Below are positions 1 through 64,000 of a DNA stretch of 64,000 bases, one piece after another; within the stretch, counting starts at the first letter, position 1, and each line of letters begins with the position of its first letter. Under the pieces are notes generated by a model. The model did not search any database and was not told where the DNA came from. It saw only the letters and a program-made list of their open reading frames with translations. The stretch lies in NCBI GenBank assembly GCA_965248435.1, contig OZ252100.1:2240001-2304000 (forward strand). Reading direction: 5' to 3'. Source of the stretch: Candidatus Latescibacterota bacterium (GTDB lineage Bacteria > Latescibacterota > UBA2968 > GCA-2709665). Made by a program: the position numbers and the translations under genes.

Positions 1-1
1 G

Positions 2-178
2 AAAGTTCTGTACTTCTTCGAGCATCAGGACCCTGAACACGGTGGCGGTGGACCACCAGAGATGGGGGGCGGTCCTTCTGCGGAATCCGTCGGGGGTATG
101 GTCACCAAAATGATTCGAAACACCCAAAACGAGATCAAGCAACTGCAACAAGAGATCCGCAAAGCACGAGCAAGGTGA
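2..178 (+). CDS. 3' end of hypothetical protein, apparent paralog of the downstream repeat protein (partial at window edge)
   Basis: Manual translation KVLYFFEHQDPEHGGGGPPEMGGGPSAESVGGMVTKMIRNTQNEIKQLQQEIRKARAR*; resembles KALIFFHHEGGPDEH...GGPPDINKLLDDMLRHVNEAIAHLE of the next ORF. Confidence 0.75.
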   Translation, partial: KVLYFFEHQDPEHGGGGPPEMGGGPSAESVGGMVTKMIRNTQNEIKQLQQEIRKARAR

Positions 179-230
179 CGTGGCCGCTTGGGGTCTAACG
201 AAATCTTTCACACGATCGAAAGGACGTAGG

Positions 231-1919
231 ATGGATGTCTTTAAGTTTACACTCAGATTGTTGACCGTGACGGTCGCACTTGGGATCGCCACAGCCGCGG
301 AGTCCGACCATCACGAGCAAATGGGTCCAGAGATGACCCCGGAGCAGGTCATCCAGGATCTGATCCCAACAGCGCTTCAGGAGACCTTCAGGACCACGCT
401 GGCGGTCGAGAATGCGACTGAAGGCGTGCACGAGTCTGGCGATCCGCAGGCGATCATCGCAGCCGAGCTACAGATGATGCAGAGCGTCAGAGGGACGCTC
501 GAACAGACCAGGGCCTACGTGGCGAACGCCAGCGATGCAGAAAAAGAAAACATCGCAAAGGCGCTCATCTTCTTCCACCACGAGGGCGGCCCGGATGAGC
601 ATCACGGACCTGGCGGGCCGCATCCCGGCATGCCTCCTGGCGGAATGCCCCCTGGTGGACAGCCTTGTGGACCGGGCGGGCCTCCTGGCGGACAGCCCTG
701 TGGCGGTCCTCCAGATATCAACAAACTGCTCGATGATATGCTTCGCCACGTCAATGAGGCGATAGCACATTTGGAACGGGGTGAGATGCCGCCTGACGAC
801 CATCCGGGCGGACCGGGCCAGCATCCACAGGGACAGCCTGGTCAGGGACCCGGCGGACCGGGTCAGCATCCACAGGGACAGCCTGGACAGGGGCCCGGCG
901 GACCGGGTCAGCACCCACAGGGACAGCCTGGACAGGGGCCCGGCGGACCGGGTCAGCACCCACAGGGACAGCCTGGACAGGGGCCCGGCGGACCGGGTCA
1001 GCACCCACAGGGACAGCCTGGACAGGGACCTGGCGGACCGCAGGGCCAGCACCCACAGGGACAGCCTGGACAGGGACCTGGCGGACCGCAGGGCCAGCAT
1101 CCACAGGGACAGCCTGGTCAGGGACCCGGCGGACCGGGTCAGCATCCACAGGGACAGCCTGGACAGGGACCCGGCGGACCGGGTCAGCACCCACAGGGAC
1201 AGCCTGGACAGGGACCCGGCGGACCGGGTCAGCATCCACAGGGACAGCCTGGACAGGGACCCGGCGGACCGGGTCAGCACCCACAGGGACAGCCTGGACA
1301 GGGACCCGGCGGACCGGGTCAGCACCCACAGGGACAGCCTGGACAGGGACCCGGCGGACCGGGTCAGCACCCACAGGGACAGCCTGGTCAGGGGCCCGGA
1401 GGACCGGGCGAGCATCCACAGGGACATCCTGGTCAGGGGCCCGGCGGACCCATGGGTGGACAGCCCTGCGGACCGATGGGCGGCCAGCCCTGCGGGCCGA
1501 TGGGAGAACACCCGGAGATGCCAGAGGCACCTGAATGCTCAGACGCACTCCGAGACGCCGAGCTCCAGCCGCAGGCGACAGACGTTCCGGTTGGCGAAAC
1601 GATGGGCAACCTGATCTTCCGCACGGTGTGCAACATGCCGGGCTGGGATACGAACGCAATTACCCTACCGGCCGGTCGCGCTGCCGGCGGTTTCGACGTC
1701 GAAGCTTCGACCCACGACCCCAGCGGGGTCGCTTTCGAGATCCGTGTTGAGGGGGGCCCTACCGTCTACCATTCCAGTATGGGTGGAGCGGCGTTGCAGG
1801 GCCTGATCCTTGAAGACAACAACCCGTCAAGTACGGGCAAATACACGATCGCCCTGGATGCGGGGGGATCCGCTCCAGGGGCTCGAATCACGATTCGGTT
1901 CGTCGATCATCCGAAATGA
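231..1919 (+). CDS. Secreted Gly/Pro/Gln/His tandem-repeat protein
   Basis: ATG at 231 after AAAGGA; signal peptide MDVFKFTLRLLTVTVALGIATAA; helical N-domain, 14 repeats, C-terminal beta-rich domain. Confidence 0.85.
   Translation: MDVFKFTLRLLTVTVALGIATAAESDHHEQMGPEMTPEQVIQDLIPTALQETFRTTLAVENATEGVHESGDPQAIIAAELQMMQSVRGTLEQTRAYVANASDAEKENIAKALIFFHHEGGPDEHHGPGGPHPGMPPGGMPPGGQPCGPGGPPGGQPCGGPPDINKLLDDMLRHVNEAIAHLERGEMPPDDHPGGPGQHPQGQPGQGPGGPGQHPQGQPGQGPGGPGQHPQGQPGQGPGGPGQHPQGQPGQGPGGPGQHPQGQPGQGPGGPQGQHPQGQPGQGPGGPQGQHPQGQPGQGPGGPGQHPQGQPGQGPGGPGQHPQGQPGQGPGGPGQHPQGQPGQGPGGPGQHPQGQPGQGPGGPGQHPQGQPGQGPGGPGQHPQGQPGQGPGGPGEHPQGHPGQGPGGPMGGQPCGPMGGQPCGPMGEHPEMPEAPECSDALRDAELQPQATDVPVGETMGNLIFRTVCNMPGWDTNAITLPAGRAAGGFDVEASTHDPSGVAFEIRVEGGPTVYHSSMGGAALQGLILEDNNPSSTGKYTIALDAGGSAPGARITIRFVDHPK
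804..1439 (+). repeat. Coding tandem repeat, 14 units (12 x 45 bp, 2 x 48 bp) encoding PGGP(Q)GQHPQGQPGQG
   Basis: Repeated ccggcggaccgggtcagcayccacagggacagcctggwcaggg; units 6-7 carry an extra CAG codon. Confidence 0.95.
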
Positions 1920-1941
1920 TCGGAAGGAAGGCGCGTCATGA

Positions 1942-1982
1942 AAAGAGCCGTCGGTCTCGCGACCGGTGGCTCTTTCTTTATT
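1942..1982 (+). terminator. Intrinsic terminator
   Basis: aaagagccgtcggtc-tcgc-gaccggtggctcttt hairpin followed by T-rich tract. Confidence 0.75.
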
Positions 1983-2126
1983 TAGCACAACGGGCCCCTG
2001 ATAGCCGGGGCAAGCCGCTAACTGCTTAAATTATCAAAATCTATCGGGCGATTTCGCTATTCGTCACCCGTAGTCTTTTCTAGTGTCAAGATTCAAATTG
2101 CAATCTTGGAGAAAAATTGTTTAACA

Positions 2127-2142
2127 TGTGACTGAAATCACG
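2127..2142. promoter_or_regulatory. CRP/FNR-family-like site
   Basis: TGTGA-ctgaaa-TCACG, one mismatch from TGTGA-N6-TCACA, in AT-rich DNA upstream of 2201. Confidence 0.4.
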
Positions 2143-2200
2143 TCTCTCACGCAGCTAAAGTTCCTATCATTCATATCAAGATCAGCTAGGGAGAAGGAGA

Positions 2201-2368
2201 ATGGCCGTTCCCGAAAACGTGGTAGATCGAGACAGCCTGATCGAGTTGGTCAGAGCCGGCAACAGCCCTGAAAAGATCGCTCAGATGTTTCGTGTGGATG
2301 TGAGCATTCTACAGGATATGATCAAGCGACTCGAAGAGAATGGATACTATGATTTGCTTCGGAGTTAA
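2201..2368 (+). CDS. Small HTH-like protein (55 aa), absent from ORF track
   Basis: RBS GGAGAAGGAGA; MAVPENVVDRDSLIELVRAGNSPEKIAQMFRVDVSILQDMIKRLEENGYYDLLRS*; HTH-like GxSxxxIAxxFxVxxxxL pattern; ends 6 bp before the response regulator. Confidence 0.75.
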   Translation: MAVPENVVDRDSLIELVRAGNSPEKIAQMFRVDVSILQDMIKRLEENGYYDLLRS

Positions 2369-2374
2369 TACCTG

Positions 2375-2758
2375 ATGGAATCAAAACGAATCCTTGTCAT
2401 TGACGATGAGCCGCAAGTCTGTGGCCTGCTGAAGAGTCTCCTGGAGAAGGCCGGCTACGAAGTCGAAACGGTGGGTGACCCGTCCGAGACGGTCGCGTCT
2501 CTCCTCGTGCAGCGCTATGACCTGGTTACCGTCGACCTCAAGATGCCGGGCATGGACGGCACGGATGTCGCAACCCTTGCCCAGACCATCGACGACACCG
2601 TGCCTATCCTGGTCATCTCAGCATTCCTTAATCCAGAAGTCCGACGCCAGTTTGAACAATCTGGTGTCCACCACTTTGTAGAAAAGCCCTTCCAAAAGTC
2701 CAATCTCCTGGCCACAGTCGAAACGGCCCTCCAGGAGGCCGAACCGCACACAGCATAA
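2375..2758 (+). CDS. Single-domain response regulator (receiver only)
   Basis: ILVIDDE, DLKMPGMDG phospho-acceptor, ISA, KPF motifs. Confidence 0.93.
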   Translation: MESKRILVIDDEPQVCGLLKSLLEKAGYEVETVGDPSETVASLLVQRYDLVTVDLKMPGMDGTDVATLAQTIDDTVPILVISAFLNPEVRRQFEQSGVHHFVEKPFQKSNLLATVETALQEAEPHTA

Positions 2759-2842
2759 CTGTCAAAGGACACAAAGAGAAAGGACGCCTGCCTGAAGCCG
2801 GCGCCCTTTCTTTGTTGTATACCTTCTTCTGGATCTCTTGCT

Positions 2843-3634
2843 CTAAACCTCCACGTCCCCGAGGCCCTCGATGCTCCCCTCGTGAATCTCAATCTCCTCC
2901 CGCTTCCGCACCCGATCGACCTGCCCGTCCCTCAAGTCCACAACCCGGTTCGAAACCCCCAGCATCTTGTGATCGTGGGTATTGGTTACGATGGTCACCC
3001 CGTTTTCTTCCTGGAGATGCTTGAGCATTTCAATAATTTCCTGTCCGGTCCTCAGATCCAGATTCCCTGTCGGTTCATCGGCCAGAATAAGGTCAGGATC
3101 ATTGGCCATAGCCCGTGCGATGGCCACACGCTGCTGCTGGCCCCCGGATAGCTCGAACGGTTTGTGATCCAGCCGATCCTTCAATTTCACGAGTTCCAGC
3201 TTGTGGGCCGCCCTTTCCTCATACTCCGACTTCTTCATTCCAGAGAACACCATGGGAAGGGCGACATTCTCGAGGGCAGTCATCACCGGAATCAGGTTAA
3301 ACGTCTGAAAGATGTATCCGATGTTGTGACACCTATGATACGCGATTTGCGCCTGACTCAGGCTTCCCATGTCGATCCCGTTCACGAGCACACTCCCCTT
3401 CGACGGCCGGTCGAGTGCGCCAATCATGTTGAACAGGGTGGTCTTGCCTGATCCGGACGGTCCCATGACCGAAAGATATTCGCCTCGAATCACATCGACG
3501 GACACGCCCTTAAGGGCGTGGACCTCAGCGTCGCCCATAATGTAGGTCTTCCAGACCTCCCGGATCGTGATGATATCATCGACCTCTTCATCCTCAACGG
3601 CCTGACGCCCCTCAGGAACCTCTGCCATTTTCAT
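2843..3634 (-). CDS. ABC transporter ATP-binding protein (LolD/MacB-like)
   Basis: [34 protein letters not shown]; no permease adjacent. Confidence 0.92.
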
Positions 3635-3712
3635 CTCTCTTGTGAAAAGTTACCCTGCTCGAACATGCTACATTATGGTAAGGCAAACCACTCTGAACTG
3701 TCAAGGCCTTTT

Positions 3713-4845
3713 GGATCGGGACCCCTCCCTCGGTCCCTCCCCTAAAGGGGAGGGAAGGCAGAAGCCATCTGCGGTGACAGTCAACTAACGCGTCCTCGTC
3801 GCTGCTAACGAGCTCTATTGCACCGCTGAATGCCATCCGGGCCGCGGTGTGCGACTCCCTTGCAACCAGCTGATGAACGTATCTCGTATCTCGTGAAGCG
3901 TATCTCGTCCGAGGTATACCGTAGTTCAGAAAGACGATCAGGAAAATACAACACGAATTCTGCGAAATTAGGATCCTTGTTCGTGGATCGCAGACCCCTC
4001 CCTCGGTCCCTCCCCTGAAGGGGGAGGGAAGGTTAGAGCCATCACCCTCGCGAAATCAACTTCCTCCGATTTCACTGTGACCCTTGCTACTCCCCCCTTC
4101 CCTTTAGGGAAGGGGGGCCGGGGGGGGTTAGGTCCGAGATACGAGATGCGAAATACGAGGTACGGGTTTCCGGCCGCCGGAGGCATGGGGTTCTTGGGTG
4201 GGGCGAACAGATTAGGGAGCAACGAGAGATAGCCACTTTTTCCTCTTGCCCTTCCCTAGATTCGGTGAAGAGCCTGTAAGGTTCTTCTCCAAATGTTGGG
4301 GTTAAGGTAATATGCTCTATTGTAGAACTCGCTGACTTGCCGGCGGCCCTGGGACTCTCGAAATGCATCGCTCAAAGTGATCAGGGCCGCGGTGTGCGAC
4401 TCCTATGCAACCTCGTTCTTTCACCTCCCACGCGATTAGCCCTCTGCGCCGGTCCCATAGTGGACGTCAAGCGGGGCAGGAGTCCCGCCCTGATTGCCGC
4501 CACTGTCCTTTCCACTGAGGGTGAGGTGCCGCGGCCCGAGCCCCCGCGGCGTTTGAGCGGCGCCCTTCTTTTGCCTTCGGGCGCGGCACGCCGCGCCCCT
4601 ACGGCGAAATCTTGGAGTGTAGGGGCACAGCCGCGCTGTGCCCAAGGGCGGCGGTTGCGGTAGCCCTTTTCTTGTGGCGAGACAAGAAAAGTAGGCCGCC
4701 GGAGGCATGGGGTTCTTGGGTGGCGCGAACAGCTTAGGGAGCAAGGAGAGATAGCCACTTTTTCCTCGAAATCTGCTCATGCCCTCCCCTAAATTCGGTG
4801 AAGAGCCTTAGCAAAGGGGGGGTCTGGGGGGGGGTTAGGTCCGAT
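3713..4845. repeat. Composite non-coding REP/MITE-like repeat region
   Basis: cctcccct-aa-aggggagg-type hairpins (~3720, ~3994), ccccccttccctttagggaagggggg (~4092), ~105 bp direct repeats 4172-4275/4694-4807, GTAG-type REP pair 4578-4643, 7-mer cgtatct/agatacg arrays. Confidence 0.8.
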
Positions 4846-4864
4846 CCACGATCAACAGTCTTAT

Positions 4865-6334
4865 CTAGGCATCCAGCTCGCGAGCCGCACTCGCTCCGGC
4901 AATTCGCCCGAAGACCGCACCTGCCATCATCCCCGCACCCGATGGATAGTTCCGGTGCCAAAGTCCGCCCACCATCTCCCCTGCCGCGAAGAGCCCTGGA
5001 ATCGGCCGGTCCTCCTCGTGGACTACTTTCGTTTCGGGCGTGATCTTAAGACCGCCATAGGTGAACGTGAGTCCGCACGCAACCGGGAAGCCCTCGAAGG
5101 GCGGCTTCTCCAGCGGGAGCGCCCAGTTGCTCTTGGGTGGGGCAATGCCTGCCGTGCCTTTTCCATCCAGCCTGAAGGCGTCAAACTCCCCGGACTGAAC
5201 GGAAGCGTTGTACTCCCCCACCGTGCGGGCAAAGCCCGGGACGTCTAGAATGTCCAGCTTCTTTCCAAGCCCTGCCAGGGTGTTGTCAGAAAAACCCGTG
5301 GCCTCCTCGTAGCCGTGGATGAGGTCCAGCTCTCGGTGCCTGCGGTCGAAGATCTGAAACGCCGTCCCCTGCGGTTGCGCAAGAATGGCTCGCCCGGTCT
5401 TCGCGTAAGTGAGGCCGCGCCAGGTCTCGCCCTCGTCGATGAACCGACGACCTTGGAGGTTCACGGTGATGCCGAAGGGGTAGGCATACCGGCTCCAGAA
5501 GTCCCCTCTCACGCCCGGACCCGGTTTGTCACTCGACGGACGGTTAAGGTCCTGAGGCGAAGCGTGGCAGTCGGACCAGCTTCCGAACGGCAGGGCGCCG
5601 ATCTCCTGCGCCATGGTCAGCCCATCTCCGCTGTTGTAAGGCACGCCGCGGAGCTTGACTCGCTCCCACTCGGGCCCGAGGAAACGCGCGCGCATCTCCG
5701 GATTGGACTCGAAGCTGCCGCAGGCCAGGATCACCGCTCCGGCGTGGATGTTGAGGTCCCCTTTCAGGGTCTTCGTCCTCACCCCTGTGACGCGGCCCCC
5801 GGAATCCGTGAGTAGCCCTACCGCCTGTGTATCGTATTGCGCGGTCCCCCCCAGTTCTTCGAACGTCGCGAACCACTGCTCCTGGAGCCCATAACCGCCG
5901 CCGTTGAACGAGGCGACGTTGGCAGAAGTCGGGTTTGTGTATGTGGGGACCCAGCTGTGTCCGTGCGACGCCATCCATCGCACCGTCTCCGCTGCCCGTG
6001 TGACCAGGATCTCCGCCAGCTCGGCGTCGCACTTGCCCTCTGTGACGGTCATGATGTTGTCATAATACTCCGTAGAGGTATATCGCGCTGACCGCTCGAC
6101 CATCCGTCCGAGTTCCTCATGGGATATGCCGGGAACAAGCGACGCCAGATCCTCCGCACCATCGTAAGGAAACCGCATGTGTACGGTCAGGGCGCTGTTC
6201 CCACCGCGATGTCGTCGCGGCGCCTTCTCCAGGACGACGACATCCACGCCCCGTTCGCGCGCAGCCACCGCGGCGGACAGCGCAGCGTTTCCAGCGCCGA
6301 CGACTACCACCTGCGTGTAAGCGTCATTGTCCAT
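4865..6334 (-). CDS. FAD-dependent oxidoreductase, tricarballylate dehydrogenase TcuA-like
   Basis: VVVVGAGNAA FAD motif, RGGNS, ILACGSFESN, LTFTYGGL, GLFAAGEMVGG..NYPSGAG. Confidence 0.85.
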   Translation of the reverse strand: MDNDAYTQVVVVGAGNAALSAAVAARERGVDVVVLEKAPRRHRGGNSALTVHMRFPYDGAEDLASLVPGISHEELGRMVERSARYTSTEYYDNIMTVTEGKCDAELAEILVTRAAETVRWMASHGHSWVPTYTNPTSANVASFNGGGYGLQEQWFATFEELGGTAQYDTQAVGLLTDSGGRVTGVRTKTLKGDLNIHAGAVILACGSFESNPEMRARFLGPEWERVKLRGVPYNSGDGLTMAQEIGALPFGSWSDCHASPQDLNRPSSDKPGPGVRGDFWSRYAYPFGITVNLQGRRFIDEGETWRGLTYAKTGRAILAQPQGTAFQIFDRRHRELDLIHGYEEATGFSDNTLAGLGKKLDILDVPGFARTVGEYNASVQSGEFDAFRLDGKGTAGIAPPKSNWALPLEKPPFEGFPVACGLTFTYGGLKITPETKVVHEEDRPIPGLFAAGEMVGGLWHRNYPSGAGMMAGAVFGRIAGASAARELDA

Positions 6335-6428
6335 GGCTTTGGTAAACCCGTTGTATTTGATTCGACGTTGTCATAATTTGAACAACCTAAGGTCAGACTA
6401 CAGCAATCTTTTCTTTTGAGGCTAGCCA

Positions 6429-7367
6429 ATGCCTGGAAGGCTCGTCTATTTCAACGGAGAATTCGTTCCCGAATCCGAAGCCCGAATCTCCATCTTCGAT
6501 TCGGCGCTCACATTCGGGGACATGGTATACGAAGTTACGCGCTCGTTCCAACAGAAACCGTATTGTCTGAGAGATCACCTCGAGCGGCTTTATGCCTCCG
6601 TCCGCTATGCAGAAATCGACCTGGGACTGACCATCGATGAGATGGAGGCCGCCACCCAGGAGACGATCGAGCGCAACCTCCCGGTTTTGGAGGGAAGCGA
6701 CTTCCAGATCTTACACGACGTCACTAGAGGCGCCCGCGCCTTTTATGAAGGAATCCTCAGAGAAGGCCTTGGGCCGGTCGTCTGCATCTCTTGCTTCCCG
6801 CTCATCCCCCGCACGGGGAGGCAGGCCGATATGTATGAAAACGGCGTCCACGCTGTCATCACGCCGCAGCAATCTGTGCCCTCTCGCTTCATCGATCCCA
6901 AGGCGAAGAACCGCAGCCGCATCTTTTACAAACTCGCGGACCTCCACGCCAACCGGCTGGAGGAGGGTGCCTGGGCCCTGCTCACAGACGAGCGGGGGTT
7001 TATCACCGAAGGCATCGGAAGCAACTTCTTCATCGCTCGCGGCGGAGAGATCCTCACACCGAAACCTCACAATGTCCTGCGCGGGATCTCCCGTCGAACC
7101 TGCTTCGAGCTCGCCGACCGGCTCGGGATTCCCGCCCGCGAGGCCAACATCGAGCCCTACGATGTACGCGCGGCGGACGAGGCCTGGCTCTCATCCACCC
7201 CGTTTTGTATCCTGCCCGTCGCCCGGTTCAATTTTCAGCCAGTCGGTCCCGGAAAACCCGGTCCCATCTATCGGGCCCTGCTGGCCGCCTGGTCAGAATT
7301 CGTAGGCGTAGACATCGCCGGCCAGGCCCGGGAATACGCCGAGCGACTCAAGACCTGGAAAACGTAG
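6429..7367 (+). CDS. Class IV PLP aminotransferase (IlvE/D-amino acid aminotransferase family)
   Basis: ISIFDSALTFGDMVYE, HLERL, catalytic Lys in IDPKAKNRSR, EGIGSNFF, LRGISR. Confidence 0.9.
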   Translation: MPGRLVYFNGEFVPESEARISIFDSALTFGDMVYEVTRSFQQKPYCLRDHLERLYASVRYAEIDLGLTIDEMEAATQETIERNLPVLEGSDFQILHDVTRGARAFYEGILREGLGPVVCISCFPLIPRTGRQADMYENGVHAVITPQQSVPSRFIDPKAKNRSRIFYKLADLHANRLEEGAWALLTDERGFITEGIGSNFFIARGGEILTPKPHNVLRGISRRTCFELADRLGIPAREANIEPYDVRAADEAWLSSTPFCILPVARFNFQPVGPGKPGPIYRALLAAWSEFVGVDIAGQAREYAERLKTWKT

Positions 7368-7458
7368 AGACGGACGGCGGACCGAGGACGGCAGACTGCT
7401 CAATGAATAGAGTGATACTCAGGCTCGAGCGGTCCGCGGTCAGTGGTCTGCGGTCGGA
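7368..7458. repeat. Inverted pair of 7-bp tandem repeat arrays
   Basis: gacggcg/gaccgag/gacggca ... cggtccg/cggtcag/tggtctg; same family at 20862-20940 and 22213-22300. Confidence 0.65.
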
Positions 7459-7538
7459 CATAGCTCTTTTGACTCGCGGAAAAGCCCCAGGGCTAGGCTC
7501 GCCACCGGGGCTCTAATCTAATCTATTTCTTCTCTCTC

Positions 7539-8033
7539 TCACGGAAGCTCGATCGTGCCCTCCACCTCGCAGATGAACCGATCTCCCAGCAGGGCGCAAT
7601 CGAATTTACTTCCTCCCGTCATCCCCTTGAATCGGCCCGAGCCGTTAAAGTAGACGGCCGTCCCTACATCTCTCCCTCCGGAAACCTTCCCGGTCCACTC
7701 CTCAAAGTAGGTCGACCCATCAGCGAAGGTGAACTTTCCGTACCCCTGATCCTTTCCAGTACCGTCCGCCCTGTAGTCCCCGGTACCCCAGATTTCGATC
7801 TTGTAGGGGGGTTCTTCCGGTCCTTCTCTGCGTATGCCCAAACCCTTCGCTTCGAAAAGCGCGATGAAGTGCCCGGGTTCATCGCCTACGACAATCGTGT
7901 CGAATCGCGTGGCGAAGTTGATGTGTTGCGATTGGAACCTTATCTTCTCGCCGGCTGAAGCGGGCTGCCTTGTGACGCCGACCAGAGCCAGAAACCCAGC
8001 GATGATTGCCAAGAACAGCAACTTTCCTCGCAT
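7539..8033 (-). CDS. Secreted hypothetical beta-barrel protein
   Basis: Signal peptide ending ASA; C-terminal GSGRFKGMTG motif of small beta-barrel families. Confidence 0.75.
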   Translation of the reverse strand: MRGKLLFLAIIAGFLALVGVTRQPASAGEKIRFQSQHINFATRFDTIVVGDEPGHFIALFEAKGLGIRREGPEEPPYKIEIWGTGDYRADGTGKDQGYGKFTFADGSTYFEEWTGKVSGGRDVGTAVYFNGSGRFKGMTGGSKFDCALLGDRFICEVEGTIELP

Positions 8034-8094
8034 ACGATCCCCCTCGTCAGTTATAAACGACGTCTGCTTTTTACCTCACAACCGCGGTCCGCGG

Positions 8095-8736
8095 TCAAGC
8101 ATGGCGTGTTTCTACGTCAGGGCCGCGGGCCACGGCGACCCCGATCATGCTGTCACGCGTGACCAGGTCGGCAAGCTCTTCCTCACCCATCTGCTCCGTG
8201 CCAGGCGGGCGTTCAGGAATGACCAGATAACGCATGTCCGCCGTGCTGTCGTAGACGCGTACCTCCACTTCCTCGTCCAGCTCAAGACCAAACTCTCCTA
8301 AGACAGCTCGCGGCTCTTCCACCATTCTGGATCTGTAGTTCAAACTCTTGTACCAGGCAGGAGGATATCCGAGCAGCGCCCGTGGATAGCAGGAACAGAG
8401 CGTACATACGATCACGTTATGCACCTCTCCCGAATTCTCCACGGCCGCAACAACCGGGTCCCGGCCGGTGTCCATCCCCAGCTCTCCGATCGCAGCGTTC
8501 GCATCGGCCAGGAGACGCGCCTTGAACGCCGGATCCATCCACGCCCTTGCGATCACGCGAGCGCCCTGGGCAGGCGTACGTGAATCCGTGTCCTCCACCT
8601 GCCGCCGGACCTCATCCGCCGTCACGATCCCTTTCTCGACCAGGAGGGACTGGATCGCACGCGTCCGCTTCTCGTAAACGGTCACCTCGGACGCGTCTTC
8701 GATCGGCGCGTGCTCATCGTGATTGTGGTCGACCAA
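8095..8736 (-). CDS. Nitrile hydratase alpha / thiocyanate hydrolase gamma subunit (Co-type motif)
   Basis: VCTLCSCYPR metal motif, GARVIARAWMDPAFK, PPAWYKS, DSTADMRYLVIPERP; probable TTG start at 8736 after GAGGCGGAG. Confidence 0.93.
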   Translation of the reverse strand: MVDHNHDEHAPIEDASEVTVYEKRTRAIQSLLVEKGIVTADEVRRQVEDTDSRTPAQGARVIARAWMDPAFKARLLADANAAIGELGMDTGRDPVVAAVENSGEVHNVIVCTLCSCYPRALLGYPPAWYKSLNYRSRMVEEPRAVLGEFGLELDEEVEVRVYDSTADMRYLVIPERPPGTEQMGEEELADLVTRDSMIGVAVARGPDVETRHA

Positions 8737-8749
8737 ACTCCGCCTCTTT

Positions 8750-9034
8750 TCAGGCTGGCTCCATCCAATGTTCATAGATATCGATCAGCAGCTGATCCTG
8801 TGATTCCCCATCATACTTCGGCCAGACCGCGCATTCATCGAAGCGCACCAGATACAGAAACTGCTTCGGAAGGCCGTCTCCACCGTGCGCGAGTGACTCC
8901 GGATCGTGAAAGGCGCCGTGCACCGTTTCGACCCGGCCGATCTTTCCCTGGATGTAAGCAGGTGTCCGGATGTGTCGAGGAGACTCATCTACCCGAATCC
9001 GCACGCCATCTCCCGTTTTGAATCTCGCGTCCAT
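8750..9034 (-). CDS. Nitrile hydratase beta C-terminal SH3-like half (ScnA-like)
   Basis: RFKTGDGVRI, HIRTPAYIQGKIG, LYLVRF...VW, IDIYEHWMEP. Confidence 0.9.
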   Translation of the reverse strand: MDARFKTGDGVRIRVDESPRHIRTPAYIQGKIGRVETVHGAFHDPESLAHGGDGLPKQFLYLVRFDECAVWPKYDGESQDQLLIDIYEHWMEPA

Positions 9035-9037
9035 ATC

Positions 9038-9331
9038 TTATACGTCCAGCGCCACCACCTGCCGGTCGATGTCATCCGCGGTCAAGACGCCCTTCTCGAT
9101 CATCAGCTTCTCAAGGCCCACGATCCAGCGCTCGTAGTAGTCAAGCGCTTCATACTTCGCCGGCTCGATACCCTCCATCGCGCGACGAAGTTCATCCATG
9201 GTGATCATATTCTTGCGTATCGACAACACCACCAGCGCATCGGTCTGCTTCTCCCACATCGCATAGTCGTGTTCCGATCTGTCGATCGGCCCGGCATCGG
9301 GCCAACCACCTCGGTCGTGTACTCGCTGCAC
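9038..9331 (-). CDS. Nitrile hydratase beta N-terminal half (ScnB-like)
   Basis: VHDRGG, WEK, DELRRAME, YYERW, LMIEKGVLT; own stop 3 bp before the next ATG. Confidence 0.88.
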   Translation of the reverse strand: MQRVHDRGGWPDAGPIDRSEHDYAMWEKQTDALVVLSIRKNMITMDELRRAMEGIEPAKYEALDYYERWIVGLEKLMIEKGVLTADDIDRQVVALDV

Positions 9332-9359
9332 GTCTTACTCCAAGTTACCACGGTTTCCG

Positions 9360-9525
9360 TTGTCATTCCGAGCGTCAGCGAGGAATCTCAACAGTTGATT
9401 TCAGCACAACATACCTCGAGAAACGGTTCGGTGAATAACTCTCTCTTGAGATTCCTCGTCGCTGTGTTTGTTGGCGTTCACCTCAAAGCGTGATTTGATT
9501 TTCGAGGGGCTCCTCGGAATGACAA
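9360..9525. repeat. Palindromic REP/MITE-like element
   Basis: 13-bp terminal inverted repeats ttgtcattccgag ... ctcggaatgacaa plus inner cgaggaatctcaa/ttgagattcctcg. Confidence 0.75.
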
Positions 9526-9577
9526 ACTTGGCGATACGGTGAACGATGCCCTTCAATCCGCAATCCCAAATCCGCAA

Positions 9578-11131
9578 TTATGCGACTTGCTTCGACGCTT
9601 CTTCTGCCTTGAGATAGGCGTGAGGATCGTGATACAGCCCCCCATCCGGCAGCCATTCCCAGAACGGCCCCAGATCCCGCTTGATCCACTCCACGTAGAA
9701 GCTCGGAATCTCCGTCGTCTCGCCCTCCCAGTATCGCCTCACCTGCGGGTCGGTGTCCAGCAACCCGCGCATCTTCGTGTGGTGTTTGATCCTCCCGAAC
9801 CCTTCCGAAGAGACCGCGCGCAACACGTTCAGCCAGGGCAGCCATCTCGGCTCTGTGCCCTTCGCGGCCTGAAATCTCCGTCGGATCATGTCCCAGGAGA
9901 AGGAGTAAGTCGACAGGTCGACCAGACTGTCGTAAAACTCGGCCCAAGAATAGTTCAGCGGCCGCACGTTCATCACGTGGTTGTTGTTCATGAAATGGAA
10001 TGGGAACCCGAGTACACGCCCGGCCCTCATATACTCAAGGTTGATCTCAGCCGCCTGGCCGAACGCGGTGAGCAGCGAATAGGCTGGAAAGGCACCCGGG
10101 GCCGCATCCAGAAAGCGCTTCGTCAGCTCGAACGGTTCGGGACCTTCATCCACGTCCAGACCCATCACGAAATTCGTCTGTACGTATGGGATGTAGCTCA
10201 ACACCAGGTTGACGTGATCCGAAACCTTGAGGACCTTCTCCATCCCCTTCCTGCTTCCGGTCTTGGATTTGTTGCCCATGTCATACCAGGACTCGATCCC
10301 GGGCAGGATCGCCTTGAACCCGTTCCGTTTGAGCCGCTTCAAGTTGGGTTCCGAGAGAAGCGAAAGGCTGCTCTCCGCGAAGAAATCGATGCGGTCGGGC
10401 GGCACCACCTCCTCGATCGCATCCAGATAGTTGTCGAACTGAATCCCGAAATTGGGGTCGTGCCACCCCACGTGAGGGCGTTCGAATTTTTCAAGCAGGA
10501 ATCTCAGGTCTTCTTTGATCACATCGAAACTGAGCGGCTGATAAGGGATGGCCGCGTCGATACAGAAATTGCAGGTGTAGGGACACCCGAAACTGCCCAT
10601 CATCGCGACCGTTTTAATCAAAGGGGCCTTCTCGAGCACGATCTCGATGTACTTCCACCGCTCCTTCACCCCGGGAAGATGCGTCGGCTGTCCGTTCGCC
10701 GCGAGGTGAACGCCAAGCGGACGGTTTTCTGAGCAATCCTGCAGAACGTCCCGGATCAACTCCCGGTCTGTAAAGTCGAGCACATAGTCGAAGTACTTCT
10801 GCGCGTCTTGAGGATAGGAGCGCGCGTGCGGCCCGCCGAGTACCGTGACGGCGCCTTTCGAGCGCATGTAGTTGCTGATCGCATACGAAAGCTGCCCTGC
10901 CTGCGAAAATGCACCGACAAAGACCACGTCGGTATCATCGGGCAACTCCGCGAATAGATTCTCTTTGCCCGTGTAGCAGATGAAGTTGACGTCGTGCCCT
11001 TCCTGTTCGCACCAGAGCGCGATCACCTGCGGCATGATGCTCGCGGCGTTCGCGTTCATGATGCGCCCATACATTCTTGTCGTGGGCGCTTTGACGACCA
11101 GGTCGATGACTGTGACGTGTAGTTTTCTCAA
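9578..11131 (-). CDS. B12-binding-domain radical SAM protein
   Basis: TVLGGPHA cobalamin-domain motif; GCPYTCNFC; GIES; FVMGLDVD. Confidence 0.88.
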   Translation of the reverse strand: MRKLHVTVIDLVVKAPTTRMYGRIMNANAASIMPQVIALWCEQEGHDVNFICYTGKENLFAELPDDTDVVFVGAFSQAGQLSYAISNYMRSKGAVTVLGGPHARSYPQDAQKYFDYVLDFTDRELIRDVLQDCSENRPLGVHLAANGQPTHLPGVKERWKYIEIVLEKAPLIKTVAMMGSFGCPYTCNFCIDAAIPYQPLSFDVIKEDLRFLLEKFERPHVGWHDPNFGIQFDNYLDAIEEVVPPDRIDFFAESSLSLLSEPNLKRLKRNGFKAILPGIESWYDMGNKSKTGSRKGMEKVLKVSDHVNLVLSYIPYVQTNFVMGLDVDEGPEPFELTKRFLDAAPGAFPAYSLLTAFGQAAEINLEYMRAGRVLGFPFHFMNNNHVMNVRPLNYSWAEFYDSLVDLSTYSFSWDMIRRRFQAAKGTEPRWLPWLNVLRAVSSEGFGRIKHHTKMRGLLDTDPQVRRYWEGETTEIPSFYVEWIKRDLGPFWEWLPDGGLYHDPHAYLKAEEASKQVA

Positions 11132-11153
11132 CTCGTCCCCCGGGCAGACTTTC

Positions 11154-11729
11154 TCACTCAGGTAACTGCAAGTCTTTTGCCTTGATTATGAGATCTTCAA
11201 GAATGACCTCAAAACCCAATTCCCTTGACCACTTTTTCAAATACTCCATGTCTAGATTTTCCCACTGAACGACTGCTACACCAAGCGCGTCTCGGAATTG
11301 AAGCTCCGATTCACTTTCTTTCGACCATTCGAGCTTACTCAAGATGGCATCCTCTGGAGAGATGACCTTGACCCCAACGCCCAATATTTCTGCGTTTATC
11401 TGCCTCCTGAATTCCTCTCGGCTGAATTCACGATCTTTACGAATGATCAGATCCGCCTTCCAGCCTGTTTGGCGATCGATGACGTTGAACATCGTGCGAT
11501 TTCTGTAGGCATCCAGAGCAGCCTCTGGATCGATGTAATACTCTTGACTCAACGATCCAATGAACGTATGCAACTGCACTTCTGTAGGGGCGATGACCAA
11601 GTCTATGTCATTGGTCGCTCTCGGCTCTCCGTGCATGCTGCTTCCAAGCGACCCTGAAACCATATACTCCACATTGGCTTCTTCCAATTTCTGAATGAGC
11701 TTTGTAAAAAAGTCCTTTTGGCTCATCAA
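11154..11729 (-). CDS. Nucleotidyltransferase-fold protein
   Basis: GSLGSSMHGEPRATNDIDLV (GS...DxD), SPEDAILSKL; AT-richer than flanks. Confidence 0.8.
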   Translation of the reverse strand: MMSQKDFFTKLIQKLEEANVEYMVSGSLGSSMHGEPRATNDIDLVIAPTEVQLHTFIGSLSQEYYIDPEAALDAYRNRTMFNVIDRQTGWKADLIIRKDREFSREEFRRQINAEILGVGVKVISPEDAILSKLEWSKESESELQFRDALGVAVVQWENLDMEYLKKWSRELGFEVILEDLIIKAKDLQLPE

Positions 11730-11986
11730 GTTCTAAGCTCTAGCTCTGGATAAGATCGCAGGAATAATCTCTCCCCGATTGATGCACGAAGAGCGGCTAG
11801 CCTTACCATCTCAGCATCGTAGTCTGGATGGCGCTGTCTGATCCCTGATTCCACAATTGAACGAACTCCATCGCTTAGTTCGAAAGTCATATTCGCGCGT
11901 CCTTTGAGTCCGATCTTTCTTAGAATAGAGAATTGGACACGTGCAGCGTCTAACGTTGTGTCTCTTGGAACCACACCGGAACCCAT
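11726..11986 (-). CDS. Small hypothetical protein coupled to the NTase
   Basis: ATGA overlap; DTxxxA...GIRQRHPDY pattern of small NTase partners. Confidence 0.75.
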   Translation of the reverse strand: MGSGVVPRDTTLDAARVQFSILRKIGLKGRANMTFELSDGVRSIVESGIRQRHPDYDAEMVRLAALRASIGERLFLRSYPELELRT

Positions 11987-12034
11987 TGCTGTCCTCGAAG
12001 CCGTAAGCTTAACCTCGATTTAATAAGCCTATTC

Positions 12035-12700
12035 CTATGCAGGATTCGACTCGGGCAGACGGTGACGGTCCACCCAGTAGCCCCACAACACAACCAGCGT
12101 CAACCCAACGAATGCGGATACGGCCACGGCCATCACCGATGGAGGCGGTGGACCGAACGCGTTGCTCAGCCAGCCCAGGACGAGGAACGCGACCAGACCC
12201 CACAGCCCATATATCCCGATGCGGTCCTGCGACCGTGTTGAACGAAGATAGATCACGAGTCCCGCTGCGAATATCCCCAATTCTACGATGATCGTCGCCG
12301 CAATGGAATTCCAGAGCCCAAGGCCTACAACTGTTTCGGCCCCAGGAACCACTGGAAGATCGGGTCGATGGACGATCGCATCCAGGACCCAATGACTCAG
12401 GACGACGCCCCCGACGATCGCGGCGTTTCTCAAACTTCCTCTAATAATCCAGAACAGGACCAAGAGTCCAACGGCCCAGCCTAGGCAGCCCACCAGACTG
12501 TGGGTAATCGGATAATCGTAGAAATTGAGCGGTGTGAAGACGGTGTTTCCCGGATCGATCCTCACGTGCTCGAGCCCAAGAAGCAGAAAGACCGGCCAAA
12601 GCAGGTCTATCATCTGCGTCGCCAGGAAAAGTGTCCCGAGCGATGTGCTAGGAGAAATCTTCTTGGCGGCTAGAGCGACCCCGTAATGACCGACGAACAT
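12035..12700 (-). CDS. Membrane-bound metal-dependent hydrolase (YdjM-like)
   Basis: MFVGH, DLLWP, THSL, SHWVLDAIVH motifs; multiple TM helices. Confidence 0.82.
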   Translation of the reverse strand: MFVGHYGVALAAKKISPSTSLGTLFLATQMIDLLWPVFLLLGLEHVRIDPGNTVFTPLNFYDYPITHSLVGCLGWAVGLLVLFWIIRGSLRNAAIVGGVVLSHWVLDAIVHRPDLPVVPGAETVVGLGLWNSIAATIIVELGIFAAGLVIYLRSTRSQDRIGIYGLWGLVAFLVLGWLSNAFGPPPPSVMAVAVSAFVGLTLVVLWGYWVDRHRLPESNPA

Positions 12701-12799
12701 GGCCTCCGAAAATACGGCCGTTTCCGGGTGAATTCTAGTTCTTTTTGTGAGGGAAGAGGTTACCGATCCGATGTGGTGGGAGCCAATTCCTTAATCAGC

Positions 12800-12828
12800 T
12801 TGACTTGCGCTTACTAATCGGATATCAT
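12800..12828 (+). promoter_or_regulatory. sigma70 promoter of tRNA-Val
   Basis: TTGACT-17 bp-TATCAT. Confidence 0.75.
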
Positions 12829-12864
12829 TCGGACCGTAACTGGATGGAAAGTCAGGATATAGGT

Positions 12865-12941
12865 GGGCGATTAGCTCAGGTGGTTAGAGTGCTTGCTTGA
12901 CATGCAAGAGGTCACTGGTTCAAGTCCAGTATCGCCCACCA
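12865..12941 (+). tRNA. tRNA-Val(GAC)
   Basis: GGGCGAT/ATCGCCC acceptor stem, anticodon arm CTTGC-TTGACAT-GCAAG, GGTTCAAGTCC T-arm, encoded CCA. Confidence 0.98.
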
Positions 12942-12961
12942 TATGATTCTTCACAAACGAA

Positions 12962-13005
12962 GACGGACAGTAGCCTTTATTTGGCTATTGCCCGTTTTTA
13001 TTTTT
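12962..13005 (+). terminator. Intrinsic terminator after tRNA
   Basis: acggacagtagcc-tttattt-ggctattgcccgt followed by T tract. Confidence 0.65.
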
Positions 13006-13067
13006 CTTGACCGACACCAGCCGTCATCCGTGGGGAAGTGATTATGTTCCTATCGTACTGGCTTGAA

Positions 13068-15491
13068 TCAAATCTCAAATGCTTGCACGAACTCGAGAAA
13101 GTCCAGAAAGTCCACCTCGCCACCGCCATCTAGATCGTACTTTTGATCAAAATTCGGATCCTCTTGTTTCTTCCCAAAATTCAGCGCAAATTCAATGAAA
13201 TCGAAGAAATCCACCTTGCCACTGCCGTTGAAGTCAGCGGTCGGAGGCGCAGGGGCGGATGCTGGGATCTCTCCGAGCCAGACGCCCCCGCCGTGTGTGC
13301 CAACCAAAATCTGATCTGTGTTGTGGGGACTGATCACGCCCGAAAGGACAAAGGTGTGGCCCAGGTCTGTGTTGACCTGCTCCCAGGCATCCCCGGCGTC
13401 GGCGCTTCGATAGAATCCGGCGTCGAGACCGGAGACGAAGTTCCACCATGGCTGGGAGGCGGCATAGACAATCTCCGGATCTTCAGGATCAACGAGGACG
13501 AGACCAACCCGGGGTTGATCTAGGACGTTCTGCCAGGTCGTGCCCTCGTCGGTGGATCTGAACAGCCCCCCCTCCAAACTCCAGGAATGGTTATCGGTCG
13601 CCCCTACGTAGACACGACCGGATGGATCTACAGCGACTGAAAGGACGTCCAGTCCAGACGCGCCGTCGAGTTTAGTCCAGTTCTGACCTCCGTCTGTGGT
13701 CTTGTAAAGCCCCCCGGTACCTTCTCCCTGGAGAGAGTTTAACCCCGCGTACAATGTCTGCGACTCCGCAGGATGAAGCGAAAGGGACCAGACCTTTGAG
13801 GAGCCAGACCCCAGGCCGCTGCTGGCAGAGACCCAGCTTTCACCCCCATCACCGGTCTTGTATACACCCTGACCGTAGATCGCGACATAGAGAATCCTGG
13901 CGTTCGCAGGACTGGTCGTATCCAGTACCAGGATCGACCTGCCTGCCGGTAGATTCTCACCGAGGTCGGTCCACGTTACGCCCCGATCCGTGCTCTTTAA
14001 TAGACGCCCGATAGAATACTGTGGATCGAGATCGGCGTCGTTCTCGCCATTGTCTCTACTAATGTATAGGTCGTCGGTCTCTGGATCTACGACTATGGAG
14101 TTCACGCTATCGTATCCGCCCGGCTTCTGGGTCGGATCCAATCGCAAAAAGCTGCTTCCTCCGTCATCCGATCGCCACAGCCCCATGTCGTCGTACGCGA
14201 TGTAGATCACATCTGCATCTGTGGGGTGGAATGCCTGCGAAAAGCTTTCCATCAATTCGATGCCTCTACCCCTCCACCCGCTGCCGACCTTCTCGGTATA
14301 GACCTGCTGCCAGGTCTCCCCACCGTCGCTGGACCTGCGTAAGAAGTCCCCCCCCGCGATCAGGATCTCAGGATTGCTGGACGAGATTTCCAGGAGGCTG
14401 ATATTGCCTTCGTTCCACCAGGCGCTATCCATCCATCCATAGGTGATGTCGGTATCGACCTTGGTCCAGGTATTTCCGCCGTCCGTTGTCTTGTGAACGC
14501 CCCACAGATCACCCCAACCGCCCAGGTTGGTGGCGGCATACAGGATGGCCGGGTCGGTGGGATGCACCACATATTTCCAGTAGTCATAGGCCGGTGGAGG
14601 GTCTTCAGGATCTTCGTAGGGTACAGTCGGCAGATCCCCGTTGATGGAAGTCCAACTGCCACCGTTGTCCGTGCTTTTGTAGATGCCGCCCTGTAAGGAA
14701 GATGGGTTAGACGAGTCACCCTCAGTACTCAAAGACAGAAAGAGGGTGATCTGTCCCCCGGAGTTGCAGAGGGCCAACCGCCTGGCATTTGTGTGGGGTA
14801 GGCCTGTGTTGATTGGGGTCCAGGAACTGCCGTTATCCTGACTTCGTGAGAGACCGGTGTCGGTGCTGACAAAGAGCTGTCTGTTGTCTGCAGGGCTGGT
14901 CGGGTCGATAAGAATGCTGTGAACCACCGCTTCTTCGTCCATCCCAGTATCCAGGAGAGACCAGCTTGTGCCACCGTCCGTGCTGCGATAGAGAGCGCCC
15001 CTGCCGTCTGAGTTGGCATCCGCATCCCCCACCCCGGCATATACGTTGAGTGGATTATCGGGATCGACAGCAACGTAGGACACGGGGATGGGATCCTCGT
15101 CTTCGCTTCTTTCGGTAGGGAAGATCCACGTCCAGTTCTGGGCGCCATCCGTGCTTTTGAACAGCCCTGACCACGTGCCCGCATACAGGGTTTGGGTACT
15201 CGAGGGATCGATAATCAGTTCCTGAACAGCATACACCCCAGCCGGTCGATTGCCGCTGTTCATGCCCTGGTTTGCCGCCCCCCACGTGGCGCCACCGTCC
15301 GTGGACTTGTAGATACCCTCGATATCCCCTCCAACGTAGATAACGTCGGGATCTGCAGGGTCGATGGCAACGGACATGAGAAAGCTCCCTGCGCCCGGTC
15401 CTACAGTGCGCCAGGTCATCTGCGCGATTGCAGACGCCGGGGCCACGAGCAGGGAGAATCCAATCAGCCAGACGCAAAGCTTAGTGGACAT
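13068..15491 (-). CDS. Secreted BNR/Asp-box beta-propeller protein (VPS10/GH74-like) with C-terminal dockerin-like double EF-hand
   Basis: Signal peptide; many YKSTDGGxTW repeats; PASAPAPP linker; ADFNGSGKVDFFDF...YDLDGGGEVDFLDF. Confidence 0.88.
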   Translation of the reverse strand: MSTKLCVWLIGFSLLVAPASAIAQMTWRTVGPGAGSFLMSVAIDPADPDVIYVGGDIEGIYKSTDGGATWGAANQGMNSGNRPAGVYAVQELIIDPSSTQTLYAGTWSGLFKSTDGAQNWTWIFPTERSEDEDPIPVSYVAVDPDNPLNVYAGVGDADANSDGRGALYRSTDGGTSWSLLDTGMDEEAVVHSILIDPTSPADNRQLFVSTDTGLSRSQDNGSSWTPINTGLPHTNARRLALCNSGGQITLFLSLSTEGDSSNPSSLQGGIYKSTDNGGSWTSINGDLPTVPYEDPEDPPPAYDYWKYVVHPTDPAILYAATNLGGWGDLWGVHKTTDGGNTWTKVDTDITYGWMDSAWWNEGNISLLEISSSNPEILIAGGDFLRRSSDGGETWQQVYTEKVGSGWRGRGIELMESFSQAFHPTDADVIYIAYDDMGLWRSDDGGSSFLRLDPTQKPGGYDSVNSIVVDPETDDLYISRDNGENDADLDPQYSIGRLLKSTDRGVTWTDLGENLPAGRSILVLDTTSPANARILYVAIYGQGVYKTGDGGESWVSASSGLGSGSSKVWSLSLHPAESQTLYAGLNSLQGEGTGGLYKTTDGGQNWTKLDGASGLDVLSVAVDPSGRVYVGATDNHSWSLEGGLFRSTDEGTTWQNVLDQPRVGLVLVDPEDPEIVYAASQPWWNFVSGLDAGFYRSADAGDAWEQVNTDLGHTFVLSGVISPHNTDQILVGTHGGGVWLGEIPASAPAPPTADFNGSGKVDFFDFIEFALNFGKKQEDPNFDQKYDLDGGGEVDFLDFLEFVQAFEI

Positions 15492-15726
15492 TGGACCTCA
15501 TTTCTACGATGAATGAAAGATGATAAAAGGAAAGGCTCAAGGCCACAAAGCCGATTCTAGATCAGGAATCGGTCTGAAGACCGTTGAGCCCGACTTCAAC
15601 GGAACTGGAAGAAAGCAATTTACACGATAGACGATCCCCCGACAGGCCTCACCTCGCGAAATCTAGATCTGACTTTTGGCGATGTCAAGCTTGTTGATAG
15701 GTGGCCTGCACGTCCTCATTCCAATG

Positions 15727-16176
15727 TCAGTCGCGCGCCATATCCCCTTGGTCGTCACCAGGAGTGTCTCCCTCACTCACCTGGAGATCCATCTCACTCC
15801 GATTGCCCCGAATGTATCTGGAGATGTCGACTGCATCGAGGACGAGGGCGATGACATTCAGTATGATCAAAAGGCGGAGCCATATGCCGACAGCTTCCTG
15901 GGCCGGATAAACTTCCAGGCTCGGCCAGACGAAGAACAGCATCGGAATCCAGAAGATATGGGCCAGTCCCAGCAGACGCGTGAATCCAACCATCCCGGTC
16001 AGGATGATCATAAGCGCAAAGCTTGCCATAAACGCCCCGAGGACGATCTGGGCTTCGAGCATTTGGATGAAGAAAAGAGGCGCAATCATATTGAGCCCAA
16101 CGAGAGCGACCATATACAGCTGCACTCGAAGCGGAAGATGGAGGAACCCCTTATTGAACCTGATGAAGGCATTCAT
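15727..16176 (-). CDS. Hypothetical membrane protein
   Basis: About 4 TM helices, GFTRLLGLAHIFWIP motif, RBS GAGGGAAG. Confidence 0.7.
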   Translation of the reverse strand: MNAFIRFNKGFLHLPLRVQLYMVALVGLNMIAPLFFIQMLEAQIVLGAFMASFALMIILTGMVGFTRLLGLAHIFWIPMLFFVWPSLEVYPAQEAVGIWLRLLIILNVIALVLDAVDISRYIRGNRSEMDLQVSEGDTPGDDQGDMARD

Positions 16177-16318
16177 CTTAACTTCCCTCGCCGCCTAATT
16201 CACAGGCTGAACATATCGCGAAATTTCCTTGACATCTCCGTCCGGCTTGAAGAATAGTCATTCACCACTGTGGAGCCCATATCTAAATCTCCCCTCTCTT
16301 CCAGCATTCGCAGCATTG

Positions 16319-17395
16319 CTACTCTGCCGAGATGATCTCAAGCAAGGGGCGGTTGATGAAGAGATGATATTTTCCATAGAAGCGATCTTCCAGCAGGCCA
16401 GCTTCCGAAAGCTGCATTAGATAGCGGGTTGCCGTAGTATAGTGACACCCCACTTGAGCGGCTAGATTGACAGGGGTCACTATCGGATGCGAGAAGAGGT
16501 GATCTACGAGTCCCCTATTATAGATCTTCCGGTGCTCAGCCTTGATTCGCTCACTGTATTCTCGATACAGCCGCATGACTTTGAATAGGGTCACCTTGGT
16601 CTCCACAGATTGACTTTTGACCGCATCTAGAATAAACCTGATGTATGGCACCCATTGACTGTGAGTGGTAACGCCAAGGAGCAGACGGTAATAGTCGTCC
16701 TTTCTTACATTCACATACGCACTGAGGTAGAGTATTGGCATACTCAATAGCCCTGCCTGAACCAGGTGGAGGACCATGAGAATTCTTCCCGTACGGCCGT
16801 TCCCGTCAAGAAACGGGTGGATGGCCTCGAACTGATAGTGAGCTATTGCACACTTGATCAACGGATCGATCCCGTCCTCGTGATGAATGAACTGCTCCAA
16901 ATTCGCTAGCAGCCGGCCGATCTCGTTCGCCATTGGAGGGGTGTAAACGGCCGCTCCCGTTTTGCTGTTCTCAATACGATTCTGCGTCCTTCGGAATCCA
17001 TGACTCGCTTTGGGCAGCAGCTGCTTGTGGATACCCAGTATGAGACGACTTGAAATGGGGAGATTTTGCATCTGATCGTGGCCCCAGATGATTGCGTTTC
17101 GGTAGTTCAATACCTCCCTATCCGGCTCACGTTGTTCAAGCTCGGGGAAAAGTTGCTGTTGGAGAACCTGCTCGACTGTGGTGTTTATGTTTTCGATGCT
17201 GGAGCTATCCACGGACTCTCTGATGAGCGCGGGAGAAGTCAGGAGGAACGGGTTTGGTAAGGAGAAGGCATACCCCTTCAACTCCCCTAGCTCCGTGCGA
17301 GTTTTCAGTAGCAGATCAACATAGGCCTCACTACGAAAGTCGCCTTTAGGAGGCAGTTCTGGAAGGATATGTGGAATGGTCGCGTCAAATGACAT
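16319..17395 (-). CDS. Fic family protein (N-terminal inhibitory motif, C-terminal wHTH)
   Basis: HPFLDGNGRTGR catalytic motif; SSSIEN inhibitory motif. Confidence 0.93.
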   Translation of the reverse strand: MSFDATIPHILPELPPKGDFRSEAYVDLLLKTRTELGELKGYAFSLPNPFLLTSPALIRESVDSSSIENINTTVEQVLQQQLFPELEQREPDREVLNYRNAIIWGHDQMQNLPISSRLILGIHKQLLPKASHGFRRTQNRIENSKTGAAVYTPPMANEIGRLLANLEQFIHHEDGIDPLIKCAIAHYQFEAIHPFLDGNGRTGRILMVLHLVQAGLLSMPILYLSAYVNVRKDDYYRLLLGVTTHSQWVPYIRFILDAVKSQSVETKVTLFKVMRLYREYSERIKAEHRKIYNRGLVDHLFSHPIVTPVNLAAQVGCHYTTATRYLMQLSEAGLLEDRFYGKYHLFINRPLLEIISAE

Positions 17396-17564
17396 ATTAC
17401 ACCTAATATATCACAAAAATTGAAAAAATACAACATATGAGACGAAGCTCCAAAACATGTCCATCGTGTCCATTACGGGTGTCAGAGTCATAATCCTATG
17501 TTCTAGAGTCGGTTAGGGAAGTGTCGCATTGAGTGACATACGGCTATAGATATATCACAAAAAT
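17379..17564. promoter_or_regulatory. Duplicated operator-like motif upstream of fic
   Basis: GTCGC-N6-TGACATA-N9-ATATATCACAAAAAT at 17379-17420 (overlaps start codon) and 17523-17564. Confidence 0.55.
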
Positions 17565-17738
17565 ATGGAATTCTGCACATGATACCGTACGGGAACTACC
17601 GACAATCGGGGTGGGTTCAGGAGGTTCTTGAACTTAATTTATTGATATTTCATGGGTTTGTATGCGAATCTTTTCTAATGGCCGACATATTGCACGCCTC
17701 CGAGGCTTGTATTGAAAAACCGCCTCGGCCCACCTATT

Positions 17739-18422
17739 CTAGGAACAGCACGGCGAGGCGGGCTCTTCCTGCCCGCCTTCTTGCTTTTCCAGCAGCTTCT
17801 CGGCCCACCGTTTCCAGTCCGAGGAGATCTGAGGCGCCAAAAGGAGTCGTTCCGCCTCATCTCGGTCACGGGTGTAGATGCGGAAGACATCGCCGATCGA
17901 CAAGTCGTGATCGGGTCGCTCTATGACCTGGATTTCGTCACCGGCGCCCACGTCGCCCTCGACAGAAATCCTAAAGTAAGTGCCCGGACGCAACGCCTCG
18001 GTGAATCGGCGGGGGAACCGCTTGTCTTCCATCCGAGCCCCCAACCGCCAGCACGGGACGCGCGGCTCTGATACCTCGAGGATCGTGCTTCCGATCTCCC
18101 AGCGCTCCCCCACAAGCGCGTTGGTGACATCGATCCCTTCCGTCGTAAGGTTCTCTCCGAACTGGCCGAACTCCAGCTCGAGACCGAGTTCCTCCTCCCA
18201 CCACCGCGTGTCCTCGACGGCGTAGGCGTAAACGGCCTTGTCCGGCCCTCCGTGTGCATCGCGGTCCGCCTGGTCGTCTCCTTCCAGATTCACGCCCCGA
18301 GCAGCGACCCGACCCGTGACGGGCGACTTCCAGATGGCGCTTACAGCCGGACGGCCGTTGTAGTCGAACTCCCGGATGCCGCCCACATTCACCGAGAGAA
18401 CTGTTCCTTGACGGGACACCAT
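17739..18422 (-). CDS. MOSC domain protein (YiiM-like)
   Basis: GDDQAD..HGGPDKAV, FGENLT, PRVPCWRL, C-terminal 3-alpha domain. Confidence 0.9.
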   Translation of the reverse strand: MVSRQGTVLSVNVGGIREFDYNGRPAVSAIWKSPVTGRVAARGVNLEGDDQADRDAHGGPDKAVYAYAVEDTRWWEEELGLELEFGQFGENLTTEGIDVTNALVGERWEIGSTILEVSEPRVPCWRLGARMEDKRFPRRFTEALRPGTYFRISVEGDVGAGDEIQVIERPDHDLSIGDVFRIYTRDRDEAERLLLAPQISSDWKRWAEKLLEKQEGGQEEPASPCCS

Positions 18423-18461
18423 CTCACCTCCTTCTCTTTGTCAGCCTGCTTGCTTCCTTGA

Positions 18462-19709
18462 TCACAGCTCTGCATCCGCCATATCCACCATATGAACCGT
18501 CTCCCCCCCGCTGTCGATCGACTTCAGTGCTGCCATGATCATCCGCGTCGCCTCGCACCCCTGCCGCGCGCTCACCGGCGACGGCGCCCCGTCACAAAAT
18601 TTCCGAATCTGCCGAACCAGCTCCAGGTCGGCGCCGAAGTGTGTGGAGCCGAACGTCTCGTGCTTGCAGTCGATCACCTCGTGCGTCGAGCCGTAATCGG
18701 TCACGATGTCGATCATCCCAGTATGACGCGTCAGTATGATCCGACCCTTCGTCCCGACGAGCTCCAGGGTCTCCTGGTCTTCGGCCTTCGGCCCGAAAAA
18801 GCTCAGGAAGAGCGAGGCCACCATCCCGTTTTCGTACGCCACCTGAACGACCGCGTGGTCCAGGATGTCCGCGCCAGGCTTGTAGACACATGTGTCTGCC
18901 CGGCTGTAGTCATCTGTGGCATCCACCCAGGAATCCCCCGTCGCAGACCTGCCTTCCTGACTCACCGTCTTGTCACGCGTCGGGTCGACGCGATAGGGGC
19001 ATTCCAGATCGCACTCCATACACCGCTCCGGGTAGCCTTCTCTCGGGAGAAACACGCGGCGGCCTCCGAATCCAGTGATCTTTTCGGCGCGGCTCCCGGT
19101 GAACCAGTTGAACACATCCATGTGGTGCGACGACTTGTCGTTCACCGCATCCCCCGACCACTCGCGCCGCCGCGTCCAGCGGTGAAAGAAGTTGTGGAAC
19201 GGAATGATGTCCCGAATCTGGATCATGTGCAGTTCGCCGATCACTCCAGACTGAAGCAGATCATACGCCTTCAGCCACGACCTCTCGTATCGCCTCGTGA
19301 ATCCAAGAATCATCGGGTTCTTTGTCCTCTTCTCCGCCTCCGCAATCGCGATCGCGTCCTCCAGCGTATGCGCAATCGGCTTGTCCAGGTAGACCTTCTT
19401 CCCGGACTCGAGGGCGGCGACCGCCGGGTCTTTGTGCGCGCACTGCGGGGTCGTCACCACCACCAGATCGACATCCGGCCGGTCGATCAGGGCCTGGGGA
19501 TCGTCGGTGCCGGCGATCTCGAGGTCGACGCCCCGATCCCGAAAGAGCAGTTGGAGATGCCCTCGAGATTCTTCGAGCCGGTCCGGATAGATGTCGCACA
19601 ACGCGGTCACCCGCATGTCGACCTCTTCTGCAAGATCGGTCATGCGCCCGGCCAGGTTGTTGATGCCGCGATGTCCCGAACCGATGATGCCGACGTGGAT
19701 GGGATCCAT
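18462..19709 (-). CDS. Gfo/Idh/MocA family oxidoreductase
   Basis: VGIIGSGHRG, VYLDKPIA, GFTRRY, KSSHHMD. Confidence 0.88.
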   Translation of the reverse strand: MDPIHVGIIGSGHRGINNLAGRMTDLAEEVDMRVTALCDIYPDRLEESRGHLQLLFRDRGVDLEIAGTDDPQALIDRPDVDLVVVTTPQCAHKDPAVAALESGKKVYLDKPIAHTLEDAIAIAEAEKRTKNPMILGFTRRYERSWLKAYDLLQSGVIGELHMIQIRDIIPFHNFFHRWTRRREWSGDAVNDKSSHHMDVFNWFTGSRAEKITGFGGRRVFLPREGYPERCMECDLECPYRVDPTRDKTVSQEGRSATGDSWVDATDDYSRADTCVYKPGADILDHAVVQVAYENGMVASLFLSFFGPKAEDQETLELVGTKGRIILTRHTGMIDIVTDYGSTHEVIDCKHETFGSTHFGADLELVRQIRKFCDGAPSPVSARQGCEATRMIMAALKSIDSGGETVHMVDMADAEL

Positions 19710-19879
19710 AGGATTCCTCAGGTCTTGGAGACGAAGGTGAAACCGTTGACGACGCACAGCAGAACGACGAGCATGGGACCTGTAATATTCGTAAATTGGC
19801 TACACAAAGCAACGTCCGCCTCCGCCCTCCGGATCCAACGCATCGCAGTACATCAATGAATTCAGCTAACGAGAAGCTA

Positions 19880-20014
19880 CCGAGTTCCCGAGTGGGCCGA
19901 GTGGCGACCGCCGCGAGGCTCGTATCGAGGGACCGGTTTCGCTCAGGTAATACCGACCCCTCGATACAATCCCTCGTCGCACTGCCTTCGGCCGCGACTC
20001 GGGATCACTCGGGG
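19880..20014. repeat. Palindromic REP-like element
   Basis: tcccgagt...gtatcgaggg / ccctcgatac...actcggga nested inverted repeats. Confidence 0.55.
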
Positions 20015-20049
20015 ATACGGTTGTTTTAGGTTCTGATAAGGGGAAAATA

Positions 20050-20856
20050 ATGATCAAGCTCGGAACACTCTGTTCGCAAGCAACAGATCTCGAAACCTTT
20101 ATCGAATCTGTGAGCGAGTTCAGGCTGGATACGATCGATTTCCTGCGGCGCGCCTTTCCAGCCACCGATCAGGCCTATCTCAGGCAGATCAGGATGAAGT
20201 GCCTCGAAAACGGTCTGCCGATCGGCTACCTCGGCGTGAGCGGAGGGTTCGTCGGTTCCGACGACGAGATACGAGACCGCGTAGAGACGGCGAAAGAGAC
20301 GGTCGACATGGCCGTCTTCGTGGGCGCACAGCTCGTCCGGGTCTTTGGCGGGTCATACCCGCCGGGCACGCGGGACCTGGAGCCCTTCTGGCCGAAAATG
20401 ATCGCAAGCCACCAGGAGATCGCCGATTACGCGTTGGAGAAGGGAGTGATCGTCGCCCTGCAGAACCACGACAACAACAACCTGGCAGCCACATCCGAGG
20501 ATGTGCTGCGCATCCTGCGGGAAGTGGACCGGTCCAATTTCTCCTTCATTATGGACACCGGGCAATGGAAGGGATCGCCAGGGGCCTCACCCAAAGGCGA
20601 GCCCGATCCTGACGCGGACATCTATGCCTACATGGAGGAGACGGTGTCGCACGCCACCTGCGTGCGCACCAAGATCTACCGCATCGACAGCGGCGTCGAG
20701 GAATGGCTGGACTACGGTAGGATTTTCCAGATCCTCAAAGCCGCGGGCTACAACGGAAATCTCTCCGTCGTTTATGAGGGCCAGGGAGATCCTCACGTGG
20801 ACATCGGGAAGGCGGTGATCTATCTCAGGAGACTGCTGGCCGAGAATGGAATGTGA
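20050..20856 (+). CDS. Sugar phosphate isomerase/epimerase (AP-endonuclease-2 TIM barrel), copy 1
   Basis: VRVFGG, ALQNH, DTGQW, GYNGNLSVVYEG. Confidence 0.87.
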   Translation: MIKLGTLCSQATDLETFIESVSEFRLDTIDFLRRAFPATDQAYLRQIRMKCLENGLPIGYLGVSGGFVGSDDEIRDRVETAKETVDMAVFVGAQLVRVFGGSYPPGTRDLEPFWPKMIASHQEIADYALEKGVIVALQNHDNNNLAATSEDVLRILREVDRSNFSFIMDTGQWKGSPGASPKGEPDPDADIYAYMEETVSHATCVRTKIYRIDSGVEEWLDYGRIFQILKAAGYNGNLSVVYEGQGDPHVDIGKAVIYLRRLLAENGM

Positions 20857-20960
20857 TAAATCGGACCGCAGACGGCAGACGGCGGACGGCGGACGGCCTG
20901 ATGAGTAGGCCGCTTTGCGCGGTCCGCGGTCTGTGGTCGTGAATAGCTTCCCATCCATAG

Positions 20961-21389
20961 CCTGCAGAGGGATACGAGGAAGAATACGCTGCGCTCGAGC
21001 CGATCGTCAGCCGGTTCCCACAGGTGAATGTCGTTTTCGATCACCTCGCGGCGGTGCCAGCGAACGAGGCACCGCCCTATCCCCTCCTGAACATCCTCCT
21101 CCGATTCGCTCAGTATCCCAACGTTTATGTCAAGGTCTCCAACGTGTGCCACCGGTCGGAGGAACCCTATCCGCACCGGGACACCTTTCCGATAATCCAC
21201 CAGGTCTACGATGCCTTCGGCCCGGAGCGGCTGATGTGGGGATCCGACTTTCCTCACGTCATCAGGCCGGGTGCAACCGGCTATGTAGAGTCCCTTGACC
21301 TCATCCGGAAGGAGATCGACTTCTTCACGGAAGAAGATCTGGAGTGGATCCTGTGCAAGACGATCCAGAAGATCTGGCAGTTCGATTGA
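20961..21389 (+). pseudogene. 5'-truncated amidohydrolase_2 paralog
   Basis: Matches only the C-terminal half of 22372-23196 from YAALEPIV onward; in-frame TAG at 20958; no N-terminal DxHxH. Confidence 0.85.
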
Positions 21390-21399
21390 GAGGAGAGAG

Positions 21400-22206
21400 A
21401 TGATCAAAGTCGGATGTCTGCATCCGCTGTCGCCCGATATCGAATCCTTTATTGAATCCGTGAATGAGTTCAGGCTGGATACGATCGATTTTCTTCGCCG
21501 AGCCTTTTCCTCAACGGATCCGACCTACCTCCGGCACATCAAAATGCTGTGCCTCAAACACGGCCTGCCCGTCGGCTACCTCGGGGTCAGCGGGGGATTT
21601 GTGGGACCGGACGATGAGGTGCGGGCTCGCGTCGACACGGCGAAGGAAACGGTGGACGTGGCCCTCTTCATGGGCGCGCCGCTGGTCCGAGTGTTTGGCG
21701 GTTCTTACCGACCTGGGACGGAGGATCTCGAACCGCTTTGGCCGAATATGATCGCGAGCCACCAGGAGATCGCCGACTACGCGCTGGAGAAGGGCGTGAT
21801 CGTGGCCCTGCAGAACCACGACAACAACAACCTCGCGGCCACGTCGGAGGATGTGCTCAGAATTCTCCGAGAAGTGGATCGGCCGAATTTCTCATTTATC
21901 ATGGATACCGGGCAGTGGCGAGGGTCGATCGGGGCCTCGCCCAAAGGAGAGCCCGATCCGGACGCGGACATCTATGCCTACATGGAGGAGACCGTCTCGC
22001 ACGCCGTTTGCGTGCGTACGAAGTTCTACCGGATCGACAGCGGCGTGGAAGAGTGGCTGGATTACGATCGGATCATCCAGATCCTCAAAGAGGCCGACTA
22101 TAACGGTAACCTCTCCATCGCCTATGAGGGCCAGGGTGATCCGCTCGTGGACATCGGGAAGGCGGCTAACTACCTCAGGAGGCTGCTGGCCGAGAATGGG
22201 ATGTGA
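21400..22206 (+). CDS. Sugar phosphate isomerase/epimerase, copy 2
   Basis: Same length (807 bp) and highly similar to 20050-20856; RBS GAGGAG. Confidence 0.88.
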   Translation: MIKVGCLHPLSPDIESFIESVNEFRLDTIDFLRRAFSSTDPTYLRHIKMLCLKHGLPVGYLGVSGGFVGPDDEVRARVDTAKETVDVALFMGAPLVRVFGGSYRPGTEDLEPLWPNMIASHQEIADYALEKGVIVALQNHDNNNLAATSEDVLRILREVDRPNFSFIMDTGQWRGSIGASPKGEPDPDADIYAYMEETVSHAVCVRTKFYRIDSGVEEWLDYDRIIQILKEADYNGNLSIAYEGQGDPLVDIGKAANYLRRLLAENGM

Positions 22207-22371
22207 TATGCCAGACCGCGGACGGCAGACGGCGGACCGCAGAATGAATCGGCCGATTCGTTCTGTGTTGGGTGGTCTGTCGTCCGTAGTCCGCGGTCGT
22301 GAATAACTTCCTTTTCTATGGACGACATGGGGAAGTTGTTTCGTGTCAAACCGATTGAAAAGGAGACAGCC

Positions 22372-23196
22372 GTGATCATCGATCCCCACCTTCACGTCTA
22401 CAGCAGTGATACAGCCCGCTACCCTATAACGGGCCCAAGACCCGAACAGGATGGATCGGTTGAGCTGTTGAACCGAACCATGGCGGAGGCCGGGGTCGAA
22501 AAGGCGGTGATTGTTCAACCCAAACACTATCTGTTCGACAACCGCTACGTGGCGGACTGTCTGAAGCAGTTCCCCGGCAAGTTTGCGGCGGTCGGTCTCG
22601 TAGACCCCACGGCCCCGGACGCACCCGACCGTCTGGAGGAATTGATCACGGAGCACGGCTTCGGCGGCATGCGGCTGCACCTGGGGCGATACGGACCGCC
22701 GTCCGTGCTTGCGGCGACGGACAAAGATCCGATCTGGCAGCGCGCGGAGGAACTGGGGGTCTGTTTTACGCTGTTTGGAAGGGCCCAGGATTACGCGGCA
22801 CTCGAACCGATCGTCGGCCGGTTTCCGAAAGTAAATGTGGTGATCGATCACCTGGCTGGCGTGCCCGCTAGTGAAGCACCGCCTCATCCGCTCCTGGAAA
22901 TCCTTCTTCGCTTCGCCAGTTACCCGAACGTCTATGTGAAGGTCTCCAATGTGGGTGGCAGGTCGAGCGAACCCTATCCGCACCGGGACACGTTTCCGAT
23001 GATCCGCAGAGTCTACGACGCCTTCGGCCCTGAGCGGCTGATGTGGGGAACCGATTTTCCACACGTGTTCAGACCGGGTGCAACAGGATACCTGGAGTGT
23101 CTGGACCTGATCCGGAAACACATCGACTTCTTCACAGACGACGACCTGGAGTGGATCCTCTGCAAGACGATCCAGAAGATCTGGCAGTTCGATTGA
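22372..23196 (+). CDS. Amidohydrolase_2 family (L-fuconolactonase-like)
   Basis: GTG after AAGGAG; IIDPHLH, GMRLH, VVIDHLA, YVKVS, FGPERLMWGTDFP. Confidence 0.9.
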   Translation: MIIDPHLHVYSSDTARYPITGPRPEQDGSVELLNRTMAEAGVEKAVIVQPKHYLFDNRYVADCLKQFPGKFAAVGLVDPTAPDAPDRLEELITEHGFGGMRLHLGRYGPPSVLAATDKDPIWQRAEELGVCFTLFGRAQDYAALEPIVGRFPKVNVVIDHLAGVPASEAPPHPLLEILLRFASYPNVYVKVSNVGGRSSEPYPHRDTFPMIRRVYDAFGPERLMWGTDFPHVFRPGATGYLECLDLIRKHIDFFTDDDLEWILCKTIQKIWQFD

Positions 23197-23214
23197 CAAA
23201 CGCGCGATGACCTG

Positions 23215-24948
23215 CTAGGCGACCAGCTCATCCTGAACCGAGACATCCTTTGACGGTTTGAAATAGATCGCTTCGCCGGTCGGGTCGGGAAATTCTGTGA
23301 GATGCAGGTCGAGATCGGCCGATCGCTCCAGGTCGCGGTCCGCGGTCCACGCCTGCACGGCGCACTTCAGCCCGTCCGGACGGACCGTATCGTCTCCGGA
23401 CGGACCCTCGAGAGACGCCGGATCGATCCGCATCCTGCTCAAATCCGCGCCGTTGATCCGTCCCTTGTTACGCTCGGGACTGAGGCAATAGACCACCGGA
23501 CCCCGCATCACCGCGACACGGCCCTCCTGCTTCTTCCTGCCCCGGATGATTCGCCAGGGCATGGGCATGTCGAGTGTGACGTAATCTCCATGCTCCCACT
23601 TGCGTCTGATCTCGAGAAACTGTCCGCCCACAACGCCTCCGTTCTCCAGTTCGCCGTTCACCGCGACCCGCGCATTCGAACACCAGCGGGGGATCCTCAA
23701 CCGAAGCGGAAACGTCGTCGATTCGGACGGCGTGAGGGTAATCTCAACGCGTCCGGAGTTCGGGTAGTCCGTCTCCTGGCTCACGGCCAGCGATACGCCC
23801 CCTTCAAGGTCCAGGGTTGCCTTCGATGACGTATAGAGGTTGATCGCCAGGCCGTCGGCCGACCTGTAATAGACCTGGGTCGGCAGCTCGGCCACGATCC
23901 TCCTGAAATTCCCCGGGCAGCAATATAGATCGTGGGAAGGGATCTGGAGATGGGCCTTGGAGGGGTCCTCATCGAAGTAGAACCGTCTCCCATCGAACGG
24001 TATGTTGTACCGGATTCGGCGTCCGTCCGGCGACAGTGCGCCGAAAAGGGCGTTGTAGATCGAACGCTCCACGATATCTCCGTAGCGGAGGTCCCCCTCC
24101 AAACGGATCAAACTGTCCATCAGACGAATCAGGTAGGCCGTGGCGCAGGCCTCACCCAATTCGCCCGTACCACCCTGGTCCGTGTGCCAATTTTCCGAGC
24201 GACTGCACGTCCCGGTGATCACCAGCGCATCACCGGAGGTGAGGTCGTTGAGCGTGTCCCGAGTCCGTTCGAGCAGCTGTGCCTCCGGTCGAACCCGGTA
24301 GAGATCGTGCTGGGCGACGCAGCGGGCAAGACACCGGTAGACGTGCGTTTCGAGTCCAGTTCCGTATTCGCGCAGCGCCGCGTTTTCCTTCCGTCCCGTG
24401 GGCGAATTCGCACAAAAGTCCAAATACGAGGAATCACCCGTCACCCGTGACAGGGTCAGAAAGGCCTCATCCGTCCCAAGTGTCGTAAGGCCCTCTCTCT
24501 TCTCGCCCCATTGCTTCATCATGAAGTTCGCCAGCCTGACTGCCGCGCTGCCCGATCCCTCGTCTCCAAACCGGCCGTAGTTCCGGGCTAGCCCCAGGAC
24601 GATGTAGGCCATCTCGTGCACGTCATAATTCTCCTGCATCCTGTTGGCCTGCTGCATCGTGCCGATGTAACCATCCGCCTCCTGAGCCTGGATCGCCTCC
24701 CCTACGATATGATTCTTGAAAGAAGCCACGTCCGCCTCGCCTGTGTAGGCCGCAAAACTCACAGCCGCGTCGATCAGCTTTCCCAGAGCGACGTAGGGGG
24801 CGTTGTCGTGCGCCTTGAAGGGTGCGAGGAAGTGGCGGTCCACATCCAGCACAAGCAGGTTTCGCCTGAGCGTCATATCGATTCGTCGGCCGATTTCTCC
24901 GCCGACGTCAACCTGATGCGGCTCAAGGGGCGTCAACATATCTGGCAT
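23215..24948 (-). CDS. GH127 family (beta-L-arabinofuranosidase-like)
   Basis: GEACATA, ERSIYNAL, YCCPGN, ETDYP, LRLRIPRW, RGPVVY. Confidence 0.88.
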   Translation of the reverse strand: MPDMLTPLEPHQVDVGGEIGRRIDMTLRRNLLVLDVDRHFLAPFKAHDNAPYVALGKLIDAAVSFAAYTGEADVASFKNHIVGEAIQAQEADGYIGTMQQANRMQENYDVHEMAYIVLGLARNYGRFGDEGSGSAAVRLANFMMKQWGEKREGLTTLGTDEAFLTLSRVTGDSSYLDFCANSPTGRKENAALREYGTGLETHVYRCLARCVAQHDLYRVRPEAQLLERTRDTLNDLTSGDALVITGTCSRSENWHTDQGGTGELGEACATAYLIRLMDSLIRLEGDLRYGDIVERSIYNALFGALSPDGRRIRYNIPFDGRRFYFDEDPSKAHLQIPSHDLYCCPGNFRRIVAELPTQVYYRSADGLAINLYTSSKATLDLEGGVSLAVSQETDYPNSGRVEITLTPSESTTFPLRLRIPRWCSNARVAVNGELENGGVVGGQFLEIRRKWEHGDYVTLDMPMPWRIIRGRKKQEGRVAVMRGPVVYCLSPERNKGRINGADLSRMRIDPASLEGPSGDDTVRPDGLKCAVQAWTADRDLERSADLDLHLTEFPDPTGEAIYFKPSKDVSVQDELVA

Positions 24949-25166
24949 AGAGCCCTCCTGAAAACATTGGAATTGCCTAGACACCCTAACATCTGGTGTC
25001 CGTCAAACGGTTAGCCTCATGGGTCACATCTGCCTCCTCACGAGACTTCAGCGCATGGATACAACTATATATACAATCCCGGGGCCATCCTGACCATAAA
25101 TTCTTGTTGACCTACCGACGAATATGGCTAAGATGGCCACCGTGAATTTGTAGGGCTGTAAATCCG

Positions 25167-25237
25167 GTAGGAGCCGCCTCCCGGCGGCGAACAATCAGCC
25201 CTGATGCTCGCCTTCGCCAGCAGGAGCTGGCTCCTAC
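25167..25237. repeat. GTAG-family REP doublet (REPIN-like)
   Basis: gtaggagccgcctcccggcggcga ... tcgccagcaggagctggctcctac in inverted orientation. Confidence 0.75.
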
Positions 25238-25297
25238 CCCATACAAGCCCTCTAGGCACTCTGGTCAAATCTGTGAAGAACTGTAGAGAGTGACGCC

Positions 25298-27331
25298 TTG
25301 GCCACTTCCACACACCAAGAGACCGATCCGGGTCACCAATCTCTTCCGGAAACCCAACGTCGCGGATTGACCCTTCGCTCTGTCCTGCTCGGCCTCGTCC
25401 TGGTCATCGGACTCGACGTGACCGCCATTTACCTTCGCTACGTCTACCACGGCTCCCTCATGACCTACAGCCATATCCCTATGGCCATGCTCATCGTCTT
25501 CACACTGTTGATCTTTGCGGGTGCGGTCGCGGGAAGGTTGACAGGCCTTGTGCTTTCTCCCTCGGAGTGGCACACCATCTTGGCCATGGGGATCGTCGGA
25601 GCGACCGTTCCGGGCTACGGGGTCACCGGCCATCTGATCGGCTTGATGGCCGCGCCCTATTACTATCAGCTCCCATACCGCACGACGATCCCGTGGGAAG
25701 TCCACATCCATCCTTACCTCCCGGACTGGCTCTTTCCCACTAACGAAGGGAGTGCGATCAGCTGGTTCTACGAGGGACTGCCACCCGGGGCGGAGATCCC
25801 CTGGGGTGCCTGGGTGCTTCCGCTCCTCTGGTGGACCACGATGATCGCTGCTCTCTTCGTCGCGCTGGGGTGTGTGGCCGCGATCTTTCGGAAGCAGTGG
25901 GTGCGAAACGAACGTCTCGCCTTTCCCGCGATGGCACCGCTCATCCATATGGCCTCCCGTCCCGGTTCGGGGCGACACCCGCTGCCGGAGTTTACGAGGG
26001 ATAGGCGGTTCTGGATCGGTTTTGGCCTTGGCTTCGGCGTCATCGCCTGGAATTGTATCGAGTACTTCTCGGTCAACTTCCCCCGATTTCCGATACACGG
26101 TGAGACCTGGTACTGGATCGACAAACAGTTTCCCCCGATCAAAGCCTACCTCGGAATCTTCACCCTCTTCTTTTCTTACTTTGCAGGTCTGGATGTACTC
26201 TTCAGCATCTGGTTCTTCGACCTGATCTTTATCCTCGAGGCGGGCACGCTCAACAAAATGGGCTTCAATTCCATGGCGCAATTCTCTGCCCGGGGTGTCT
26301 GCCAGTGGCAGACCGTCGGCGCCTTCTTCGTGATGGTCTTATCCGTCCTCTGGATCGCGCGGGGCCACCTCCGAGACGTCTTCCGGAAGGCGCTCGACGG
26401 CAAAGCCCCGGTGGATGACAGCGACGAACTCCTTCCCTGCCGCACAGCCTTGGTCGGACTCTTACTCTCTCTGATTTACCTGTGGATCTGGTTTAGCCGG
26501 AGCGGGTATGACCCGGGACGCCTGGCCCTGACGCTTCCCGGTGTCATCCTGGCCTACATCGGCATCGCCAGGGTAATTGCCGAAACCGGGCTTCCCTACA
26601 TGAATGTCCCTCGAGGGTTCGGCGGCTGGTATATCTCTTTCTTTCTCGGGGCCATGGACGTGAGTAAGAGTACCTTCGTGGTCGGCCGGTGGTCTGCACC
26701 CAGCCTCTCACACTTCAAGGGCCTGTTCCTGCCTGCCCTCGTCCACACGGGGCGCATTGGGGAAGCGCTTTCAGGAAGCAGACGCCGTCTGATGGGCGCC
26801 GTTGGCCTTGCCTTTTCTGTAAGCTACCTTGTCTGCATCACGCTCACGCTCCATCTGGCCTACCGGGAGGGGGCATACAGCTTCAACAGCTGGGAGATCC
26901 TCGATTTCGGAGAGCGTGTCTTCAGAAAGGCCGCGGCGACGGTTTCGAATCACGCAGAAACGCCTTATCCACCGCTGGCTTCTGAACATCTCGACTATAC
27001 CGCTTTCCTTCTACTCGGCGGAGCGGCCATGTCCGCCTTGATCTACCTCCGTCACCGATTTGTCGGGTGGCCCTTCCATCCGATGGGTCTCGCCCTGATG
27101 GGGTCTGACCTGGTTCGACAAACCACGCTCACCATTTTCCTGGCTTGGCTCGTCAAATTGGTGCTGCTCAAGGTGGGGGGACAGAGCGCCTACCGAAAGT
27201 CATTGCCCCTGTTCGTCGGGCTGCTCGTCGGTTATGTTGGCGGAGTGGTGCTCTCATCGGTGATCGACATCGTCTGGTTCCCCGACCGGGGCCATGCCGT
27301 GCACGGTTTTGGAAGGGGATTCAGCTATTAG
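25298..27331 (+). CDS. Polytopic membrane protein, DUF6785/DUF6784-like putative transporter
   Basis: TLRSVLLG, IPWGAWVLPLLWW, FRKQW..NERLAFP, RVIAETG, WPFHPMG, LPLFVGL. Confidence 0.8.
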   Translation: MATSTHQETDPGHQSLPETQRRGLTLRSVLLGLVLVIGLDVTAIYLRYVYHGSLMTYSHIPMAMLIVFTLLIFAGAVAGRLTGLVLSPSEWHTILAMGIVGATVPGYGVTGHLIGLMAAPYYYQLPYRTTIPWEVHIHPYLPDWLFPTNEGSAISWFYEGLPPGAEIPWGAWVLPLLWWTTMIAALFVALGCVAAIFRKQWVRNERLAFPAMAPLIHMASRPGSGRHPLPEFTRDRRFWIGFGLGFGVIAWNCIEYFSVNFPRFPIHGETWYWIDKQFPPIKAYLGIFTLFFSYFAGLDVLFSIWFFDLIFILEAGTLNKMGFNSMAQFSARGVCQWQTVGAFFVMVLSVLWIARGHLRDVFRKALDGKAPVDDSDELLPCRTALVGLLLSLIYLWIWFSRSGYDPGRLALTLPGVILAYIGIARVIAETGLPYMNVPRGFGGWYISFFLGAMDVSKSTFVVGRWSAPSLSHFKGLFLPALVHTGRIGEALSGSRRRLMGAVGLAFSVSYLVCITLTLHLAYREGAYSFNSWEILDFGERVFRKAAATVSNHAETPYPPLASEHLDYTAFLLLGGAAMSALIYLRHRFVGWPFHPMGLALMGSDLVRQTTLTIFLAWLVKLVLLKVGGQSAYRKSLPLFVGLLVGYVGGVVLSSVIDIVWFPDRGHAVHGFGRGFSY

Positions 27332-27360
27332 GTCGATTATGATCGAAAAAGGAACACAAT

Positions 27361-28875
27361 ATGGACGCATCTCTTCCAACCCCATTCCTCGACTACTACG
27401 ACCTCGACCCCGGTGCTCCGGGCTATGATGAGGATGGGCTGGGGTATCAGATGGTCCCACCGACCGAGGGCGTGAGACTGGCGATTCAGGAGGCCCAAAA
27501 GGGCGAGGTCTTCTTGAAGGCCGATCGTCCCTGGGAGGACCCGCGCCTGCGACTGTTTGCCGCATCCATCCTCTACGAAGACGGCCGTTACAGGATGTGG
27601 TACCACAACGACCCCCGTCACGGGCGGTTGTATTACGCGGAAAGTACAGATGGCGTGGAGTGGGAAAAGCCCGATCTGGGGCGGGTCGAGTGGGAGGGAT
27701 CCAAAGCCAACAACATCGTGCTCGCTGAATCCACGGACTCACCCCGCATCTTCCGTGACCCCTCAGCCTCGGCAGATGAACGCTACAAGATGATCTACTT
27801 CTTCGGCAAGGGTCTCACTCCCGGGGGTGGCGTTTCGCCGGACGGTCTGCATTGGCGCTTTTTCGAACGTCCGATTCTCGACGAGCTTTGCGACAGCTGG
27901 AACACGGCCTGTTTTGACGAGCATCTGGGTAAGTATGTTGGATACTTTCGCGGGTGGTATGTCGGTTCGCCTCGCTCCTCGAACATCGAGGAAGAACTGC
28001 TGAGGCACGGAGGAGAGCGCGCTTCGATAACCCACGCCCCTGTGCTGGATCCGTCTCGCCGCTACATCAGCCGTTCGGAGACGGATGATTTCCGGCAGTG
28101 GCCGGAGCCGAGCCTGGTGCTGGCGCCCGATTCCCAGGACCCGATCCAGGATGATTTCTACATCCCGGGCTACATCCCCTATCCATCAAACCCCCTGTTT
28201 CACCTGATGTTCGTGACCGTATACCACCGGATAGCCGACAGGTTTGATACACAACTCGCGGTCAGCCGGAACGGGATCTTCTGGACGCGACCGGAACGCA
28301 AAGCGATCATCCCTCTTGGGCCGGCCGGCAGCCGGGAGGAGGGGATGATCAACGCCGTTGCCAACCCGGGCGGCCTGGTGCCCTTCGGGAAGGACCGGTG
28401 GGCGATGGCCTATAACCGCAGCCCCTGGCCCCACAAGAACAGGCAGCAGCGGAAGCTGGCCGTGCCCCCCGAGCCCGGATTCGTGCGCTGGGCGACCTGG
28501 CAGCGCGACAGGCTGGTCGCCCTGGAGGCCCGGCAGGCTGGACAGGTGACGCTCAAACCAAGATCTTGCCTGGCACCCGACCTTCGCCTCAACTATCGCG
28601 TCTTCCCCGGCGGCTGGATCAGAGCCGAACTGATCGACAAGCGTGATGTATCCTACGATCAGAGCGTCAACATTTCCGAGTGGAACCCCAGTCCCATCGA
28701 GGGACACGCGTTCCAGGATTGTGAGCCGCTCGGCGGCGATGAGCTGGACGGCGGCGATGAGCTGGACGGCATCGTTCGGTGGAAAGGCGGGCGCGATCTC
28801 ACGAAACTGAGAGGGCGGAAACTCGTCATCCGGTTCCAGCTCGAGCGGGCCCAGCTCTTCAGCTTCACGGTCTGA
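27361..28875 (+). CDS. Putative five-bladed beta-propeller glycosidase-like protein
   Basis: DRPWE, YRMWY, YAESTDGVEWEKPDLG, SPDGLHW, QLAVSRNGIFW, RDRLVAL. Confidence 0.7.
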   Translation: MDASLPTPFLDYYDLDPGAPGYDEDGLGYQMVPPTEGVRLAIQEAQKGEVFLKADRPWEDPRLRLFAASILYEDGRYRMWYHNDPRHGRLYYAESTDGVEWEKPDLGRVEWEGSKANNIVLAESTDSPRIFRDPSASADERYKMIYFFGKGLTPGGGVSPDGLHWRFFERPILDELCDSWNTACFDEHLGKYVGYFRGWYVGSPRSSNIEEELLRHGGERASITHAPVLDPSRRYISRSETDDFRQWPEPSLVLAPDSQDPIQDDFYIPGYIPYPSNPLFHLMFVTVYHRIADRFDTQLAVSRNGIFWTRPERKAIIPLGPAGSREEGMINAVANPGGLVPFGKDRWAMAYNRSPWPHKNRQQRKLAVPPEPGFVRWATWQRDRLVALEARQAGQVTLKPRSCLAPDLRLNYRVFPGGWIRAELIDKRDVSYDQSVNISEWNPSPIEGHAFQDCEPLGGDELDGGDELDGIVRWKGGRDLTKLRGRKLVIRFQLERAQLFSFTV

Positions 28876-28892
28876 GCGTCGAGGAGGAGGAC

Positions 28893-30020
28893 ATGATCAA
28901 GACAACCTGTGTCAACACGAAGATCGAAGCCGAGCACGGCGTGGTCACCTCATTCCCGGACGATTTCTTCGGGTATTTCGGCTGGGCTTCCCTGGCGAAG
29001 ATGGACGACGGCACCCTCGTCGCCGCCGCATCTGGCATGCGCACCGAGCACGCGTGTCCCTTCGGCCGCAACGTGATCTGCATCAGCAGGGATGACGGCA
29101 AGACCTGGTCCAGTCCGCGCGTCGTCAACGATTCGCCCCTGGACGACCGCGATACTGGTGTGCTCTGTCTGGGCGGGACCAGGATGCTGCTTTCCTGGTT
29201 TACGACAGACAAGAGAGGCAGGGTCGAAAAAAAGTATCCCGATCTGGCTAAACAGATGCAGCCCGGTCTGGCCTGGGTGACCGACGAGAACGCCAGGCGC
29301 TGGGTCGGTGCCTGGATCTGCACGAGCGACGACAGCGGCGAGACCTGGCACGCGCCCGTGAAGGTCCCGCTCACCGCGCCGCACGGTCCGATTCGCCTCA
29401 AGACGGGAAAGCTGCTTTACTTCGGCAAGGAGTTCAAAGTCGGCATGGAGGGATTCGTTAAAGGCATCGGCGGCATCGCGGCCATGAAAAGCGCGGACGG
29501 AGGGTGTAGCTGGGAGGAACTCGGCAAGGTCCCGCTCTATGAAGGCACGACTGAAGGCAACTATCACGAGCCGCACGTGGCGGAATGTCCGGATGGCAGA
29601 TTGATCGGCCTGATCCGCTTCGAGAATGCGCGCGGCGAGGTCGAAACCCACGGCCTGGAGCGGTTCAGTATTTTCCAGTCCGTCTCTTCCGACGGAGGCC
29701 AGACCTGGAGCCGTGCCGAACCACTCGGCTTCCACGGATCCCCTCCGCACGTGATGGCCCATTCCAGCGGGGCGCTTGTCTGCGTTTACGGCTACCGACT
29801 CAAACCGTCGTTTGGCGAGCGGGCTATGATCAGCCGTGACGGCGGAGAGAGCTGGGAGTACGACTACATCCTCCGAGACGACGGACCCGATCTCGACCTG
29901 GGATATCCGTCGAGCGTCGAGCTGGACGACGGCAGTCTGCTGACGCTCTACTACCAGAAGCGCGAGTCCAGCGAGGAGAAGTGCAGCCTGCTCTGGTCCC
30001 GGTGGGAATTGCCGGGCTGA
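28893..30020 (+). CDS. Sialidase-family BNR repeat protein
   Basis: Asp-boxes SRDDGKTWS, SDDSGETW, SSDGGQTWS; DDRD; LGYPSSVEL; RBS GAGGAGG. Confidence 0.85.
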   Translation: MIKTTCVNTKIEAEHGVVTSFPDDFFGYFGWASLAKMDDGTLVAAASGMRTEHACPFGRNVICISRDDGKTWSSPRVVNDSPLDDRDTGVLCLGGTRMLLSWFTTDKRGRVEKKYPDLAKQMQPGLAWVTDENARRWVGAWICTSDDSGETWHAPVKVPLTAPHGPIRLKTGKLLYFGKEFKVGMEGFVKGIGGIAAMKSADGGCSWEELGKVPLYEGTTEGNYHEPHVAECPDGRLIGLIRFENARGEVETHGLERFSIFQSVSSDGGQTWSRAEPLGFHGSPPHVMAHSSGALVCVYGYRLKPSFGERAMISRDGGESWEYDYILRDDGPDLDLGYPSSVELDDGSLLTLYYQKRESSEEKCSLLWSRWELPG

Positions 30021-30070
30021 TGTCAGCCTGTGGACACGGGAATCGAAACAATTCGAGGAGGTAAGGACAG

Positions 30071-31612
30071 ATGGGGAGCATAGAGCTTGGCGACAGGGAC
30101 CACCATCACCTCATGTTTCACGTGGATGACGGTTTTCCGCAGGCGACCCTCGACGTGCCTGCAAGCCTCGAGGAGATGCTAGAACGATGTGTGGGCTGGT
30201 GCGCGGACACACAGGTGAACGTCCTGAACTATCACCTGAATGAGATCACCGAGCCGAGAGACGAGGCCGGCGAAGACGCAAATCCACCCTACAAGGATCT
30301 GATGAGGTGGCGGCAGAAGAAGCACGAGGAGAATCTTCTGGCGAAGGGCTTGGACTACACGAACGAGGCCATCGATGCGACCCGCAAAGCCGGGATCGCC
30401 TTCTTCGCGGGTGTCCGCATGAATGACGTCCACCACTGCTCACGCGCCCGGCATCCCAAGTTCTGGGTCGACCACCCGGAGTTCCGCATCGGTGAGGACC
30501 GTCCGTGGGATGCTCGGTGGAAGGGGGCCCTGGACTTCGCCCATCCCGAGGTCCGGGAATACCGGAAGGAGATCATCCGGGATGTGCTGGATCGATGGGA
30601 TGTGGATGGGCTCGAGCTGGACTTCAACCGGATGCCGCTCCTCTTCAAGGAGGCGGAGGCGGACGTGCATCGGGACACGATGACTGCGTGGATCGGGGAG
30701 ATACGAGACCTGCTCCGCGAAGTCGAGAAACGCAGGGGCCACCCGATCCCCCTCGAGGTCAGGGTTCCCTCGGTGGCGGAGGTCTGCCACCGCATCGGTA
30801 TCGACATCCTGACGTGGATCCGCGAGGACATGGTGGATATCGCGACCTGTTCAGGCATTAGATATGCCGAGTTCGAAATGCCCGTGGACGCGTTTGTCCA
30901 AGCCGCGAAGGCCACGGACGTACTCGTGTTCGCCGGGTTCGAGCCCCGTCTCACGTCTTCCATATCACTCCTTACGGTCGACATGTGGAGAGCGGCAGCC
31001 ACCCACTACTGGAAAGCGGGCGTGGACGGCCTTCACATCTTCAACGGAGGAAATTACTACTTCTGGAACGCGTTGGAGATGCCCCACCTGCACGAAATGG
31101 CAGACCCCGAGGTCATGGCCAGGAAGGACAAGAAATACCAGGTCTCCCGCCGCACGGAGTGGGCGGGAAAGGAACTGCCTCAATTCACCTATCCCAAGCC
31201 GCTTCCCTGCCCACTCGAGGCGTCGACAGGTGGGACCGGCATCAAGATCCGCATCCACGTGGACGACGAGATCGAAGGCGCCAGGCAAGAAGGAATCCTT
31301 TCCGGCGTCACCCTTCGGCTCAGGATCAACAACATCACGGCCGACGACGAGCTGGAGGTAGAGCTGAACGGCATCCGCCTACCGAAGGAGAGCAGTCGCA
31401 CCGAGTACGTGTGGGGCCAAAACGCCAACCCCATAGGGAGCTATCTGAGAGGCGCAGGGTTCGGTGCCCAGTGGATCGCGTTCGACGTGACGGAAGGCCC
31501 CGAAGTGCGCACGGGAGAGAACGAGGTGGAGGTGATCCTCAGGGAGAAGAATCCGGAACTGGCGGTCCAGCTGGAACTCGACAACGTGGAGATCCTGGTA
31601 AACTACGTGTAA
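30071..31612 (+). CDS. Glycoside hydrolase-like TIM barrel (GHL10-like)
   Basis: RMNDVH, FWVDHPE, LDFAHPEVRE, DVDGLELDFNR, GVDGLHIFN. Confidence 0.75.
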   Translation: MGSIELGDRDHHHLMFHVDDGFPQATLDVPASLEEMLERCVGWCADTQVNVLNYHLNEITEPRDEAGEDANPPYKDLMRWRQKKHEENLLAKGLDYTNEAIDATRKAGIAFFAGVRMNDVHHCSRARHPKFWVDHPEFRIGEDRPWDARWKGALDFAHPEVREYRKEIIRDVLDRWDVDGLELDFNRMPLLFKEAEADVHRDTMTAWIGEIRDLLREVEKRRGHPIPLEVRVPSVAEVCHRIGIDILTWIREDMVDIATCSGIRYAEFEMPVDAFVQAAKATDVLVFAGFEPRLTSSISLLTVDMWRAAATHYWKAGVDGLHIFNGGNYYFWNALEMPHLHEMADPEVMARKDKKYQVSRRTEWAGKELPQFTYPKPLPCPLEASTGGTGIKIRIHVDDEIEGARQEGILSGVTLRLRINNITADDELEVELNGIRLPKESSRTEYVWGQNANPIGSYLRGAGFGAQWIAFDVTEGPEVRTGENEVEVILREKNPELAVQLELDNVEILVNYV

Positions 31613-31638
31613 GGTCAATCGAGCAAATCAAAGCAGGA

Positions 31639-31678
31639 AAGAGGGCTTCGGACGGATTCCGAAGCCCTCTTCTTGTTT
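31639..31678. terminator. Terminator between convergent genes
   Basis: aagagggcttcgga-cggat-tccgaagccctctt perfect 14-bp stem. Confidence 0.85.
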
Positions 31679-31719
31679 GACGATGATGGAAGATTTGAGC
31701 GTGGGGTAGAGGCCACAAT

Positions 31720-33276
31720 TCACGGAAGAGCGAAGAGGGGCGCCGGTGGAAGCAACAGCTCGGCGACCACGCCTGCGTGATCGGACGGCCACAGACCGGA
31801 CGGCGCGCGATCGGCCGGCTCTTCCCCAACGACCTCCCCATCAACTGCTCCGACGATCCGCTGCTCTACGATGGTAAAGGCGTCACGGGCGAAGATCAGA
31901 TCGATTCGCCTGTCGAGCGATGCGGTCTCGTTGAGCAGATCACTCTCCATACAGCACGTATGTCCAGGTGCGTTGGGGGCCACTTGGCCCCAGACATCCA
32001 CGAACCCGGCGTCAGTGACCGTCCCGTAGCTCTGAGTAGTGCTACCGTCGGCAGCAGAATTGAAATCCCCCACCAGGATGACCGGAAGGTCCTCGTCGCT
32101 CAAGACCTGAAGCAACTCGGCCGCTTGGGCCTCCTGGATGGGCGCGAAACTCTTCGTCTCCAGGTGTGTGCTCACGAACCGGACGGTCCTCCCGCGGATC
32201 GTAGCATCAACTGCGGCCCAGCCTCGGAGGACGGTGATGGGCGCACCCCCACCCACAGGAACGGCGAGGTTGGTCGAGAAGTTCTCCACCTGGACGTTCG
32301 CAACTTCGACGTCGGCCCGCGCAAGGATCACCTCGCGGTCCGTGAGTCGAAGATCGTCGAACAGCGGAGCGCCCTCATCGGTGAACCCGCTCACCATCGG
32401 CAGTTCGATGTCGGCATTGGTCGTCGTCGCAACCGCACGATACGACAGACCTCGCGCATCCAGTTCCTCCAGTAGGATGGAGAGATAATCGAGCACAAAC
32501 GCCGTTGCGGATGTCGGGTTCCCGGCCAGGAAGTCGCCCGGGGATTGGATGCGGAACTGCGAAACTTCCTGCAGCCCCACGAGGTGAGGTCGTGACGCAG
32601 CGATCTCATCGGCGATGGCCCGCGCTCGCTCGGGAAAGTTGGTCGCCTGAATGCCCAGCCACCCCTCAGTCACAAGCCCGGGAATCGCCTCGGGCGAGGG
32701 CGCAGAAAGAATGGGGTCGATCGGAGCGCCCAGGTAGAGATTCCTCGTCATGGCGATTACCGAGGTACCGGAGCCGACGTCTGCCGGTCCCTCTGTGGGC
32801 AGCGAAAGGAAGTTCGGCTTTCCGCCGTTGAGAGGGATACTGCCCCAGCTTCCAACCTGCTCGCCAGACACAGGATCGGTTGCCCTAGCAACATAGTAAC
32901 CTGAAACGCCGACATGCCTGAACTGTCCCGTCGTGGGTGTCTCGACCTCGATCACAGCCCGACCATTCGTATCGGTGGTTCCTTCCCACCGAAAATCGTG
33001 ACTTTGACCGGAGATCGAACGGGAGAGGGCCACTACCACGCCTTCGAGTGGGGCCTCGTCTCGGGTCACGGTCGCAACGACCTCAAGATGGGTCGACACC
33101 GGTCCCGAAGCCCGTTTCGCCAAACCGACGATCGAAGTCTCCTCGCCACCGCCCGGTCCGAGAACCGACATGCCTCCCCCGTCACTGCCACACCCGGTCA
33201 ACGCAACGGCGAAAGTAAACACCATCGCGAACGCATGCGGATCTTTAAACTGGTCCACAAACTGTTTTGGTTTCAT
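31720..33276 (-). CDS. Lipoprotein with endonuclease/exonuclease/phosphatase (EEP) domain
   Basis: Lipobox LTGC; MTRNLYLG, LVGLQEV, STHLE, LVGDFNS, RIDLIF, PSDH; ATGA overlap with the MMPL gene. Confidence 0.88.
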   Translation of the reverse strand: MKPKQFVDQFKDPHAFAMVFTFAVALTGCGSDGGGMSVLGPGGGEETSIVGLAKRASGPVSTHLEVVATVTRDEAPLEGVVVALSRSISGQSHDFRWEGTTDTNGRAVIEVETPTTGQFRHVGVSGYYVARATDPVSGEQVGSWGSIPLNGGKPNFLSLPTEGPADVGSGTSVIAMTRNLYLGAPIDPILSAPSPEAIPGLVTEGWLGIQATNFPERARAIADEIAASRPHLVGLQEVSQFRIQSPGDFLAGNPTSATAFVLDYLSILLEELDARGLSYRAVATTTNADIELPMVSGFTDEGAPLFDDLRLTDREVILARADVEVANVQVENFSTNLAVPVGGGAPITVLRGWAAVDATIRGRTVRFVSTHLETKSFAPIQEAQAAELLQVLSDEDLPVILVGDFNSAADGSTTQSYGTVTDAGFVDVWGQVAPNAPGHTCCMESDLLNETASLDRRIDLIFARDAFTIVEQRIVGAVDGEVVGEEPADRAPSGLWPSDHAGVVAELLLPPAPLFALP

Positions 33277-35696
33277 TTTTCTCCTCCTTCTTTAAGACGT
33301 AGGGTCACTGTCTCACCCCTCGCCGTACCTCCCTTGACGTTTTCAACGATGGCACCGGCAGGGGTCCCTACGGCATTCCTGAATTTCAATCTCGAATCCT
33401 GCGACAAGCTTTTGAGCGCCTTCAGCTGCCTGTGGTGATGCAGCGGCGGCGCTTTCTTCAAGGCAAAGGCTGTGAGCGGGGGAAGCAAGACCAGGCTCCC
33501 GAAAGCGCAAGTGAGCATCGTGAGAGAAACCAACAAGCCAAGATTCTGGATGGGGGAAAATCCCGAAAAGGCGAAGACGATGAATCCCAGCACGTTGGAC
33601 GCCACGTCGAAGAGGATCGCTTTGCCTGCGGTGAGCATCGTGCGCTGAGTGGCCTCCTCGATCGCATGCCCATTGGCTCGCTCTTCCTGGAGCCGCGTGA
33701 AAAAGTGGATTGCAAAGTCCACCCCGATCCCTACCGCCATCGACGTGATGATGGCCGTGGCCATGTTCAGACGGATGCCGCAGAAGCCCATGATCCCGAA
33801 GGTCAAGAGCGTGGCAATCGTGAGCGGAATCACGCTCAGGAGTCCCTTTGCGGCGGATCGGAACGCGAACATGCAGAAGGCAAAGACCAGGAAGATGGCC
33901 GCCGCGATGTTGTAGACCTTGCCGATGGCGACGTAGTGATTCTGAGCGATCCAGATCAGGACCGACCCGCCGAACGCCACACGGACGTCCTCTGGAAAGT
34001 GCACGCGGGCGAGATCCTGCAAACGGCGGTAGATTCTCAATTGTTCCTCGTGGTCTGTGGCCGTAATCATCACCGTGATGCGTGCTCGACGATAATCCTC
34101 ATCCACCCACGCCGTAAGTTCCCGTTCGCCGGCGGACCCAGAGAGGAGATCAAAGGCGGCCTCGATCTCTTGTTCTGAATCAGGAATCGAAAAAGGAACG
34201 GGATGCTGACGATGCACCGTCGAATGGAGATGCCGCAATGCGTCGATCACAGATTCCGAACGGCTCACATCAGGCACCTTTCCAGCGGCACGTTGAAAGC
34301 CGATGAGCGACTGCAAGAAGGTGGGATGTTTCACCACATTGGGTTCATCCCCTTCCACCATCACATTGAAATACCGGACTCCGGAGAAACGGTCGTTAAA
34401 GACCCGAGTCGCCTTCCGAACCGGATGACCTTCGGGGAAGAGTTCAACAGGGTCGAGGCCCAGCCGGATGCGTGTGATTCCGATGCCAGATGCTACGATC
34501 AGCAGGAGTGTCACGACCAGTACGAGGCGTCCGTGATTCAGAGAAAATCTTCCCAGGCTGAGGAGCAGCCGTTCGCCTATGCTTCGTGAGCGATGTTCCG
34601 GCTGTTTTGGAGGCTGCTTTAGGAGAGTGAGAATGGCGGGCAGCAGAACGATGGCCAGCAGCATGGCAGAGCCTATGCCCGCCGCTGCAAACATGCCGAA
34701 CTCCCGGATGGAATTGACCTGGAACAGGAGCAGGGTCAACGTGCCGATTCCCGAGGTGATTCCTGTCAACAGAACCGGCAGACCCAACCGCTGCAGCGCG
34801 TGACGGATGGCGGTTTCGCCACGATGGGATTCACTGTTGTATCGGTGGATGACGTGGATGCCATAGGAGCTTGCTGTGGCGACTAGGAGGATGGGGATCG
34901 TGGAGGTGACGACATTCAGTTCGAAACCGAGGTAGCCCATCAGTCCGAGCGTCCAGACGATGCTGATCAGGATGACAAGCAGGGGGAGTATGGTTCCTCG
35001 CAGGCTTCGGAAGGAAACAAAGAAGCCGAGAAGGACCAGGGCCACGGCCAGAGGCAGGAGGATGTGAAGGTCGCCTTCGATGCCGTCGTCGATTTCCTGA
35101 GCCACGATGAAGTCGCCCACCGTATACAGCCGTTCCGGCCCCTCAAATCTGTGGATGATTTCGCGAACCTGCCGGGCCACGGTTGCCTGGTCGGCGGTTC
35201 GAGAGACCCGGACGAGGATCTGGGTCGTAGATCCATCTTCCGAGACCAGGGATCGTGCAGGGGAGCCCTCCGCCAGGAGTTGCTTGCGATACGTGTCGAT
35301 GGCTTCGGGATGGGCCAGGAGAGTCGATAGAAGAGAGGCCTCTGCGTGTTGGCCGTCGTTCCGTGGCGCCGGCAACGTGGCAAGGCTGGCAATCCCGTCG
35401 GCAGCTACGCCTTGTACGGTTGCCAGGGCGCCTGAAATCTGTGCGATTTTTTCCAGGCTCGCGGGCGAAAAGAGGTCTTCGCTTTCGACGGCGACCATCA
35501 TGATCTGTTCGTTGCCAAATACCTCCTCGAAACGCGCATTCGTCCGGATGATCGGATCGCTTGCCGGGAGATCGCCCTCGTAGTTGTTCCGGGTTTCCAG
35601 GCGGGTCATGCCAAAGGCGGCGGCCAGAGTCACGAGCGAACAGCACAGGATGATGGATCTTGGATACTTTACGATGATGTTGGCGATGCGATTCAT
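33273..35696 (-). CDS. MMPL/RND family transporter
   Basis: Two-repeat RND topology; SYGIHVIHRY and GIGVDFAIHF motifs. Confidence 0.9.
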   Translation of the reverse strand: MNRIANIIVKYPRSIILCCSLVTLAAAFGMTRLETRNNYEGDLPASDPIIRTNARFEEVFGNEQIMMVAVESEDLFSPASLEKIAQISGALATVQGVAADGIASLATLPAPRNDGQHAEASLLSTLLAHPEAIDTYRKQLLAEGSPARSLVSEDGSTTQILVRVSRTADQATVARQVREIIHRFEGPERLYTVGDFIVAQEIDDGIEGDLHILLPLAVALVLLGFFVSFRSLRGTILPLLVILISIVWTLGLMGYLGFELNVVTSTIPILLVATASSYGIHVIHRYNSESHRGETAIRHALQRLGLPVLLTGITSGIGTLTLLLFQVNSIREFGMFAAAGIGSAMLLAIVLLPAILTLLKQPPKQPEHRSRSIGERLLLSLGRFSLNHGRLVLVVTLLLIVASGIGITRIRLGLDPVELFPEGHPVRKATRVFNDRFSGVRYFNVMVEGDEPNVVKHPTFLQSLIGFQRAAGKVPDVSRSESVIDALRHLHSTVHRQHPVPFSIPDSEQEIEAAFDLLSGSAGERELTAWVDEDYRRARITVMITATDHEEQLRIYRRLQDLARVHFPEDVRVAFGGSVLIWIAQNHYVAIGKVYNIAAAIFLVFAFCMFAFRSAAKGLLSVIPLTIATLLTFGIMGFCGIRLNMATAIITSMAVGIGVDFAIHFFTRLQEERANGHAIEEATQRTMLTAGKAILFDVASNVLGFIVFAFSGFSPIQNLGLLVSLTMLTCAFGSLVLLPPLTAFALKKAPPLHHHRQLKALKSLSQDSRLKFRNAVGTPAGAIVENVKGGTARGETVTLRLKEGGEK

Positions 35697-35719
35697 ACGA
35701 CCCTCTCGAAGTTAAAGTT

Positions 35720-36721
35720 CTATTTTCCTCGACTGGAAGAAACAACGTGGATCCCACTACCTCTCCTCGGCACGCGGCGCAATGCGGCTATTGAGGCAGT
35801 CGGGCGATCGAGAGCAAATGAACGATTCACGCGTGGTCGATAGAAATGCCAACCGGACTTTCGAGGGGACTTCGTATCGACAATGGGAAGAAGCGCGGTG
35901 CCGGTGAGCCCGGGAGTGCCGGCTCCAGAATGCAGCACGCGTGAGCGCAGCACGCGTTTGCTCGTTTGGAGCAGCGATAGGATGATAATCAAGACGACCA
36001 TCGTGAAGAGGTAGACCGTTTGATCGGGCTGAGTCATTCCAAGCGATGTCCTCAACACGAAGAACCCGCCGATTGGAATCGACGCGTTGTCGATTCCACC
36101 TCCTGCGATGGCTTCCAGGGTCATAAGGGCGAGTCCTACGAGTGTGGCGGTTGCCATGGCCTCGATCGCGCCCCTGCCGGTGAACAGCACGATTGGAATG
36201 AGGGTGCACAAGACAGCGATGAAGAGGAAAGAGATGGAGCCCTCCAGGCTTTTCTCGCCGCCTACCGCGCCGTAGCGATGGGATCCGTATCGGGATCCCA
36301 CCAAGGCAGCGGCGGTGTCGGCAAAAGTCAGTATCAGGAGCGGAATCGTGAACAAAATCGGGTCCCCTTCGGACAAAACGAAAAGCAGACCTGTTGCTCC
36401 AGGGAAAAGCAGATCCCCGGAAGACTGCCTTTCCACTCCACCAATCACACGGCCGCAGCGCTGCCGCAGGCCTTTTACGGACCGGACTGCAACCAGTCCC
36501 ACGGTTGTCATTATGGCCAGGAGAACGACCGGCCAGACCGTGTGAAAGAGCCAAGGGAACGGGAGTGCCGTGATTCCGCCCCCTACGTGCATGAGCTTGC
36601 GCAAACACTCCGGATCGGGCTGGCGCCGCCGCTGAAACAAGCTCAATGTCACCATCAGTGTAGATACGCCGGCCAGTGTAGCAAGGATTCCGAACCAGGG
36701 GTAGAAGTCGTCTAAGCTCAT
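35720..36721 (-). CDS. CTP-dependent phytol/dolichol kinase-like membrane protein
   Basis: RKLMHV, SSGDLLFP, FADTAAALVGSRYG, KSLEGS, GIDNASIP; ATG 36721 after GGAGAG. Confidence 0.85.
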   Translation of the reverse strand: MSLDDFYPWFGILATLAGVSTLMVTLSLFQRRRQPDPECLRKLMHVGGGITALPFPWLFHTVWPVVLLAIMTTVGLVAVRSVKGLRQRCGRVIGGVERQSSGDLLFPGATGLLFVLSEGDPILFTIPLLILTFADTAAALVGSRYGSHRYGAVGGEKSLEGSISFLFIAVLCTLIPIVLFTGRGAIEAMATATLVGLALMTLEAIAGGGIDNASIPIGGFFVLRTSLGMTQPDQTVYLFTMVVLIIILSLLQTSKRVLRSRVLHSGAGTPGLTGTALLPIVDTKSPRKSGWHFYRPRVNRSFALDRPTASIAALRRVPRRGSGIHVVSSSRGK

Positions 36722-36768
36722 AGCGGTCTCTCCATAAATTTTAGTTTTACTGCGATGTTCTATGTGAT

Positions 36769-36784
36769 TGCAAGGGGCGTGCCA
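36769..36784 (-). promoter_or_regulatory. sigma54 -24/-12 promoter (kinase-MMPL-EEP unit)
   Basis: Minus strand TGGCAC-GCCCC-TTGCA, perfect consensus, 47 bp before ATG. Confidence 0.88.
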
Positions 36785-36896
36785 TAGCAAGGATCATCTT
36801 CCATTCTAATGGTTAAGATTCTGTTATTACTGTTGATAGTCTCTTGTAGCCAGTACGGAATGAGGTACGGTTCAGCGTCTCTGGAAACGAGATTGC

Positions 36897-36930
36897 TTGC
36901 GCGACATTGCGGGAAGTTGCACGGTCCTGC
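36897..36930 (-). promoter_or_regulatory. Putative upstream activator sequence 1
   Basis: Minus strand CGCAATGTCGCGCAA (36897-36911) within GCAA/GCAG boxes phased at 10 bp. Confidence 0.65.
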
Positions 36931-37048
36931 ACTTCTTCTGCCGCTTAGAATAGACCCTGTGGGAAGCGTAATCGTGATTGGCTGTGAGAAGGGTATGGCT
37001 TGGAGGATTCGGTGCTTCGCGGAAACAGAGGCGGTGCCCCGCGACCTT

Positions 37049-38161
37049 CTAGACGATCTCCTCCAGGACGAAATCGCCATAGAAGAAGGTCTTGTCGCGT
37101 TGATGTAGCCGGTAGGAGAACTGATCGAGGGAACGGAGTTGTGATGCGAGGTAGTCTGGTCGGCGACGGGGGGTCAGCAAGTTCCAGTAAGCGATGCGTC
37201 CGCCGGTGCGCCCGACGTAGATGAGCCTTTCCAGAATAAGATGGTGAGACTCGGGCGGCATGTACTCAAAGATGTTGCTCAGATTAAACCGATCGAAACT
37301 GTTCGCAGGCTGTTTCCTCAGGCAGTCCTCGACTGACTGGCAACGCCATTCTAGCGCCCTGAGATTGTTTCGTATCGCTTCGAAGTTCTCGGGTCGAAGG
37401 GCATAAGGCAACGCTGTCAGGTGCTTTCCAGTCAAGATCCACTGAAGGTATGGATTCCGAGCGGGATCCAGATCTATAATCCCGTGTCGCGTGCGCTCCA
37501 GGATGCGGTCCGCCACGGTACCCTCCACATATCTGAAAAAGTTTGGATCCCGACCCAGCCTCCCCATAACTCGCCGAGAAAAGAAGAGCTTGAAGAGACA
37601 CCTCCACCGCAACGTGTCCCAGTGCCGGCCGTAGAAGGCACGCCGTCTTTCGCTTGTGCGGCTTTCAAGAAGTTGGGCGATCCGATCCCTCGAATGAACC
37701 AGGGGAAGAACGCGGTTCCTGAAGAGGGCGAGGTAGCGCTCAAACTTTCCGCAATTACCGATTCCCCCGGCGATGGCATCCGGGTGGGCGTCCCAGAACC
37801 CGCGTGTCGCAGATGAGAGTTGCGAGCGACAGCGTCGGTAGAGAGAAGCACGATTTAGTCCAGAGGTAACTCCCATCAGTTCGAGAAGCTCTGGATGGCG
37901 CAGCTCCTGGTAGGCGGCGACACGAAGCTCGAGACACGCGATCTGGGCCGGGCTGAGGTCCAGGGCCAACAGCCGCTCTGGTCCCTTGCTCAACAAGGCC
38001 ATACAGTTGTCACCGGCGGAAGCGATGGAGAGGCAATGGTCGCCTGGCTGAATATCCAGACCTTCTAGAAGGATGTCGGCATCCTCCCAGCACTGGGCGT
38101 ACCTGATAATGGAGAAGTCGGCGTCGACGCACGCACCGCGGCATTCGGAAATCATCGTCAA
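37049..38161 (-). CDS. DUF3419 / BtaA-like SAM-dependent 3-amino-3-carboxypropyltransferase family
   Basis: IRYAQCWEDADIL, SIASAGDN, DLSPAQ, GKFERY, NPYLQWIL, FNLSNIFEYM, AYWNL. Confidence 0.88.
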   Translation of the reverse strand: MTMISECRGACVDADFSIIRYAQCWEDADILLEGLDIQPGDHCLSIASAGDNCMALLSKGPERLLALDLSPAQIACLELRVAAYQELRHPELLELMGVTSGLNRASLYRRCRSQLSSATRGFWDAHPDAIAGGIGNCGKFERYLALFRNRVLPLVHSRDRIAQLLESRTSERRRAFYGRHWDTLRWRCLFKLFFSRRVMGRLGRDPNFFRYVEGTVADRILERTRHGIIDLDPARNPYLQWILTGKHLTALPYALRPENFEAIRNNLRALEWRCQSVEDCLRKQPANSFDRFNLSNIFEYMPPESHHLILERLIYVGRTGGRIAYWNLLTPRRRPDYLASQLRSLDQFSYRLHQRDKTFFYGDFVLEEIV

Positions 38162-38167
38162 ACCTCC

Positions 38168-40861
38168 TTAAGAGGGTTTGCGGTCGAGCAGCTCCACGAC
38201 TCCGGTCTGGCCATCCAACCTCATTCCCGTCTTCAGGATCCGAGTGAGGTCCCTGACGCCCACCACCGTGGGAAGTCCCATCTCTCGCGCGACGATAGCG
38301 GAGTGAGAAAGAAGGCCCCCCCGCTCCACCAGAAGTCCAGATGCCGAAGGAAAGAGCGGGATCCAACCCGGATCTGTTCTCAGGGCCACGAGAATCTCGC
38401 CATCCAATTCCATGCTTTCATCCGGGGAGAGGATCACTTTCACATTGCCTTCGACACGACCGGGACAGCAACCCGTGCCCTTCAGGCGGTTCCCGTCCAG
38501 GCCTTCGCCATCGGAGGCGTCCTCATTCGAGAAACAATCGTTCGACCAGTATACGGGGCCGTGCGTCGAGAACCGCCGAGCCGGTTCCAGTTTTTCGTAG
38601 CGAGCGTATTCGGCCTGTCGAAGGGCAACCAGGGCGCGCAGATCCTGGACGGTCAGGGAGCCTTCGACTGTGCCGTGAAGCTCCTCGAGGGTCAGATAGA
38701 AAATGTCCTCCGGGCGATCGATCATCGACCGAAGGGTATAGTCATTGCCGATTCCGTAAAACATCGCGCGAACCACCCCGTAAATTCGCGTCCTGCAAAA
38801 ACGCGTGGTTTCACGGTTCCTGACCGCTTTGCGGGCGTGCTTGAGCACCCGCAGATAAACGAAGCGTCTGGCGACCGTGAGCCCGCTACGAACGACCTTC
38901 TCTGCAGCCGTCCTGATCGCGCGCTCCCTTCCTTCCTGGGCCTCGAGCTCTGTAGATCCGGAGCGCAGGTAGTTCTTGAGACAGACGAAGAGGAAAGACG
39001 GATCCTGGTGTAAGTCCTTTTGCTCCAACTTCATTTCGTTCATGCAGCGGAAACCGTACTGCTCAACGTAATGGTCGATCTTGGTGAGAAATTCCGTGTA
39101 GCCCGATCTGTTCAGCACCTCGAGACACGTTTCCTCAGGCTCGGATTCGATCAAGCGCCTCAGCCCAGAGTCGCCTGCGACTTCGACGGCAAGCCGTATG
39201 AGCTCACGCGTAGGCTCTGCAGACTCGATGCTTCCTTCGCCGCACAGCAGATCGTTCTGCAGGCCGTCTCCAAGGTGTCCCAGCCACCTCGAAGTAAGCT
39301 TCTTCAGGAGACCAAAATGGATCATGCAGAGATAGTCATTGACGATGGGTGCCTTCCAGTGCCACAACAAACGAGCTTCCAACTCTCGAAAGTCCGCGAG
39401 TATCTGGTCCGCTCGCATGCGGGAGTAATCCTTCTTTCGGAACTCGCCGTAGACCTCGTGAAAATGGGAAAGGAATCGATTCACCATCGACTGAATGACG
39501 AAATGAAAGCCCAAGAACTTGAGGCCGGTAACTAGACGTCGCAATCGGGCGGCCATTCTTCCGTACTTTCCTCCTCCTGCAGTTCGGTCGGCCAGCTCCG
39601 CCTCCAGGCTCCGGTCGGTTCCCATCATCGTCTCCATAAACGCACGGTTGTGTCTGTATAGTGGCAGGACACTCGTCAGCCGATACCAGTTGAGGAGGTT
39701 GTAGTAGATCCTGCCATTGAAGCAGCCGAGCATGTTGCTGAGGAAGCGGTCCATCCTCCGAATTTGCTTTCGAGGGAGCAGCAAAATTTCACAGAACTGC
39801 TGGTATACCCGGTGGTATGCAAAACGGGCAAACGTGAACGTAAGCGGCAGAGTGATACCTCCGTAACTCTCAACGATGTTGGAGTTGTCCCAAATCTGGA
39901 ACAGGCCTTCACGACCCTGTAAGGCCGTGGTGACGGGCCGAGACTGAAGCAGATAGAGGCGCCCATCCTTCAAGCCCCATTCGATGTCCTGGGGGTGTCC
40001 GTAGAATCCCTCCACACTTTTTCCCATTGAGGCGAGCTGCACGAGCTCTTCCCGAGTGAGCGAAGGGCGCTCCTTTAGTCCCTCGGGCACGGATGTTTCT
40101 GTAACGCCTCCCCCCACATCTCTTCTCACCAGTTTCCGAGGCTTGGGCACGATTTCCTGACTGATGACCCGATCGTTTTCCTTGTCGAGTACAAACGTGT
40201 CGCCGTCAAACCGGCCCGAAACGAGCCCCTCACCGAGTCCGAAGACGGAGTTTATCGTAACCCTCGAACGATCATTCTTCACGGGATCACAGGTGAAGAG
40301 CACGCCGCTCCTGTCGGTCTCTATCATCTCCTGAAAGACCACTGCGACGTCGATGTCACCGGTGGGATCCACACAGCGTTGCGTTCTGTAGCTGAGACTG
40401 CGTTCCGAGTAGGCGGAGGCCCAGCACGCCTTGACCTTTTGCAGGGCCTCTTCTGGAGACTGGATGAAAAGAAAGCTGCTCAGTTGGCCGGCAAAAGAGT
40501 GGTCGTGCGAGTCCTCACCGACTGCCGAAGACCTCACTGCGATAGGGGCCGGATCGAAGAGGGCATAGGCTGCCCTAACTTCTTCCTCGACATCAGGGGG
40601 AAGCGGTGTTTGGAGTATGAGTTTCTGAATTTCGGCTGAAACCCTGGCGTGATCCTCAAGTTGCTTCAGATGGTCACCGATGGCGCGCTCCAGACCGGCG
40701 GCGCGTCGGAAGCGCCTGAACAGGTCTGCGCCCAGGATGACCCACCGCGGGACGGGGAACCCCTCCCGCGTCAGCAGGTAGAGATTGAAGCCTTTCCCTC
40801 CGGCCTCTCTTCGTGCGAAGGCCTGGGGAGTCTGTTCGGTGATGAGATTGGCAGGTGTCAT
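38168..40861 (-). CDS. PEP-synthase / rifampicin-phosphotransferase-like dikinase
   Basis: GGKG, AVRSSAVGED..SFAGQ, DIEW, LQSRPVT, NIVESYGG; C-terminal TDPGW..GGLLSHSAIVARE phospho-His domain; ATGA overlap. Confidence 0.9.
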   Translation of the reverse strand: MTPANLITEQTPQAFARREAGGKGFNLYLLTREGFPVPRWVILGADLFRRFRRAAGLERAIGDHLKQLEDHARVSAEIQKLILQTPLPPDVEEEVRAAYALFDPAPIAVRSSAVGEDSHDHSFAGQLSSFLFIQSPEEALQKVKACWASAYSERSLSYRTQRCVDPTGDIDVAVVFQEMIETDRSGVLFTCDPVKNDRSRVTINSVFGLGEGLVSGRFDGDTFVLDKENDRVISQEIVPKPRKLVRRDVGGGVTETSVPEGLKERPSLTREELVQLASMGKSVEGFYGHPQDIEWGLKDGRLYLLQSRPVTTALQGREGLFQIWDNSNIVESYGGITLPLTFTFARFAYHRVYQQFCEILLLPRKQIRRMDRFLSNMLGCFNGRIYYNLLNWYRLTSVLPLYRHNRAFMETMMGTDRSLEAELADRTAGGGKYGRMAARLRRLVTGLKFLGFHFVIQSMVNRFLSHFHEVYGEFRKKDYSRMRADQILADFRELEARLLWHWKAPIVNDYLCMIHFGLLKKLTSRWLGHLGDGLQNDLLCGEGSIESAEPTRELIRLAVEVAGDSGLRRLIESEPEETCLEVLNRSGYTEFLTKIDHYVEQYGFRCMNEMKLEQKDLHQDPSFLFVCLKNYLRSGSTELEAQEGRERAIRTAAEKVVRSGLTVARRFVYLRVLKHARKAVRNRETTRFCRTRIYGVVRAMFYGIGNDYTLRSMIDRPEDIFYLTLEELHGTVEGSLTVQDLRALVALRQAEYARYEKLEPARRFSTHGPVYWSNDCFSNEDASDGEGLDGNRLKGTGCCPGRVEGNVKVILSPDESMELDGEILVALRTDPGWIPLFPSASGLLVERGGLLSHSAIVAREMGLPTVVGVRDLTRILKTGMRLDGQTGVVELLDRKPS

Positions 40862-41772
40862 GAAACCCAGTCCGCATATCGGGTGGTAAGAACGCCTGAG
40901 TATACAAACACGATGTAGGCCGACGATAAAGCGCGATAGAGCCTGCAGAAGAGTGAGCAATCCTTCGCTGCATAGAGCACTCCGGTCACTACGACCGGGG
41001 AGGAGACGACGGCGATGAAGAAGAGGAGCGAAGATCTGCCAGGCAGTACACCATTGAAAAGCCACAGGACCCAGGCCATCATGCCCAGCACAAGGGCGAC
41101 CGCACCGTAGCGGCCGAAGACCTTCGAGTAAGAGTCGGCACCCGGGCGCTCTTCGTCCGAGCTAAACGTCTTGCGACCGAACTCGAAAATGTTGAACAGA
41201 CACCAGCTGCCGAGGGCCAAACGGTAATGAGCCGCTGTCAATGACCACGGAAATCGGGAGGTCACCGCCGAAAAGATGGCTAGAGAAAGGAGAATGGAGA
41301 CTGCAGTGTGCGTCACCGCGTAGGTCGTCAAGCGCGGGCGAAGGTGTCGAGACAGGAAGAACTCCTTGTACATCAGGAGCGAGTAGCAGATCGCCATCAA
41401 CATGGCAATTCCCGAATGCGTTCCAAACGTGGAGAATACCGCCAGCTCCACGACGATGCAGACCACGATCCCGATTTGGAGGTCCCGATGGCTTACAAGA
41501 CCGCGGACCAGAGGGCGTCCACGGTTCAGTCGACTGTCGACGGCGAAGTCCTTGATCTCGTCATATAGGCGAAGCTTGAAGAAGAAGGCGAGAGTGGCCG
41601 CAACCAGAGCGGCGAACCGCGCGGGGTTAAAGGGCGGCACGTCTTGATCGCCAGATAGCGTCGCCCCGACAGCGTAATGGGCGGAGACAAACACGGTGAC
41701 CGTGAGAAGATAGGAGAGAGGTGAAAACCGTTCTCGCGCAAAAGTCATCCATCTGGAGAGTTCGTGGATCAT
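40858..41772 (-). CDS. UbiA-family prenyltransferase-like membrane protein
   Basis: LRLYDEIKDFAVD...RPLVRGLVS Asp-rich motif; FEFGRK..EE...DSYS second motif; multiple TM helices. Confidence 0.85.
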   Translation of the reverse strand: MIHELSRWMTFARERFSPLSYLLTVTVFVSAHYAVGATLSGDQDVPPFNPARFAALVAATLAFFFKLRLYDEIKDFAVDSRLNRGRPLVRGLVSHRDLQIGIVVCIVVELAVFSTFGTHSGIAMLMAICYSLLMYKEFFLSRHLRPRLTTYAVTHTAVSILLSLAIFSAVTSRFPWSLTAAHYRLALGSWCLFNIFEFGRKTFSSDEERPGADSYSKVFGRYGAVALVLGMMAWVLWLFNGVLPGRSSLLFFIAVVSSPVVVTGVLYAAKDCSLFCRLYRALSSAYIVFVYSGVLTTRYADWVS

Positions 41773-43503
41773 TGGGCTTGCTCCTCTTGCAGTTGAAGCC
41801 GGAGCAGATCGTATTCCACCTTGCTGTGATGCCGGGGATCCATAGGGATCATCTCTCGGAAGACGACCTCGTGGACTGGAAGACCATTCTTCGACATCAC
41901 ACGCTCGATCTCACGCCGCCACCCGGCCCCGTTACTGCCGGGGACCGCGCACGGATCACCGGGAACGATGACGCATACGCATCTTTCCCCGAGGGTCGGG
42001 TCGGGCATGCCCAGGTAGGCGGCGAGCCTAACAAAAGGAAGGTTCTTCATGATGATCTCCGCCTTGACAGGAAACACATACTTGCCATCCGTCTGTATGG
42101 CGTTGTGGACCCGACCAACGATCCATAGGTGGCCATGTCTGTCTATGCGCCCCAGGTCGCCGGTGCGGTGGTAAACGACACCGGTGGTGTCGCGGATCTT
42201 GGCCAGACGGAAGGCATTCGGATCGTTGTAATAGTCCGAACAGACGTGCTCACCCGCGACGATAAGCTCTCCAACCTCCCCGGGGCGCACTTCGAGATCC
42301 TCCCAGTCCTCTTCCGACTGCAGATCGATAGGGCCCCGAGTGATTTTCAGAAGCTTCCAGTCGAGCCCGGGGTGGATCGGACCCACGTCCACACCTTCGT
42401 CCACACCTTCGTCCACGCATTCGGAATCCGCCTTGTCAAGCGACTTCCCTGCCAGAAGCTCGCGGGCCTCGATGTGGGCGATGGGTTCCACCTCGGTAGA
42501 GCCATAAAGCACCAGCACATCAGAACCGGGAGCGGTAGTCGTGAAATCGATCAGGTCATCTCGGCTTATCGGCGCCCCACCTGTGATGCGATCGCCTGAG
42601 ATATTTGATGGATATTCGGTTCCGAAGGCAATAACGGGAGACTGAATTCAGCAGGGATGGCGAAAAAGTGGCACACGTAACATTGCAGGCCTTCATCTGA
42701 GCCAGCAATGTCAGAGGGTCGTGCTCACTGGGGGCCCCAAGGTCGATGGCAGGGATGACGGTCGTCGCCCCGGCGGCGATGTTGTTCAGGCAAAAGATCG
42801 GGAAGACGGGAAGGTCGACATCAGACGGCAGATAGGGAATAATCTCATTCAGGGCATAGTGCTGGCCCGCCAAGAAACGATGTGTCCGGTTGGCGCCCTT
42901 TGGCTGACCGGAGCTTCCCGTTGTGAAGGTGATGAGCGCCGTATCCTCCTGCGCAACTGGAGTGACAGCCGCTTCCGCTTCCGTCTCGATCAGCTCTTCG
43001 ATGCTGGCGGTGTATACCTTGTCTGTGGGGCCCGCCGAGACCTTGATGGGTATCGAGACCAGCCCGGGTTCGGCTTCATAAGCGAGAAACGCCTGGTCCA
43101 GGCTTACCATGGCCTTTGGCGTGGTCATTTGAGCGGTGACGCCCAGATTTCGGCGCCTGGCCCAGGAGTCCAGGAAAACAGGAATGGCGCCTATTCGCTG
43201 AAGAGCAAACATCACTGTGTACATTCCGACTGACATCGGGAGGAAAACGATTACGCGATCCCCTTTTTGAATGCTCAACTCGCGGAAGCCTGCCGCCATC
43301 CGACGGACGCCCCGGGCAAACTGATCCAGCGTAATGGACTCGTGATCGAGGAGATCGTCGAGTCGAAAGGACCAGCGACTTAGTTTTTCCCGGGGAACCC
43401 AGTGGAAGATGATATGCTCCGGGTCTTTCTCCAGATTGTGCTCTATAAAGGTGACGACGTTGTTGTCCGGTGTGTCACCCGCCCTGTACCCGATGGTGCT
43501 CAT
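41769..43503 (-). pseudogene. AMP-binding acyl-CoA synthetase / OleC-like, frameshifted near 42590 (or sequence error)
   Basis: N-part has TFTTGSSGQPKG; the other frame continues ITGGAPISR..YGSTEVEP, HRTGDLG, RHHSK; ATG 43503 after AAAGGAGG. Confidence 0.85.
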
Positions 43504-43540
43504 GCTGCCTCCTTTGCAAGGACTCCTTGGTTCGCGGTGC

Positions 43541-44287
43541 TCATAGCTCGATTCCCAGCTTGCGTAGCGTTCGCACCTTTTTTCCATCTGGTGTCCTGGT
43601 GTAGATTGGACGCCTGCAGATATTGGGGATTCCTTCGGGCAGGGTTGCCTCCTGGTCGACTCGGTCGAATACGGTTGCGAGCGCCCCTGCTTCTTCGGGA
43701 CCTGTCCTGGACAGGTAGCTTAGATAATTGCGTTCGGCACCCGAAGAAACCTGATGCCGCACGAGGATCTTCCCCGTATCGATCTTCGGCTCCATCACGT
43801 GAATCGTGAAGCCCGCTGGCCGTCCTTCGGCAAGCGCATAAAGGTCACAGAGAACTCCGCGGTGTCTCGGGAGGATTCCGTGATGAATATTCACACATCC
43901 CAACCGAGGCGCGTTCAGGATCCTTGAGCGATAGATGCAGCGGGTCCTCACATTCACCACAAGATCGATATCCTGCGCTTCAATCCATTCAGCGACCCAG
44001 TCCTCATTCACACTCTTAGCCCGTAAAACCGGAAGGCAGTTTCTCTTGAAAAGGCGCTCGCGCTTCTTGAGGGGAAGCTCAGCAATGTTCCGTACCAGTG
44101 TTTTGGCGATCCCTCGAGCCCCCTGCCAATAGATGCCCCCGAGGCTGCCGACCAAGTTGATAGAATGCCCTCCGAGAAGCATGAGGCCGGCGAGGTGACG
44201 ACGCGAGCGCACAAACAGTTCCTTGAAAAATGGCTGATGGTTGTCGGGCACGTAAGTCAAAGCTGAGGTCACGATCAATGCTTTCAT
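43541..44287 (-). CDS. Formyltransferase family protein
   Basis: DLVVN, CVNIHHGILPRHRG, GFTIHVMEPKIDTGKI (N10-formyl-THF motifs). Confidence 0.88.
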   Translation of the reverse strand: MKALIVTSALTYVPDNHQPFFKELFVRSRRHLAGLMLLGGHSINLVGSLGGIYWQGARGIAKTLVRNIAELPLKKRERLFKRNCLPVLRAKSVNEDWVAEWIEAQDIDLVVNVRTRCIYRSRILNAPRLGCVNIHHGILPRHRGVLCDLYALAEGRPAGFTIHVMEPKIDTGKILVRHQVSSGAERNYLSYLSRTGPEEAGALATVFDRVDQEATLPEGIPNICRRPIYTRTPDGKKVRTLRKLGIEL

Positions 44288-44342
44288 GGCTTCGCCTAAT
44301 GCAGTTGTGAATTCCTTCCAGCGAGATCCGCTAATAGGGGAT

Positions 44343-44358
44343 TGCAAAGGGCGTACCA
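44343..44358 (-). promoter_or_regulatory. sigma54 -24/-12 promoter (formyltransferase to DUF3419 operon)
   Basis: Minus strand TGGTAC-GCCCT-TTGCA. Confidence 0.85.
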
Positions 44359-44462
44359 ATCGCGTTTACCCTCTCATCGAACTGTTCGTATCTGTTTCGT
44401 GAACAGCAATTTACAGAAATTGATTCTGAATACCTCCTCGCGGCGATAACGATGTGAACGAC

Positions 44463-44477
44463 TTGCGTGATGTTGCG
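44463..44477 (-). promoter_or_regulatory. Putative upstream activator sequence 2
   Basis: Minus strand CGCAACATCACGCAA, ~105 bp upstream of the -24 box. Confidence 0.6.
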
Positions 44478-44494
44478 CAAGACTTCGTGCAATC

Positions 44495-44529
44495 AAAAAA
44501 GGGCCCACACTTCGAAAAGTGTGAGCCCT
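44495..44529 (-). terminator. Intrinsic terminator of the activator gene
   Basis: agggc(c)cacactt-cgaa-aagtgtg(a)gccct with T-tract on the minus strand. Confidence 0.8.
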
Positions 44530-44579
44530 CGATGCTCCGACTAAGCTCAGCCGATGTTGCGGCTTCTTTAAGTAGCTCT

Positions 44580-46595
44580 TTAGGCGATTATATCTGACTC
44601 CGACTGCGCTCGAAGCAAATCCCTTCCGTCCTGCGACAACTCGTAGACGCGAGCCGCCCCTCGCTTGTGCCAGTCCAGATAGCCGAGGTCGGTCAGCTTT
44701 CTCAGGTCGTTCTGAAACGTCCTTCGGGAATCTCCGCTTCCCGATGCAGGGGACGCGATACGATTCATCACCTCGTTTACCGCGGAACCCCCCTCCTGCC
44801 GATGAACGACCTCCAGAATCCGCCTCTGCCTCTGACTCAGGGATCGCAGAGGCGGAGCCGGCCTTCGGGTCTGCGTACCCAGCGCGTGAGAGATGTCTGA
44901 TTCCGTAAGGGTTGGGCCTTTGGCGTAAACGGCAACGGCGCGTTCGATTGAATTTATAAGATCCCTCACATTGCCCGGCCAGGCGTGGTTCATCAGCCGA
45001 TCGATCGCAGATCGCGAAAAGCCGCGGAGCACCTTGCCCGAACGCTGCGAGATCCGCTCGAGGAAGGTCTGAGCCAGCAGTGGGATATCCTCCGGGCGCT
45101 CCCTCAAAGGGGGCAACCGGAGAGGAAGGACATTCAGTCGGAAATAGAAGTCCTCTCGGAACTCACCCCGGGCAATCATCTCCTCCAGATCCCGGTTGGT
45201 CGCGGCGACGATCCTCACGTCGGTCTGAATCGTCTCAGTTCCCCCAACCCGTTCGAAGGCCTGTGTCTCCAGAACTCGCAGCAGCTTGATCTGAGTAACC
45301 TGCGGAATGTCTCCCACCTCGTCCAGGAACAGGGTTCCTTGGTGAGCCAGCTCGAACCGACCCGGCTTCGCACGGTCGGCGCCTGTAAACGCCCCCTTCT
45401 CATACCCGAACAGTTCGCTCTCTAGCAGCGTTTCGGAAAACGCAGCGCAGTTCACTGCCACAAAGGGTTTTTCCTGGCGTAAGCTGTTCTGGTGGACGGC
45501 CCTTGCGGCCAACTCTTTACCTGTCCCTGTCTCACCCAGGAGCAACACGGTTAGATCTGACGCGGCCACCTGTTGAATCGTCTGACGGACCTGACGCATC
45601 TGCGGACTGTCGCCGATCAACCCGTGAACCCGATCCTCACTTTCCAACGCGCGCACCCGCATCTCCAGCGTCTTGATCCGCTCGAGATAATACTCCAGAT
45701 CCTTCCGATGTATGGCCTCGAGAATCGTTTGCGAGCGGGCAAGAATCTCGCCGTCATCCTGCAGCCGGATCATACGCGTTTCCGGTCTCCAGGTCAGCGT
45801 CCACCCGCAGGAACAAGCCTTTGCGATTTCTGCCCGGGCGGGGTTGTCCAGCTCCTCAATCCGCCCGTGCATCTCAATGCGCGGATCCTCCGCAAACGTA
45901 TCCCCATATAGCTGAAGTGTGCCCTGGATATGGAGCGCGGTGTCCATGAAGAAGGCCCCGATGTCCTTTTCCAGCCCGAAAGGCTTGAGGCACGCCGCAA
46001 GCCGTTCACGGTTCGCATAGTGAAAGTGAATCTGAAGCTGGTTTTCCCCGTCGGCACGCATCTCGATATGGACAAGGTCGCCCGTAAAGATCTGGCTCAG
46101 GACCAACGGCCCCAGCCACTGCAACAGTACCCCGATGTTGCGCTGGTCGTGAGCCGGTGGCAAAGCGGTGATCAAGAGCCCAATGAGACTGATCCATTCC
46201 TTGTGGGGTTCAACGGCCACACCCCCACCGCCACGTCCCATCCCCACGCAAAAATATTCAGGTTTGGGGACATCGGAATAGGTCTTGGCGAATTCGAACA
46301 GGAACTGGACCACGTGGACAAACGTATAGCCCGGATGCGCCATCAACAGCTCGTACTCCTCTGGACTGGCAAGCGCACGGAGTTCCTCGGACAGGCGCTG
46401 CCCTGCGGCCGCATCCACCTCGTTCGTCAAATACCGCACCGTCGTCTGGGCCAGCCGATTCGTCACCACGATCGACTGTTCCTGGGGGCTGAGCGACGCA
46501 AGATCGGCGTTTAGACCCGTGATCTGTACCGCTTTTCGCAGCCGTTTGAGAAAATCAGATTCGGCGGCCGTCTGCGTGGACGACGGTTTTGCCAT
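44580..46595 (-). CDS. sigma54-dependent enhancer-binding protein with unrecognised N-terminal domain and wHTH C-terminus
   Basis: [48 protein letters not shown]; C-terminal [18 protein letters not shown]. Confidence 0.93.
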
Positions 46596-46636
46596 GTGAG
46601 AGCTCCGGAAATGATGAAGAATCTGCGAAACTGTAT

Positions 46637-46670
46637 GCAAGAAGATGCAATGATACGCAATCTCGCGCAA
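46637..46670 (+). promoter_or_regulatory. Putative upstream activator sequence 3
   Basis: Four GCAA boxes at exact 10-bp period; core CGCAATCTCGCGCAA at 46656-46670. Confidence 0.65.
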
Positions 46671-46791
46671 CGCCAAAAACGTCCCAGTGAATGAACCTCG
46701 TGGGACAGCGGATTCCGGATTCTGATCTATCTGACATAAAAATAACATCTTAAGAAAATTTATCTCCCTGCAGCAAGTTTTGGCAGCTGGG

Positions 46792-46807
46792 TGGCACGGC
46801 ACGTGCC
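46792..46807 (+). promoter_or_regulatory. sigma54 -24/-12 promoter of the TonB receptor
   Basis: TGGCAC-GGCAC-GTGCC, invariant GG-N10-GC kept. Confidence 0.65.
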
Positions 46808-46976
46808 TATCCGGTCAACGGCCTATCGGGACTTGGACAGTCCACCCTCAGAGAAAGCGGATAATCCTCACAAAGACGAATCCCGAGTTTCCATCCCGAC
46901 GGCCCAATCTCGTGCAAAGCGATCAAAACATTGCTATAATACTAACGTCGGGCAAACCTCAGCGAAGAGGAGCGTC

Positions 46977-49875
46977 ATGAAAACCAGACTCATTTTCACC
47001 TTGCTCACACTCTGTATCGCGTTCGTAGAGGTCTCGGCCCAGGATGGGGGCGTCATCCGCGGGCGGGTCACAGATGCGGATACGGGTGAACCGCTCTCTG
47101 ACGTCAATATCACCGCCAAAGGCCCCGGGCTGCCTGAACCCGCCGGTACCGTAACGGACCCTGAGGGCAGGTACACGATCGACGGTCTACCCGCCGGCCT
47201 CTACGAACTGACCGTTTCCCACGTCGGATACGGAGGCGCGCACCGAAAAGGCGTGCGAGTCCAGATTGGAGCCACCGTCAGGCTCGATTTTTCGCTGGAG
47301 ATCAGACTCATCCCTGGTATGGAAATCACTGTAGAGGCGGTGTCTCTCGTCCCGGAACCAAACAAGGATGCCCCGGCCGGCACCTCAGTCGTGGATGGAA
47401 AACAGATCCGGGACCAGACCACGCTGAACCTGGCGGAGCCGATAAAGAATGAGCTCGCGGTCGACTACCACCAGACCGGTCTGGTGACTGGCAATACCGT
47501 CGTCAGGGGGTTCAACAACATATTCTCCGGCGCCCTCTTGACGCTCGTGGACAACCGGATCGGCCGAGTGCCGTCACTCCGCCTCAATGCCCACAACTTC
47601 ATACCGCTTACCCCCCTCGACATCGAGCGAATCGAGGTCGTTCGCGGCCCTGCATCGGCGCTCTACGGTCCCAACAGCGCCAACGGCGTGATGCACATCA
47701 TCACCCGCTCTCCCTTTCGCTCCGCAGGGACGACAATCAACATCGGCGGTGGGGAGCGGAGCCTGCGGAACTTTGCCTTCCGCCACGCGAACACCGTCAA
47801 CAACAAAGTGGGATACAAGATCTCCAGCCAGTATTACGCCGGCACCGACTGGAAATACGTGGACCCCGTGGAAGTCGAACGGAGAGGATCCAATCCACGC
47901 AGCTACGACGTCGAACGTACAACTTCGGAGATCCAGCTCGACTTCAGACCGACCGACGGGTTCAGCGCGATCATCTCAGGAGGTTTTACAGAGGCCAGCA
48001 ACATCGAGCTCACCGGTCTGGGCGCAGCCCAGGCAAAAGACTGGCGCTACACCTTTATTCAGGGCAGGCTGCAATTTCAGGAGTTCTTCACCCAGTTCTT
48101 CATGAACCGCAGCGACGCGGGCAAAACGACCCTCCTGCAAAGAGGGGATCTCATGGTGGACGAGTCGAGCCTGGCCGTTTTCCAGGCCAGGAATGCGACC
48201 AACCTGGGCAGGCACCAGCGATTCATCTACGGCTTCGATGTCCTGCGGACCCGACCCAAAACCGGAGGAACGATCAACGGGGAAAACGAAGATCGAGACG
48301 ATATCAACGAGTTCGGGTTCTACGTTCAGAGCAAGACGTCCCCGAGCGAAAAACTGGACCTCGTGCTGGCCGGCCGAATCGACCGGCACAACCACATCGA
48401 TGATCCGGTCTTTTCACCCCGTGCAGCGCTGGTCCTCAAACCCACAGAGGTACAGACCGTACGTCTCACCTACAACCGCGCCTTCAGCACACCGACCAGC
48501 AACAACCTCTTCCTGGACCTGGTTGCGAGCCCCGATGCCTTTGGCCTCGGGAAAAACTTTCAGCCGTCGCTCGGGTTCAATCCTGCCGTCGACGTCCGAG
48601 CACAGGCTGCCCTCGAAGGCTTTACATTCAAGCGGAATGCCAGCGGCCTCCCGATGTTTCGGTCCTCCTTTGCCCCCGCTGCCGGACTCTCCGCAGATCA
48701 GTTCATCCCTCTGCACGATCCCCAGTTCACGAACGTCATGTGGGGCATCGGACGGGGCGCGGTGCTCAACGGCTTTGTGCCGACGCTCAAGCAGCTCGCC
48801 ACGGGATCGATCGCCCAGCAGCTGATCGCCGGAGGGATGCCCGTCGACCAGGCACAGGCGGCTGGAGCCCAGCAGGCTGAGCTCTTAGCGGCGGCCTTCG
48901 AGGGCATCGTACCCGCCACCCTTCCGGGACTGAGGAATACCCTGGCGACCCTGAATCAGCAGACCCGGGGGTTCGACCCGATTTCAGACCTTAACGGCGC
49001 TGTCACAGAACTCCCCAAGATCAAGCCGACGATCACAGACGTTCGAAGTGGGGTTCAAGGGTCTGGTCGGCAGGAAGCTGCTTGTCGGTGCCGATCTCTA
49101 CCGGACACGAACAAGAGACTTTGTTGGACCGCTCCGTGTGGAAACGCCCAATGTCTTCCTGGATTCGAACACGCTGACCAGTGCCCTGTCGCAGTCATTC
49201 ACGCTAGCGCTGAATGATCCATCCGCTGCACAGCTGGCAGGGGCCCTGGCCGTGCTTGACGCACCCGGCCAGGGAGGCAACGGGAACGGCAGCGCGGTCG
49301 ATGAGCTGACCCGGCTCTTTGTCGCTGGCACGGACAACAACGGCGCCGCATTCATCCCGTATGGTACCGTCTCCCCGGAGCAGGCCTTCGACCCGGCTGC
49401 GGTCGTCCTCGCCTATCGAAACTTCGGCGAAGTGACCCTCTACGGTTTCGATCTGGGCTTCGAGCTTTATCCCAACCATCCCAACAACAACTGGGTCTTC
49501 AGCGGGAACTACTCCTATGTGAGTGAGAACCTGTTCAGGGACCTGGACGGGATCGCGGATATCGCGCTAAACGCGCCCCGTCACAAATTCAATTTTGGTG
49601 CAAACTATTCACGCCCTGGAACCGGACTTAGGTTGGGCGGCCGTGTCCGTTACAAGGACGCCTTCCCTATGAACTCGGGGGTTTACGTGGGCGATTTGGA
49701 AGCCTTCACAGTCCTGGATCTAAACGCGGCTTATGACCTGCCTATGAAGAACTCCAGTGCTGCGATTACGCTGAATCTCAACGCGAACAATGTATTGAAC
49801 AATGAACATCGGGAATTTGTCGGCGCGCCAGAGATCGGCCGGCTGGTATCCGGTGGGATAACCGTCGGCTTCTGA
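46977..49875 (+). pseudogene. TonB-dependent receptor, frameshifted near 49037 (or sequence error)
   Basis: Signal peptide, carboxypeptidase-regulatory-like domain, plug DIERIEVVRGPASALYG; frame switch in PTIT/TFEVGFKG; C-terminal Phe. Confidence 0.88.
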
Positions 49876-49902
49876 AATAGCCAATACAAGGACCGTCAGC
49901 TC

Positions 49903-49937
49903 GCGCCCGGGTGGTGATCACCCGGGCGCTTTGTTTT
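49903..49937 (+). terminator. Intrinsic terminator
   Basis: gcgcccgggtg-gtgat-cacccgggcgc-tttgtttt. Confidence 0.88.
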
Positions 49938-50039
49938 GCCTGATTTCAATATTCTGCGTCAGAGGAACTCCCGAACCAGGCGCGCTGTTCTTGATGGCGC
50001 CGGCATGCGGGAACACAACCTGGTGAATTGGTCGGCCTT

Positions 50040-50096
50040 CAGCGCGGGAATAAATTCCCACGCTGAGAGAAGCGAAAAGCCCTCCTACGTCGGGCT
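50040..50096. repeat. Solo copy of the IS200-element end palindromes
   Basis: cagcgcgggaataaattcccacgctg plus agccc-tcctacgtc-gggct, matching 52408-52463. Confidence 0.8.
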
Positions 50097-50227
50097 GAAA
50101 AGATGCCCCGGCCTCAGACCGATGGTCTACTCAGGGTTTCTCTTATTCAGGGAGGTGATTTCTTATTATCTTCAATCAGAACCAACGGCAGATTCTTAAT
50201 CAGCGGAACCCTATGAGGTGAATCGAT

Positions 50228-52444
50228 ATGTCTCTCTCTGAGCTCAGCAAATCATACGGCACCGTCACCCTCGATCCCGATGGCGAAGTCGTCGCCGCGA
50301 GCTACGGCACCTGGCGCGTCACCTACACAGCGGGGTCTAAAGCTGTTGCAGCAGGAGGAACCATCCGGATCTACACCGACTCCGACACCGACCGGGGCAT
50401 CTGCCAGCTCGACGACCCTGGCGGCGCGGATTACACCACACTACGCGCGCCCAGGGCCGCACAGGCGGTCATCCTGGTTCAGAAGTACGCCGTCGTGGTC
50501 GCGATAGGCGGCGAGGGCCTGAAACCGGGTGAGCAGGTCGTCGTTACCTTCGGTGACCTGAGCGGAGGCGGACCTGGATTTCGATCTCAGACCTTTTTAG
50601 AGACGAGACACTACTTCCGCGTCGACGTGAATGTCGAGGGGGATGGGGAATATATCTCACTGCCGGACCCCCCCTATTTCAAGATCGTCGGAGGAGACAC
50701 CGAGTGGCTCACCGTTGTCGCGCCCTCGAAGGTCACGATCGGGCAGTCGTTTCGGATTATGGTGAAGGCAGAGGATGCGTGGGGCAATCCGGCATCGGCT
50801 TACCGCGGGACCGTCGAGCTCAGCGCAGAGGGCATGGAGCTGCCCGAGAAAAGCCTGACCTTCAACGCCGAAGATAACGGCGTGCGATGGGTCGACGGCT
50901 GCACCGCCTCGCGAGCTGGAATGTTCAGGATCACCACGGCCGACCGCGCGTTCACGGCAAGCAGCAACCCGATCGAATGCGCCGAGCAGCCCGGCGAGTA
51001 TGGCCTCTTCTGGGGCGACTTTCACGGCGGCCAGGTCACCCTGGCCGAGAAGATCCCCGACTTCTTCCGATACGCCAGGGACATCGCAGGGGTCAGCTTC
51101 GCCGGCTACCAGCGCAATGATCACGCCATCTCGACGGATGACTGGGCGCTGCAGCAGCGGACCGAGAGAGAACTCTATGAGGCCGGCCGGTTCGTCCCCG
51201 TGCCCGGGTATGAGTGGTCCCCGCCGTCAGAGCGAGGCGGTCATCACAACGTCTTCTTCAGGCGACAGGACCAGCCCATTCACCGCTGTGACCACTCCAG
51301 GCTGGAAGACAAATCAGACGCGGACACCGACCTCTATCACATCCTCGATCTCTATCGCAACTATCGGATGGCCGATGTGATCATCACGCCTCACGTCGGC
51401 GGTGTCGCCTCGGACCTGAGCTACCACGAGCCAACCCTGGAACCGGCCATCGAGGTGACCTCAACCCACGGCTCGTTCGAGTGGTTCCTGAAGGAGGCGC
51501 TGGAGCGTCGTTACAAGGTCGGGTTTCTCGGCGGGAGTGACAGCTTTACCGGGAGGCCAGGCGGGGATCGTCCCGGCTACCAATTGAGGCGTTACGCCAA
51601 GTCCGGTTTGGCCGGTGTCTACGCGAGGGAACTGACGGTTGACGGCCTGCTCGAGGCGCTCAGGGCCCGCCGCTGCTATGGGACGACGGGCGTCAGGATC
51701 CTCTTACACACGGAAGCAGACGGCCACCCGATGGGTGAGGAATATACGACAACATCCAATCCGGAGATTTCGGTCGGTGTGACCGGCACCGCGCCTCTGG
51801 AATCGGTCGAACTGTTCCGCGGATTGGAGAAAATCTACAGCCACACCATATCGACGCCGCGCTCAGACAATCGCGTGCGCATCCTGTGGGAAGGGGCCAG
51901 TCAGAAGAGCAGTTACTCGGCAGCGGTATGGGACGGGTGTTTGAATGTGGCGGGACGGAAGATCGCGTCTGTGGAAAAGGTGCGCTTCGACAGTCCGCGT
52001 TCTCATATTCTGGACGAGAAAGAGGACGGTCTGAGCTGGCACTCCATAACGTGCGGATATCGGAGCGGAATGATCCTGGAGCTGGATGGAAATGGGGATG
52101 CCGAACTGGAAATTGTGATCGACACATCCCTGTTTACTTCGATGTCGTCGATCCCTGCGGAGAACGTCGCATTCAGCGTAAGCCTCCAGGAACTTGCGGC
52201 GGGGCCGAAAGAGGTCGAAATCGGCGAGTTGGACCGCAAGGTCACCGTCTCGTTTGCGCCTGGGGCGGGGGGAACGGAGACGGCGGAATTCACCTTTAGA
52301 GATGAATCGCCCGATCCTGGGATCAATCCTTACTGGGTACGCGTCGTCCAGACAGATATGGAGATGGCCTGGAGCAGTCCGATCTTCGTGGATTATGTTG
52401 CGCCGGTCAGCGCGGGAATAAATTCCCGCGCTGCAGATGCATGA
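50228..52444 (+). CDS. DUF3604-like PHP-fold metallohydrolase
   Basis: FWGDFHG, NDH, GYEWS..GGHHNV, PHVGG, IEVTSTHG, GFLGGSD, ALRARRCYGTTG, YWVRVVQ..AWSSPI. Confidence 0.85.
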   Translation: MSLSELSKSYGTVTLDPDGEVVAASYGTWRVTYTAGSKAVAAGGTIRIYTDSDTDRGICQLDDPGGADYTTLRAPRAAQAVILVQKYAVVVAIGGEGLKPGEQVVVTFGDLSGGGPGFRSQTFLETRHYFRVDVNVEGDGEYISLPDPPYFKIVGGDTEWLTVVAPSKVTIGQSFRIMVKAEDAWGNPASAYRGTVELSAEGMELPEKSLTFNAEDNGVRWVDGCTASRAGMFRITTADRAFTASSNPIECAEQPGEYGLFWGDFHGGQVTLAEKIPDFFRYARDIAGVSFAGYQRNDHAISTDDWALQQRTERELYEAGRFVPVPGYEWSPPSERGGHHNVFFRRQDQPIHRCDHSRLEDKSDADTDLYHILDLYRNYRMADVIITPHVGGVASDLSYHEPTLEPAIEVTSTHGSFEWFLKEALERRYKVGFLGGSDSFTGRPGGDRPGYQLRRYAKSGLAGVYARELTVDGLLEALRARRCYGTTGVRILLHTEADGHPMGEEYTTTSNPEISVGVTGTAPLESVELFRGLEKIYSHTISTPRSDNRVRILWEGASQKSSYSAAVWDGCLNVAGRKIASVEKVRFDSPRSHILDEKEDGLSWHSITCGYRSGMILELDGNGDAELEIVIDTSLFTSMSSIPAENVAFSVSLQELAAGPKEVEIGELDRKVTVSFAPGAGGTETAEFTFRDESPDPGINPYWVRVVQTDMEMAWSSPIFVDYVAPVSAGINSRAADA

Positions 52445-52966
52445 AGTCCTCCTTCGTCGGACTCGCTTCTAAACTAATCCGAAGCAACATTCTCAAAAGC
52501 TGGCTGGACATTTCCTTTCTGGTGCCGTTGCTTTTGCCTATGAACGTAGGCCACGATCCTTTGAAGGTCCCTTTTTCCGAACGTCAGTGCTGCATAGCCC
52601 CCTTGCCACCTAAAGACGGTTTCCAGATCGAGTTGGCTGTTACAGAAGTGAGATGTAGAGCCCTTCAGCTTTTGAACCACCTCAGATACCGATATGGTAG
52701 GGCCCAGTCTGATAACGATATGTAAATGGTCCTCCATCCCGTTCACCGCGAACAGTCGATATCCGTATTCCCAGCATTTGTGAACGACATATTTATAAAG
52801 CTTCTCCTGGAGCTGTCGAGCGATGAATGGGTGCCTTCTCCACGTCGACCAGACCAGGTGATAAAATAGTTCTGTGTGAGCCTTTGACATGAAGACAATG
52901 GGCCATTGAATAGTCCGGCTTGTCCGGACTTCTCGCTGTTCCAGCGTGGAAATTTATTTCCACGCG
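52408..52966 (-). mobile_element. IS200/IS605-type (RAYT-like) element with palindromic ends
   Basis: tnpA flanked on both sides by inverted double-hairpin ends. Confidence 0.85.
52474..52890 (-). CDS. tnpA: IS200/IS605 family Y1 HUH transposase
   Basis: YHLVWST, NGMEDHLHI (HUH), LKGSTS, FRWQGGY, YVHRQ catalytic Tyr. Confidence 0.93.
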   Translation of the reverse strand: MSKAHTELFYHLVWSTWRRHPFIARQLQEKLYKYVVHKCWEYGYRLFAVNGMEDHLHIVIRLGPTISVSEVVQKLKGSTSHFCNSQLDLETVFRWQGGYAALTFGKRDLQRIVAYVHRQKQRHQKGNVQPAFENVASD

Positions 52967-53069
52967 AACGGCGGTGCAAGAAAAAATACCACGGACACGT
53001 TTGCTGCCGGCGAGGGCCGCAGGCTGGATCACCTCAATGGGATCATCGTGCGAAAAGACCGGCAGCCCT

Positions 53070-53224
53070 CAGCGCGGGAATGAATTCCCGCGCTGCAGAT
53101 TCATGAAGTCCTCCTTCGTCGGACTCGCTTCTGTGTGAGCCTTTGACATTGAAACAATTGGATCTCGAGTAGTCCGGCTTGTCCGGACTACTCGCTGTTC
53201 CAGCGTGGAAATTTATTTCCACAC
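53070..53224 (-). mobile_element. Non-autonomous internal-deletion derivative of the adjacent element
   Basis: Both ends kept, joined at TTCT (53129-53132); retains the first ~7 codons of tnpA. Confidence 0.88.
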
Positions 53225-53314
53225 TAAAAGGGCAGTGCAAAACGAATGCCACAGGCAGCTGGGCTGCCCGTGGCATTTGCAATCTGTCGGAACCACCGAG
53301 TCCGTGACCGAAAT

Positions 53315-54208
53315 TCACACCCCCTTCACAGCCACGAGGTCCCCCATTTCCATTCCATTCAAGAGTTGAGCCTGAATCTCGTCCGTCGTCTGATTGATCG
53401 CCGTCGGCCCTTCGCCTCCCAGAAGCGGATCCACAACGGTGCGCAGTGGCCGCTTTCCCGCTGGGGTTTGAACCACGTTTAGAATCGCATCCGCGACCAG
53501 CTGCGCATCCGGGGCGTCGTCTCCCCCGAGGGCTTCGCTAAATCCACCCCACATCTGCTCAGGGATCTTCCCAAGCTCTCCGTAGCTGGCCACCCTCGCT
53601 TCGTCTGCCACCATCTCCATATTCGACAGAAACGAGGTCTTGAATCCTCCCGGCTCTACGATCACCACATCGATTCCAGCGCCGGAAAGCTCGTACCGGT
53701 AGCTCTCGGCCAGCCCCTCGAGGGCGAATTTTGACGCCGTGTAAGGTCCTGAAAACGGGATCACGATCCTGCCCATGATGCTGGAGACGTGGACCAGCAG
53801 GCCGGAGCCCTGTTCACGCATGCTCGGCAGCACGGCACGATTCAACCGTTGAATCTCAAAGACGTTCACCTCGAAGATCTTCTCGAACTGCGCCATCGTC
53901 GCAGCCTCGGTAAAGCCGCCGATTCCGTATCCGGCGTTGTTGACCACAACGTCGATGGAGTCGGCCAGTTCCAGCGCCTGCGCAACAGCCGATTCGGTCG
54001 AGGCGTCGTCTGTGACATCCAGTTCCAGCACGTGCAGCGCGCCCTTCTTTCCTTCCGCGAAGGTCTTGAGTTCCTCGGCGCGAGGCGCGTTCCTGCCTTC
54101 CGGCTCCCGCATCGTCGCGAAAACCGTATACCCCGCTTCGAGCAGACTCTGTGTCGTCAACTGCCCGAACCCGGTGCCGCTTCCTGTAACCAGTACAGCG
54201 TCGCTCAT
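53315..54208 (-). CDS. SDR family oxidoreductase
   Basis: TGSGTGFG, VNNAGYG, VSS, YTASK, VEPG. Confidence 0.92.
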   Translation of the reverse strand: MSDAVLVTGSGTGFGQLTTQSLLEAGYTVFATMREPEGRNAPRAEELKTFAEGKKGALHVLELDVTDDASTESAVAQALELADSIDVVVNNAGYGIGGFTEAATMAQFEKIFEVNVFEIQRLNRAVLPSMREQGSGLLVHVSSIMGRIVIPFSGPYTASKFALEGLAESYRYELSGAGIDVVIVEPGGFKTSFLSNMEMVADEARVASYGELGKIPEQMWGGFSEALGGDDAPDAQLVADAILNVVQTPAGKRPLRTVVDPLLGGEGPTAINQTTDEIQAQLLNGMEMGDLVAVKGV

Positions 54209-54236
54209 GATTCCTCCTGGTTTGATATTGGTTCCG

Positions 54237-55001
54237 TCAAATCTCTCTGAATAGCCAGCGTACGGCGTTCTGCTGGATCTTTTCGTATTCGGGATTCCAC
54301 AGTGCGGCGATGGTATGCCCCGGGGCCAGGTAGCAGACACGGCCCTGCCCGTAATCGTAAGCCCAGCCCGCTTCGCACGTCGTACCGAGATCCTTGTGGG
54401 TCAAGCCGTCCTCATTCACGCTCCGCATGAACAGGTGCTTCGGGTCTTTCTCATAGGTCATAAAATGCTGCTCGTCGGTAACGACGAAATCGCGGACACC
54501 CCGAGTGATCGGGTGGTCTTGGTTTGTGATTTCAACTTTATAGGGTCTGGTCGCAGTGTGACCCTGAGTCACGGCGCCCAGGACATCTCGAAACGCATCA
54601 TCCTCCGCCGCGGTGTAAGTCGTGTTGTGATACAACAGTGCCGATCCTCCGTTTGACACGAATGTCTTGACCGCCTCACCCTGTTCCGGGGTGATCCAGA
54701 CCACGCGCTTCGCTTCGCGCGCGGTCACCGGCGGTTCGCTGACGATCGAAACGGTTTCGCCGCCGCGCGAGTACGTCAACGCCTTCTCGCCGTAACCTTC
54801 CGGCCAGATAAAAGGGTCTCGAAAAATGATCAGCAGCGTGTAATCACTCAGCGTGTCCGCGTTGAGGAGTGTAACCTCTTCGGTGAAGTCGATGCTCAGG
54901 CCCAGGTCCTTCACCAGCGTCTTCTTCAGCCCTGTGCGAATGTAGTCGGAGTTGTGATACCGGTCTCCGATCAGCGCGAAAGCGGTGGCCTTTTTATTCA
55001 T
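54237..55001 (-). CDS. ThuA-like domain protein
   Basis: GDRYH, HPITRGV..DEQH, GWAYDYGQGRVCYLAPGH. Confidence 0.85.
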   Translation of the reverse strand: MNKKATAFALIGDRYHNSDYIRTGLKKTLVKDLGLSIDFTEEVTLLNADTLSDYTLLIIFRDPFIWPEGYGEKALTYSRGGETVSIVSEPPVTAREAKRVVWITPEQGEAVKTFVSNGGSALLYHNTTYTAAEDDAFRDVLGAVTQGHTATRPYKVEITNQDHPITRGVRDFVVTDEQHFMTYEKDPKHLFMRSVNEDGLTHKDLGTTCEAGWAYDYGQGRVCYLAPGHTIAALWNPEYEKIQQNAVRWLFREI

Positions 55002-55027
55002 AGCTCGTCAAATGTCCGTTCGAAAAG

Positions 55028-55178
55028 GACCCCTCCCTCGGTCCTCCCCTAAAGGGGAGGGAAGGTAGCGGTCATCTATCATGAGGTATTCAACTTCCTG
55101 CTTCCTTAGAAAGCTCACTATGATCCTCACGGCTCCCCCCTTCCCTTCAGGGAAGGGGGGTCGGGGGGGTTAGGTCCG
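55028..55178. repeat. REP-like doublet, same family as 3994-4138
   Basis: ggacccctccctcggtcctcccctaaaggggagggaagg ... ccccccttcccttcagggaagggggg..gggggttaggtccga. Confidence 0.8.
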
Positions 55179-55192
55179 ATCCCGGAACAACA

Positions 55193-56212
55193 TTAAACCA
55201 CGCCTACTTCTTCAGCGGCTCGCCGCTGCATCGCCTTCATATAGGCTATCGAATAGGCGGTCCCGACGCGCGGGTCCCCGGCCATCAGGGGGATGTGGTC
55301 CGGGATCAGCACGCCTTTGAATCCCATCTCCGTCAGCGCCTTCACGGCCTTGTACATGTCGTAATACCCGTCGTCGATAAACGCCTCGGTGAAATGCGGC
55401 AGGGGTTGGTTCACCGTGCGGAAATGGACCTCGAAGATCTTCCCCTGCGCACCGAAATATTTTACTGTCTCTATGACGTCTTTCCCCATCCTCTCGCCAC
55501 CCTCGAGCCAGCACCCCGTGCAAAGGCACATCCCGATGTTCGGGCTGTCCGCGACTTCCAGCGCCCGCTTAAACCCATCAAAGCTGCTGAAGATATTCCG
55601 CGGAATTCCGCCCAGCTCGATCCCCGGCGGATCGTCAGGGTGAATCCCGACCATCACGCCCGCATCTTCCGCCGCAGGCCTGATCTGTTTGACGAAATAC
55701 TCATAATTGTCCCAGAGCTCTGCTTCGGAATACGTCCGGCCGTGTGACAAGCCCTCCTGCTTGGGCTTCCCGTCCAGGCCGATCGCCTCCCCCAGCCTCG
55801 TCTCGTCGAACGCCCGGGCCGGCGCACCGCCGCGTGTCTGCTCATTCGGCGTGCACCAGACCCCGTTCGCCACGTGCGAATGGGTCGTATAAGGAATTCC
55901 CGCCCTGCCCAGCTCCCCCAGATTTCGCTTGTAGTCCTCGATCCGCTCATCCCGGTTCGGGAGGTTCAGAATGATCGCGTCCATATCACTCACACCGTGG
56001 CTGGCGCCATAGATCTGGATGCCTGCCGCCTCGAACACCTCCCGCCTGCCCATGTAGTAGTCGTAGGTCGCCTCCTTTACGCCGCCCCACAGTACGGTGT
56101 ATTTCACACCCATCTGCTGCGCAAACTGCAGTTCCGCCTCGGTCGGCTCGGGCGGCATCTGTACTGCGACCTTGACTCCCGGCTCAAGGGCGATGTGGCT
56201 CTTCGGGGCCAT
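55193..56212 (-). CDS. Mannonate dehydratase family (UxuA-like)
   Basis: QMGV, LWDNYEYF, GIHPDDPP, CTGCW, VHFR, LIPDHIP. Confidence 0.88.
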   Translation of the reverse strand: MAPKSHIALEPGVKVAVQMPPEPTEAELQFAQQMGVKYTVLWGGVKEATYDYYMGRREVFEAAGIQIYGASHGVSDMDAIILNLPNRDERIEDYKRNLGELGRAGIPYTTHSHVANGVWCTPNEQTRGGAPARAFDETRLGEAIGLDGKPKQEGLSHGRTYSEAELWDNYEYFVKQIRPAAEDAGVMVGIHPDDPPGIELGGIPRNIFSSFDGFKRALEVADSPNIGMCLCTGCWLEGGERMGKDVIETVKYFGAQGKIFEVHFRTVNQPLPHFTEAFIDDGYYDMYKAVKALTEMGFKGVLIPDHIPLMAGDPRVGTAYSIAYMKAMQRRAAEEVGVV

Positions 56213-56391
56213 GGGCTCCTCCTTGTTACCTTCATCCGAATAATTCCACTCAAAGTAGCATCTCCAACCCTGATGATCAACAGGAAAGGGCTGCGTCTGG
56301 CGAAGCGCATCCTTGACTTGTGCCATTTTTGCACGCATCATACACACCCGCCCGCGCCCAACATCACCAAGGAGTTAGAGGAGAATCTGCC

Positions 56392-56631
56392 ATGAAAGCC
56401 TTTGACGATCTGGCCCACCTGAGTGATGAAGAGATGCAGAACTGGCTGTGCAAGGTCGACACAAAGGATCTGGCGATCGCCCTGAAGCAGGCCAGTGATG
56501 ATGTAAAGAGAAAGATCTTTGAAAACGTCTCTGAGCGGGTCCGCGGATTCATCGAGCAAGGAATGGAGGACTCCGGAAATGTGCCGGAAAATGAAATAGA
56601 GGAAGTCCAGAATCGAATCCTACAGCTGTAG
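56392..56631 (+). CDS. Stand-alone FliG C-terminal domain protein (79 aa)
   Basis: FDDLAHLSDEEMQNWL..VD..DLAIALKQAS..VKRKIFENVSER..EVQNRIL; RBS GAGGAG. Confidence 0.82.
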   Translation: MKAFDDLAHLSDEEMQNWLCKVDTKDLAIALKQASDDVKRKIFENVSERVRGFIEQGMEDSGNVPENEIEEVQNRILQL

Positions 56632-56678
56632 GGTCGACTTCCCGCTCTGAGGAAGACACAGAGCCTCATAGGGTAGAT

Positions 56679-57001
56679 CGAATGACGAATATCGAACCGC
56701 AGAATGTCGAATGATGAAGGAAGGTGACTTCCTATCGAACGAAGGCCCCCGGAGAATGCCGCCGAGCCTTGCTGGGCGAGCCGCTTCGTAATTGTGTGAA
56801 TGGACTACAAAGCGAGTAGGCCCTCACCCCCTCTCCCGCACGCAGGAGAGGGAAGCAGGCCAATCAGAACGTATTTCCCTCTCTCATTTATGGGAGAGGC
56901 CTGCCCCGGACTTGCCTGCCCCGGACCTTGATCCGGGGATCCGGGGGATGCCGAGCCCTTCGGCAGGCTCAGGGTAAACTCCGCGAGGCAGGGTGAGGGC
57001 C
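56679..57001. repeat. Nested REP-like repeats
   Basis: 7-mer gaatgac/gaatatc/gaatgtc array; gccctcaccc...gggtgagggc outer inverted repeat; ctctccc/gggagag and ccccgga/tccgggg inner hairpins. Confidence 0.65.
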
Positions 57002-57092
57002 TTTAAGCGACTCAACTCACCCTGTAATCAGGGATTCAGAAAGTAATCAGTTGGGAGGAAGAGGATAAGACGGGTCGGATAAAGGAAGGATA

Positions 57093-58163
57093 TTATCCGG
57101 GGACGGTATCCGGGCGTTCCGTTTGAATCTCATCAAACCATGCCCGAAATACCGCTTCATAGGGAGCACTCGCGACGCCCTTTTCCGTGATAATCGACGT
57201 CACGAACTCGCTTGGCGTCACATCGAACGCCGGATTGTAGACCTTCACGCCCTCCGGCACGGTCAATCGGCCAAGTCCCCTCGTAATCTCCTCCGGTTTG
57301 CGCTCCTCGATCGGGATCTCCTCGCCGTCAGGAAGCGACATATCGATCGTAGAGAGCGGGGCCGCGACGTAGAACGGGACGTCGTGCTCCCGGGCCAGGA
57401 TGGACAGGCCATAGGTCCCGATCTTGTTCGCGACGTCCCCGTTCGCAGCGATCCGGTCCGCGCCCACGATGATCGCGTCGATGCGCCTCTGCCGAAGCAC
57501 CGTGCCAGCCATATTGTCACAAATTACGGTCACATCCACCCCGTTCTGCTGTAGCTCCCAGGCAGTCAACCGCGACCCCTGAAGCAGCGGCCGGGTCTCG
57601 TCGGCGAACACGGCGACCTGCTTGCCGCCTTCCAGCGCAGCGTAGATCACGGCGAGCGCCGTGCCGTAGTCTGCTGTGGCCAGGCCGCCTGCATTGCAGT
57701 GTGTCAAAACGGTTGCCTTATCCCCGAGGAGCTGCGCGCCGTTCCGGCCGATTTCGCGGCACACCTTCCGGTCCTCCCCGTAGATCTGTTGGGCTTCATT
57801 CAGAAGACAATCCCTGATCTCTTCTGCGGTGGATTCAAGACATCCCTCCAGAACCCTCTCCATTCGGCTGAGCGCCCAGAACAGATTGACCGCGGTCGGA
57901 CGCGTTTCGGAGAGCCGCTTGATCCCCGCCCGGATTTGCCCGGCCGGCTCACCCCCCCCGGCAATCGCCTCCTGCGCCGCAATCACGACGCCGTAGGCCG
58001 CTGCAACACCGATCGCGGGTGCTCCGCGTACTCTGAGGCTTTCGATCGCTTCAGCGACCGTCTCCACGTCTTTACATTCGATGTAGACTTCATCCTCGGG
58101 GAGCTTCGTCTGATCGATAAGACGCAAAGCGCCTTCATTCCAGACGAGCGTCGCAACAGGCAT
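57093..58163 (-). CDS. mtnA: Methylthioribose-1-phosphate isomerase
   Basis: VRGAPAIG, RPTAVNL, LTHCNAGGLAT..YGTAL, DETRPLLQGSRLTAWE, GDVANKIGT. Confidence 0.96.
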   Translation of the reverse strand: MPVATLVWNEGALRLIDQTKLPEDEVYIECKDVETVAEAIESLRVRGAPAIGVAAAYGVVIAAQEAIAGGGEPAGQIRAGIKRLSETRPTAVNLFWALSRMERVLEGCLESTAEEIRDCLLNEAQQIYGEDRKVCREIGRNGAQLLGDKATVLTHCNAGGLATADYGTALAVIYAALEGGKQVAVFADETRPLLQGSRLTAWELQQNGVDVTVICDNMAGTVLRQRRIDAIIVGADRIAANGDVANKIGTYGLSILAREHDVPFYVAAPLSTIDMSLPDGEEIPIEERKPEEITRGLGRLTVPEGVKVYNPAFDVTPSEFVTSIITEKGVASAPYEAVFRAWFDEIQTERPDTVPG

Positions 58164-58185
58164 GAGGAGTCCTTTATACGGAAGG

Positions 58186-58587
58186 TTAAGGCTGCTCTGT
58201 CTGGAGAAGGGAGGCGTCCTCCTCGATCCTTTCGATAGGCACATCGCCCCAAAGGCGCTCGAGTCTGTAGAACGCCCGGGAGCTGGACTGGAAGATATGT
58301 ACCACTACATCGACAAAGTCGAAAAGCACCCACTTTCGGGTCTCGATCCCCTCGGTTTGCCAGGGTCGGTAACCGGCCTCCTTCATTCCCTCTATCAATC
58401 CGTCCGCGAGCGCCTTGACGTGCGTGTCCGAGTTCCCCGTGCAGATCAGGAAGAAATCTGTAAAGTCCGCGGCCCCCGTCAGGTTGAGGACCAGGATGTC
58501 CTCTCCCTTCTTGGCCTGGAGGTGCTCGATGCAGCGATCCAGGACCCCCCTGCTCGAGTCTTTAGATTTTGTTTTGGGTTGCTTCAT
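58186..58587 (-). CDS. rsfS: Ribosome silencing factor
   Basis: KKGEDI, DFFLICTG, WVLFDFVDVVVHIF, RAFYRLERLW. Confidence 0.95.
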   Translation of the reverse strand: MKQPKTKSKDSSRGVLDRCIEHLQAKKGEDILVLNLTGAADFTDFFLICTGNSDTHVKALADGLIEGMKEAGYRPWQTEGIETRKWVLFDFVDVVVHIFQSSSRAFYRLERLWGDVPIERIEEDASLLQTEQP

Positions 58588-59000
58588 TGGGATTGAGGCA
58601 GCGTCAGTCGTTTGTAGTCTCTGCCGACGATGACGGTAACCTGCTCGATTCTGAAAGGGTCGGGAATAATCTGCTGGATCTGATTCCGTGTCCCGAGAGC
58701 TTCTGCTACCCGTCTCGCGTATTCCGGATTCCCCACTCGATCGATTACAAGGGTCTCGGGATAGTTGAAACTTTCGGCGTTGTCCACAGTCATCACGTCA
58801 AATCCGATCGCGCGGAGGTATCTGCCCACCTGGCGTGCCACACCATCCGTTCCGCACCCATTCCGCACCTCCACGTGAATCTCCTTGCCTCCTCGCGGTT
58901 CGGGTGGAGACGGGGTGGTCTCTCGGTGCAGCCGGAATGAATATCCGAAAAAAAACGCCGCTGCGATAAGTGGACCAAATATCCAGATTCGGCGAATCAT
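58584..59000 (-). CDS. LytR C-terminal domain protein
   Basis: N-terminal TM; VEVRNGCGTDGVA, VTVIVGRD. Confidence 0.88.
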   Translation of the reverse strand: MIRRIWIFGPLIAAAFFFGYSFRLHRETTPSPPEPRGGKEIHVEVRNGCGTDGVARQVGRYLRAIGFDVMTVDNAESFNYPETLVIDRVGNPEYARRVAEALGTRNQIQQIIPDPFRIEQVTVIVGRDYKRLTLPQSQ

Positions 59001-59018
59001 TGTTCAGACACAAAGCAG

Positions 59019-59058
59019 AGCGGGACATCGCACGGAATTCCACCGCGAAGATGTCCCG
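59019..59058. terminator. Hairpin, possible terminator
   Basis: agcgggacatc ... gatgtcccgct. Confidence 0.45.
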
Positions 59059-59121
59059 CTAGAAGTGACAACCCGGCCGCGAACTTGCTCGCAATCCTGT
59101 TCGCCCTCCCAACTCCTCCAG

Positions 59122-59619
59122 TTAGTATCTCATGCCCCAGTAGCCGTAGCTGGGGACATTGCTGAAATGGAGCTCGATCAAAATATTGGATTTGGGCTGA
59201 TACAAGATGCCCACGTGGGGCACAATGATTTTCGTCTGCTCAGCACGACTCGATCCGAAGGCAGGCTTCCCCCCATACAACTGGTTCTGAACCCCGACCT
59301 GCGCCTGTATGGTCAGGGGCTTGGCCGCCTTGTAAGTCATCGTGTTCAGATAATACTGATTCATTCCGCTCCGCGCGCCCGACTGGAAGGAGACGCCCAC
59401 CGTATGGCGAATCTTGAACCGATTCGGATCCAGGAACCCCTTGAACCCTGCAACCGGATCCAGCTGGAGCGAGCCAACCCCCTGTGTCATCATCGAGGCA
59501 GACTCCGACAGCGGCTCCGTCTGAATACCCACTTTCGCCTCTGCCAGGGAGGCGGAAAGGACCAAATTAAGCAGAAAAACCAGGATCATTTTGGGCACGA
59601 TGCGATCACCTCTTTCCAT
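59122..59619 (-). CDS. Secreted hypothetical protein
   Basis: Signal peptide ending AEA; DPNRF..H, YLNTMTY, YQPKSN beta-rich pattern. Confidence 0.7.
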   Translation of the reverse strand: MERGDRIVPKMILVFLLNLVLSASLAEAKVGIQTEPLSESASMMTQGVGSLQLDPVAGFKGFLDPNRFKIRHTVGVSFQSGARSGMNQYYLNTMTYKAAKPLTIQAQVGVQNQLYGGKPAFGSSRAEQTKIIVPHVGILYQPKSNILIELHFSNVPSYGYWGMRY

Positions 59620-59920
59620 TGTATGACGATAAAACGTACCACAATTTCACAGGAATGTCAAGCAACGCCACAGAGCCACTCAACCGGCTCCTTCTCTTAA
59701 AAGACGCCCGGCAAGTGCCTGTGTTCCCACTATCTTAGAGGATTTAATTCACCGATCTTACGATTACGATCCACGATCTCAGGAGTTTTGAAAGCCGTCC
59801 CAGGACAGGCAAAACCCAAATCGTCGCTCAGCATTCGGCTTTCAAAACTCCGCTGCTCAGACTTCGGCCGACTTCCTTTTTGTGCGCTGAATTTGAATCC
59901 ACGAACGACGATCCACGGCT

Positions 59921-61042
59921 TCATCCTCGCTTCATCAGCTCAATGAATTCATCAAAAAGGTAGGCAGCATCGTGAGGGCCAGCCGAAGCTTCGGGGTGAT
60001 ACTGTACGCCGAGCACGGGAAGTTCCTTGTGACGCAGGCCTTCGACCGTGTCGTCGTTCAAATTGATGTGCGTCAGTTCGACGACATCCTCGTCGATCGA
60101 ACCCAGATCGAGCGCAAACCCGTGATTCTGGGTGGTGATCTCCACCTTTCCGGTGGATAGTCGCTTCACGGGCTGGTTCGCGCCGCGGTGTCCGAATTTC
60201 ATCTTGTAAATCTGGCCTCCGAGTGCAAGGCCCAGGAACTCGTGCCCCAGGCAGATCCCGAACGTCGGCCGTTCCTGAAGTAGTTTCCTCGTGTTTTCAA
60301 TCGCATACGTCACCGGGTCCGGGTCCCCCGGGCCATTCGAAAGAAAGACGCCATCCGGATCGATCTCCAGCAGCTGTTCCGGGGGCGCATCCGCTGGAAA
60401 GACAGTAACGTCGCATCCCCGCTCCACCAGGTGTCTTAGGATGTTCTGTTTAATGCCGAAATCGTAAGCGGCCACCTTGAACCTGGCCCTGCTCTGGATT
60501 CGGCTCGCCTCGTCCTTCAGAACATCGTAGAGCCCTTCGGTCCAGTGATAGGGTTCCCGGCAGGTCACCTCGCTGACGAGGTCCTTCCCGACAAGGCCGG
60601 GAGAGGCCTTTGCCTTCGCGATCAAACTCTCAGGATCCAGGTCTTCCGTAGAAAGCACACTCTTCATCGCGCCCTGGTTTCGAATGTGACGGGTCAGGGC
60701 TCGGGTATCGATCCCCTGAATGCCCGGAATGCCGTGGCGAGCAAGATAGTCTCCAAGTGATTCACAAGACCGCCAGTTGCTCGGCACCGGGCAATGCTCC
60801 TTCATCACGAATCCTTCCACCTGAGGGCCATGCGATTCCACATCCGCCGTGTTCACGCCGTAATTTCCGATCAGTGGGTAGGTCATCGTCACGATCTGTC
60901 CCTTGTAAGACGGATCCGTGAGGATCTCCTGATAGCCCGTCATGCTCGTGTTGAACACGACCTCTCCATAACATTCACCCGGCGCGCCGACCGAACTGCC
61001 TTCATAAATCGTCCCGTCTTCCAGGGCCAGCATCGCTTTCAT
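59921..61042 (-). CDS. carA: Carbamoyl-phosphate synthase small subunit
   Basis: GEVVFNTSMTGYQEILTDPSY, LSNGPGDP, GICLG, QNHGF, QYHPEASAGPHD. Confidence 0.98.
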   Translation of the reverse strand: MKAMLALEDGTIYEGSSVGAPGECYGEVVFNTSMTGYQEILTDPSYKGQIVTMTYPLIGNYGVNTADVESHGPQVEGFVMKEHCPVPSNWRSCESLGDYLARHGIPGIQGIDTRALTRHIRNQGAMKSVLSTEDLDPESLIAKAKASPGLVGKDLVSEVTCREPYHWTEGLYDVLKDEASRIQSRARFKVAAYDFGIKQNILRHLVERGCDVTVFPADAPPEQLLEIDPDGVFLSNGPGDPDPVTYAIENTRKLLQERPTFGICLGHEFLGLALGGQIYKMKFGHRGANQPVKRLSTGKVEITTQNHGFALDLGSIDEDVVELTHINLNDDTVEGLRHKELPVLGVQYHPEASAGPHDAAYLFDEFIELMKRG

Positions 61043-61202
61043 CGCGGAACGCCTTTCAATCCAAAATAAGCAATCGGTTGCAGACCTGGTTTATCTTTCC
61101 GGTCGAGCACAAGGTTCGCCCCGCCCCACTATTGTTTCTAGCCCGGTACCCGTGTTTGTCTTCCCGGTACCCGGTACTAAACCCCCTCGGCTTGTCTCGA
61201 TG

Positions 61203-62504
61203 CTAGTCCTCGTGCCGGAAGGTGACTCGTCCTCCAAGTACTGTGTACATGACCTGTCCCTGCAAGGACCAACCGTGAAAAGGCGTATTGCGCGACTTTG
61301 AACGGGATTGGAGGGCATCGACGGTCCAAGTCTTCGAGGGATCGATCACCGTCACGTCCGCGCGCACGCCCGACGACAGCGTCGCATCGCTCGATCCGAG
61401 CAGGCGGGCCGGAGCAACCGTAAGCTTCGAGATGGCATCGCTGAGGGAGAGCACGCCGGGTTGGATCAACATCTTGAACACGAGCCCCACCGCCGTCTCG
61501 AGACCGAGGATACCGTTCGGGGCTTCAGAAAATGCCCGGAGCTTCTCCTGGCTCGCATGGGGGGCGTGGTCCGTTGCGATCATATCGACCGTCCCATCCG
61601 CGAGACCTTCCAGCACGGCTTCACGGTCATCGGCGCTTCGCAGCGGCGGACTCATCTTCGCCGCGGTTCCGTAAACGCGTACATCTTCGTCCGTGAGCGT
61701 AAAGTGGTGGGGCATCGCCTCACACGTTACCGAAAGGCCCTCTCGTTTGGCATCCCGCACCAGATCCACAGATCTCCGCGCGCTGACGTGGAGGATGTGC
61801 AGCCGACCGCCCACCTCACGAACGAGATTTATATCCCGCTCCACCATTCCGGCTTCCCCCTCCGACGGCATCCCCTCGATTCCAAGTTCCCGGGAGACGA
61901 TGCCCTCGTGCATGTGCCCGCCTCGCGTGAGCTCGAGAAGTTCGCAGTGAGGACAGACGAAAAAGCCGAGCGCTTCAGATCGTTTGAGGAGTTCCCGCAT
62001 CGGCGGTTCGGGGATCGGCAGTCCGTCGTCCGAAAACCCGACCGCCCCGGCCTCCAGAAGCGCTTCGGTATCCGTAATCTCTTTGCCATCCAAATTTCGG
62101 GTGGCACACGCAACCGGATAGACGCGCGCGTCGGCCGATAGAGCTTTCTCTACAATCTCCCGGATGATTTGGGGCGAATCGGCGGGCGGATCCGTGTTGG
62201 GCATACAGGCAACAGACGTGAATCCCCCTGCAGCCGCTGCGCGGCAGCCCGTTTCGAGCGTCTCCTTGTCCGGAAACCCGGGGTCCCGCAGGTGCACGTG
62301 CGCGTCGATCAGCCCTGGAACCACCAGACTGCCCGTGACATCCGCCGTTTCACAACCCGAAGGCGCTTCAATCTCCGCCGCGACGCGCGAAACGTGGCCC
62401 TCCTGAATCAGAAGATCTGCCTTCCGATCTACGCCGTTCGCTGGATCCAGGATGCGGCCGTTTCGCAGCAGCAAGCCGTTCTCTGTCTTCTCCGACGATC
62501 CCAT
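61203..62504 (-). CDS. pyrC: Dihydroorotase
   Basis: PGLIDAHVHLRDPG, MPNT, FSDDG, KMSPPLR, IATDHAPH; directly upstream of carA. Confidence 0.95.
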   Translation of the reverse strand: MGSSEKTENGLLLRNGRILDPANGVDRKADLLIQEGHVSRVAAEIEAPSGCETADVTGSLVVPGLIDAHVHLRDPGFPDKETLETGCRAAAAGGFTSVACMPNTDPPADSPQIIREIVEKALSADARVYPVACATRNLDGKEITDTEALLEAGAVGFSDDGLPIPEPPMRELLKRSEALGFFVCPHCELLELTRGGHMHEGIVSRELGIEGMPSEGEAGMVERDINLVREVGGRLHILHVSARRSVDLVRDAKREGLSVTCEAMPHHFTLTDEDVRVYGTAAKMSPPLRSADDREAVLEGLADGTVDMIATDHAPHASQEKLRAFSEAPNGILGLETAVGLVFKMLIQPGVLSLSDAISKLTVAPARLLGSSDATLSSGVRADVTVIDPSKTWTVDALQSRSKSRNTPFHGWSLQGQVMYTVLGGRVTFRHED

Positions 62505-62612
62505 CAAATGATCTTTCTCAGCAAACACATGACGCTTCGTTCGAGCGACAAGTTACCCGGGGGATCGAACACTGTCAAGAGGATCGGTGAAGATTTCTCC
62601 ACGGACGGCCGT

Positions 62613-64000
62613 TCAAGATCTCTTCAAAAAGCCTCTGAGGGAACGACCGACGCCATCCGCCGTCAGGACATCTTCTGGAATCGGCCAACCGTGCCTCCGA
62701 AGGCTGTCCGCGATGGCGATGGCTTCTGGCCAATCCAGGGAAAGTCCGCGCAGCCGGTCCCGGTCCGCGAAGGCGGCCCGAGTATCAGCTTCGAACGCGA
62801 GCCGTCCCCCGTCAAGCGCCGCGACCCGTTCCCCCAGCCGAGAAACAAGCCCCATGTCGTGAGAGACCAGGATCACCGTGCTCCCCTGCGACTGCAATGC
62901 ACGCAGCAAATCTTCAACCTCCTCGGCCCCTGCAGGGTCAAGCCCGGCGGTCGGTTCGTCCAGCACGAGCACGTCGGGACGCATCGCTAACACCCCGGCC
63001 GTGGCGACACGCCGCTTTTCACCAGAACTGAGCGCGAAAGGGGATCTTTCCAAAAACGCATCGGGCTGGAGGCCCACGTCGATCAAGGCCTGTCGTACCC
63101 TCGCGTCGATGTCATCAAGCGCCAGATTGCAGGGTCCGAACGCGACGTCATCGTAGACCGTCTCCGCGAAGAGCTGGGCCTCGGGGAACTGGAACAGAAG
63201 CGCGACGCGACGCCTCAACGGGCTCAGATCTTTCGTCTTTCCTACTTCCACACCACAAACGGTCAGTTCGCCCGACGTTGGCAAGAGCAGGCCATTCAGG
63301 TGTTGGAGAAGCGTCGACTTTCCGGATCCGCTGGGTCCGATCAGACAGAACAGACTACCCTCGGCAACATCCAAATCCAGATCGACGACGGCCGGACACG
63401 ACGTGGAGAGTCCCGGATTGTAGACGTGGCAGAGCTTTCGAGCGCTGACTACGGGGGAACGAGAAGGAAGCGGCGGAGACACCGTCTGCTGAGGAAGAGG
63501 TTCAGGAGGAGGCTCGGGGAGTTGACCAAGGAGGTCATCGGCAGATAGCGGGATCGGGGGAGGGAGACCGGTCTGGAACGCGATCTCCGCCGCTGTGGGT
63601 GGGGCCAGCCCCATCTTCCTGAGGGTGTCAACCCGGCCGTAGACCTCGGCCGGCGAGCCATCCGCTGCGACACGGCCACGGTCAAACACCAGAATTCGGT
63701 CTGCGAAGAGGGCTTCTTCGGGATCCTGCGTGACCAGCAGAGGCGTGACTTCGCCCGATCGATGCAGATCCTTTAAGAGCTCCCGGAGCGCGATCCGCGC
63801 CGCCGGATCCAGAAGCGCAGTCGGCTCATCCAGGAGAAGGTAGCGAGGGCGCATGGCCACAACAGATGCAATGGCCAGCCGCTGGCGTTCGCCGCCGGAC
63901 AGCAGGTGAGGAGGATGCTTACGGTCCTGAAGGAGGCCGAACCGCTCCAGGACCTCGTCCACCCGCATCTGCATCGCGTCCGTCGCTACGCCGAGATTTT
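62613..64000 (-). CDS. ECF transporter ATPase with two fused ABC domains (partial at window edge)
   Basis: LSGGERQRLAIA..DEPTALLDP; GPSGSGKST, FQFPEAQLFAETV, LSSGEKRRVA, DEPTAGLDP. Confidence 0.9.
   Translation of the reverse strand, partial: NLGVATDAMQMRVDEVLERFGLLQDRKHPPHLLSGGERQRLAIASVVAMRPRYLLLDEPTALLDPAARIALRELLKDLHRSGEVTPLLVTQDPEEALFADRILVFDRGRVAADGSPAEVYGRVDTLRKMGLAPPTAAEIAFQTGLPPPIPLSADDLLGQLPEPPPEPLPQQTVSPPLPSRSPVVSARKLCHVYNPGLSTSCPAVVDLDLDVAEGSLFCLIGPSGSGKSTLLQHLNGLLLPTSGELTVCGVEVGKTKDLSPLRRRVALLFQFPEAQLFAETVYDDVAFGPCNLALDDIDARVRQALIDVGLQPDAFLERSPFALSSGEKRRVATAGVLAMRPDVLVLDEPTAGLDPAGAEEVEDLLRALQSQGSTVILVSHDMGLVSRLGERVAALDGGRLAFEADTRAAFADRDRLRGLSLDWPEAIAIADSLRRHGWPIPEDVLTADGVGRSLRGFLKRS

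Follow-up and report, generated by a model that had tools for sequence, protein, structure and literature searches.

A gene cluster in the window (the whole stretch of 64,000 nucleotides that we analysed) is predicted to build and export a modified membrane lipid and is one variant of a widespread, uncharacterised cassette. The core of this cassette, composed of a ligase, a UbiA-type transferase, a dikinase, a DUF3419 protein and a memX-like membrane protein, is strongly co-conserved over many phyla. The product is probably a new kind of membrane lipid; the reading as a whole, including the mechanism proposed below, is the one we prefer, and we hold it tentatively. The view of an earlier note on this DNA that no characterised pathway has this gene set still holds: the full-text literature search returned no description of the cassette, and the core genes have only generic product names in the single annotated RefSeq record examined. 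On a plasmid of Roseinatronobacter, a cultured host, the cluster genes carry only generic RefSeq names.

Organization of the locus

The ORF list, Pfam and NCBIfam together recover every closely spaced or overlapping gene that had been named, in two tightly packed minus-strand units within 31720–49875 (Table 1). The family assignments made at the time are correct and the genes are present, but several ORF starts had been over-extended. The first unit runs formyltransferase, ligase, UbiA, dikinase, DUF3419, and the second memX, RND exporter, EEP lipoprotein. Genes overlap by 4 nt or are separated by less than 25 nt, with the single exception of a 327-nt gap between the DUF3419 stop and the memX start codon, which has a promoter inside. 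The RND transporter scores 281.6 bits with TIGR00921, below the cut-off of 351.9, and is presumed to export the cluster product.

Table 1. Positions of genes and signals in the window
Feature	Position	Strand	Remarks
Hairpin, 14 pairs	31639..31671		between convergent ends of unit 2 and neighbouring GHL10-like gene; strand unassigned
Exo_endo_phos (EEP) lipoprotein	31720..33276	-	PF03372 46 bits; lipobox LTGC; last gene of unit 2
MMPL/HAE3-type RND transporter	33273..35696	-	PF03176 165 bits
memX, polytopic membrane protein, CdsA/CarS/polyprenol-kinase-like, short form	35720..36721	-	without Pfam match
Sigma-54 promoter P2 TGGCACGCCCCTTGCAATC	36766..36784	-	48 nt upstream of memX ATG
DUF3419 (BtaA-family fold) SAM-dependent enzyme	37049..38161	-	PF11899 231 bits
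Rifampin-phosphotransferase/PigC-type dikinase	38168..40861	-	PPDK_N 273 bits, PEP-utilizers 74 bits (C-terminal); start corrected
UbiA-superfamily membrane transferase	40858..41772	-	PF01040 35.4 bits, cut-off 34.2
Acyl-adenylating (ANL) ligase, PRK09274/OleC-like	41769..43587	-	two frames; best NCBIfam PRK09274
Ligase C part	41769-42518	-	ORF
Ligase N part	42556-43587	-	ORF
Formyltransferase, 248 aa	43541..44287	-	PF00551 55 bits; true start ATG 44287
Sigma-54 promoter P1 TGGTACGCCCTTTGCAATC	44340..44358	-	56 nt upstream of formyltransferase ATG
Terminator-like hairpin, 14 pairs + T-run	44499..44530	-	between activator gene and P1
Sigma-54 enhancer-binding protein (activator)	44580..46595	-	PF00158 243 bits; start corrected
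TonB-dependent receptor with signal peptide	46978..49875	+	two frames; divergent from activator

P1 and P2 deviate from the sigma-54 consensus at 0 and 1 positions, respectively, and share 17 of 19 bases. The 19-mer TGGYACGCCCYTTGCAATC has two matches in the window, where shuffled sequences lead one to expect 0.00, and the whole 5.67 Mb genome gives only the same two, P1 and P2. The genome encodes rpoN (448.9 bits), and a terminator-like hairpin separates the activator gene from P1. The region is thus predicted, from its promoters, the adjacent activator and rpoN, to be transcribed as two sigma-54-dependent units, in agreement with the dedicated sigma-54 control that had been suggested. Since a search for sigma-54 promoters at related loci found none, this control is local.

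Conservation and variants of the cassette

We fetched 80 genome loci via DUF3419, many of them truncated at the end of a contig; judging from the record titles, at least 15 phyla are represented. A second set holds 80 formyltransferase-type loci from metagenomes. The neighbourhood check that the earlier note had proposed shows clear co-conservation of the core genes (Table 2), and the cultured Brevibacillus laterosporus has all seven cassette genes. Alkalilimnicola ehrlichii, Roseinatronobacter sp. S2 and Phormidium tenue are further carriers in culture. PhoX adjoins the cassette at locus L042, and PLD and an MGDG-synthase-like glycosyltransferase adjoin it at L010.

Table 2. Occurrence of components in the two locus sets
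Component	DUF3419 loci (of 80)	Formyltransferase-type loci (of 80)
Dikinase	72	51
memX or memX-like ORF	72	19
UbiA	67	54
GNAT	67	
Ligase	61	68
DUF3419-family ORF		54 (35 directly before formyltransferase)
HMGR-like reductase	47	
NAD_binding_4 reductase		37
DAGK-type kinase		20
MMPL	7	
MacB-ABC + LolA-like		7
SRPBCC		18

The TonB receptor and the EEP lipoprotein were found at 0 of the 80 DUF3419 loci, and the activator at one, as a partial AAA+ match. Homologues of the activator, whose 325-residue N-terminal domain matched no Pfam family, were found in 16 further genomes of the phylum; the cluster is absent from all of these. Other lipid genes adjoin them in genomes lacking the cluster; in one such genome an EEP homologue (52% identical) is the neighbour. 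We consequently regard activator, lipoprotein and receptor as lineage-specific additions rather than as the system members they had been taken for. Because all three fall outside the conserved system, the idea of an imported alcohol has no comparative support.

Several slots of the cassette are filled in alternative ways: an HMG-CoA-reductase-like protein or NAD_binding_4 for reduction, a memX-like protein or a DAGK-type kinase (never together in one formyltransferase-type locus), and RND or MacB-LolA export. The thioester reductase, HMGR-like or NAD_binding_4, that most versions possess is absent from this genome, and the HMGR-like form, whose catalytic motifs are kept where it occurs, is also absent from four other cluster carriers of the phylum.

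In most versions a tandem GNAT directly precedes the ligase (60/60 loci having both), whereas in the window, at locus L072 and in a smaller family a formyltransferase fills this slot. The same succession of formyltransferase, ligase, UbiA and dikinase is found again in metagenome loci, and the Asn, His and Asp columns of the formyltransferase are invariant across 30 homologues. The tandem GNAT resembles small-molecule amine acetyltransferases (Foldseek 7q3a, E 5.6e-16; 5kgh; 1ozp), and its profile best matches phosphinothricin N-acetyltransferase in the PDB (E 0.0026); this genome has no tandem GNAT of the cassette type. Judging from the shared slot, the formyltransferase is apparently the amine-capping enzyme of this variant. 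Formylation had been seen as replacing BtaB methylation; what it replaces by position is the N-acetyltransferase of most clusters. BtaB is indeed absent, with no BtaB-like methyltransferase among the 49 ORFs scanned in the window.

Comparing these slot alternatives yields a role map: carboxylate adenylation would be performed by the ANL ligase, thioester reduction by the HMG-CoA-reductase-like or NAD_binding_4 protein, lipid-alcohol phosphorylation by the memX-like protein or DAGK-type kinase, a further ATP-dependent phosphoryl transfer by the rifampin-phosphotransferase-type dikinase, a UbiA-type transfer by UbiA, SAM-dependent head-group transfer by DUF3419, and primary-amine capping by the tandem GNAT or formyltransferase, followed by export.

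The core proteins

The dikinase consists of an ATP-grasp domain, a central domain and a C-terminal swivel His domain with the motif GGLLSHSAIVARE; domain order and phospho-His motif match rifampin phosphotransferase. It scores 1057.8 bits with NF004881 (cut-off 883), and its best PDB matches are 5hv1, 5hv2 and 5fbs (E about 1e-83).

UbiA has the invariant motifs RxxDExKDxxxD and ExxRK. The best solved relative of the profile is DGGGP synthase (6m31, E 3.2e-5), an ether-lipid enzyme. Since ExxRK replaces the canonical second Asp-rich motif, the chemistry may differ from prenyl transfer.

The window's memX has no Pfam match of its own, and few of its homologues match DUF92 (4/33) or CTP_transf_1 (2/33), all weakly. 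We modelled the ORF 35720–36790, which is 23 codons longer than the memX part; pLDDT in the AF2 model exceeds 90 for about residues 30–270. The top Foldseek match is CdsA (4q2e, E 7.6e-3, TM 0.25–0.31), and VIA structure comparison gives Z 8.3 for CdsA, a value within the range common for helical bundles, and 6.4 for CarS. The kinase role proposed earlier is thus a weak assignment, based on low-scoring profile and fold similarity to CdsA, CarS and DUF92.

Of all cassette proteins DUF3419 is the best conserved, with homologues 55–68% identical across phyla. Compared with the two examined DUF3419 proteins that are linked to btaB (H14, H10), it is only 23.5–23.6% identical, and no NCBIfam model matched it; on both counts it could be methyltransferase-like and not a 3-amino-3-carboxypropyl transferase.

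These comparisons bear on the idea of ordinary phosphate-sparing remodelling, in which DUF3419, as a true BtaA, would convert diacylglycerol into diacylglyceryl-homoserine, the EEP enzyme would supply the diacylglycerol as a phospholipase C, and the other genes would be unrelated neighbours. EEP enzymes include phospholipases C, and the PhoX and PLD/glycosyltransferase neighbours at single loci are consistent with this. DUF3419 is also BtaA's Pfam family, according to PMC6642084. Nevertheless, a constant group of five to seven genes stays together in most of the 160 loci, so the neighbours are not incidental, the btaA-type genes of loci H10 and H14 have an adjacent BtaB-like methyltransferase that is missing here, identity to their products is only about 24%, and EEP is missing from 80/80 DUF3419 loci. 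We regard this explanation as very improbable.

Proposed pathway

In our preferred reading, memX and the dikinase would raise a long-chain or isoprenoid alcohol to its diphosphate, and UbiA would join the activated chain to a hydroxyl-bearing backbone. DUF3419 would then transfer 3-amino-3-carboxypropyl from SAM in a BtaA-like reaction (BtaA puts this group on diacylglycerol), the formyltransferase would formylate the new amine, and the RND pump would move the lipid outward. The order and each individual step are inferred, and the overall scheme of the earlier note is plausible as a hypothesis. If the alcohol comes from ligase and reductase, a reductase-less genome leaves the ligase without a clear role; the strict pairing of capping enzyme and ligase would also fit a ligase acting on a capped amino acid.

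That pairing lies at the heart of an alternative, linear elaboration of the head group on one molecule. Here DUF3419 would first attach 3-amino-3-carboxypropyl to a lipid, the amine would be blocked by formyl or acetyl, the ligase would activate the N-blocked carboxylate, the reductase would make an amino alcohol, memX or DAGK and the dikinase would phosphorylate it, and UbiA would couple this activated head group to a lipid phosphate, for instance that of a polyprenol. Such a route is suggested by the capping enzyme standing directly before the ligase, be it GNAT or formyltransferase, by two unrelated thioester reductases alternating, by DAGK_cat (to which sphingosine and ceramide kinases belong) alternating with memX, by the retained catalytic motifs of the HMGR-like protein, and by the best PDB match of the GNAT profile, which acetylates a 4-substituted 2-aminobutanoate. 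Its logic is similar to that of arginine synthesis, where N-acetylglutamate is activated and reduced, and to that of the phosphoribosyl-transferring UbiA enzymes. However, this genome lacks both reductases and four other carriers of the phylum lack the HMGR-like one; as memX, dikinase and UbiA are kept, they would have no substrate. In addition, the nearest NCBIfam families of the ligase are fatty-acid and beta-hydroxy-acid ligases, and we know of no precedent for a non-allylic diphosphate donor of a UbiA enzyme. We consider this route unlikely.

The product could also be a secreted small molecule, e.g. a prenylated N-capped amino-acid derivative serving as metallophore or signal, that leaves via the RND pump and returns via the TonB receptor. 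In the window, pump and receptor do flank the genes, dikinase relatives of the PigC/RedH type act in pigment synthesis, and opine-type metallophores contain the 3-amino-3-carboxypropyl group. Yet the receptor is missing from 80/80 DUF3419 loci, accessory genes elsewhere (MMPL, MacB/LolA-like, SRPBCC, DAGK) handle lipids, and both UbiA and memX, as core enzymes, are polytopic proteins of the membrane. We hold a secreted product of this kind to be rather improbable.

State of the cluster in this strain

The ligase carries a one-base frame change at about 42587–42592: its alignment with a full-length homologue passes across 42592/42587 but needs two frames to do so. In the receptor, the reading frame shifts near 49036. 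Both genes are in frame in a related strain (run X5; one contig, depth 4.6), which has one base fewer at 42589 and two additional bases after 49036. We take both frameshifts as probably genuine features of the sequence, and since ligase and neighbouring receptor are affected, the pathway is probably impaired in this strain.

It is a real possibility, short of an even chance, that the cluster is a horizontally acquired island that is decaying here and whose product is no longer made, a view that fits any proposed chemistry. The two frameshifts are identical in the independently built contigs of runs X1 and X3 (depth 10.6 and 41), and cluster-type DUF3419 occurs in only 5/168 phylum genomes searched (alignment profile, E <= 1e-20) and was not found in any of the 40 closest relatives. 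There is also an IS200-like transposase at a distance of 2.6 kb, and the genome lacks reductase and GNAT. On the other hand, the reading frames of 7/8 cluster genes are intact and their motifs conserved, P1 and P2 are both intact, and the ligase might still function in two parts. The frameshifts might also be a shared sequencing or consensus error, because X1–X4 probably represent the source sample.

Comparison with known systems

The window protein is a full-length member of DUF3419, the family of BtaA according to PMC6642084, and it shares with the BtaA/BtaB betaine-lipid (DGTS) pathway a membrane-lipid context and later modification of the amine. The cluster differs in its lack of BtaB, in the low identity (about 24%) to the btaB-linked proteins examined, and in an amine that apparently receives a formyl or acetyl group instead of three methyl groups. 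Its DUF3419 is always linked to UbiA, dikinase and ligase, none of which DGTS synthesis needs.

Phytol is salvaged into tocopherol by the kinases VTE5 and VTE6 (DUF92) and the UbiA-type prenyltransferase VTE2. The cluster would follow the same logic of kinase, kinase and UbiA, and memX homologues weakly match DUF92; however, it uses a rifampin-phosphotransferase-type dikinase for one kinase role, lacks an aromatic-acceptor pathway, and adds SAM, capping and ligase steps. In archaeal ether-lipid synthesis, the consecutive enzymes DGGGP synthase and CarS belong to the nearest solved relatives of the UbiA profile (6m31) and of memX (CdsA 4q2e, CarS 5guf). These similarities are weak, the second UbiA motif differs, and GGGP synthase and G1P dehydrogenase are not in the cluster.

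With rifampin phosphotransferase (RPH) and the prodigiosin ligases PigC/RedH, its best PDB and NCBIfam relatives, the dikinase shares the three-part architecture and the C-terminal swivel His domain, but it scores far below the equivalog cut-offs (355 vs 999 for RPH, 375 vs 1300 for PigC) and lies in a lipid cluster, translationally coupled to UbiA, outside any resistance context. Finally, nitrogen is blocked before carboxylate activation in the N-acetylglutamate pathway and in N-acetyl-demethylphosphinothricin loading, and the Arn modification of lipid A involves transient N-formylation. Although those systems use other enzyme families and the cluster has no carrier protein, they likewise pair an N-acyl or N-formyl transferase with a carboxylate-activating enzyme, often together with a reductase.

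Gene layout of the cluster

The cluster in the window genuinely belongs, as a variant, to a widespread lipid-pathway cassette that is apparently uncharacterised, and in this strain it has partly decayed. ORF listing and comparison with Pfam and NCBIfam recovered every gene that an earlier note, made from the DNA alone, had named. Three gene junctions show 4-nt start/stop overlaps.

Features of the cluster (window coordinates)
Feature	Position	Strand	Remark
TonB-dependent receptor with signal peptide	46978-49875		divergent from activator; two reading frames
Sigma-54 enhancer-binding protein (activator)	44580-46595	-	start corrected
Terminator-like hairpin	44499-44530	-	
Formyltransferase	43541-44287	-	
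Acyl-adenylating ligase, PRK09274/OleC-like	41769-43587	-	two reading frames
UbiA-family protein	40858-41772	-	
PPDK_N + PEP-utilizers protein (dikinase)	38168-40861	-	
DUF3419 protein	37049-38161	-	
Gap, DUF3419 stop to memX start			327 nt
memX, membrane protein without Pfam family	35720-36721	-	
MMPL/HAE3 RND transporter	33273-35696	-	
Exo_endo_phos protein with lipobox (EEP)	31720-33276	-	

A DUF6785/DUF6784 protein (25298-27331, +) and a Fic-family protein (16319-17395, -) lie upstream of the cluster, and we saw no link between them and it. A nitrile-hydratase-alpha-like protein (8095-8775, -), which also gives a weak Frankia_peptide match, is encoded near a radical SAM protein (9578-11131, -), and the two genes may form a nitrile-hydratase-leader-type peptide natural-product locus. 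An IS200-like transposase (52474-52890, -) is found 2.6 kb past the receptor gene; about 350 nt upstream of the transposase is a third sigma-54-like site with one mismatch (53236-53251, -), followed by hairpins. Island borders could not be drawn by synteny; the orthologues of two flanking genes are about 486 kb apart in a same-genus genome.

A widespread cassette around DUF3419

The cassette is common: scanning one genome per species for a motif turned up at least 591 matching stretches with DUF3419 relatives, and protein clusters related to the window protein number over 5,700 (5,735 of the 8,000 scored candidates at E ≤ 0.001). The best 119 non-self matches are 61-68% identical and come from many phyla. 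The cassette ranges over cyanobacteria, Chloroflexota, Acidobacteriota, Verrucomicrobiota, Planctomycetota, Gemmatimonadota, Pseudomonadota, Bacillota and others. Within the phylum of the host, an alignment profile (E ≤ 1e-20) detected DUF3419 in only 5 of the 168 genomes searched, and the protein query found no match in the 40 nearest relatives.

We kept 80 loci from the scan and searched them by tblastn with the window proteins and two added families; the counts are lower bounds, since many contigs end inside the cluster. DUF3419 is present at all 80 loci, the dikinase and memX at 72 each, UbiA and a tandem GNAT protein at 67 each, the ligase at 61 and an HMG-CoA-reductase-like protein (HMGR) at 47. 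The gene-neighbourhood check proposed in the earlier note thus shows the core genes to be co-conserved. The MMPL transporter occurs at 7 loci, the formyltransferase at one (L072) and the activator, in partial form, at one; neither the EEP lipoprotein nor the receptor was found at any of the 80. The usual gene order, identified by Pfam at three loci, is HMGR, UbiA, dikinase, DUF3419, memX, GNAT and ligase. A Brevibacillus laterosporus replicon carries a cluster with all seven genes, and the cluster is also present on a Roseinatronobacter plasmid, where the RefSeq product names are only generic.

Full-text searching outside subscription journals and supplements returned no description of the cluster; passages of PMC12419801, PMC7923214 and PMC6642084 gave none, and we found no functional description of any cassette part.

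Two cassette loci lie in metagenome-assembled genomes labelled Halobacteriales archaeon (L036) and Bifidobacterium sp. (L029), which reflects either mis-binning or an unusually distant transfer. At single loci, genes for a PLD-type enzyme and an MGDG-synthase-like glycosyltransferase (Geobacteraceae; L010, 3472-4959 and 15194-16345) or for a PhoX alkaline phosphatase (Phormidium; L042, 4029-6260) border the cassette. These neighbours may link the cassette to phosphate limitation.

A probable amine-capping slot filled by unrelated enzymes

The GNAT gene directly precedes the ligase gene at all 60 loci showing both, and the formyltransferase fills this same slot in the window and at L072. GNAT is predicted to be a tandem GNAT (model pLDDT 89.9), and in Foldseek its model comes closest to MAB_4324, glucosamine N-acetyltransferase and mycothiol synthase, with E values as low as 5.6e-16; the best PDB sequence match of its profile is phosphinothricin N-acetyltransferase (E 0.0026). 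The window's genome encodes no tandem GNAT of the cassette type.

The catalytic residues of N10-formyltetrahydrofolate-dependent formyltransferases are Asn, His and Asp. The window protein has these residues (N133, H135 and D170, invariant in 30 sequences) and matches PF00551 with 55.3 bits against a cut-off of 26.1, as expected for a member of this group, and its nearest named families formylate primary amines. A search for close formyltransferase orthologues in the phylum yielded none, with a best identity of 28-37%.

That a single slot is filled by either of two unrelated amine-acylating enzymes suggests a primary amine on a pathway intermediate, as a BtaA-like transfer of a 3-amino-3-carboxypropyl group would introduce. 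This linkage to two types of putative capping enzyme is the best indirect support for DUF3419 being such a transferase. The earlier note had formylation standing in for methylation by BtaB; we find instead that formylation parallels GNAT acetylation in the same slot.

At E ≤ 1e-10, 127 proteins are related to the formyltransferase; their labels include Bdellovibrionales, Oligoflexia, Myxococcales, Verrucomicrobiota and others. We collected 80 metagenome loci with this gene and used tblastn for the ligase (68 loci), UbiA (54) and dikinase (51), and ORF clustering for the remaining families, whose Pfam names come from one member per cluster (L117, L129). By clustering, a DUF3419-family ORF occurs at 54 loci (directly before the formyltransferase at 35), an NAD_binding_4 thioester reductase at 37, a 711-aa protein without assignment at 23, a DAGK_cat kinase at 20, a 199-aa ORF at 19, an SRPBCC protein at 18, an alpha/beta hydrolase at 14, and MacB-type ABC, FtsX and LolA-like proteins at 7 each. 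The 199-aa ORF corresponds to the part of memX that is conserved: 12 of the 17 memX matches are in loci with this ORF, and 11 of those 12 lie wholly inside it. The DAGK kinase and the memX-like ORF are mutually exclusive across the 80 loci. We conclude that the cassette is built of modules, and that capping, reduction, a kinase-like step and export can each be served by non-homologous proteins. A window-like gene order is also seen in L116 (with HMGR), L072, L128, L131, L174 and L137.

The locus L117 (3846-18484) and similar loci in L116-L195 combine the DAGK-type kinase, the NAD_binding_4 reductase and the 711-aa protein with the alpha/beta hydrolase, MacB-type ABC transporter and LolA-like protein. 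A second metagenome subtype has SRPBCC and a 153-aa unknown protein.

Sigma-54 control and a possible resident regulon

The loose sigma-54 consensus (≤ 2 mismatches) is not enriched in the window, with 29 matches versus 21.9 expected. The two coding-strand sites of the cluster are the sole perfect consensus match and one of two one-mismatch matches, and they lie 48 nt before the first codon of memX and 56 nt before that of the formyltransferase. The two promoters are identical in 17 of 19 bases, spacer and flank included; the degenerate 19-mer derived from them matches twice in the window versus 0.00 times in shuffles and has no further match across the 5.67 Mb genome. With a -24/-12 promoter before the first gene, an adjacent enhancer-binding protein and rpoN in the genome, both units have the make-up of sigma-54-dependent operons, and the sigma-54 control claimed earlier is well supported by sequence for both. 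Upstream of the units we found short shared words only, as candidate activator sites. Since no comparable promoter precedes the cluster at five related loci, this control is local to the window's lineage.

The 325-aa N-terminal domain of the activator matches no Pfam family. A further 16 genomes of the phylum encode homologues of this sensor domain, the longer matches being 33-56% identical, and the cluster is absent from all 16. We viewed three of these activator neighbourhoods. The first has a divergent, 52%-identical EEP gene with a sigma-54-like site on the EEP strand and a CDP-alcohol phosphatidyltransferase downstream; the second has a fatty-acid desaturase, a GH3-family gene, which encodes an adenylating enzyme, and a related TonB receptor; and in the third, a C-N hydrolase and a transposase are encoded nearby. 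The lipid-type neighbours are at 7710-9074 and 12422-13771 of L204 and at 7873-8787 and 5044-7029 of L203. These neighbours hint at a lipid- or envelope-responsive regulator family. Since they accompany the activator homologues in cluster-free genomes, a resident regulon for envelope or lipid functions seems to comprise the activator, EEP and receptor, and the cassette seems to have been inserted into it on acquisition, judging from three of the 16 loci.

Conservation of the activator beside the cluster was considered and rejected: its sole match (L061/L110) is a 75-residue AAA+ segment at the locus end, 3 kb off.

UbiA, memX, transporter and reductases

UbiA scores 35.4 bits against PF01040 (gathering threshold 34.2), and its homologues score 48-52 bits. 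Members of the UbiA superfamily canonically have two Asp-rich motifs. The first is invariant here (D71, D75, D79); at the position of the second, where DxxxD is canonical, E197, R200 and K201 (ExxRK) are invariant. The nearest solved relative is DGGGP synthase, and a PDB search with the single UbiA sequence gave nothing.

The window memX has no Pfam match; among 33 homologues, weak matches to DUF92 (4) and CTP_transf_1 (2) were found. The memX model is confident over approximately residues 30-270 of the ORF as modelled. Its best matches, all with modest scores, are CdsA by Foldseek (E 7.6e-3) and CdsA (Z 8.3 over 171 aa) and CarS (Z 6.4 over 91 aa) by VIA; memX is a tentative candidate for the superfamily of CTP-dependent lipid kinases and cytidylyltransferases, to which CdsA, CarS, dolichol and phytol kinases and DUF92 belong. 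The family has invariant charged motifs. A PDB search with the memX profile gave nothing, and Protein Atlas returned unnamed clusters and one DUF92 lead only.

The RND transporter matches PF03176 (MMPL) with 165 bits and scores below the cut-off of TIGR00921 (281.6 versus 351.9). Where an HMGR-like protein is encoded at other loci, its class I catalytic motifs are preserved; the window's genome encodes neither this protein nor an NAD_binding_4 reductase.

Frameshifts and strain variation

In an alignment of the ligase with a full-length homologue, the match runs in frame -2 as far as 42592 and continues in frame -3 from 42587, and the receptor changes frame near 49036. Independently built contigs from sequencing runs X1 and X3 (depth 10.6 and 41) show no difference from the window at either site; runs X1-X4 come from one sample, probably the source, and are not independent of the assembly. 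In X5, a contig of a related strain sequenced in another study, one base is missing at 42589 and two extra bases follow 49036. By arithmetic these changes would restore both frames, indicating that ligase and receptor are intact in the related strain and broken here, on the evidence of one low-depth contig (depth 4.6) that is a few per cent diverged from the window.

The X5 strain also lacks 201 bases of the activator/receptor intergenic region (46576-46776), including the mapped activator start, and 12 bases at 42386 in the ligase. A memX frameshift, suspected from an upstream 106-aa ORF, was rejected, as the homologues align from the ATG at 36721; by alignment, the window memX is a short form of its family with an unaligned tail.

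Proposed pathway

Gene content, operon structure and promoters, co-conservation, interchangeable parts and the frameshifts are the observations from which we propose a pathway. MemX and the dikinase would raise an alcohol to the diphosphate; in reductase-bearing clusters the ligase and reductase would make that alcohol from an acid. UbiA would then attach the chain and DUF3419 would add a SAM-derived amino-acid group, after which the amine would be formylated and the lipid exported. The main alternative is that DUF3419 acts first and that capping enzyme, ligase, reductase and kinases then successively modify the head group. That order better explains the pairing of capping and ligase genes, but it accounts less well than the chain-first order for reductase-less clusters like that of the window.

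Bacteria of many phyla might make an unrecognised class of exported lipid, with a SAM-derived, acetyl- or formyl-capped head and a chain attached by an atypical UbiA from a donor activated by an RPH-type dikinase. We regard this reading as tentative and rather doubtful; the head group would be the 3-amino-3-carboxypropyl unit or a reduced and phosphorylated form of it. If true, it would give the "resistance" enzyme family of rifampin phosphotransferase (RPH) a native role in lipid (di)phosphorylation.

The map of interchangeable parts yields a short list of testable reactions, and cultured carriers exist. Once the product is identified, environmental lipidomics would probably gain a further lipid class, and a physiological function could be given both to RPH-like dikinases and to a large DUF3419 subfamily that at present bears the wrong annotation of DGTS synthase. 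The orphan HMG-CoA-reductase genes at cyanobacterial loci would be explained as well; cyanobacteria are not known to have a mevalonate pathway.

Comparison with known systems

Like BtaA, a SAM:diacylglycerol 3-amino-3-carboxypropyl transferase that releases methylthioadenosine, the DUF3419 protein matches Pfam DUF3419 over its full length (231.3 bits, profile positions 5-382 of 385). Whereas two plasmid-borne btaA-type genes (H10, H14) are each followed by a small SAM methyltransferase gene, no BtaB-type methyltransferase was found among the 49 window ORFs scanned. The window protein is 23.5-23.6% identical to the btaB-linked H14 and H10 proteins and 23-30% to other rhizobial matches. A PDB sequence search with it gave nothing; it has no match at E ≤ 0.01 in NCBIfam, a library that may contain no BtaA model.

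The dikinase was also assessed as a phosphoenolpyruvate synthase proper and rejected (TIGR01418, 297.9 versus 739.75; no C-terminal PEP/pyruvate-binding domain in the Pfam scan); it scores above NF004881, a model named "phosphoenolpyruvate synthase" (1057.8 versus 883). Although it falls below the NCBIfam equivalog cut-offs for RPH (355.4 versus 999), PigC (374.6 versus 1300) and RedH (418 versus 1350), its best PDB matches are 5hv1/5fbs, and it shares the architecture of RPH and PigC: an ATP-grasp domain (PPDK_N, residues 87-382), a central domain and, last, a swivel His domain (PEP-utilizers, 888-955) with the phospho-His motif GGLLSHSAIVARE.
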